Positions 1 to 64,000 of a stretch of 64,000 nucleotides of DNA are shown in pieces (the first letter of the stretch is position 1; every line of letters begins with the position of its first letter). Below the pieces are notes generated by a model. The model was not told the DNA's origin and ran no database searches. It saw only the letters and a list, made by a program, of their open reading frames with translations. The stretch spans positions 95,974,379-96,038,378 of the forward strand of contig NC_068982.1 in the NCBI RefSeq assembly GCF_001194135.2. The letters run 5' to 3'. The stretch is from Octopus bimaculoides (lineage: Eukaryota). The position numbers and the translations under genes were made by a program.

Positions 1-220
1 GGGGGGGGTGGGGAGCTGGCAGAATCTTTAGCATGTCTGATAAAATGCTTTATAGCATTTCTTCTGGCTTTACATTCTGAGTTCAAATTCTGTTGAGATC
101 AACTTTGCCTTTCATCCTTTCAGAGTCAATGAAATAAGTATCAATCAAGCACTGGGATTGATGTAATCAATTAGTCCCCATCCTGCCAAAATTTGAGACC
201 CTGTGCCTATAGTAGAAAGG
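1..220 (+). mobile_element. tRNA-derived SINE copy with a Deu/Nin-like central domain
   Basis: GAGCTGGCAGAATC head, GAGTTCAAATTC B-box-like motif, CTTTCATCCTTTCAGAGTCAATGAAATAAGTA core; degenerate relatives near 45030-45180 and 58020-58250. Domain name is from recall, not a search. Confidence 0.7.
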
Positions 221-234
221 ATATATACATATAT

Positions 235-580
235 TCTTTTACTTTTTTCAGTCATTTGACTGCAGCACTGCCTTAGAAGATTTTAAGTCAAAGAAATTGA
301 CCCCAGGACTTATTCTTTGTAAGCCTAGTACTTATTCTAATAGTCTCTTTTGCTGAACCGCTAAGTTATGGGGACGTAAACACAGGACAACCACAGAGAC
401 AAAGACACACACACATAAATACATACATGTACATATATACAACAGACTTATTTCAGTTTCCGTCTACCAAATCCACTCATAAGGCTTTGGTCAGCCCGAA
501 GCTGTAGTAGAAGACACTTGCCCAGGGTGCCATGTGGTTGAGAAGCAGGTTTCTTACCACACAGCCATGCCTGAGCCTAT
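235..580 (-). mobile_element. Abundant tRNA-derived SINE (GTGGCTGTGTGGTAAG head family)
   Basis: Same sequence recurs at 16474-16880, 29750-30140, 40183-40322, 51385-51690, 57517-57885; A/B-box head, CA/TA microsatellite middle, CAGTCAAATGACTGAAACAAGTAAAAG tail. Confidence 0.85.
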
Positions 581-1919
581 ATATATAAAATATGCATGTT
601 TGTATTTGTGTGAGCATGTTTTTGTCTTGACATTGTCTTACCATCATAGAAACAGTGTCATACATTTCCAATCTCCTGTAAAAAAAAATGTCAGACCATG
701 AAAAAATATTATGCTGCTTGAAGCAAGTAAGGATTTGTGGCTGGATGGGCATCTAGCTATAAAGAATTTCCTTAAACAAATTCCATCTGACCCATGCTAT
801 CATGGAAAAGCAGGCAGTGGCAGAATGCAAGAAATACTTAAAAGTAACTTTCTTAAATTAAATTTTCGTATAGGGAATCACAGAGTTAAATTTTATAGAC
901 TATAACTTTTTCAATCTCCAAAGCTGCTTGAGAGTGCTTCTTGATCATAAGTTATTGGTGAACATGAAACAAAAGTCATTAGATAACATGCAGGTTATAT
1001 CTCGAGTTAACAAACTTAATAACCAGTAGCTGAAATGTTTGTAAAAACTGGGAAAGAGAGTGACTGCATTCAAAAACAAAAATTAATAGTCAAATCTCAC
1101 AGCATGTATAACTTTTTCAAGTTCATGTCAGTACAATCAAGTTGAGATACGACCCCTTGATATAAAAACCTATTTCGAAGACTTTCTAGCAACTATTACT
1201 AAGTTCTGTTCTGAGAATTTCTTCCTTGATTTGTGTATTTTTTTGTTTTTTCCTGATATTCTCTGTGTACTTTATGCTGCTCTTATCTGAAATGCTGTAT
1301 GTTAAGTCTCTTCTCCTTCATAGCCTTTCTATTAATATTTAACATATATTACCCTGTCTCTTCATTTCAGGGTATTTGAGACAACAATTTGTCACTCAAG
1401 ATTTATCAACAAGAAGTTAATGAAGAATATTACAGACTGGAAAATAACATCAAGAAAAATGTGACACATTAAAAGAAAGTTAGTGTATGTAGTTCAGTGT
1501 ATAGCTTAATGTCTTTGTGAAATGGTTATTTTTGAAAAATTTAAAAGATGTTTTATTGATGTGTAATGTCTTGTATAAAAGGTTATATCTTGAGAACTGG
1601 AGCCAATAGCACCATTTATGGTTGCTGATTTTTATTGATAAGAACATAATCCATTATAAGAATTGACTTCATTTGCAAATGAACTGTGAGAGTTTTTCAT
1701 TATATTTGAACGTATCTGGAGATGGCTTTTCTATTATGTATCAGGTTAATAGACTACAGTTTGGACCAGATTTAAAATTCATAACCTTGTGAACAGTAGT
1801 TTAACATATTTAGTTCACTGAGATCTTGTCTCATAGACAGGGACCTCAGTATTGCAAAATATGAAGAGTACCTGGAAGAATTATAAATGTGTTTCATGTG
1901 GTAAAACACTCATGATATA

Positions 1920-3461
1920 ATGGAAGAAAAATTGTCTAAAAGTCAGATTTGTGATGAAATACAATCTAATAATAGTCAACCACAGGTAGATATATTGAAA
2001 AAATCCTACACTTGTGACATTTGTGGAAAGACATTCTCTGGGAATCATGTTTTCATTTCTCACAAGTGTAAGCAATCAGGTGATAAACCATACCTTTGTG
2101 ATAGCTGTGGTAAAAGATTCTCATACAGGTGTGAATTTATTTCACATATACGCATGCACACAGGTGAAAAACCATTCTGCTGTGACACCTGTGGTAGAAC
2201 ATTTACACACAAGAGTACATTAACTAATCATAAACGTATTCATCCTGATGAGAAACCATACCACTGTGATATTTGTGGTAAAGCATTCTCTGAAAGTGAA
2301 ACACTAACTCGTCATATTCGTGTTCATGCAGGTGAGAAACCATACCAATGTGATATCTGTAGCAAAGCATTCTCACATAAATGTAAATTAATATACCATA
2401 TGCGTATTCACACAGGTGAAAAACCATTTCACTGTGATACCTGTGGTAAAACATTCTCTCAAAAGGGTAAATTAATTAATCATAAACGTATTCACACTGG
2501 TGAGAAGCCATACCATTGTGATATTTGTGGTAAAACATTTTCTGAAAGGGGAACACTAACTGGTCATATACGTATTCATACTGGTGAAAAACCATTCCAC
2601 TGTGATATTTGTGGTAAATCATTTACACACAATGTTCATTTGACTCATCACAAAAGCAGCCATTCTGCTGAGAAACCTTATCTTTGTGACACCTGTGGCA
2701 AATCATTCTCACACAGAAGCACTTTTAGTTCTCATAAACGTATTCATACAGGTGAGAAACCATACCATTGTGATATCTGTGGAAGAGCCTTTACTCACAC
2801 TGGAGCACGATCTCTACATAAACGTATTCATACTGGTGAAAAACCATTCCATTGTGATATCTGTGGAACAGCATTTTCTCGGAATGCCATGCTGATCCAG
2901 CACAAGCGTACTCACACAGGTGAGAAACCATATTCTTGTGATATCTGTGGCAAAACATTTACTAGGAGTGCACATGTCACTTACCATAAACAGAGTCACA
3001 CTGATGAGAAACCACATCATTGTGAAATCTGTGGTGAAACATTCCCTGAAACTGGAATATTAAGCCATTATAAAAGTGTTCACCCAGGTGAGAATCCATT
3101 TCACTGTGATACCTGTGGTAAAACATTCTCAGACGAGTATAGCTTAACTTGTCATAAACCTATTCACACTAATATAAAAGTTGATGCTAAGCATAGTCCT
3201 AAAGATGAGAAACCATATCATTGTGATGCTTGTGGTCAAACATTCAAACAGAGTTCTGCATTAACATCTCATGTACGTACACATACAGGTGAGAAACCAT
3301 ACCCCTGTGATATCTGTGGTAAATCATTTGCACGGAAAGGTGGATTATCAGCTCATAAACGTATTCACACTGGTGAGAAACCATATCACTGTGATATTTG
3401 TGGTAAAACATTCTCACACAAAAGTAATCTAACTGTCCACCAGCTCATTCATATAAGTTAG
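1920..3461 (+). CDS. C2H2 zinc-finger protein (cluster gene 1), 513 aa, about 17 fingers (2 degenerate), no recognisable KRAB/BTB/SCAN domain
   Basis: Uninterrupted ORF of CxxC-x12-HxxxH repeats with TGEKPY linkers; acceptor-like ttcatttcag|G at 1370/1371, homologous to the acceptors of genes 2 and 3. Confidence 0.95.
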   Translation: MEEKLSKSQICDEIQSNNSQPQVDILKKSYTCDICGKTFSGNHVFISHKCKQSGDKPYLCDSCGKRFSYRCEFISHIRMHTGEKPFCCDTCGRTFTHKSTLTNHKRIHPDEKPYHCDICGKAFSESETLTRHIRVHAGEKPYQCDICSKAFSHKCKLIYHMRIHTGEKPFHCDTCGKTFSQKGKLINHKRIHTGEKPYHCDICGKTFSERGTLTGHIRIHTGEKPFHCDICGKSFTHNVHLTHHKSSHSAEKPYLCDTCGKSFSHRSTFSSHKRIHTGEKPYHCDICGRAFTHTGARSLHKRIHTGEKPFHCDICGTAFSRNAMLIQHKRTHTGEKPYSCDICGKTFTRSAHVTYHKQSHTDEKPHHCEICGETFPETGILSHYKSVHPGENPFHCDTCGKTFSDEYSLTCHKPIHTNIKVDAKHSPKDEKPYHCDACGQTFKQSSALTSHVRTHTGEKPYPCDICGKSFARKGGLSAHKRIHTGEKPYHCDICGKTFSHKSNLTVHQLIHIS

Positions 3462-4399
3462 GGACTTATATCATTGTGATATCTGTGGTGAAATATGTTC
3501 TTGTAATACTCATTTAACTTGATACAAACTTTGTGAAAGATCATGTCATTGTGGAATCTAGAGAAAAACATTCAGTGCTGGAAAACATTAGTTCATCATA
3601 AATGTATTCACAGAGTTGACAAAAAATTATGTAGCAGCGATTTCTCAAGTTGGACAATCTTACAAAAGACTAATTGCAGCAAAAATACAGCAACTGGTTC
3701 ACTCACATGGGAATGAATGTACTCTGTCGAATACCAGAAATTGATCATAATTATCAAATTGTTATATGATAGCTGTCTAATATCTCCTTACATCTTTCAC
3801 CAGCCTCTCAAAATCATCATTGTCATCACCAAACTCATTATGTGTCAGTCTGACTTCAAAAAATGTCATAAGTTACTTTACATAAAAGAAAATCAAAGAT
3901 TTTGTCATATTCATGTATTGCAAATGATACAAAGATCAAGTTCTATACTTTGATTTTCATGCCCCCAGTTAAGAGTCCCTACTCTATTGCCTCAATGCTG
4001 AAGTAGCTTTACAGTTCATCATAGTCATCATCATCGTTTAATGTCCACCGTCCATACTAGTATGGGTGGGACAAATTAATGAGGAATAAGTAGCTAAGCC
4101 CATCATGTTGTTGAGCACTTGTGAAAACTATAAAAAATGTCGTAAATCAAATTTGTTAACTGTATATAAAAGTATATATTTAGTCTGTTCTAAAATAATG
4201 TGTTGACTGTATAGAGATCATGTAAGTTTTACCATGATAAAATGATTCTTGCTCTAGGCATATAATTTAGGCATTGGAATATTAAAATAAATATATCTAG
4301 AGAGCATACATTATCCATAGAACACCGTAATTCAACCAAATCAAAACTGTGATCCTGCTGTTTTCAAACTTCTGTGATCTTTTTAGGTTTTTAACTTTA

Positions 4400-4735
4400 A
4401 CATTATTTACATTTGACAGATATTTGTCCTCATCTTGTTTGTTATTAACACAACATTTTGGCTGGGCATATGGCATTGTGATTAAGAGCGCGGGCTACTA
4501 ACCCCAAGATTCCGAGTTTGATTCCAGACTGTGACTTGAATAATAATAATAATAATAATAACATTGAAAAATACCTTAGGAATGAGAACCCAGGTTCGAA
4601 ATTTCCTAAGACTCCTGATGAAGGCTGGAGGGTATATCAGCCAAAACGTTGTATTAACAACAAACAAGATGAGAACAAATATCCGTGAAATGTAAATAAT
4701 GTACATAATTCCTCTTCTCTTAAATATAGAACAGT
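4400..4735 (+). mobile_element. tRNA-headed SINE with Penelope-type hammerhead tail and 5' inverted tail copy
   Basis: Head 4465-4538 (degenerate A box TGGCATTGTGA, B box GAGTTTGATTCC), (AAT)n 4539-4561, hammerhead-like 4610-4655, 65-nt inverted arms 4400-4464 / 4638-4702, direct repeat TTTTAACTTTAAC at about 4389-4401 and 4735-4747. Confidence 0.75.
4610..4655 (+). ncRNA. Minimal type I hammerhead ribozyme, degenerate (G12 to A)
   Basis: CTGATGA 4615-4621, stem II GGCTG/CAGCC, then AAAA in place of GAAA, palindromic AACGTT stem III, weakened stem I GACTC/GTATT. Confidence 0.65.
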
Positions 4736-6230
4736 TTTAACTTTAACTTTTATACAACTGAAGACTATAGGCTTTTATAAGAATGTAGACTTTTATAGAA
4801 AGAATTAATTACTCATTTACATAATATTCATTATTGACTTAAATATAATGACATTGAAGTGACGTCAGACCACCAGTATATGTCATAAAAATGTGAAAAT
4901 GTGATTTCACATTTTGTAGCCAGGGGTAGGATGAGTTAAATCACTTAACAGTCCTTTGTCACTTGGCATACATCACAACAGATTTAACCAGCCATATCTG
5001 TTGTATATGTTTTCATTCATTTATCTTCATTGTATTTAAGGCAGGGTTTCTTTTCTATCGGCAACTACTTGACATTATAAACTGGCTGCTCTTGCAAAGT
5101 TTGCCACAACACTAATCAGTCCTCTCTGTTTTCATCCAGTTATTTCTCCCCTAAGCAGGTTACTAGTATGAATGATGCTGGCATCATTCATTTGTTCCTG
5201 TGAGAAAAACCTTGTCACTGTTGCAAGGAGGCACTATAAGACATATGATTTCTATGGCAGGAATGAAGCATAATAAAGCTAGATTTTGGAGAGAGAAAAT
5301 TCCTTTGACAGTGATGTGCAACAGTTTAATTGATAGCAATAAGAACATGATATTATGGTGAAATAATACTCATATTTCTTCAGAGAAAATCATAAAACAC
5401 AGCTGCTTCCTAACATTTTTGAAATTTGTTTTTGTAAATTTTGTTGCAAAATCTCCCGCAATGCAGAAATTAAGCTGAATGCAAACAACTTGTATATGTT
5501 GATATAACCATTAACTTGGTTAAATTTTGTAGTTATATTGATTTGGTAACTTCATTGTCATCATTACTCCATTTCTGCAGAAATAAACATGTATTTTGAA
5601 GTTGAGGCAGTTGATATCTCACACTTGGAATGCCTTCTTTGTGTTCTATTTTTACAATATGAAGCCTTATAGCAATTTAAACCTGGGATACAGTTGAATG
5701 ATATTTTCACTTGGAATGTGACACAAGAGAAGCCAACAACCTAATGGTGTGCATTACAACTGTGCATGTAATTTTTTAAAATGTGTACACCAACATACAA
5801 ACATAGATACATTGTTTAACATCTGCTTTTTCATACTAGCTTGAGGTACACAAGGAGGTTATTTTGAGGCAGTGTTATACAACTAGATGCATTTCCTGTT
5901 GCAAACCCTTACTTTTTTGTCATAATGTCAACACTACCACAAGTTCACTCAAGTTGTGACAATGGGGAATATCAGCACTCTAGCACATTTGCATGCACAC
6001 ATACATACCAAGCCTGCATTGGTATGAGATTGTGATGCAAATGAAGGAAGACGGATATGTAAAGAAATGTTATGAGCTCAAAATGAATGGAACTGAGGAA
6101 GATATGGGCAAGTGGGGAACAGAGAGCTGAAGTTGTTGCATCTCACAGAGGAAGTGGAAAAGAGCTGTACTAACTGGTGACATGATGTGTGCAAGAAGAT
6201 CCGTGACAAAACATTAAAATTGTGTATGTA

Positions 6231-7479
6231 ACAGGTCATCCCATAAGTTCTGTCCGAAATTTGAATAAAGAAAACAAGTGATCAAATGTTCTATTTAATT
6301 GAAATTTAATCGTCAATGTAATTTCCCTGATTATCTATGGCTTCCTACCATCTATTTACAAGCTTTTTAATCCCATCGATGTAAAACTCTTTTGGTTTCA
6401 AAGCGAAGAACTCTAAAATGTCAGTTTCGACCTCCTCCTGGCTTGCGAAAGTTATGTCCCCCAAATGATTCTGTAAACTATGAAACAAACGGTAGTCTGA
6501 AGGAGCAAGGTTGGGAGAATAAGGTGGATGAGGAATTTTTTCCCAACCAAGCTCTTCGATCTGTAATGTGATCTTTGCAGTGTGGGGTCGCGCATTGTCC
6601 TGATGAAACATCACTCCTTTTCGATTCACTAAAGCAGATTTTTTTTCTTCAAAGCTTGATCAAACATTTTAATTGCTGACAGTAGACTTGAGCATTGATT
6701 GTTGTATTAGGTGGTAACAATTCAAAGTGAATTACTCCTTTGCAATCCCATTCGATAGAGAGAAAAACCTTTTTCCCATGAAGTTCCCTTCTCGGTTGAC
6801 GTTGAGCTTTTTCCCTTTTACCAAGCCACTGTTTACAACGTTTAACGTTTCAATAGAAGATCCATTTTTCATCACCAGTCACAAGTCTATCCAAAAAGGG
6901 TGAAACGAGTTCGCAAGAATAGAGAAAAGAGCAGATGTCAACTCGGGATTCGCAGTTGCTTTCGGACAATTCATGAGGCACTCATTTTCCAAGTTTAGGA
7001 ACCTTTCCAAGTCGTTGAAGATGACGATGAACAGTTGTATGGTTTGAACTAAGCTTTATTGCCAATTCTTCAACTGATAATGCAGGATTTTCTTCAAGTA
7101 ATGCCTCAAGGAGCTTATCATCAAACTCAACTGGACGTCCTGTTTGATCTTCGTCGTCAAGGCTGAAATATCCATTTCTGAATTTTGCAAACCATCTTCT
7201 GCAAGTTCTTTCATTCAAGCATTCTTTCCCATAAACTGAGTGTATGTTTCGAGTTGCTTTGGCTGCAGAGTTTGCTTTTTTGTACTCATAAAGCATTATG
7301 TGCTTCAAATGCTCTTTAGATACTTCCACGTTAGAAAAGGATTTNNNNNNNNNNATTAGTTTAAATGTACACAAATGCATAAAAATAATTTTTAACTCCA
7401 TTAGACATTCTAAAATACTATCAAATTTCATTCAATTTTAAAAAAGGTAAAATCAGACAGAACTTATGGAATGACCTGA
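6231..7479 (-). mobile_element. Mariner (DD34D) transposon, full length, dead
   Basis: TIRs ACAGGTCATCCCATAAGTTCTGTC / GACAGAACTTATGGAATGACCTGA with TA flanks; transposase pieces 6982-7431 (HTH, stop at W of WVPHEL) and 6345-6629 (HQDNARPH, HPPYSPNLAPSDY). Confidence 0.93.
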
Positions 7480-8267
7480 TATATATATATATGTATGTGT
7501 GTTTATATAAAGAGATAGAGACAAACAGGCTGATATGTGTGTGTTATAAATATTCTAAAGAAAGCCTTTAATGCAGGTGAATAGATAGACAAAATATGTA
7601 AAGTAATGCCAATGAAGTCAAGATATTCTATCAATCCACATAAGTTGTTTAAAGTTTCCCCATATCAAATATTTTGAAAATAAATTTGGAATTCAGAGAA
7701 GTGTTATTATCAGCAGGTCATTCTGATGTCACAAAATATCCAAATGGCTTGCGAATAATAAAACATCATGTGAAGGATACTAGAAAACTGCAAATCTTAC
7801 CTTAACAGTAGTATGTATGTGTGCTTGCAAATGTGCAAGAGTGTAGACTCTGCTAAGCGGAGAGAAAAATTATGTTGAAGAACTTCCTTCATCCAGGGGC
7901 CTACCTAAACTTAAAAGAGAGTTTCTTTTCCCTTTGCCTTCATGAGCACAGGCATACTTAATGAACTGGTTTTCTCTCCATTGGTAATTTCCTTAACTGC
8001 TATGTGAGGAGCTAATATAAGTTTTATTCCACCTCATACCCAGCTTTGATACATAAAGCCTATACACACACACATGTATATATGCAACCACATATGGTTT
8101 TAAAATTAAACTTCCCTTCACTACTCACGCTTCTATCCCACCCCAAACTTAGCTACAGCCAAAATATCTTGTGTAATACTGCAAACTTATTGACCACCAA
8201 ATTCTCAATCCAAGGGGCTTAACTCTGATGAACTAAATATTCTTTCTCTTTGAGACATGATCTAGAT

Positions 8268-8996
8268 CAAGGGTCCCTCGGACCCCCTAGAGGTCGGTGA
8301 GCAATTACAGAGGGCCGATGATAGCCAAGGGGTGGTGTGCGAAAGACCAGCTCACTCAGATGAACTGCTTGAAATACTTAGCGCCATAAAACGTGGGAAA
8401 ACATAATAAATTTTCACTGCACCGACAAGTCTGTTGTTGTTAACGTTCGAAGCCTGACGTCGTAATCGAAGATTGAGAAGTGTGATTGAGGGGATGCGGA
8501 TTGTCAAGTGTTTGCTTATAGAAATTGCCTGAGCCTGGAGGAACGAGGTGATTTGAGACTGAAACTGACCAACATTCAGCCTGATATCAATGCCTTGATT
8601 CAGGATCACCATATTCATACTTCACATTGATGTTGTCCGTTTCAATAAAAGATATTCCAGCAATATGATGCGTTTTTCACATTTTCTCACCGTGAAAACA
8701 ATTTCATAAAAATTGAAAGTTTAATACTGTATACTCGTACATGTAGTTTTAAATGTAAAAAGCTAGTCATCTTATATAGAATTTCTTAATTTGTCGTACG
8801 TGTATATTTTAGCTAACATTTTAATTGCCAGCATCAGTACCCGGTACGCGTTTAAGATATGGTACGATAGGATTTAAGTATTAAGGTATTTTAAATGCGG
8901 AGGGTGGTCGATGCAGGAAAAGTGGCTGAAGGGGGTCGATGCGAAAGAAGAAGTGGCTAAAGGGGGTCGATGGTCGAAAAAGTTTGGCGACCCATG
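8268..8996 (+). mobile_element. Internally deleted hAT (Buster/Charlie-like) transposon
   Basis: Ends CAAGGGTCCC...AAGTTTGGCGACCCATG; 8-bp TSD-like ATCTAGAT (8260-8267) / ACCTAGAT (8997-9004) with central TA; residual C-terminus DLRLKLTNIQPDINALIQDHHIHTSH* at about 8550-8630. Confidence 0.75.
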
Positions 8997-9153
8997 ACCT
9001 AGATGGTTTCGTTCGTGATTTTTTTTTTTTTTTTTCGGTTTTTGGATTTGATTTGACGTTTTCAGGATGATTGTTAGATTTGACACTCCATTTTGGCATG
9101 AAACCATTTAATAAGGCTAATATATGAATAATAATAATTATCATGAGATATAT

Positions 9154-9465
9154 ATCATCATCGTCATCGTTTAACGTCCGCTTTCCATGCTAGCATGGGT
9201 TGGACGATTTGACTGAGGACTGGTTGACCAAGAGGCGACACCAGGCTCCAATCTGATTTGGCAGAGTTTCTAAAGTTGGATGCCCTTCCTAACGCCAACC
9301 ACTCCGAGAGTGTAGTGGGTGCTTTTACGTGCCACCGGCACGAGGGCCACGCTCGAAATGGTGTATTTTACGTGCCACCTGCACAGCAGTCAGTCCAGCG
9401 GCACTGGCAACGATCTCGCTTGAATGTCTTTTCAAGTGCCAGGAATGCGACGTTGGCAACGATCA
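9154..9465 (-). mobile_element. 5'-truncated RTE LINE 3' tail
   Basis: Reverse complement of the 3' end of the RTE at 36360-37612; ends in (GAT)n. Confidence 0.85.
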
Positions 9466-9559
9466 ACAGCCACAGACTATCAAAGAACTACTTCATCAGT
9501 AATAAAACATTCTTAATTTTACTGGCCAGAATGGGTGACACTTCTTACTACACTTGTGA

Positions 9560-9960
9560 CTCTGGAAGAGTGAGTATCAATGGTGAAGATTAGTGTAAAA
9601 GATTTCACAAACCTCCTCAATCTCCCTATTGTCTGTTACCGGGAACCCATCTTTGTTCTCAAGCTCCATCATCTTTCATGTATATGTGTCATATCACTCC
9701 TGCGTTTCTTTAAATTTACCCTTTTTTTCTGCAGCCCTTGGCAGCTTCTTCACTCTATAGTTATCGAAATCTCTTTCCAGATGTCCTTAACGCTTTGCAA
9801 AGTACTCAGGGTAATCTTCCAGTCTTTTTTATAGTTTCTCGTTTCTCTAGCATTTTTCCTTGTTCCCTCCAAGATCCTTTTGTTTGGCTCCTACGAGTTT
9901 ATATTTTTCACATTCCACATGTGGTATCGGTAATGTAAACATCACCAATACCACATACTT
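9560..9960 (-). mobile_element. Degenerate LINE ORF2 fragment (endonuclease-RT linker)
   Basis: Minus-strand translation is K/R/E-rich with many stops, loosely resembling a LINE linker; no diagnostic motif. Confidence 0.3.
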
Positions 9961-10220
9961 AGCGGATGTGTAGTTAAAATGCCAAGATCTGTGGTTTACA
10001 TTATAAAGCTGCTTCTATTGTATAATCTGAATTTATTCTGTTTGTGTAGCACCATTGCAAATCAGCAAATAGCTTTTACACCCTCTGTAAATATCTCTTC
10101 AGGCAAAAGATTTTAATTTCGTTTCGGAAATGACTCGAGTGCGTGATATTGATAAGATGCAATTACAGCGATGTATATATTTGTAGTGAAACTACCTATC
10201 GCCATTAGATACAAAACTAC

Positions 10221-10517
10221 TTTAGTAGAAAGTGGGTTATACATCTTTAGATTGTATACCTGACTTTCTACTATAAAATTGAAGAAATTGACGGAACGCT
10301 GAACTCCAGACTAAACAACTTAAACAACATTTATTTACTTGGTAAAACATACATATCTTTAGAGGTGAGAATAACGAGCTGTCGAGTATAAGACCGAAAG
10401 ATGTAGAGACAGCTTTAAACACACGTCCTTGCTCAATCGCTGGCCAGCGTGAAAGAGAATGAATTGAGCGGGAAACGCTTGCTTTATTAATTCTACGCAT
10501 GCGCAGGCGTTACTACA
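10221..10517 (-). mobile_element. Solo-LTR-like element, hairpin family, copy A
   Basis: On minus starts TGTAGTAACGCC; GCGCATGCG motif, AATAAA, terminal hairpin 10221-10275; 4-bp direct repeat CTAC 10217-10220 / 10518-10521. Confidence 0.75.
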
Positions 10518-11007
10518 CTACTATCGCCATTCTTCTCATTTAAATATAAACAAGCGCGAGCGTAGCGGAGAACCCATCTCCTTGTCATCACGTGACTGAT
10601 TATTATTTGAAGCGGCAACTTCTTCGAACCGTTCCCGCTCTCGTGATCATTTCTGGGGTTATTTCGTTTCGCCTAACTCTCATATATACTCTGCTTTTCA
10701 ACACTGTTCGTCCTTAAAGAGATTTCATTTCCTCCTAGCGGTTAAACAACATACGTTAAGCATGCGGTACTGGTAATGTTTACATTATAAAGCTGCTTCT
10801 ATTGCACAATCTGAATGTATATGTATGTGTACACTCAACAATTTTCTTTCTGTACGCACAATAGGAATAAATATAAATATAAAAGGCGCCAACTTCGCAG
10901 AGTGTCGAGATGTCCGAGTCGGTATAACGTTCTCCACTCTCACCAATTTTAGAGTATCTTGGGTTGAGCTTCGAATGGCACCCTCTCTATAACAGTTTTA
11001 ATGGCTG

Positions 11008-11354
11008 TATAGGAAAGTTGGTTATACATCATTAGATGTATACCTGACTTTCCTATATAAAAATTAAAGAATATATAACGGAACGCTGAACTCCAGACTA
11101 TCAACTTAAACAACACTTTATTTAGGTGGTAAATATATACATCTTTAGCTCTTGTTGTTACAGCTTCTGTGTGTGTGAGCATAGTTGTTTGGACGTGGGT
11201 ATGTAGTTGCAAGCGAGCTGTCGAGCGTAAGTCCGAAAGATGTAGAGAGACAGCTTAACACGTCCATGCTCATGGTCGGCCGACCGTAAAAGAGGAAGAT
11301 TAAAGCGGGAACGCTTGGCTGTTTAATTCCACGCATGCGCACGGCGTTACTACA
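11008..11354 (-). mobile_element. Solo-LTR-like element, hairpin family, copy B
   Basis: On minus TGTAGTAACGCC...CTTTCCTATA; hairpin 11008-11057; TSD GCTG 11004-11007 / 11355-11358. Confidence 0.8.
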
Positions 11355-11785
11355 GCTGTTTATTCGATCGAAAATATTAAAGAAGCAGACATGACACGGC
11401 ACAACCAGACTTTTCCTTGCATGACATGCTATTTCCACCTTTACTACTTTGATATATTAATTCTAATGCAATGAACATCTTATACTAATGTATCACGACA
11501 AATTATGTTCAAATACTTGTGCGGGTTTGTGAAATTACTTCACAAATTTTCCCATTAACTATTCAATAATACAGTCCAGCAACATTGGCACACCCAGCAA
11601 TCATTAATGACTTTCAACACTATAAATGGCAATCAAGCAACAGAAGATCCGTTGAAAATTTAAGATAACTTGGTTTTTATTAGGGAACAACTTGCAACCT
11701 ACTCTTCCCTCACCAGAAACCTTTTTACAGGCAGTGAATGTAGGCGTACCTCTACTTGGTTGACAGGGCAGTTTCCAACGCAATA

Positions 11786-12110
11786 GTTTCCCTGACTTCA
11801 GTGGATCGCTATATGACGAACCTGGTCACAATGACCATGTGTGGGCCTCTACACCTGAAGTAGTCCTTTGATAGTCTGAGTCAGTTCCCTTCTTGTTCTC
11901 CTGTCTTCGCCATTCATTGCTTGCCACCTCATTTTACTAGGCCCCCACCGTTAATGCTGCGACATCACCGATGTCATTCTACATCCACACTCTTATTCTG
12001 TCCTTCAAGTCGCACACTGTTATCATCTCAATGCCGGGCTGCAGCTTCATCAAGAGATGGTCGGAGAAACCAACCACAAACGCCAGTTTGACCACTTTCT
12101 CCAGCTAGGA
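11786..12110 (-). mobile_element. Degenerate Ty3/Gypsy gag fragment
   Basis: Minus-strand translation LEKVVKLAFVVGFSDHLLMKLQ..., FRCRGPHMV, and a CCHC-knuckle remnant CDQVRHIAIH*SQGN. Confidence 0.5.
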
Positions 12111-12112
12111 TC

Positions 12113-12895
12113 TATTTTAAAACGGGGGCCACAGTATTTTCTTAACGAAACACTGGTACAATGTGTCATATAAAACATATTTTTCTCTTAGTCTTCTTAA
12201 AAAAAAAAAGAAATCCCTAAGTTATTCCATGTTAAAGTTGTTGTATTTCTGTAATTTCAACCAATCACTGACGTCCATTCAGCCGATATACATTAAGTGC
12301 CGACTACATAAACAAACGATTCTGAAACAATTCTATCGGTGATAAAATTATTATTTCCTTGTCAAAAAATGGCTGAAGCATATTGGCAGTAGCTAATAAA
12401 CCTTTCTATTATAGGCTAACCCTAACCGTAGGGTTAGGGTAAAACAGCAAATTTANNNNNNNNNNNNNNNNNNNNNNNNNNNNNNNNNNNNNNNNNNNNN
12501 NNNNNNNNNNNNNNNNNNNNNNNNNNNNNNNNNNNNNNNNNNNNNNNNNNNNNNNNNNNNCAAATAAAACGAAGCTATGGAGATTAAATACGCTTTACAC
12601 CGCTTAATCAGCCAAAGGAGTAAATATAAACAACTGAATACTTGTCAGTGATTGGTTGAAATTATCGAAATAAGACAATTTTTTACATGAAATAAATTCG
12701 AATACAAAAATATTTTTCTGTTCTATAACACAAAATAGATAAGTATACGAAGTTTGAAAGCCTTTCGGACCAAAAACACTACGTAAAACATTAATGAAAA
12801 CTGTGGCCCCCCAAGTATACGAAGTTTGAAAGTCTTTCGGTACCAAAAACACTACGTAAAACATTAATGAAAACTGTGGCCCCCGTTTTAAAATA
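12113..12895. mobile_element. Unclassified MITE with 23-bp TIRs (spans an N gap)
   Basis: TATTTTAAAACGGGGGCCACAGT (12113-12135) / ACTGTGGCCCCCGTTTTAAAATA (12873-12895); internal IR TTCAACCAATCACTGAC / GTCAGTGATTGGTTGAA; about 70-bp subterminal tandem duplication. Confidence 0.75.
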
Positions 12896-13096
12896 AATCG
12901 CAAATTGAGATGTCACATTTACTATATTTGAGTTTCGTTTCATTTTAACCTATATTCTTAAACCACGTGCTGTGTGATTATTATTGTAGTGTTCTCCCAA
13001 ATAATATCGGGAAAAGTCTATCTTAAATAGGTGTGAAGGAAATAACTAGGAAAATGTACATATAATCAACTATCGTTATTATTCCTAAAATTATAC

Positions 13097-13621
13097 GGGT
13101 GGACATTGGAATTAGACACTGAGGGAAAATGGCTGTAACTTTTTTATATTTTAATTTTGACGATTTTCGTTTTCGATAATGTATTCTATATGTCACGGTC
13201 ATGCGATTCCTCCTAAAAAAAAAATTTGGACCACCCCTCCCCCACATCAGTCTGTTAGAAATTAAAACGTATAAACGTATNNNNNNNNNNNNNNNNNNNN
13301 NNNNNNNNNNNNNNNNNNNNNNNNNNNNNNNNNNNNNNNNNNNATGTGGAGTCCCCACCACGAAACTTGATATGCTAGAAATAACAGCTAAACGCGGACA
13401 ATCCAAATCTTGCATTGGTCCAGATGGACTATATGTAAATAAATATGAAGGAAAAAATGCGCTTTGGCAAACGGGGTTAGGGGGAATCGCATGACCGTGA
13501 CATATAGAACACATTATCGAAAATCGCCAAAATTAAAAAATAAAAAAGTTACAGCCATTTTCCCTCAGCGTCTAATTCCAATGTCCACCATTATACGTTT
13601 TAATTTCTAACAGACTGATGT
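13097..13621. repeat. Compound inverted repeat around an N gap (probable MITE copies)
   Basis: 13097-13210 inverts with 13483-13589; 13244-13275 inverts with 13590-13621. Confidence 0.65.
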
Positions 13622-14399
13622 CACATAATGCAAGGCAGTTTGACTAAATCGATTTCGGCCTAGTGACATTTATAAACAGTCTCAACTTAAATTATGTAAA
13701 TCATGCATCTGCTTCTTCAACAATATTAAGATTTTAATGTTTATCAGACTCTAAACTCTTCCTTACTAAAGTTGCAAATTTTCCTCGCAAATTAGTTGTT
13801 TGTAAGAATTAAAATAAATATACAACAAAAACGTATGTGGTTAAGTAAACTGAGCATAGTAACCAGCTGAGATCCTCGATTGTCACTTATAGCTGTACCA
13901 TGGTTAGCAACGTTATCGAAGCAACACGAAAACTAAACTGAAGATGGAAACACCAGACACATTTTATTCATTTCCATCGTTTACTGCACGCAGTAGAATA
14001 CAGGACGAAAAAGTAGTTACTTAAAATACAACGAATATAATAGAATATCTGTAAGGAAAAAAAAGATGGAACCAACACATTAATGCGGTCAGTTTTTCAA
14101 TTAAACACAGTTAAAGGGTTCTCAATGTCAAGAACAAACTTGATGTTTAGCAAATTTATCAAGGTTCGGAAAACCACAAGTTTGTAAAGTTGGAAAGAGA
14201 GCCGCCTATAAAAAGATGTACCGGTGGTTGGTCATAGATTTTTTTTTTTATGTACAATAAAGGTAAACATTGTAAATAATGCATCTAAAAAAAGAACCAC
14301 TTGCGTATAAACACATGTCTTTTTCTTTGTAACATTGAAAAAAAAAAAAAACAGAATGAATGAGTAACCGCTGAAACTTTTTACGAAAGCAGCGCTACC

Positions 14400-14531
14400 A
14401 GTTTGCTAGATTAATTAGGTCTTTCTTAAATCAATTTGTTCTGCTGTTTGCGTTGTGTTGTCATTTCTACCCTCTATGTTCTTTAGAATCATTTCAGTTA
14501 ATATATAAGAAAGACAAAGAAAACGGTAAGT
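14400..14531 (+). promoter_or_regulatory. Putative non-coding first exon and splice donor of zinc-finger gene 2
   Basis: AAAACG|GTAAGT at 14525/14526; about 450 bp downstream aligns with 29063-29480 upstream of gene 3; CpG-containing context; TSS not determinable. Confidence 0.55.
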
Positions 14532-16473
14532 GAACCTGTTAAAGATTATATATATCTTGGAAATTCTAGCAAAAATATGTCTACTCCTGAATATCTTTAT
14601 TTGGGCCTACTGAACGAGAGAAATAGATAAACAAGTAGGGCTACTTTCGATGGGGACTACCTTCTATCAAAACAAATATTGCATCGAATACTGACTAAAA
14701 TGTCAGATGGAAAGAAAATTTGAATTTTCTCTGCATTCGTGGTGAATATTTGAATGTATTATATTTATAGTATTCTATTATGAATGTATAAGCGTACCCA
14801 GTCAGCATCTCCACACTGTTTACCAAATCTGTAGATATGCTAATGTTGTTTTGCTTGCACGGTGAGATTATTTAAGGTGACTATCAGCTCGATGTCAGGA
14901 ACCGCTTTATATTGTGTCGCTTGGATACCGTTAGAAAACTACGCTACAACTGAGTAGTTGATGTCTAAAGTTTTGAACTTTTGTGGAGTTATTGTAAACA
15001 ACAGAATATATTGGTGGGGCACAATGGGTAATATTTTTTACTTTAAAAAAAATCTTTTTTATAAATGTTTACTATCTTACGAAAACTATATTTAAGATAT
15101 CTTGGTCAGAAAGAGGGTCTTGGGAAAATGGTACATATGTAAGGACGACCGTGCGAACTCATAAAGGAGAAATGGTGACGAATGGAAAAACAGAGGACTC
15201 CTTTTATTTAAACGCGTCACACGGTCGAACACAAAATAATATATATCAGTGATGATATACATGATATGTTATGCTACGATAACATAGATGACCAGTAATG
15301 AAAGACCACAACCGTATTAGATGAATAACAGAGATATTTATTATGGCGTTAAAGATGTATGTCTGTGTGTGGATGCGACATATAAGAACATAATCAAAGA
15401 CAGGCCGTCATACAAAGAAAAGTGTGTATGTGAGTTATTACAGCAGATGGAAAGAGAGTCAATAACACGAGCAATTATACCAGTTCTTTAGTACACAATA
15501 GTATGAGTCTGTATGTGAAAGAAGTGAGTTGGGGCTGTGTGTGGCAGAGCTGATCACTAGTTGTGATGCCGTGGCATCGATGCCGGGCCGTGATTCTTGT
15601 TATACAGATGTTCGTCGCTGGCTGAGATCTCTTGTCTGTTTATTATCGTGGTGAAGCTAAGTCACCTAACAGAATTATGATCTTATTCACTATATTCCCA
15701 TCTCAGATTCAAACACTTATTGCAGCAGTCCTTCAGTAACCTGTAAAAAAATTCAGAAGCTTAGACTTCTAACCAGGCCTATCAACACCCTCTCATAATG
15801 GTTTAAAACAGGTAGGAAGAAAATGAGAAACCAGAAAATTACTCATTTTGCCTCACCTACCCCTACACATTCTAAATATAGCTAACAGTACCTGAAATTT
15901 TGCAGTATACTGTTATATGTGAATGTGTGTCTATTGGTCTTCTGTTTTTATTTAAATTGTATCAATGCTATAAAACAAAGCAAAATGATAACTGGTATCT
16001 AAAATGTTTGTGTTGTAAATGGATTGGGGAATAACTATTTTCTGTAGTTTTTAGTCAAAGGTTGGAATGTAATAATGAGTGACTTCATGTCAATAATTGA
16101 GGTAACCTTTCTATGGATGTGAACTAATATTGTTGGTGGGCAGCAGCAGTGCAATCCTAGATGGAGGCAACAACAAAACTGACATAACCTTTCTCTAACA
16201 ACATATTTGACATTGCACTGCCTACTCAGACTTTGTGACTGAGAGTTTAACAGAAACCATTGTTATTTTGAAGGACTTTAAGTCACTGACATTCACCGAG
16301 CAAGTTTCAATATACACACTATAAATAGACTAACATATAACTATCTACACTGAAATCAGAATATAATGTTGTTTATGCTGGAGTTGAGACAGATGGTGCA
16401 ATCAAGTGAGCCACATTGTAGGCTCAAGACTTCCTAACTCAAGAGCAAGTTTTAACAAATTAGTTAACAGACA

Positions 16474-16880
16474 TTTACTCTTTTATTTGTTACATTCATT
16501 TGACTGTGGCCATGCTGGAACACCACCTTTAGTCAAGCAAATCGACCCCAGGACTTATTCTTTGTAAGCCTAGTACTTATTCTATCGGTCACTTTTGCCG
16601 AACTGCTAAGTTGCAGTGACGTAAACATACCAGTATTGGTTGTCAAGCAATGTTGGGGGTACAAACACAGACACGCAAACATATACACACACATACATAT
16701 ATATACATATGTACAATGGGTTTCTTTCAGTTTCCATTTACCAAATCCACTCACAAGGCTTTGGTCGGCCCAAGGCTATAGTAGAAGACACTTGCCCAAG
16801 GTGCCATGCAGTGGGACTGAACTCGGAACCATGTGGTTGGTAAGCGAGCTACTTTACCACACAGCCACTCCTATGCCTAT
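16474..16880 (-). mobile_element. tRNA-derived SINE (same family as 235-580)
   Basis: Near full-length match to the other copies. Confidence 0.88.
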
Positions 16881-18426
16881 GGCAGGTTTTCTTAAGGTGT
16901 CAAAAGTTGTTCATTTACCTTGCCTGTTTTCTGGAACCAAAAATGAAAGGTTCATCTCACATTGTACGTAAAACCTTCTCTGTCAAGTTACCAATCAAGA
17001 CAGGCAAATCCAGATATGACTCCACTGTAGGAAAATTTATGTGGAAGACTTTCAAGTAACAATCCCAGTTGAACCATTGTTCATAACCGTTGCATAGTTC
17101 AAATGATCAACAAGGATATGAACATTTTATATCATCATTTTACATCTATTTTTCATACTGGGATCAGTTGGACAAGTTGTCATGGTATGAGTCAATTCTC
17201 ATTTGAAGTTTCTGCCCTTCTAAATGGGTTGGATGATCATGTCTTGCTTGTACATTTCATTTTGGACTTGGTTTCTTTGACTAGACACCCTTCCTATCAC
17301 CAACTGTGTTACAGAGTATACTAGATACATTTTATTGCAGCAACAGCACCAGAAAAGCACTAAATCTCAGCTCATTCACCTACCACTTTAGGGAGCGTCC
17401 TGAATGGATTTCATTGTAGCATTAATACGAGTGGAGTTGCTCTGTACCCATAAGATTAGAGATTCCATACCTCCCTATAATATTCTGTCTTGTGTGATTT
17501 TTTGGTTTGCTGGAAATAGCAGCCAAATCTCCCTCAAATCAAGCAAATGGAAAAATTATATTAATGTTCCATTTATTGTGTATTCTTATCACCATCATCA
17601 CTTAACATCCGCTTTCCATTGAATTCAAAAGAAACTTGGCTGCTATTTTTCGTAAATCGATTGACTGTATAGTGGCTTACTTGGAGGCTCTTAATAAAGT
17701 GAGATGATTATAGCTAGAACGTCTCTAATCATTGACCTGCTTAATCAGATTTGATCTAGGGTTAAACAACAAAAACAACTGTCTTTTCCAAAACTTTCTT
17801 CTCAATTCTATCCATTCATGTAAATTGTGTATTTCTTCTGGATATTCTGTCTGTGTACTTCTTGTTTTTCCATCTTTCAATATCTTGTGCCAAGTCTATT
17901 CTTCCTACTAATATCTAATACATCCTTATATCTCATACTGTCTCTTTATTTTAGGGTGTCTAGTAAATTTGAGACAAGAAAATACATCAGAAAAAATAAC
18001 AGATGAAAAGATATCATGAATAGAATACATGCAACACTACATATAATGAGGCTTGAGAATATATTTCTTGGACAATGTTATTAAATGGTTATATTTGAGA
18101 TATTTAAAAGATACTGTTAACTGACCGATGTGTAATGTCTTGTGTAAATGGCTACATCTTAAAAACTGATTTTTAGTTACAAGAATATAATTGATTGCAA
18201 GAAATGACTCTATTTGGAAATGAAGTTTCAGTATAACCTAAGACATCTACAAACAAATCTACCATCCATTATCAAAGTTAATAAACTGGTGTCAACAGGA
18301 AACGTTGAATCAAAAGTTTTATGGGTTTCACCTCATTGATATACTGTCCTATAGCCAGCCACTCTGGCATTAAATACAAAATATAAAGAAAAAAATATCT
18401 GTATTTCATGAAAAGCAAAAGACATT

Positions 18427-20157
<1,731 letters not shown>

Positions 20158-20660
20158 GAACCATATCATAGTGATATTTGTGGTAAAATATTTTCATGCT
20201 ATATACATTTGACTCATCATAAACATATTAACAAGGGTTGAAAAAACTGATTTCTCAAGTAGGCCATTCTTGTCAAAGAGCCTTTTGATTATACCATATC
20301 TTATTTACTCCTACACAGGAATAACTATTCTGTATAGTAGATAACTGTAATTATCTCTCATTGTTGAAGTAATTTTGAAACTCAAGTATGTTATTTAATA
20401 AGAAATAGGTATCTGAACACTTCATATTGTTAAGCATATGTAAAAAATATATATATATTATGCCTTAATTTTACTATGTTAATTCAAATAAGAGTGCTCC
20501 AAAGTAATGTGTTATCAACTGTAAAGAGAGAATGCAAGTTTCACCACAAAATTATTCAAAGTCTTGTGTGCTTTCTAGTCAGATGATATAAATGTGTTTA
20601 GATATTGAGATGTAATCATCAAATGTTACAGATACCATAAGCATATCTCAAGAGAGAATA

Positions 20661-21865
20661 TATTGGTTCATCTAATAAATATTGCAGTTTTTTTCATTTG
20701 CATGGACTAAAAGTCAGACAGGGATAGGATAAACTACCTGCATCAACCTGCTATAAAAGCAGTAGTAATTTTACCTTACACTTATTTTTAGTGCAATTTT
20801 TGAAGAGTGCGGTTCGATTTTAAGTTATTTTTTCAAAGCTGTAATGGAAGTGACAAAGGAGCATATTCATCATATTTTGCTTTATGAGTTCAATAATGGC
20901 AACAACACAATGGAAAGTGCGAGGAATATTAATGCAGAATATGGTGATCAGACAATAAGAATAAGCCAGTGGTAGTTCCAGAAACTTCAGCCTAAAAGAT
21001 GAGCCTCAACCTGGAAGATACGTAGAGCTTGACAAGGACGTCTTGCAAAGCCTGGTGGAACAAAATCCCATCGTAATTGTTGAGGAACTAGCAGAGAAGC
21101 TTGGATTTGGTCAATCAACCATTCATTGACACCTGCGTGCCATCAAAAATGTCAGCAAATTGGGTCAATGGGTTCCTCACAAACCTTCCAAGTCTAATCG
21201 TATACAGAGAGTGAATGTGTGCTCCTCTTTGCTGTCACATCTCACAAATGAACCTTTTTTGGACCGAATAGTGACTGGTGATGAGAAATTGGTTCTCTAT
21301 AAAAATGTCAAGCACCAAAGATAGTGGGTAGGGAAAGGAAAAACACCATCATCCCAGGCTAAAGAAGGTCTTCGCCCACATAAGGTGTTGTTATCTGTTC
21401 GGTGGGATATGAAAGGTTTAGTCCACTTTGAACTTTTAAACCCAAACCAAGCAATAACAAAGGAGACCTACTGCAAGCAGCTTGAGTGGCTTAAGTCAGC
21501 TATAAGAAGAATGACCATCTTTGATTTCAAGACGAAACGTGTTCTTCCATCAGGATAATGCTCAGCCACATACAGCAAGGATGACATTCCAAAGGCTAGA
21601 GCAGTTTGAATGAGAAACGATGCCCCACCTACCATATTCACCAGACATTGCCCCATCTGATTATCATATATTCTGTAGTCTTCAGAATCATTTGGATGGA
21701 AAAAATATGAATTCTGTAGATGAGGTCAGAACAGTACTGAAGGAGTATTTTTCATCACAGACAAGTGAATTTTAGAAGAGAGGCCTTGCAAGTCTACCAG
21801 ATCTTAATTTTGAAAAAATAAAAGAAGTATAAAAAAAAATACATTGTTTATGAGATGACCCGATA
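20661..21865 (+). mobile_element. Mariner transposon, near full length, dead
   Basis: Degenerate TIRs TATTGGTTCATCTAATAAA / TTTATGAGATGACCCGATA; frameshifted transposase (EHIHHILLYEF, LGQWVPH, RIVTGDEK, HQDNAQPH, PYSPDIAPSDY). Confidence 0.88.
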
Positions 21866-23199
21866 TCATCTGTAGAGCACCAAAGCTCAAAACATGAAAA
21901 TTTTTAAGCCTGTATCCTTTTTTGTGGAGTTTGAATCCTAGTTGTCCCTAATGAGATTTGAACTTAGAATGTAAAGAGTTATAACTGATACTGCTGGAAT
22001 TTTGTTCAATGCTACTAAACCACTTCAAAATATTTACTTATTACATTCTTCCCAAATTTCCATTCTATGACAAAAATGTTTTTAAATTCTTCACCATGAA
22101 GTGGTAAAACTGAATGTAAACAACTTGTATGTGTTGGTTAAATTTTACTGTAAATTATTAAGACTCTTCTGTCCTTTGCATTTTTACTTCACAAATATAC
22201 ATGAACCTCGAACAGATATCTTCACTATTTTGCTACTAGTAATTACTGACAGTTCATCTGAAATAACTTGTTTCTTTGGGTTGTAGCTATATTGATTTGG
22301 AAAGCTCAATTGTCTTCATAACTTCTTTTCTACAGAGATAACCATGTGTATTCTGAGAAATCAGTAGGTTGAGTCTGTTTGACATCTCACACTTGGAATG
22401 TCTTCATGCTCTATTTTGACACTGTGCAACCAGAAAGAAATTATGTCTTGCTTGATATGAACTGGATGAAAATTGATAGTTCAACATTAATTTATAAGAT
22501 TGAAGCCTCAAGGAACTTCAGGATCTGATGAGTTTTTAAGGGTAAGATTCTCCTGAGGAAATATCAGGCCATAATATTTTGAGCAAGACTATTGCTATCA
22601 TCATTTCAGTATCCACTTTTTCAATGGTTACACAAGTCAGATGGTAACTTTTCTACAGGCTGATGCTCTTCCTGTTGTCAATCTTCAACTGTTTCCAAGC
22701 AAGGCAGTATTTCCCCTAGTCTTGTGAACAATGAATAGACTGCAAATGCTTTAGCTGAGGATTGTAAACAATAAATGTCATTTGTGTGAATGTTGACTTT
22801 TTGTTTACACATATCTCAAAACAAAGAGAGTACATTCTCACACACACACATTTACAACAGGTTTCTTTCAGTTTACGTCTATTAAATTTCACTCACAAGG
22901 CATTGGTCAACCAGTGAAAACAGACCTTTAAACACATGGTTCCATGACTGCACCTACCAATTCACATTAAACTATTTGTCTGATGAAAGCTGTTAATGAA
23001 AATTTTTAAAAAGAATTCACTTTTGGAGGAAGTAAATGAGCATCTTCAGTAGTTGTGCAAAAGGTGGGCAAAGATTTTAGAATAAGTACCAGTGAGATGA
23101 CAAAAATTTGTTCAGATTCTTATCCAACTGCAAATACTGAATTATTATTTCCTTTTTCTGCTATGAATTATTTTTTTACTCAACTGGATTTGAAAGGAG

Positions 23200-23657
23200 T
23201 GTAGTGACGCCATTTTGAGGGTCTCCAGCATGCATGCGCAGGGCTGGAACCTTCTGGAAGGCCTGCCGAAAGGTCCCTGATGCACATGCATAGAAAACTA
23301 GCAGCAGCAGAGTTCTCTGATATCTCAGACTTAAGACGCAGTAGCTGAACTATGCAGACGTGTCCTCAGCAGCTCTCTGTTTGCCTCTGCTGCTGACCTG
23401 AGACGCTCGGTATTTGATCAGCTCTGTGTAGCTGGAGTTCTGTGAAGAATGCCTTCACAAAGTATGATTAACTCTGACTTTGTTGTTTCCACACCAGACC
23501 TGGCTACTGATTGTCCCAAGGTGTAAATCTTGGACATACAAAATAAAAGGATTGTTTTTATGTTCGGATGTTTTCTTGTTCCGATATTTTTTCTTCTAAC
23601 ATTGATGTAAGGGATTGTGTGGCACTTTTCCAGTGCCAACCATTTTACCATCTTACA
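23200..23657 (+). mobile_element. Solo LTR (canonical TG...CA), 458 bp
   Basis: TGTAGTGACGCC...CATCTTACA; TSD GGAG 23196-23199 / 23658-23661; GCATGCGCA motif, AATAAA at 23541, terminal hairpin 23606-23657. Confidence 0.8.
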
Positions 23658-25004
23658 GGAGCAATATCATCAGATAGCAGTGTATTCTGAAGTAAGCAAA
23701 ATTATAACAATAGATACACCAATGCATATTTTAAGCTGGATATGACATACATGGCATCTTGAACAGGTGTCTTCTATGGTCCCAGGCTGACCAAAGCCTT
23801 GTAAGTGGAATTGACTGACAGAAACTGAAAGAAACCTGCCTTGTATGTACATACATATGTGTACTAGCATAGCGGGTGGTAGGGGCAATCCACCCCAGGT
23901 GGCACTTTTGGATCTGCCATAGGCAATATATGTGTTTCTTGTGAGATCCAGGAGTGGCAAATGGAAGGGCCACCCTAGACAGCACACCCTCCAGCTATGC
24001 TAATACATATGTGTGAGTGTGTCTCCTTATCTTGATATTGCATGTTAGTTGTAAATAGGTCATCATACAAGTGGTGTCTTTCATTTCCAATCTTATGTGA
24101 AGTTATACCTGACCACGGGAAAATAATACCTTTCTTGGAAGCAAGTGAAGGCATCTGGCTGTAGAAAATCTGCCTCAATGAACTCTACCTGACCTAAATA
24201 AATGTTAAAACAATGATGACATCTTCCATACAGAAATAAAACAACCAATGCTATATTCAAGAAACAATAAAATATATTGTTGAAAATAACATTGATAATG
24301 TTATTATTTGTCAAGATGGTATATGTATATAAGTACTAAAAAAACTGCTGAAAGTCTACATATCAAAGTCAATAAGATTGAAAAAAAAACGTTGAAATTA
24401 TCAGACATGCTGCTAAATCTGTGTTAGAGATTGATGTATTGTTATTTGGGTGGGGGAAGGGATATAGAAACATGAAGGGGAGTATATGACGGGATCATTG
24501 TTTAGTAGTGATGATTATAAATGTAAAACCATCAAAGGACAAAAACATTTCAGTATATAAAACTGGTGTCAATATCAAAGCCAGTAGTTCAGATTTATGA
24601 TTTTATCACTTAATCAGAAGAGAAAGTAGTACCCATGGCCCTTTACAGGGGCCCCAAGACTGGTGGGAGGGAGAAATGTGTCTTCAAACTGGATACCTAT
24701 CCTGAATGCTTGCAACAGAGTGGACTCAGCTAAATTACCTGAGGACCAAGTGGTGGTGTTAAGGAGGTAACAGACTGCGCCTACCATCAAGTAAGCCACA
24801 ACAGGATTTGAATTCAGAATGCGAAGAGCCACAGCAAATGCCATAAAGCATCTCATTTCACATTTTAATGATTCCATCCAGGCTGGTAACTTATTCATCA
24901 ACCCTAGAAGGTTGAAAGATAAAATTAACCCTATCTTAGAATTCAAGAAGCTGAGAGAAACACTGCAAAGCATTTTATCTGATGCTGTAGTCAATTGGCT
25001 GTCC

Positions 25005-25311
25005 ACATCATCATCATTTAACATCCATTGTCCATGCTGGCATGGGTTGGACTGTTTGACTGGGCTGGCATGCTAGAAGGCTGTGCAAGGCTCCAGTCTG
25101 ATTTGGCATGGTTTTCTATGGCTGGATGCCCTTCCTAACACCAACCATTCCAAGAGTGTATTAAGTGTGTTTACGTGCCATTTGCATGACACTGGTATCT
25201 ACCATGACTGTGATTTTGCTCAGCTTGATGGGCCTTCTTTCCAAGCACAACATAATGCCAAAGGTCTTGGTCATTGCCTCCATGAGGCCCAACACACAAA
25301 AGGGGTGTAGT
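25005..25311 (-). mobile_element. RTE LINE 3' tail, degenerate, running into the gap
   Basis: Matches the other RTE tail copies. Confidence 0.75.
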
Positions 25312-26009
25312 NNNNNNNNNNNNNNNNNNNNNNNNNNNNNNNNNNNNNNNNNNNNNNNNNNNNNNNNNNNNNNNNNNNNNNNNNNNNNNNNNNNNNNNNN
25401 NNNNNNNNNNNNNNNNNNNNNNNNNNNNNNNNNNNNNNNNNNNNNNNNNNNNNNNNNNNNNNNNNNNNNNNNNNNNNNNNNNNNNNNNNNNNNNNNNNNN
25501 NNNNNNNNNNNNNNNNNNNNNNNNNNNNNNNNNNNNNNNNNNNNNNNNNNNNNNNNNNNNNNNNNNNNNNNNNNNNNNNNNNNNNNNNNNNNNNNNNNNN
25601 NNNNNNNNNNNNNNNNNNNNNNNNNNNNNNNNNNNNNNNNNNNNNNNNNNNNNNNNNNNNNNNNNNNNNNNNNNNNNNNNNNNNNNNNNNNNNNNNNNNN
25701 NNNNNNNNNNNNNNNNNNNNNNNNNNNNNNNNNNNNNNNNNNNNNNNNNNNNNNNNNNNNNNNNNNNNNNNNNNNNNNNNNNNNNNNNNNNNNNNNNNNN
25801 NNNNNNNNNNNNNNNNNNNNNNNNNNNNNNNNNNNNNNNNNNNNNNNNNNNNNNNNNNNNNNNNNNNNNNNNNNNNNNNNNNNNNNNNNNNNNNNNNNNN
25901 NNNNNNNNNNNNNNNNNNNNNNNNNNNNNNNNNNNNNNNNNNNNNNNNNNNNNNNNNNNNNNNNNNNNNNNNNNNNNNNNNNNNNNNNNNNNNNNNNNNN
26001 NNNNNNNAA

Positions 26010-26985
26010 CATGACATCATTATCACCACACACATACAGAACACAGCTATAGCCAGTTCCAGCGCCGACGTCTTCACCACCAATGTACTGTCTACCACAA
26101 TGTCGTGCGCCAGCAACCCCACCACCAGGGACACACCAATATCAACACACTCGGTTTTATCTTCACTGTATGAGTGGAGTATCCACTCACGGACAACAGT
26201 CAGAACTAACCAACTAGAATATTCAGTACCAGGTAAAAGGTCTCAACTAGCATCCGACACTCAACTACAGCTCTGCTCACTGACCACGACTTCCTGCGTA
26301 TTAGCATTCTAAATCTCCTTGCGTAACTTTTATAGGATATTCTGTACCAGGTAACACAAGTCCCAGCATCGACGCTCAACTACAGCTCTGCTCCTTTGAC
26401 CACAACTTCCTGCGTATGGACATGCTATAATCTTGTGTAACTCTTATACGAACTGGATTTTTTCTCTACAGACACTTTTACTATGTTCTGTGTTTTTTCT
26501 CTCTCACACACACACTTGTGCACTCATATATTTTCTTTCCTTTCAGAAACATTGCATGCATGTATCTCACAAGTGTACATTCATTTCTTTGATTTTTCTT
26601 TGTGTGTGTTTGTGCCACATCTTGTGGGTGGTTTTCAGTGGCCATCCTGCCTCAGGCGTTCCTCCAATTTCTATTTTCGTGCGTTCCGCACTGGCAGGGG
26701 AGCCCTGTAGTAACGCCTTGTCTCGTGCGCATGCGTAGTCATCAATATCCAAGTTTGGCGCCCTAATTCTCTCTCTTTTCTCGCCGGCCGGCGACGATGG
26801 CAGACGTCCAACAGCGGAACTCTCTAACATGTCAGCACCAGAGCTTCACAAATAACTGCTGCCTATTTTCACCATAAATAAATATTGTTGTGTTGATAGT
26901 TCGGAGTCAGCGTTTCGTTGTTTATTTAGAATTTTAATATAGGAAAGCAGGTGTACACCTAATGGTGTATAACCACTTTCCTATA
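26010..26985 (+). mobile_element. 3' part of an LTR retroelement: internal region, polypurine tract and LTR (hairpin family copy C, 26706-26985)
   Basis: GGCAGGGGAG at 26693-26702 just before TGTAGTAACGCC; terminal hairpin 26938-26985; no 4-bp TSD (GCCC/GGGG); about 118-bp tandem duplication 26221-26455; 5' part lost in the N gap. Confidence 0.6.
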
Positions 26986-27244
26986 GGGGCTTCGCCTCTT
27001 TGCCTCCACGAGGCCCTACAAAAGTTAACCTTAATAACTGATGTATGTAAAAAGACTGAATCAGCAGCACTTTCACAAGGTAGCCATTTTGTATTTATCT
27101 GGAATATTAACCACTGGTAAACCAAGACACTTAAATATTGAAAAGGAAACCTTCCTAGTTATATCATGAACTGAAAAAAAATAGCATTTTCTGCTTGACC
27201 AAACATCTAAATTGGTCTTTGATCATAGACTATAATAATATATT

Positions 27245-27590
27245 ACGGAGATGCACTTGCATAGCAAGTGACCTGATCTGAGATCGTGTGCTGGAACGAA
27301 AACAATTGCAGCGTGGAAGGTGTTTATAAGCCATTTAAAATAACACACAAAATCCGTTAGATTCACTTCAACATTTAAATTTAATTTGTCAAAATATTTT
27401 CGTCACTTTGAGACCGCGACCTAATCACTGACAAAATTCTGTGCAGCACAGAATTTTGTCAGTGAACAGGTCGCGGTCTCAAAGCGACGAAAATATTTTG
27501 ACAAATTAAATTTAAATGTTGAAGTGAATCTAACGGATTTTGTGTGTTATTTTAAATGGCTTATAAACACCTTCCACGCTGCAATTGTTA
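27245..27590. mobile_element. Penelope-type non-autonomous insertion: 144-bp near-perfect palindrome with hammerhead motifs
   Basis: Arms 27301-27444 / 27446-27589 (3 mismatches, 1-nt spacer), unique 56-bp extension 27245-27300, 13-bp direct repeat ATAATAATATATT 27232-27244 / 27591-27603. Confidence 0.8.
27455..27505 (+). ncRNA. Minimal type I hammerhead ribozyme with G3:C8 swapped core
   Basis: TTTGTCA-GTGAACA-G-GTCGC(GGTCTCAAA)GCGAC-GAA-AATATT-T-TGACAAA: stems I and II pair fully, palindromic stem III, intact GAAA. Confidence 0.7.
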
Positions 27591-27639
27591 ATAATAATAT
27601 ATTTTCAGCAAAAATTGTGATCACAATTATATTTCAATA

Positions 27640-28620
27640 AACACCTTTTAACAGGATAATTTTCTTAACTTTTCAAATGTGAAGTAAAAGAGATAAGTCA
27701 ATAATTGGTAGATTAGGAAAGGATGCTGTTTTAGGGAATGGAATAAACTCTGACCATGTTCTTAAAATCAGAAGAGACCCGTGTAGAAAGAGAAGATTCA
27801 TGAGTTTAGCAATGATAAGATTCAACTCAGGAGCGCAACATTTAAGGGTAATCAAAGGTACATTTATGGAATCATTGTCTTTATTGATCTGAAGCATACA
27901 GAGGTGTTTCCTTAGTTGTATGTGTGTATAACACAGTGATGCTGACAGAGATGAGAGTAAAGTTTTGAAAGAGTCTTCTTTGTATTGTAGAGTTGGAAGC
28001 AATTCCTGTACCCACCATTAATGACTATTAGACACAAGAATTTTGAAAAGTTGGTAAAGTTCCATGTAACAAGAGACCAGAAGAACTGAAGGTAACAGGA
28101 AAGTTTGTAGACTGAGCAATGCACAAAGACATTTTACTTCTTCAGTGGGAGTTTGCATGCAGTCTACTTGGTGAAAGAGATAGCCCCAGATCTGGTATTA
28201 TCTGAGAGGTAACCATGTTTCATAAGTGGGGAGAACATTGGAACTCAGTACTGTGTGTTCAATGAAATAGGTAGACAGAAGTTGTATTGGAATGTCTTGC
28301 AGATTGACAGAGAGCCAGGACTTCAGATAATCAGCAGCGGTATGACTTATAAAGAGAAGCCATTAAGTATTTGAGACAGCTCACTAAACACAGACAGTTG
28401 CTTGGCACCTAAGTGATCAAAGTAGAACTAGAGGTTGTAGCAAAAACATAGTTACTCAAGTGAAGTAGGAAGGGAAAAAATTCAGAGTACAGTTGACAAC
28501 TAAGGGTTTCTTGTTATGTTCCAGAATCAAACTATAAAACAAGTTTAATGAGTAGGATGCATGTTAGATCTGCAGGGGAAAGAGAGAGAGAGAGTATTCT
28601 AATTGATATGAATGGTTCCC
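27640..28620 (-). mobile_element. Degenerate CR1-like LINE ORF2 fragment
   Basis: Minus-strand ORF 27673-28002 ...LKCCAPELNLIIAKLMNL...W..FIPFPK resembles the CR1/L2-type RT N-terminal region; many stops. Confidence 0.65.
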
Positions 28621-28959
28621 GTGTAGGAATTGCAAAGTTCAGATAAAAAGAATAAAGACAGCTAACACTGAAAGACACACGCACCAATGCTATATAGTTC
28701 TTGTGTCAAATAGTTGAAGATTCGCTGATGTCAAGGGCAACAAGACAGATTTCGACAGAGTTCAAGCTTGAGAGATCACCAAACATATAATGATGTCATC
28801 ATTAAAGTGAATCTCGTAGTCACCGAAAATATCAACAATATTTCAACTAAAAAAAAAGAAAGACTGATAATCCATAAATGTATATTTGTTTCTTTGATAT
28901 ATTCTGTAATATTTAAAAAATAATAATAATGAATGAGGGAAGGAAACGAAGATATTTTA

Positions 28960-29068
28960 CGAAAACAAGGCTTAGTTAGATTTGTGTAAGCTTGTATCAC
29001 TTAGTATGTCCTGTATTTGTCAAAGTTATTACGGTAAACAAACGAGAAAGAGAAGGAAAATAGTAAGT
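28960..29068 (+). promoter_or_regulatory. Putative non-coding first exon and splice donor of zinc-finger gene 3
   Basis: GGAAAATA|GTAAGT at 29062/29063; homologous to the 14525 region. Confidence 0.55.
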
Positions 29069-29749
29069 GGACCTATTATCAGTTCTTTATTTTTAAGATT
29101 ATCTATCTTTCGAATTTTAGTGAAAACATGCCCGCTCTTGACGAGCTTTATTTGGGCCGTTTAAAAGAAATAGATGAATAAACAAAGTAGGGCTACTTTC
29201 GATAAGCACCTCCCATTATATAGGTATATAGTTACGAAAAAAAAAAAAGTAATATGTTGACGAACGAATTACGAACAGTGGTCACTGTTTATAGTACTAT
29301 CGATATGCAAACATAGTCAGCGAAATTCAGCACACTATCTACCCTATCTGTGTGATATTATGTTAATGTGACATTGCATATTGTTTTGCATGCCTGTATG
29401 CCGGGAAATTTATTTAATGTGATCACCTTTTCGATGTCAGAAACTGTTTTCTGGATATGGTGCTTGGATGACATTAGTAAATTTCGAAACTCACTTGTAA
29501 CTAAAATACCGGTTGCCAACAATACTTATGTTTATATATGCTAGATAGAGAATTGCTATTTTTGGTAGTTGTACCCTATTTTATTTGATACCATACAAAA
29601 AATTTACATGCTGGTAGATATTTTGTATTGTCAGTAATGTTGCACTGTTGCATACATATGAAGTTGGTGGATAATTGCCTCACGCATAAGCGGTTTCTCT
29701 TTGATGACTGGTTGTTTCACAGTAGCGTCTGTCATCCTATATACTCTCT

Positions 29750-29943
29750 CTCTTTACTCTTTTACTTGTTTCAGTCATTTGACTGCGGTCATGCTGGAGC
29801 ACCGTCTTTAGTCGAGAAAATCGACCCACTACTTATTCTTTGTAAGCCTAGTACTTATACTATAGGTCACTTTTTGCCGAACCGCTAAGTTACGGGGACG
29901 TAAACACACCAGCATCGGTTGTCAAGCGATGGTGGGGGGACAA

Positions 29944-29974
<31 letters not shown>

Positions 29975-30140
29975 CAACGGGCTTCTTTCAATTTCCGTCT
30001 ACCAAATCCACTCACAAGGCTTTGGTCGACCCGAGGCTATAGTAGAAGACACTTGCCCAAGGTGCCAGGCAGTGGGACTGAACCCGGAACCATGTGGTTG
30101 GTAAGCAAGCTACTTACCACACAGCCACTCCTGCGCCTAT
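29750..30140 (-). mobile_element. tRNA-derived SINE (same family as 235-580), well preserved
   Basis: Full head-to-tail match, many CpGs retained. Confidence 0.9.
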
Positions 30141-31615
30141 ACATTAGGTCAATTTATCTTTCTGTTGTTTATTTTCTTCGTTTCGGATATTCATATGATG
30201 TTGGGGTCCATATCAACAAACACCTCTTTTTTGGGTACAGCACCTTTACCAAGATCTGCTCCTTTTGATGTTTAAAGTAACATTCGAAATGACCTGACGA
30301 TTTAAGATTTCATCTCAAAACAGTGTGCACCTTTTACAGGACGGCATGTCTTAGCAGAGGCTGTGCATATACCTACTCTTCCAGTATAGGATATTAGTTA
30401 TTTTGTAACTTATTCATAACTGGTCTCCGTGTACTGAAGCTATTCCTATATCGACCACTTGAAGGATCAATAAATAGAGTACTCACACCTCTAGGTCTGG
30501 CTAAGGGTATTACCAACTTGGGTAGTCACTCTGGGTGTTTTGTACTTGTGGGCGCCACATCTTGTATTTGGGGGTCTTCAAAATAAAAGAGGAAAATAAA
30601 AATGATGAATAAAATAATGCTTTATTCTTATAGTTAATAAACTATAGAAAACATTCCTGCTTTTACTGGTTTTACTTGTGAAAAAAAATTTTTTTTAAGG
30701 GATTCATTTGTAAGGGTGCCAAGATTCAGCTTGCTGAGAGCACAATACTTGGATCATTTGTGTAGTTTACATTACTGAAATTTTGATAAGTTAAAAAATG
30801 TATTCATTAAACTTAGCCAAATCTCACCTCAAATCGCATAGCACTGTATTAAATAAGGAAAGGACACATTAGGTAATGTAGTACTAATGTGTACTACAAA
30901 CCTCACAAAAGTCAGGATGTTCATGGCTAGAATGCCTCATATTATGTCTGCTTGATTTCAGTTGATCGAAGATTAAACAACAACTGTATCTTTTCCAAGA
31001 CTTTAGCATTACTCTCCTCTTTCACCTAATCCTAACTGTTGTGTATCCCCCCACCCACTAGGCTCTTCTTGTTTACTTCCTGTTCTAACTTTCAATATCA
31101 GTCTTTTCTCATTAACATTAATATTTAACAAACTGATATCTTGCTCTATCGTTTTATTTCAGGATGCCTGGTAACATTAGGACAACAGTTCGTCACTCAG
31201 GGTTCTACAACAAATTAATGAAGACTGTCACAAACTCTAGAAATGACATTATCAGAGAATACAAGTAATGATGTTAATATAATCTTTAAAAAGTCTGAAG
31301 ATAGACATATTAGTTGAAACTTAAAAGATAAAGTTAATTGGTTGGTATATATCTGAACCAGTACATGCATCTTGAAGTGATTCTGATTACAAGAAAATTA
31401 TCCATTTTGAAAAATGACTTTATCCGAAGAATGCACTTTGACAGCGTTTTATCTGAACATTTTTACTGGACAATCTACAATCCATTGTCAGAGATAATAA
31501 ACTAATGTCAGTGGGAAATTTTGAATTGAAGTCCTTGTGGATATTATGTCTCTTAGACAGCCACTCCAACAATTTTGAATATTAGGAAATGAGTTTTATT
31601 TGTATTTTATGAAGA

Positions 31616-32980
31616 ATGGATGATACTATGGAAAAGAAATTGTCTATAAGTCATGTTTCTGGTGAAGTACAATCTGATAATGGAGATTTATCACATCAAA
31701 CACATGTAGACATAGAGAAGCAATCATATACGTGTGACGTTTGTGGAAAAATATTCTCCAAGAATTGTGTTTTAACTTCTCACAAATGCATTCACACAGG
31801 TGAGAAACTATACCACTGTGATATCTGTGGTAAAAAATTCTCACACAAAAGAACATTAATTTATCATAACCATATTCACACAGGTGAGAAACCATACCAT
31901 TGTGATATTTGTGGTAGAGCATTTCCACATATGAGAACATTAACTTCTCACAAACATATTCACACAGGAAAGAAACCATACCACTGTGACATTTGTGGTA
32001 AAACATTTTCTGAAAGTGGAACGCTAACTCGTCATAAACGTATTCACACTGGAGAGAAACCATATCTCTGTGACACCTGTGGCAAAGCATTTACTCGCAG
32101 TGTACATTTGACTCGTCACAAACGCACTCATACAGGTGAAGAACCATACCACTGTGATATTTGTGGTAAAACCTTTTCGCAAAGTAGTACATTAACTTCT
32201 CACGTACGTATACATACTGGTGAGAAGCCATATCACTGTGATATCTGTGGTAAGACGTTTTCCAAGAACTGTAATGTAACTCGTCATAAACATATTCATA
32301 CAGGTGAAAAACCTTACCATTGTGATATTTGTGGCAAAGCATTTTCTCTCAGGTGTAACTTAACTTATCATAAACATACACACACTGGTGAGAAACCATA
32401 CCATTGCAATGTCTGTGATAAAACATTCTCACATATGTGTAAATTAACTTACCATAAATATATTCACACAGGTGAGAGACCTTACCACTGTGATATCTGT
32501 GGTAAAACATTTTCTCAGAGTACATATTTGAATTATCATAAACAAACTCACACTGGTGAGAAACCATATCATTGTGATGTCTGTGGTAAAAAATTCACAA
32601 AGAGTAGTTCATTAACATCTCATATACGTATTCACACAGGTGAAAAACCATTCTCTTGTGATATTTGTGGTAAAACGTTTGCTGAAAGAGGAACATTAAA
32701 TCGCCACAAACATATCCACACTGGTGAAAAACCATATCATTGTGATATCTGCGGTAAAACGTTTACTCATAAAGCAACTTTGACTCATCATAAATCCACT
32801 CACACAGGTGAGAAACCATATCATTGTAACATTTGTGGTAAAGCTTTCACACAGAGTAGTGCATTATCTTCTCATAAACGAATTCACACTGGCGAGAAAC
32901 CATTTCACTGTGATGTTTGTGATAAAACATTTTCTCACAAGAGTAATTTAATAGGTCATCAGCTTAAGTCACACAAGTAA
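31616..32980 (+). CDS. C2H2 zinc-finger protein (cluster gene 3), 454 aa, 15 fingers
   Basis: Uninterrupted C2H2 array; homologous acceptor ttttatttcag|G at 31162/31163; N-terminal leader homologous to genes 1 and 2. Confidence 0.95.
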   Translation: MDDTMEKKLSISHVSGEVQSDNGDLSHQTHVDIEKQSYTCDVCGKIFSKNCVLTSHKCIHTGEKLYHCDICGKKFSHKRTLIYHNHIHTGEKPYHCDICGRAFPHMRTLTSHKHIHTGKKPYHCDICGKTFSESGTLTRHKRIHTGEKPYLCDTCGKAFTRSVHLTRHKRTHTGEEPYHCDICGKTFSQSSTLTSHVRIHTGEKPYHCDICGKTFSKNCNVTRHKHIHTGEKPYHCDICGKAFSLRCNLTYHKHTHTGEKPYHCNVCDKTFSHMCKLTYHKYIHTGERPYHCDICGKTFSQSTYLNYHKQTHTGEKPYHCDVCGKKFTKSSSLTSHIRIHTGEKPFSCDICGKTFAERGTLNRHKHIHTGEKPYHCDICGKTFTHKATLTHHKSTHTGEKPYHCNICGKAFTQSSALSSHKRIHTGEKPFHCDVCDKTFSHKSNLIGHQLKSHK

Positions 32981-33307
32981 GAAGCCATAACAACAACATC
33001 GCAAGTAAAACATTCCCTGCAAACATTATCTAAACTTCTTATTGACATACACAATTAAAATGATACCTCTGTGGTATTTGTAACAAAATATTTTCACATG
33101 AAAGTAAATTAAGTTCTTGTAAATGTATTCACGCAGATGAGAAGTCATCCTGTTGAAACACTCCTATACAGGGAAAAAATTAATAATTCCATGTTCAACG
33201 CACAGGAGAGTAATATGGTGTTATGTATAGGAAATTTTCCCTTGTTTTGTGTTGTAGCAAGACATCACTTTTTCTCTCTGTTAATACATTAATCAAAATT
33301 CCTTTAA

Positions 33308-33507
33308 CTCTTTGGTTTTTAAACTGGCCATATAAGGCCCTAAGATTCTACCTCTTTTATGTTCAAACTAGCCTGATCCAGCTTCTCACATCTAAATAAA
33401 TAATCACATCATCAATATCTCAAAGCTATAAGATGACGTATGATTAATTTTTTAAAATGTGAATAAATAATTATTACATTTGACAGAGTAATCTGAATGT
33501 TGAAGAG
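33308..33507. mobile_element. piggyBac-like MITE
   Basis: TTAA|CTCTTT...GAAGAG|TTAA; homologous to 44631-44847. Confidence 0.6.
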
Positions 33508-33872
33508 TTAATGCTCTCATTAGTTATTTAAATAAGCAACTTCCATCATGTTAAACTTATGAGAAAAATTTCATCATATGCAATAAACCAAATGAGTTCA
33601 ATTTCTGTAACTAGTTCCTAAATTTGTTAAGTATTGGGAGGCCCATTTGTGACTGATTTCATGTTATGTATGTTGACAAATCTCCCTCCAAGCCATACCT
33701 ACAGAAGTTGTTGAATTCAGTGCGGCCAGCTAATAAGCCACTTGTCAGTATTATAATGCTGTCAAGTGGTGAGTTTTTTTTAAAATGCAAAATATACTAT
33801 CATGTCTGTAGTAAAGTATTCTCTCATTATTGTAGTTTGACTTGTGGAGGGCTTCATTTAGTTAGGAAACAA

Positions 33873-34044
33873 CACCATCATCATCATCATCATCATAGTT
33901 TAACGTCCGCCTTCCATGCTAGCATGGGTTGGACGATTTGACTGAGGACTGGTGAAACCGGATGGCAACACCAGGCTCCAATCTAATTTGGCAGAGTTTC
34001 TACAGCTGGATGCCCTTCCTAACGCCAACCACTCAGAGAGTGTA
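33873..34044 (-). mobile_element. RTE LINE 3' tail
   Basis: High identity to the other tail copies; (CAT)n end. Confidence 0.85.
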
Positions 34045-34869
34045 AGGGTTAGGGTTAGACTGCAAAATGTTCTCTCATTATAACAATGTCCTACATGAAT
34101 ACACATAACAACTTACCTTTAAAACAATGCATTTAATTGAAAGAAACTGTCACAATCGAAATTACCACACTGGAATTTTAAGACAGTAAGTCTTAGAGAA
34201 TGGATGAAATAGTTTTTATAATGAAATTTTGTTGAAATTATTTAAGAAATAGTCATAAAACAACACATGTAATATTTACTATTCCTGGTTCTATGAAGTA
34301 TTTTGCTTTTATTATAGTAGTAGTTACACATTTTTGAGAAACCCTTCTTCAAAATACCCAAAGATATTATAGATGTATTTGTTCTACTCTAAAATATTTA
34401 TGTATTAAATTCTTCCAAATTGTTTCTTCTGGTATGGACAGAAGCTAGAACTTACATTTCTTATTTTATAAAATTTGTTTTGGAATTCTCAGAGAGTAAA
34501 ATTGAAGAGTTTTGCAATGATAAAAACTAGTTCTAGATCTTACACGAAATAACATGCTAAAAAAGTTTACCATCACAGTATGTACTGATTGAATTCTTTC
34601 TGACAAGCTTCCAACTGAAGTAATGAGAAGTAGATAAAGTCTATACGTAGGTATCTTAGCTCCAAGATTCTCATGCCAGACATATTCAAATATTTTGGTG
34701 ATATCAAATGGAGTAAAATTGCTTTCACTGAACTTATTAAAGGCAAAGTACTATTTGTGAGTGACATAGTTTCCTTTGTAAATTTCATTGTGTAAGCCAT
34801 ACTGTTGGTTACAAGGAAAGAGAAAAAAATTAAAGAATTAAGATTGTTATATTCATTTTTATGATTGTT

Positions 34870-35560
34870 TGAAATGAGGTGAGTAAATTTGGAAAGGTTG
34901 CTGGAAGAATTTTAGCTAGGATGTTTGGATTTGTGTTAGGATATATAACCATAGATACCATGTTTCTAGTGAAACAACTGCAAGAGAAGTTTTTGGTTAG
35001 GAAGAGACAAAAATTTTCTTTGCTTTTATTGATCTTCTTTGGATATTCTTTAAGGATCCTTTTTCTTATTATAGCTTTTGAGCTGATAATTTTTTGGAGG
35101 CATTGAATGCATTGCTTTTAGCATGAAAATCCATGTAACCAAGACAAAGTTTGTATCCTATGGTATCTTTCCCTCTGAAAGGATCCCTGTCATAGTCATT
35201 GGTGTGATTTTAAAGACGGCTGATCAATTCAGGTACTTTGGTACTATTTTCACTGCCATAAGCCAGAGTAAAGATGAGATAGACATTCGCAACAACTATG
35301 CATGGAGTGTGTTCTGCCAACTTGAAAGCCAGGTTTGTTTAAGGTGAGAAATCCATCTAGCAACAAAAGTTCTCGTCTAGCAAGGACTTCTTATCCTGCT
35401 TTATGGCTGCAAGATATAGCCAATGAGCAGTATACTAATGAAAGAAAACGGAAAGTATTTAACCAGTCTTGCCTTTTCAAAGTATTGGAGATGATTGCCT
35501 CCTTTGCACACATGATGTTTGAAGTGAGTGTATTAGGTTGATATTTGGTGAGTTTGGAAA
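34870..35560 (+). mobile_element. Degenerate RTE-like reverse transcriptase fragments
   Basis: TIDTMFLVKQLQEKFL...FAFIDL and DQFRYFGTIF...DEIDIR motifs, frameshifted. Confidence 0.65.
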
Positions 35561-35589
35561 GGTTGCTCATTTTTGGTGGTAGAACATAC

Positions 35590-35952
35590 TCAGAACTTGA
35601 GAGAGCAAGATTGAAAAGTTTTACAATGATAAAATTTAATTGTAGAGCACATTTGAGAGTAATGGCAAGTACATAATCTGGGCCAGTGTTCTTGTTTATT
35701 TGTAGTGCTCAAATATTTGGTAACTATAAATAAAATTTTTATTGAGTGTATGCATTGTGGAGTTGGGAACAATGCAGGCAGTGAATGGGAAAACTTCCTC
35801 TGAAAGAGTGCTAATCGTGGAGAAATTTTGGTTAAGGAGTGAAGTGGATCTAGATTTTTAAATGTTGATAGAGATTCATGTGGCAAGGGACCAGAACAGG
35901 CCACCATTTGGGAGACAGGAGTGTTTGCATGTGGGCAAATGTACAAAGACAT
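35590..35952 (-). mobile_element. Degenerate CR1-like LINE 3' fragment
   Basis: Minus-strand ORF LDPLHSLTKISPRLALFQRKF..SLPALFPTP loosely resembles a CR1 ORF2 C-terminus. Confidence 0.45.
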
Positions 35953-36359
35953 CTTTTAAAATGTAAAACACTGATAGACAGACAGCCTCAAACCCCAGTA
36001 ACACTTGAAAAGTAGACTTGCTTTAGTAGTAACAAGAATGTATGTAGGATCTGTGAACAATGTAATGATTCCACAAAAGAGACAGGATCTCTGATGATCT
36101 GATAGAGAACTAGGATTTCAAATAAGATATATGCATAGGAATGGTTAATAGCAGGAACACTTCATGAAAGCAAGTTCGTTAACTGTTCATATAGTTCACC
36201 AACTATAGTTTCTGTCACCTAGATTATTTAAGCAGTTCTGGGGATAACTATAGTGAAAGTATTACAGCCCAAAAGAGGAATAAGTGGAAGAAATTCTGTG
36301 TATTGTTCTATTGATATCAAAGAATCTGTTGCTTTCAAACCTACTTTATGAAACTTATC

Positions 36360-37612
36360 CTGGGCAAAGTTCAGGGAGCTCCTACCTCTGCTGGCAACTA
36401 AGGTCCTCTTGCTCAGGGTGAAAGGTAGACTGTATGATACATGTGTGTGAACTGCCATGCTACACAGCAGTGAAACATGGGCCATGACTGCTGAGGACAT
36501 GCGTAGGCTTGAAAGAAATGGAGCTAGTATGATTCACTGGATGTGTAATGTCAGTGTGCATACACGACAGAGTGTAAGCGCCCTGAGAGAAAAGTTGGGC
36601 ATAAGAAGCATCAAACGTGGTGTGCAAGAGAGTTGGCTGCACTGGTATGGTCATGTGTTATGTATGGATGAGGACAGCTGTGTGAGGAAGCGCCACTCCC
36701 CAACTGTGGAAGAGGTAGACCCAGGAAGACATGGGATGAGGTGGTGACCTTTGAACATTGGACCTCACAGAGGCAATGACAGGAGACCAAGACCTTTGGA
36801 GATATGCTGTGATTGAGAAGACCTGGCAACTAAAGTGAGATTACAGCCATGCATGTCTGGCCCAGTTAAGAGTACCCTTGATGCATCAAGTGATATATGC
36901 TTGAGAAGACCTGTTGAGTCAAATAAAACCAATATCATATCTGTGGCCAGTGCCCACTGACTGGCTCCCATGCTGGTGGCATGTAAAAAGCACCATCCAA
37001 TCGTGGTTGATGCCAGGTCCACTTCACTGGCCCCTATGGTGGTGGCACATAAAAAGCACCATCCGAACATGGCTAATGCCAGTAACCCCCAACTGGCTCA
37101 CATGCCGGTAGCACATAAAATGCAGTATCCAGATGTGATCGATGCCAGGACCGCCTGACTGGCCCCTGTGCCAGTGGCATGTAAAAAGCACCATCCAAAC
37201 ATGGCTGATGCCAGTACCTCCTGACTGGCTCCTGTGCTGGTGGAACATAAAAGGCACCATCTAAATGTGGCTGATGCCAGTACCCCCTAACTGGCTCCCA
37301 TGCCAGTGGCATGTAAAAAGCACCATCCAAACGTGGCCGATGCCAATACACTCTGACTGGCCCCCGTGCCAATGGCACATAAAATATACTATCCAAACAT
37401 GATCGATGCCAGGCCCGCCTGACTGACTTCTGTGCCATTGGCACATAAAAAGCGCCCACTACACTCGCTGAGTGGTTGGCATTAGGAAAGGCATCCAGCT
37501 GTAGAAACATTGCCAGATCAGATTGGAGCCTAGTGCAGACTTCAGTCAAACCGTCCAACCCATTGCCAGCATGAAAAACGGACGTTAAACGATGATAATG
37601 ATGCAAGGATTA
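36360..37612 (+). mobile_element. 5'-truncated RTE LINE (ORF2 C-terminus plus 3' UTR)
   Basis: MLHSSETWAMTAEDMRRLERN...WYGHVLCM...GRPRKTWDEVV, followed by a 66-bp array and the tail shared with many window copies, ending (GAT)n. Confidence 0.9.
36945..37455 (+). repeat. 66-bp minisatellite, 8 units, in the RTE 3' UTR
   Basis: GGCAYRTAAAA anchor at 36978, 37044, 37110, 37176, 37242, 37308, 37374, 37440. Confidence 0.9.
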
Positions 37613-38504
37613 GGATGCATGTACAGTCTGCAAGGGTGACAGAAAACTTATGAGGCCATATTCTGTTGAATGTGCAATGTTCACCTGTATGAACGGTGGA
37701 GCACAAATGGTCTAAGATAGTATTAAGGTGATTAACCAATGTGTCTAGGAGAGAGAACTGAACTATTCCAGAGAAGTGTGTGCTTCTGTGCAATCAGAAG
37801 GCACTGAAAAAAAAGAGTTCTGCAACATTTGCAGAAAATCTCTTGGCAAGGGAGAAGGATCTGCTCCATTAATAGACAACAGAACAGGTAAACTATACTT
37901 TTGGCATTATTTTAAAATTTTTGTCTCAGATTAGTAATATCCAGAATTGGAATCAACAAAAGTGATGAAAAAAAAGGTGAGTGAATCTAACACTTCATAT
38001 TTTGCTAGTTCAGAAGAGCAGCAACTGCTATGAATGACAGACAAAATATGGTTAATAGTTACTGCATGCTGTGAGTAAATGTTTTGTCAATGTCCTGGGA
38101 ATATCCATAGATACAATCTACAATGTTTGCATTTGCATCAGTGCCAGATATGTGAATAGTATTCTATGAAATACTTTATATATGACAAGCAACTTTACAG
38201 AACTGAAAATGAAACCTTAGGTAGTGTTTTAACTCTCAAGAAACAGTGCGTCCTTTTAAATATGATTTTGTCTGTTTAGAGATCATCATAGAAAGGAAGG
38301 CATAACATTTGTAGAGACAAAAGTTTAAATTAGAAATTAATGAGGTTTCAATATTTTAAGTGTATCCAACATAAGTATATGTTCTGATGCTCTTGTTTCT
38401 GTTAAAAGATGTGTTCAGGAGCTTTACTTACAAACCAGTGAACATCTGACATGATGTCTAGGCAGCTGACATGTAGATGACATAACACACATATGCGAAA
38501 GACT

Positions 38505-39536
38505 ATGGAAGAGAGGTTTTGTCCTTACTAGACCTGTGATACTTGTGGTAAAAGATTTACAACACAATTTACATTTAATTCATCAGGAACACACTCACAC
38601 TCATAAAGAACCATACCTTTGTAATATTTGTGGTAAAATGTTTACACAGTGTGGTTCATTAACTTCTCAAATATACATTCATATTGGTGAGAAACCATAT
38701 CACTGTGATATCTGTGGTAAAACATTCTCCAATAATTGTGATGTATCTTGTTATAAACATACTCACACAGGTGAAGAGACATACTATTGCGATATTTGTT
38801 GTAAAACATTCTTTCACGGGAGTAATATAATTTATTAGCATACACAGGAAAGAAACCATACCATTGTAATGTCTGTGGTAAATCATTCTCATTTGTGTGA
38901 ATGCGTATATGAGATGTTCAAGCACTACTTTATGTGACTATTTTACTACAGTTTTATGACAATGGTATGGTTTCTCCCCAGTGTGAGTATGTTTATAATC
39001 ATTTAAATATGTAGTAACGTTGTGCGCATGCGTAGTCTCACACATGCGTGGAATTAAACAAGCAAGCTTTCCCGCTTAATTCTATCTCTTTCTCGGTTGG
39101 CCGGCCATTAACAAGGACGTGTCAAGCAGTGTCTCCAACATTCCAACCTGGAAACAGTCTCTTTACGTGTATAGCTGTCACTCTCCATCTTTCGGACTTA
39201 CACTCGACAGCTCGCTTACATCTACATAACAACGTCCCAACAACTATGCTCACACACACAGAAGCTGTAACAACAAGAGCTAAAGATGTATATATTTACC
39301 ACCTAAAATAAATGTTGTTTAAGTTGATAGTCTGGAGTTCAGCGTTCCGTTATATATTCGTAATTTTATATAGGAAGGTCAGGTATACATCTAATGATGT
39401 ATAACCAACTTTCCTATAAATATGTACTGTGAGAAAATGTTTTACTGCAGATATCACAATTATATAGTTTTTCATTTGTATAAATATACTTATGGTAAAT
39501 TAATTTACACATATGTGAGAATGATTTACCACAGAC
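38505..39536 (+). pseudogene. C2H2 zinc-finger pseudogene (cluster gene 4) with an internal inversion and an LTR insertion
   Basis: ATG homolog at 38505; degenerate fingers on + to 38891, continuing on - at 39536-39419 and 39009-38892; finger order matches gene 3 fingers 5-11; stops and frameshifts. Confidence 0.85.
39010..39418 (+). mobile_element. Solo-LTR-like element, hairpin family, copy D
   Basis: TGTAGTAACG...CTTTCCTATA; TSD AATA 39006-39009 / 39419-39422; interrupts zinc-finger sequence; hairpin 39369-39418. Confidence 0.85.
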
Positions 39537-40182
39537 TTTATCTGTGAGACGAAATTATAGAAATATAAACATAATCCTTCTGAACTGTTGATGGGCAGAA
39601 AATATGGTGGAGAGATACCTGATGAACTGTTTCACAGGTTATTAATTGCTCCTCCCCACCCCCAGAGAAGCACCTGATTTTCTTCCCTGTTCTATAGAAT
39701 ATCCAAAATGTTTTAAATCCATATTATTTTGAGAATTTCAAGAAACACCAGCATAAACCTTTTCACTCTCAATGTTATATTTCAAGGAATTAAGATTGTA
39801 ACAAATAATTATAGTCAAGTAATACACTCAAGGCAAGTGAGGAACTATTCACTTTTAAAACACTGTCTATTACTTCAGAAGTGGAAGGGAAACAGCTGAT
39901 CCTGTTCTTTTTTATTTTGTTTTTTGTTTTCTTTTTTTAAACAGGCCTGATTGTCCAAATTGTCTCTCTCTTATTAAGGCAGAGGGTGTAATTTGAGGGA
40001 GATTTGGTAGGCACATCTGACAAGTTGAATAACCACATAGAGACTTCCATCCTTGTTGATGAGTGGCAGGTAGAAGGATTCATCAAGTCTCTAGAGTCCC
40101 TTTTGGTAAAGTATCAAAAAATGTATCTATAATTTAGGAGACAATAGAACTTATAGGCTACATGATGCATGAAAATTTTTTA

Positions 40183-40322
40183 CTTCAGTTTCCGTTTACC
40201 AAATTAACTCAGGCTTTGGTCGGCTCGACGCTATAGTAGAAGACACTTGGTGCCACGCAGTGGGATTGAACCCGGAACCATGTGGTTGGTAAGCATGCTA
40301 CTTACCACACTCTGGCGCCTAT
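40183..40322 (-). mobile_element. SINE 5' half (same family as 235-580)
   Basis: Head and central domain match. Confidence 0.8.
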
Positions 40323-40801
40323 GTATTGTTGACATAAGGGTCAAAACTGCCTTCTTTTGTAATTGGTGCACAATGCCGAAGGTGCTACAAGTGCGTGTGT
40401 GTGTGTGTGTGCGCGCGCGCGCTCTTTCCTTCGGAAGCAAAAATTTATTTAGCTAAACATTGCATATTTCCTCGGAGAGAAAATAAGAAATAAAGTATTC
40501 ATATTTCTTAGTTTCAGAAATTGTTAATGTTAATAATGTGTACTAACGTTTGTCATTTCTTTTAAATTAATACCTTTTGTTTATTTTTATAGCGCATTTG
40601 GATGTCTAATCAATAAGATTAAGATAAAAAAATAATTGACAGCCGGATATTTAATTTACAGGAGAACTTCTCTCATCGACACCGTTGTTCTCCTGTCAAT
40701 GGTAGACATTATTGCAACCAGCAAGTTTCCCTGAATTCTAGAAAAAGGATTGCAAATTTACAATTCTCTAACGTTGCAGTACTTTTGTAAAACCACCAAC
40801 C

Positions 40802-62416
<21,615 letters not shown>

Positions 62417-64000
62417 GTAACTATTATAATATTATTTCTAAAGTGTCAGTTTGAAATTGTGAAAAATTATTGGTAACAGCTGATGGAATTCTTTGTGTCT
62501 AATACCCACTTAAAACTACTTTTAGTCTGATGATATTGAACTATGAAATTCTTATCATAATTTAATACAAGAATCTCTTGAGTGTTGTTATATCAGTTAA
62601 TTATAGAATAGAGCAAATGTTACAGTTTGTGTTGTGAGAAACTTGAACTGTTTGTAGTAGATGATGTTGATTAGCTTGAGGTCAGCCCTGCAATCAAAGT
62701 TATTTCAGCTTTTACAATCCTGTTCATTTTTATTTTATTATGATTGGATGTGATTTGAGAGAGAGTTCACTACTTTTTCTAGATAGCATCTTCAGAAATG
62801 CCTCTTGCTTCATTAGTATGAAGTTGCTCACCAATCTCTGACCCCCTCAGTTGTGTTATCCCTTCTCTCTTACCACTGTAACCACTGCTCCTCACAGAAG
62901 TCTCTCTTTTTTTTTTATCATCCATATCGTGTACCCAACCTCCCAAGACCTTGCACTAGCTACTACACCCAGTCCTTCCTGCTCTCTAGGTCACTGATCT
63001 TTGGGAATCTCTTCCTGCCCATATTTTTCCTGCATCATTAGCTTGCAACTGTTCTAGAGGAACTTTAACAGCATTAATTTCACTAGTCTTGGAAAGCTTG
63101 CAGATATCCTTTCTCTAGTCCACATTCAATGAAAAATGAAAAAAGGTCAAAACTTCTTGCTGGACTACAAAACACAAAAGCTGAACGACAACAATATCAT
63201 CAGCTTTGTTGTCACCATCACCACCACCACTGTCATCATCATCATCATGGTTGTTGTTGTTTAACATCTGTTTTCCATGCTGGCATGAGCTGGATAATTT
63301 GACTAGATCTGGTGAGCCACTGGGTTGTGTCAAGCTCCAATGTCAGCTTTGGCATCGTATCAATGGCTAAATGTCCTTCCTAATGCCTACCACTTACAAC
63401 TGATTACTATATCTATATGGATCATGATCATTGTTTAACATCCATTTTCCATGTTGGTATGACTTGGGCAGTTTAACAAAAGCTGTTGACCAGAGGACTG
63501 CATTAAGCTCCATTATCTGCTCTGGCATAGTTTCTACAGCTGGATGCTCTTCCTAACATCAACCACCTTACAGAGTGTACTGAGTGCTTTTTACGTAGCA
63601 CCAACATGGATGTTGTTCTTAATTAATATTTCTTTTGTAATTTATAATTCTCTCTCAATTATGACAAATTATTATTTCTACATATTCTTGTATTTAAACT
63701 TTGGTTTTCAATTATTTCATGATAGATGTCTTTGGTCATACTCCAACTATGCCATGCTATGTTCTAGACACATTTTTTTAGGAAATTTTGTTGTAACCAG
63801 TCTTTTAAGACTTATATAGATTCTCTTGATTCTACAATTTTCTTACTCACTTAGATTGCAGTAGGCTTCATTCTTATATTACAGTTGAGCAGTTAACAGT
63901 ACCCAATTCATTTTAATGTGTCCCTTCCTTATAATAAACTGAATTTATTGTTTGTCAGCACTGGCAATTGAACAATACCATGTTTTATGACAATCTATTT

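Follow-up and report, generated by a model that had tools for sequence, protein, structure and literature searches.

Four short repeats in a 64,000-nucleotide stretch of Octopus bimaculoides chromosome CM046602.1 (the window) are best explained, with moderate confidence, as long terminal repeats (LTRs) of one family or of a few sister subfamilies, probably Ty3/Gypsy-like. They would have been inserted by an integrase producing 4-bp target duplications, and would carry a U5 stem-loop that acts like the U5 inverted repeat (U5-IR) of retroviruses. A sequence-only reading of this DNA had also entertained an unclassified element class. That option is abandoned here because every feature has a precedent, from the TG...TA termini to the hairpin, whose counterpart is the U5 inverted repeat of avian retroviruses; the family shows LTR features of an ordinary sort and does not form a new class of element.

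Repeat Copies and LTR Anatomy

Searches of the window with blastn and an nhmmer profile returned exactly four copies of 280-409 bp, at the positions and on the strands first proposed. Copies A (10221..10517, 297 bp) and B (11008..11354, 347 bp) lie on the minus strand; copies C (26706..26985, 280 bp) and D (39010..39418, 409 bp) lie on the plus strand. A further 31 kb of octopus DNA, examined in addition to the window, yielded no other copy. There are no assembly gaps within any copy or its target-site duplication (TSD), the nearest being 1939, 1102, 699, and 13003 bp away from A, B, C, and D, respectively. The neighbourhood of the copies is a C2H2 zinc-finger gene cluster, and a zinc-finger pseudogene is interrupted by copy D.

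What kind of element do these repeats represent? As originally described, all four begin with TGTAGTAACG and contain both AATAAA (10330-10335 in A, 11117-11122 in B, 26877-26882 in C, and 39307-39312 in D) and a GCGCATGCG motif, which we take to resemble an NRF-1-type site. The AATAAA is followed in every copy by a GT-rich, TGTTGTTTAAGTTG-like sequence, and a TATA-like box is clear in two copies only (B and D). In copy D, the GCGCATGCG region is present in duplicate and U3 carries a 44-bp insertion. The copies are 73-96% identical to one another at the 5' end but only 40-64% in the middle; between AATAAA and the hairpin the figure is 70-93%, and within the hairpin it is 78-98%. The layout is that of an LTR promoter and polyadenylation plan, with an AT-rich box, AATAAA, a GT-rich stretch, a variable U3, and conserved R/U5, the U3/R/U5 borders being inferred from these motifs.

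The termini depart from the canonical TG...CA. All four copies start with TG, but B, C, and D end in TA and A ends in AA; the 3' end reads CTTTCCTATA in three of the four copies and CTTTCTACTAAA in A. The two ends of the repeat match at 7 of 10 positions, so that there is an imperfect terminal inverted repeat of ~10 bp. The LTRs of animal Metaviridae and of retroviruses follow a plan of short inverted terminal repeats, AATAAA, a GT-rich stretch, variable U3, and conserved R/U5 (PMC3601003), and TG...TA is a recognised type of non-canonical LTR terminus (bioRxiv 10.1101/137141). Agreement with the animal Ty3/Gypsy and retroviral plan supports the earlier suggestion of a non-canonical TG...TA LTR. 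The octopus repeats share with animal Ty3/Gypsy LTRs (PMC3601003) the TGT start, the AT-rich or TATA box, AATAAA, the GT-rich stretch, and a 4-bp TSD, but differ in their 3' end, which is ...CTATA and not ...ACA. The LTR retrotransposons identified by LTRharvest in O. bimaculoides are all Gypsy (275 copies).

Perfect 4-bp TSDs had been claimed for three copies, and all three are exact: GTAG for A (minus strand; upstream copy 10518..10521, downstream copy 10217-10220), CAGC for B (minus strand; 11355-11358 and 11004-11007), and AATA for D (plus strand; 39006-39009 and 39419-39422). The probability of three exact 4-bp matches among four copies by chance is ~2e-7 by an arithmetic estimate. The duplication at D was checked independently against paralogues: the joined flanks with both TSD copies exceed each of three paralogous zinc-finger repeats by exactly 4 bp. 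The empty site of A is a ~25-bp host tandem repeat, AATGGCGATAG(G)TAGTTT. LTR retrotransposons are expected to generate short TSDs that do not vary in length (4-6 bp), and those of A, B, and D conform to this. Copy C has no TSD of its own, its flanks being GCCC and GGGG.

A Probable Two-LTR Element around Copy C

The description of the copies as solo-LTR-like holds for A, B, and D, which have their own TSDs, but not for C, which appears to have a partner in an LTR start that borders an assembly gap. At the left edge of this gap (25312-26007), GGGG is followed directly by TGTAGT, and at the end of C, CTATA is followed directly by GGGG. To judge from the bases at these junctions, copy C most probably represents the 3' LTR of an element with two LTRs (25306-26985). 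The putative upstream TSD is GGGG at 25302..25305 (plus strand), matching GGGG at 26986-26989. The putative 5' LTR, a fifth copy, is readable only in its first 6 nt, TGTAGT (25306..25311, plus strand), where the gap cuts it; the gap would conceal its remainder as well as the primer-binding site. TGTAGT occurs 53 times, counting both strands, and the joint chance is therefore ~1.6e-5, again by an arithmetic estimate.

The visible internal region (26008..26705, plus strand) is non-coding, each of the six frames being interrupted by stops, and holds a ~120-bp tandem duplication (26215-26337 / 26333-26451). A purine-rich tract resembling a polypurine tract (PPT), GGCAGGGGAG, is located at 26693-26702, 3 nt before C; it is imperfect, and CCC stands between it and the LTR. 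No coding internal region (gag, pol) was found in the window, where the only candidate two-LTR element lies partly inside the gap. A terminal-repeat element in miniature (TRIM) made up of B, the spacer, and A was considered and rejected: A and B are ~70% identical and each has its own TSD.

A Hairpin with Compensatory Changes

Each copy carries a terminal hairpin of ~50 nt (10223..10273 on the minus strand in A, 11008-11057 in B, 26938-26985 in C, and 39369-39418 in D), with a dG of -19.6 to -24.6 kcal/mol and, relative to shuffles, z-scores of -5.8 to -7.8. When 41,840 segments of 55 nt were scanned by folding (0.1 percentile = -23.1), all four ranked within the top 12 hairpin loci, and the hairpin stays the main structure in a consensus fold of the segment from AATAAA to the end. 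The claim that it ends exactly at the element terminus is correct for B, C, and D. In A it stops 2 nt short: with the coordinates and TSD first assigned, this copy ends CTACTAAA, and AA (10221-10222) separates the hairpin from the TSD.

The pairing survives the divergence of the copies, as had been noticed. All 83 of 83 cells are paired in an alignment of 21 pairs, and the stem variants are those quoted before, namely TACATC/GATGTA versus TACACC/GGTGTA in the inner stem and TATAGGAAAG/CTTTCCTATA versus TAGTAGAAAG/CTTTCTACTA in the outer stem. Four pairs show double-sided changes and two show one-sided changes (A to G, giving G·U). In copy C, an inner pair that is T-A in the others is C-G, one outer pair is missing from both arms, and one pair is G·U; copy D has one G·U pair. 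The largest change is the alteration of three adjacent pairs in A, whose outer stem is TAGTAGAAAGT/ACTTTCTACTA and whose inner stem contains a 1-nt bulge. The covariation sample consists of four copies representing about three lineages, and only 1 of 500 shuffles attains the values of the hairpin alignment. Slid controls show 31-47% pairing and no double changes.

How might such a hairpin act? In the reading favoured here, the 5' end TGTAGTAACG would be the U3 integrase site, followed by a variable U3 with the GCGCATGCG promoter-type motif and then, in B and D, by the TATA-like box. AATAAA and the GT-rich stretch would mark the polyadenylation site, with U5 (~110 nt) downstream of it. The hairpin begins at a constant distance of 55-59 nt past AATAAA and would for this reason lie in U5; the genomic RNA would then contain it at its 5' end only, immediately ahead of the primer-binding site. 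Its 3' arm would double as the U5 integrase site, with a TA end instead of CA. By analogy with retroviruses, a structure by the primer site may aid the start of minus-strand reverse transcription, and on this proposal the lineages that stayed active would have retained pairing while the sequence drifted.

Copy A bears on this proposal. Its U5 end has changed (CTACTA) along with the opposite arm, and its U3 end is still TGTAGTAACG, which argues that pairing, rather than the sequence of the integrase site, has been retained at the changed positions. A role at the RNA level is less certain, since neither strand is consistently the better folder: antisense is favoured in A and B, sense in C and D, and overall the two are about equal.

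Comparison with Known LTRs

In avian retroviruses, the inverted repeat in U5 adjoins the primer-binding site and overlaps the integrase recognition sequence, and structure matters over sequence for the start of reverse transcription. This U5-IR stem of avian sarcoma/leukosis retroviruses was reportedly characterised by Cobrinik et al. in 1991 and by Miller et al. in 1997. The octopus hairpin is similarly an inverted repeat with compensatory pairing; it would lie in U5 beside a primer site and would overlap the integrase site at the LTR end. It differs in having a far longer stem (~21 pairs, closed by a 4-nt loop) and in belonging to a cephalopod retrotransposon and not to a vertebrate virus.

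Copia elements make 5-bp TSDs. [quoted passage not shown] The 'TGTA' class of non-TGCA plant LTRs in that survey resembles the octopus repeats in its TG...TA ends and short LTRs, but the octopus TSDs are 4 bp and a terminal hairpin is unmentioned there.

Small molluscan elements are represented by the biv-TRIM of bivalves (PMC6934838), which resemble the octopus family in their short direct repeats, short non-coding interior, and many solo repeats. However, TRIMs are <1 kb with LTRs of 100-250 bp, whereas the octopus element at 25306-26985 would be ~1.7 kb (the length of the gap being estimated) with LTRs of 280-409 bp. Self-priming in Tf1/sushi elements and the Conserved Hairpin Site of fungal GalEa Copia elements (PMC5445492) likewise place a hairpin near the junction of the 5' LTR and internal region, in connection with the start of reverse transcription, but these hairpins use sequence outside the LTR, which replaces or pairs with the primer site. 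Both octopus arms are inside the LTR, because they are present in solo LTRs delimited by TSDs, and this rules out the 3' arm as the primer site.

Selection or Mutational By-Product?

Has the pairing been kept by selection, or does it merely reflect the way in which hairpins mutate? The repeats could be LTRs whose pairing arises as a side effect of mutation, through template switching or hairpin-templated repair, either in a DNA quasi-palindrome or by reverse transcriptase; one arm would be copied onto the other, and 'compensatory' changes would come from single events. Multi-base mirrored changes are a footprint of template-switch mutation in RNA stems (PMC8794818), and the three adjacent mirrored positions in A and the pair lost on both arms of C have this appearance. 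Both strands fold equally well, as a DNA-level process predicts. With about three lineages, template-switch mutation is a live rival to selection. It is considered rather unlikely. Template switching yields variants but leaves the absence of decay unaccounted for: the hairpin is intact in all four copies, and the internal loop, the position of the bulge, and the spacing to AATAAA are all unchanged among them. Moreover, the two one-sided changes have remained as G·U, uncorrected. The earlier proposal of a selected end structure is partly supported, by the pairing that has been kept and the compensatory changes, but it is tempered by the sample of four copies, by the possibility that the cluster in A is a single template-switch event, and by the absence of strand preference.

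A somewhat less probable alternative is that the hairpin is selected but acts elsewhere: in integrase DNA architecture, in packaging or dimerisation, or, within the 3' LTR, as a downstream element that serves cleavage or termination past AATAAA. In the integrase version, the hairpin would present a second, inverted U5 end 28 bp inside the LTR. Consistent with this, the 3' arm is the U5 terminus proper and 7 of 10 positions agree between the 5' arm TATAGGAAAG and the U3 end TGTAGTAACG, but the joint change of the U5 end and its partner arm in A, with the U3 end unchanged, fits poorly with sequence-specific integrase recognition of both ends. The distance of 55-59 nt from AATAAA would suit a role in cleavage or termination, and the absence of strand bias in folding is compatible with a role other than at the primer site. 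Dimerisation loops are self-complementary, whereas the loop of the octopus hairpin (TAAT/TAAA) is not.

Could the repeats be something other than LTRs? A small MITE-like DNA transposon (e.g., of the Ginger type or with another DDE transposase) or a LINE-dependent, SINE-like retroposon would account for the short units (280-409 bp), the 4-bp TSDs, the TGT start, the imperfect 10-bp terminal inverted repeat, and the lack of any coding partner; LINE/SINE pairs also use 3' stem-loops. Such an origin is improbable. The AATAAA and GT-rich signals are orientation-specific, the profile is one of variable U3 and conserved U5, and what is probably a direct-repeat pair shares one common TSD. For a DNA transposon of the MITE or Ginger type, inverted repeats of tens of bp would be expected, and those of the octopus repeats extend over just ~10 bp. 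A retroposon would be expected to have a Pol III head (tRNA-, 5S-, or 7SL-like), a poly(A) or simple-repeat tail at its 3' end, and TSDs of variable length. The octopus repeats lack a tRNA-like part, an Rfam match, and any tail of poly(A) or microsatellite type; they show no 5' truncation (all four copies start at the same base), and their TSDs are always 4 bp. Helitrons have 5'-TC...CTRR-3' ends and a hairpin 10-12 nt from the 3' end, and they insert into AT with no TSD. This origin is rejected for the octopus repeats, which have TG...TA ends, TSDs, and a hairpin extending to the terminus.

The least probable alternative is hairpin-dependent priming without a tRNA primer site in a small, non-autonomous, TA-ended cephalopod element, by analogy with Tf1 and GalEa; pairing would then be regenerated mechanically in each replication cycle and not kept by selection.

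Implications

Recognition of these repeats as LTRs with a U5 stem-loop leaves knowledge of how LTR elements work unchanged, but has consequences for annotation. A family with TA ends would be missed by LTR finders that filter for TG..CA, and an assembly gap that probably hides one LTR makes a likely two-LTR element appear as a solo LTR without a TSD. The subfamilies amount to a natural test, on a small scale, of a U5 stem-loop in an invertebrate retroelement: in one copy the U5 end and its partner arm have changed and the U3 end is fixed, so that a requirement for structure can be told apart from one for integrase-site sequence. In the octopus genome, the copies may add promoters or polyadenylation sites near zinc-finger genes.

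Copies, termini and target-site duplications

Exactly four copies of the LTR family are present in the window, and both blastn and an nhmmer profile place them where the sequence-only reading had: A at 10221-10517 (minus strand), B at 11008-11354 (minus), C at 26706-26985 (plus), and D at 39010-39418 (plus). All four start with TGTAGTAACG and share GCGCATGCG and AATAAA. The U3 and U5 ends, as assigned from motifs, form an inverted repeat matching at 7/10 positions, TGTAGTAACG versus TATAGGAAAG. Three of the copies are flanked by 4-bp target-site duplications (TSDs), as the sequence-only reading had it: A by GTAG, B by CAGC, and D by AATA.

Can the element boundaries be fixed from host sequence? 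The insertion site of D is a zinc-finger pseudogene. When the flanks of D are joined with both TSD copies kept, the product exceeds three paralogous 84-bp finger repeats by exactly 4 bp; thus, both ends of D and its 4-bp duplication are fixed independently. In A, the empty site consists of the host tandem repeat AATGGCGATAG(G)TAGTTT, which supports the GTAG TSD and therefore sets the terminus of A at CTACTAAA, two bases past the hairpin. The ~50-nt hairpin at the 3' end of the LTR had been said to close exactly at the element terminus; a terminal hairpin is indeed found in all copies, but A ends two bases beyond it. These extra bases (AA, 10221-10222), located between the hairpin end and the TSD, may reflect a lack of processing at the U5 end or a difference between subfamilies.

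Other delimitations of the copies fared less well. A TSD of 14-15 bp for A was rejected because the second AATGGCGATAG(G)TAG, 14 nt from the element, belongs to the host tandem repeat. A terminus in CA for B, borrowed from the flanking CAGC, would lose the TSD match. B, the spacer, and A do not make up a single TRIM, since B and A have separate TSDs and an identity of only ~70%. SINE, Helitron, and MITE readings of the four copies were rejected after class-membership tests.

Copy C and a probable two-LTR element

The copies and their TSDs are all free of assembly gaps, the closest gap lying 1939 bp from A, 1102 bp from B, 699 bp from C, and 13003 bp from D. The left edge of the gap at 25312-26007 reads CACAAAAGGGG followed immediately by TGTAGT, which is the LTR start, and the GGGG preceding this TGTAGT is identical to the GGGG directly after copy C. 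TGTAGT occurs 53 times on the two strands; by our arithmetic, the chance that it abuts any of the ten gap edges together with a matching 4-mer is ~1.6e-5. C lacks a TSD of its own, and the gap-edge LTR start and the matching GGGG lead to C being read as a 3' LTR, most likely that of a two-LTR element spanning 25306-26985. The earlier description of the copies as solo-LTR-like would thus not apply to C.

The 5' LTR and the primer-binding site of this element would be inside the gap. Its visible internal part comprises 698 bp, with stops in every frame and a ~120-bp tandem duplication, and is closed by GGCAGGGGAG, 3 nt upstream of the LTR. Provided that the gap estimate of 696 holds, the element is ~1.7 kb long and non-autonomous; with an incorrect estimate, the gap may conceal coding sequence.

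The insertion sites of A (10200-10530) and of the C element (25271-25294 and 26997-27020) are located within short host tandem duplications, with units of ~25 bp and ~42 bp, respectively, and D sits in the 84-bp finger repeats. This may reflect a target preference or just the repeat content of the region.

LTR anatomy

Identity between the copies is 73-96% over the first ~23-30 nt, 40-64% in the middle, where indels occur, 70-93% from AATAAA to the hairpin, and 78-98% in the hairpin itself. The spacing from AATAAA to the hairpin is constant, at 55-59 nt. Cleavage usually takes place 10-30 nt downstream of AATAAA; thus, the hairpin would fall in U5. A GT-rich stretch follows AATAAA in all four copies, and B and D have a TATA-like box upstream of it. 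The copies follow the plan of animal Metaviridae and retroviral LTRs, which consists of short inverted repeats, an AT-rich box, AATAAA, a GT-rich stretch, and a variable U3 (PMC3601003).

The hairpin and its compensatory changes

In a dedicated alignment the hairpin has 21 pairs: the outer stem accounts for 11 bp and is separated by a small internal loop from the inner stem of 10 bp, which contains a single bulge and is capped by a loop of 4 nt. The four copies have folding energies of -19.6 to -24.6 kcal/mol (z -5.8 to -7.8), which places them among the 12 best loci when 41,840 windows of 55 nt are scored on both strands. A covariance model of the hairpin matches the four copies only; one marginal match, at 50880-50927, is an unrelated hairpin. 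Rfam gave no match at gathering scores for the whole window, nor up to E = 1 for copy D, and a tRNA search found none.

The proposal that pairing survives divergence is borne out, with 83/83 cells of the four-copy alignment paired. Three adjacent outer pairs are changed on both sides in A, and at one inner position C has a C-G pair versus T-A in the other copies. Single A-to-G changes have produced one G·U pair in D and one in C, pair 11/41 is missing from both arms in C, and apart from a 1-nt bulge in A there is no irregularity. Only 1/500 shuffles matched the observed values, and slid controls gave 31-47% pairing and zero double changes. In A, the U5 end and the opposite arm are altered together; the U3 end is constant.

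Mutation by template switching at a quasi-palindrome (PMC8794818) is the main rival explanation for the covariation, and with about three lineages it cannot be separated from selection. A preference for sense-strand RNA, drawn from the two G·U pairs, was rejected, since two such events are expected with p ~0.25 under neutrality and there is no strand bias in the energies, fold strength being about equal for sense and antisense.

Two further hairpins are found near the copies. A 17-bp perfect hairpin at 9913-9967 (-30 kcal/mol), ~250 bp beyond A, has no sequence relationship to the LTR hairpin. A ~130-bp near-perfect palindrome at 27380-27510 (TTTAATTTGTCAAAATATTTTCG...CGAAAATATTTTGACAAATTAAA), ~400 bp downstream of C, is the strongest hairpin of the window, with -37.6 kcal/mol over its central 55 nt, and has the appearance of a foldback or MITE-type element.

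Searches for further copies

A protein search with the translated reading frame of the LTR gave no match, nor did exact look-ups of three ORFs inside the LTRs. A zinc-finger protein query matched vertebrate proteins only, and neither zinc-finger protein sequence is present in the protein collection. A profile of octopus zinc-finger N-termini led to one O. sinensis protein, whose 22.8-kb locus contains no LTR copy; L001, which covers 8 kb upstream of the window, contains none either. Scanning viral and metagenome contigs for patterns returned nothing, or 22 chance seed matches without wider similarity, and the LTR start string was found in literature text in unrelated primers only.

Genomic surroundings

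The window has a G+C content of 36% and carries clustered C2H2 zinc-finger genes of a single exon each. A 513-aa zinc-finger ORF at 1920-3461 has an exact counterpart on O. bimaculoides chromosome CM046602.1 (GCA_001194135.2), near 95.97 Mb. The gap at 19852-19888 is artefactual: its flanks (19670-19851 and 19889-20070, 182 bp each) are 100% identical, indicating an unmerged overlap, and the zinc-finger ORF at 18427-20157 contains a ~60-aa artificial duplication. At 38470-39570 a decayed C2H2 array is split by copy D, with zinc-finger-like sequence on both sides; among its paralogues, the gene at 31616-32980 matches best. The plus strand at 55130-62473 contains exons of a CDC5L/Cef1-like splicing factor gene (Pfam Myb_Cef at 57095-57313 and 62210-62473).

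Several other repeats are present. Mariner-type transposase remnants are found at 6348-7431 (minus), 21325-21555 (plus), and 48407-48850 (plus), identified by Pfam at 6985-7431 (HTH_48) and 21325-21555 (Transposase_1), and by by-eye resemblance only at 6348-6659 and 48407-48850. An abundant SINE-like repeat, 77-87% identical to O. sinensis copies and sometimes containing internal tandem units of ~66 bp, occurs at 9154-9409, 25006-25180, 33871-34044, 37076-37609, 42859-43034, 53557-53824, and 59878-60148, as well as in several places of the O. sinensis locus L002. A second family, with a tRNA-like 'GTEPGTMWLVS' reading frame, is located at 16504-16968, 29852-30265, and 57495-57704. ORF fragments at 35090-36744 (plus) resemble, by eye, a C-terminal LINE reverse transcriptase and have no Pfam match.

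What kind of element is it?

The elements are LTRs with the non-canonical TG...TA terminus suspected from the sequence, an assignment drawn from four copies plus six bases belonging to a fifth. A Ty3/Gypsy-type integrase is the most likely agent of their insertion, because the TSDs are 4 bp long and LTRharvest detected only Gypsy elements among the LTR retrotransposons of O. bimaculoides. The alternative of an unclassified element class is not supported: nothing observed demands one, and each unusual feature has a precedent. In plants, seven non-canonical LTR terminus types have been found, TG...TA among them (bioRxiv 10.1101/137141), and molluscs are already known to harbour small non-autonomous LTR elements accompanied by solo repeats (PMC6934838). 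Priming-linked hairpins occur at the junction of the LTR and the internal region in Tf1-type and GalEa elements; these sit outside the LTR (PMC5445492).

What might the hairpin do? By analogy, the most fitting reading is that of a U5 stem-loop adjoining the primer site, with a putative function there, and its 3' arm would also serve as the U5 integrase site. Avian retroviruses have a U5-IR stem, a U5 stem-loop by the primer site, which would be the counterpart of the stem-loop proposed for the octopus LTRs.
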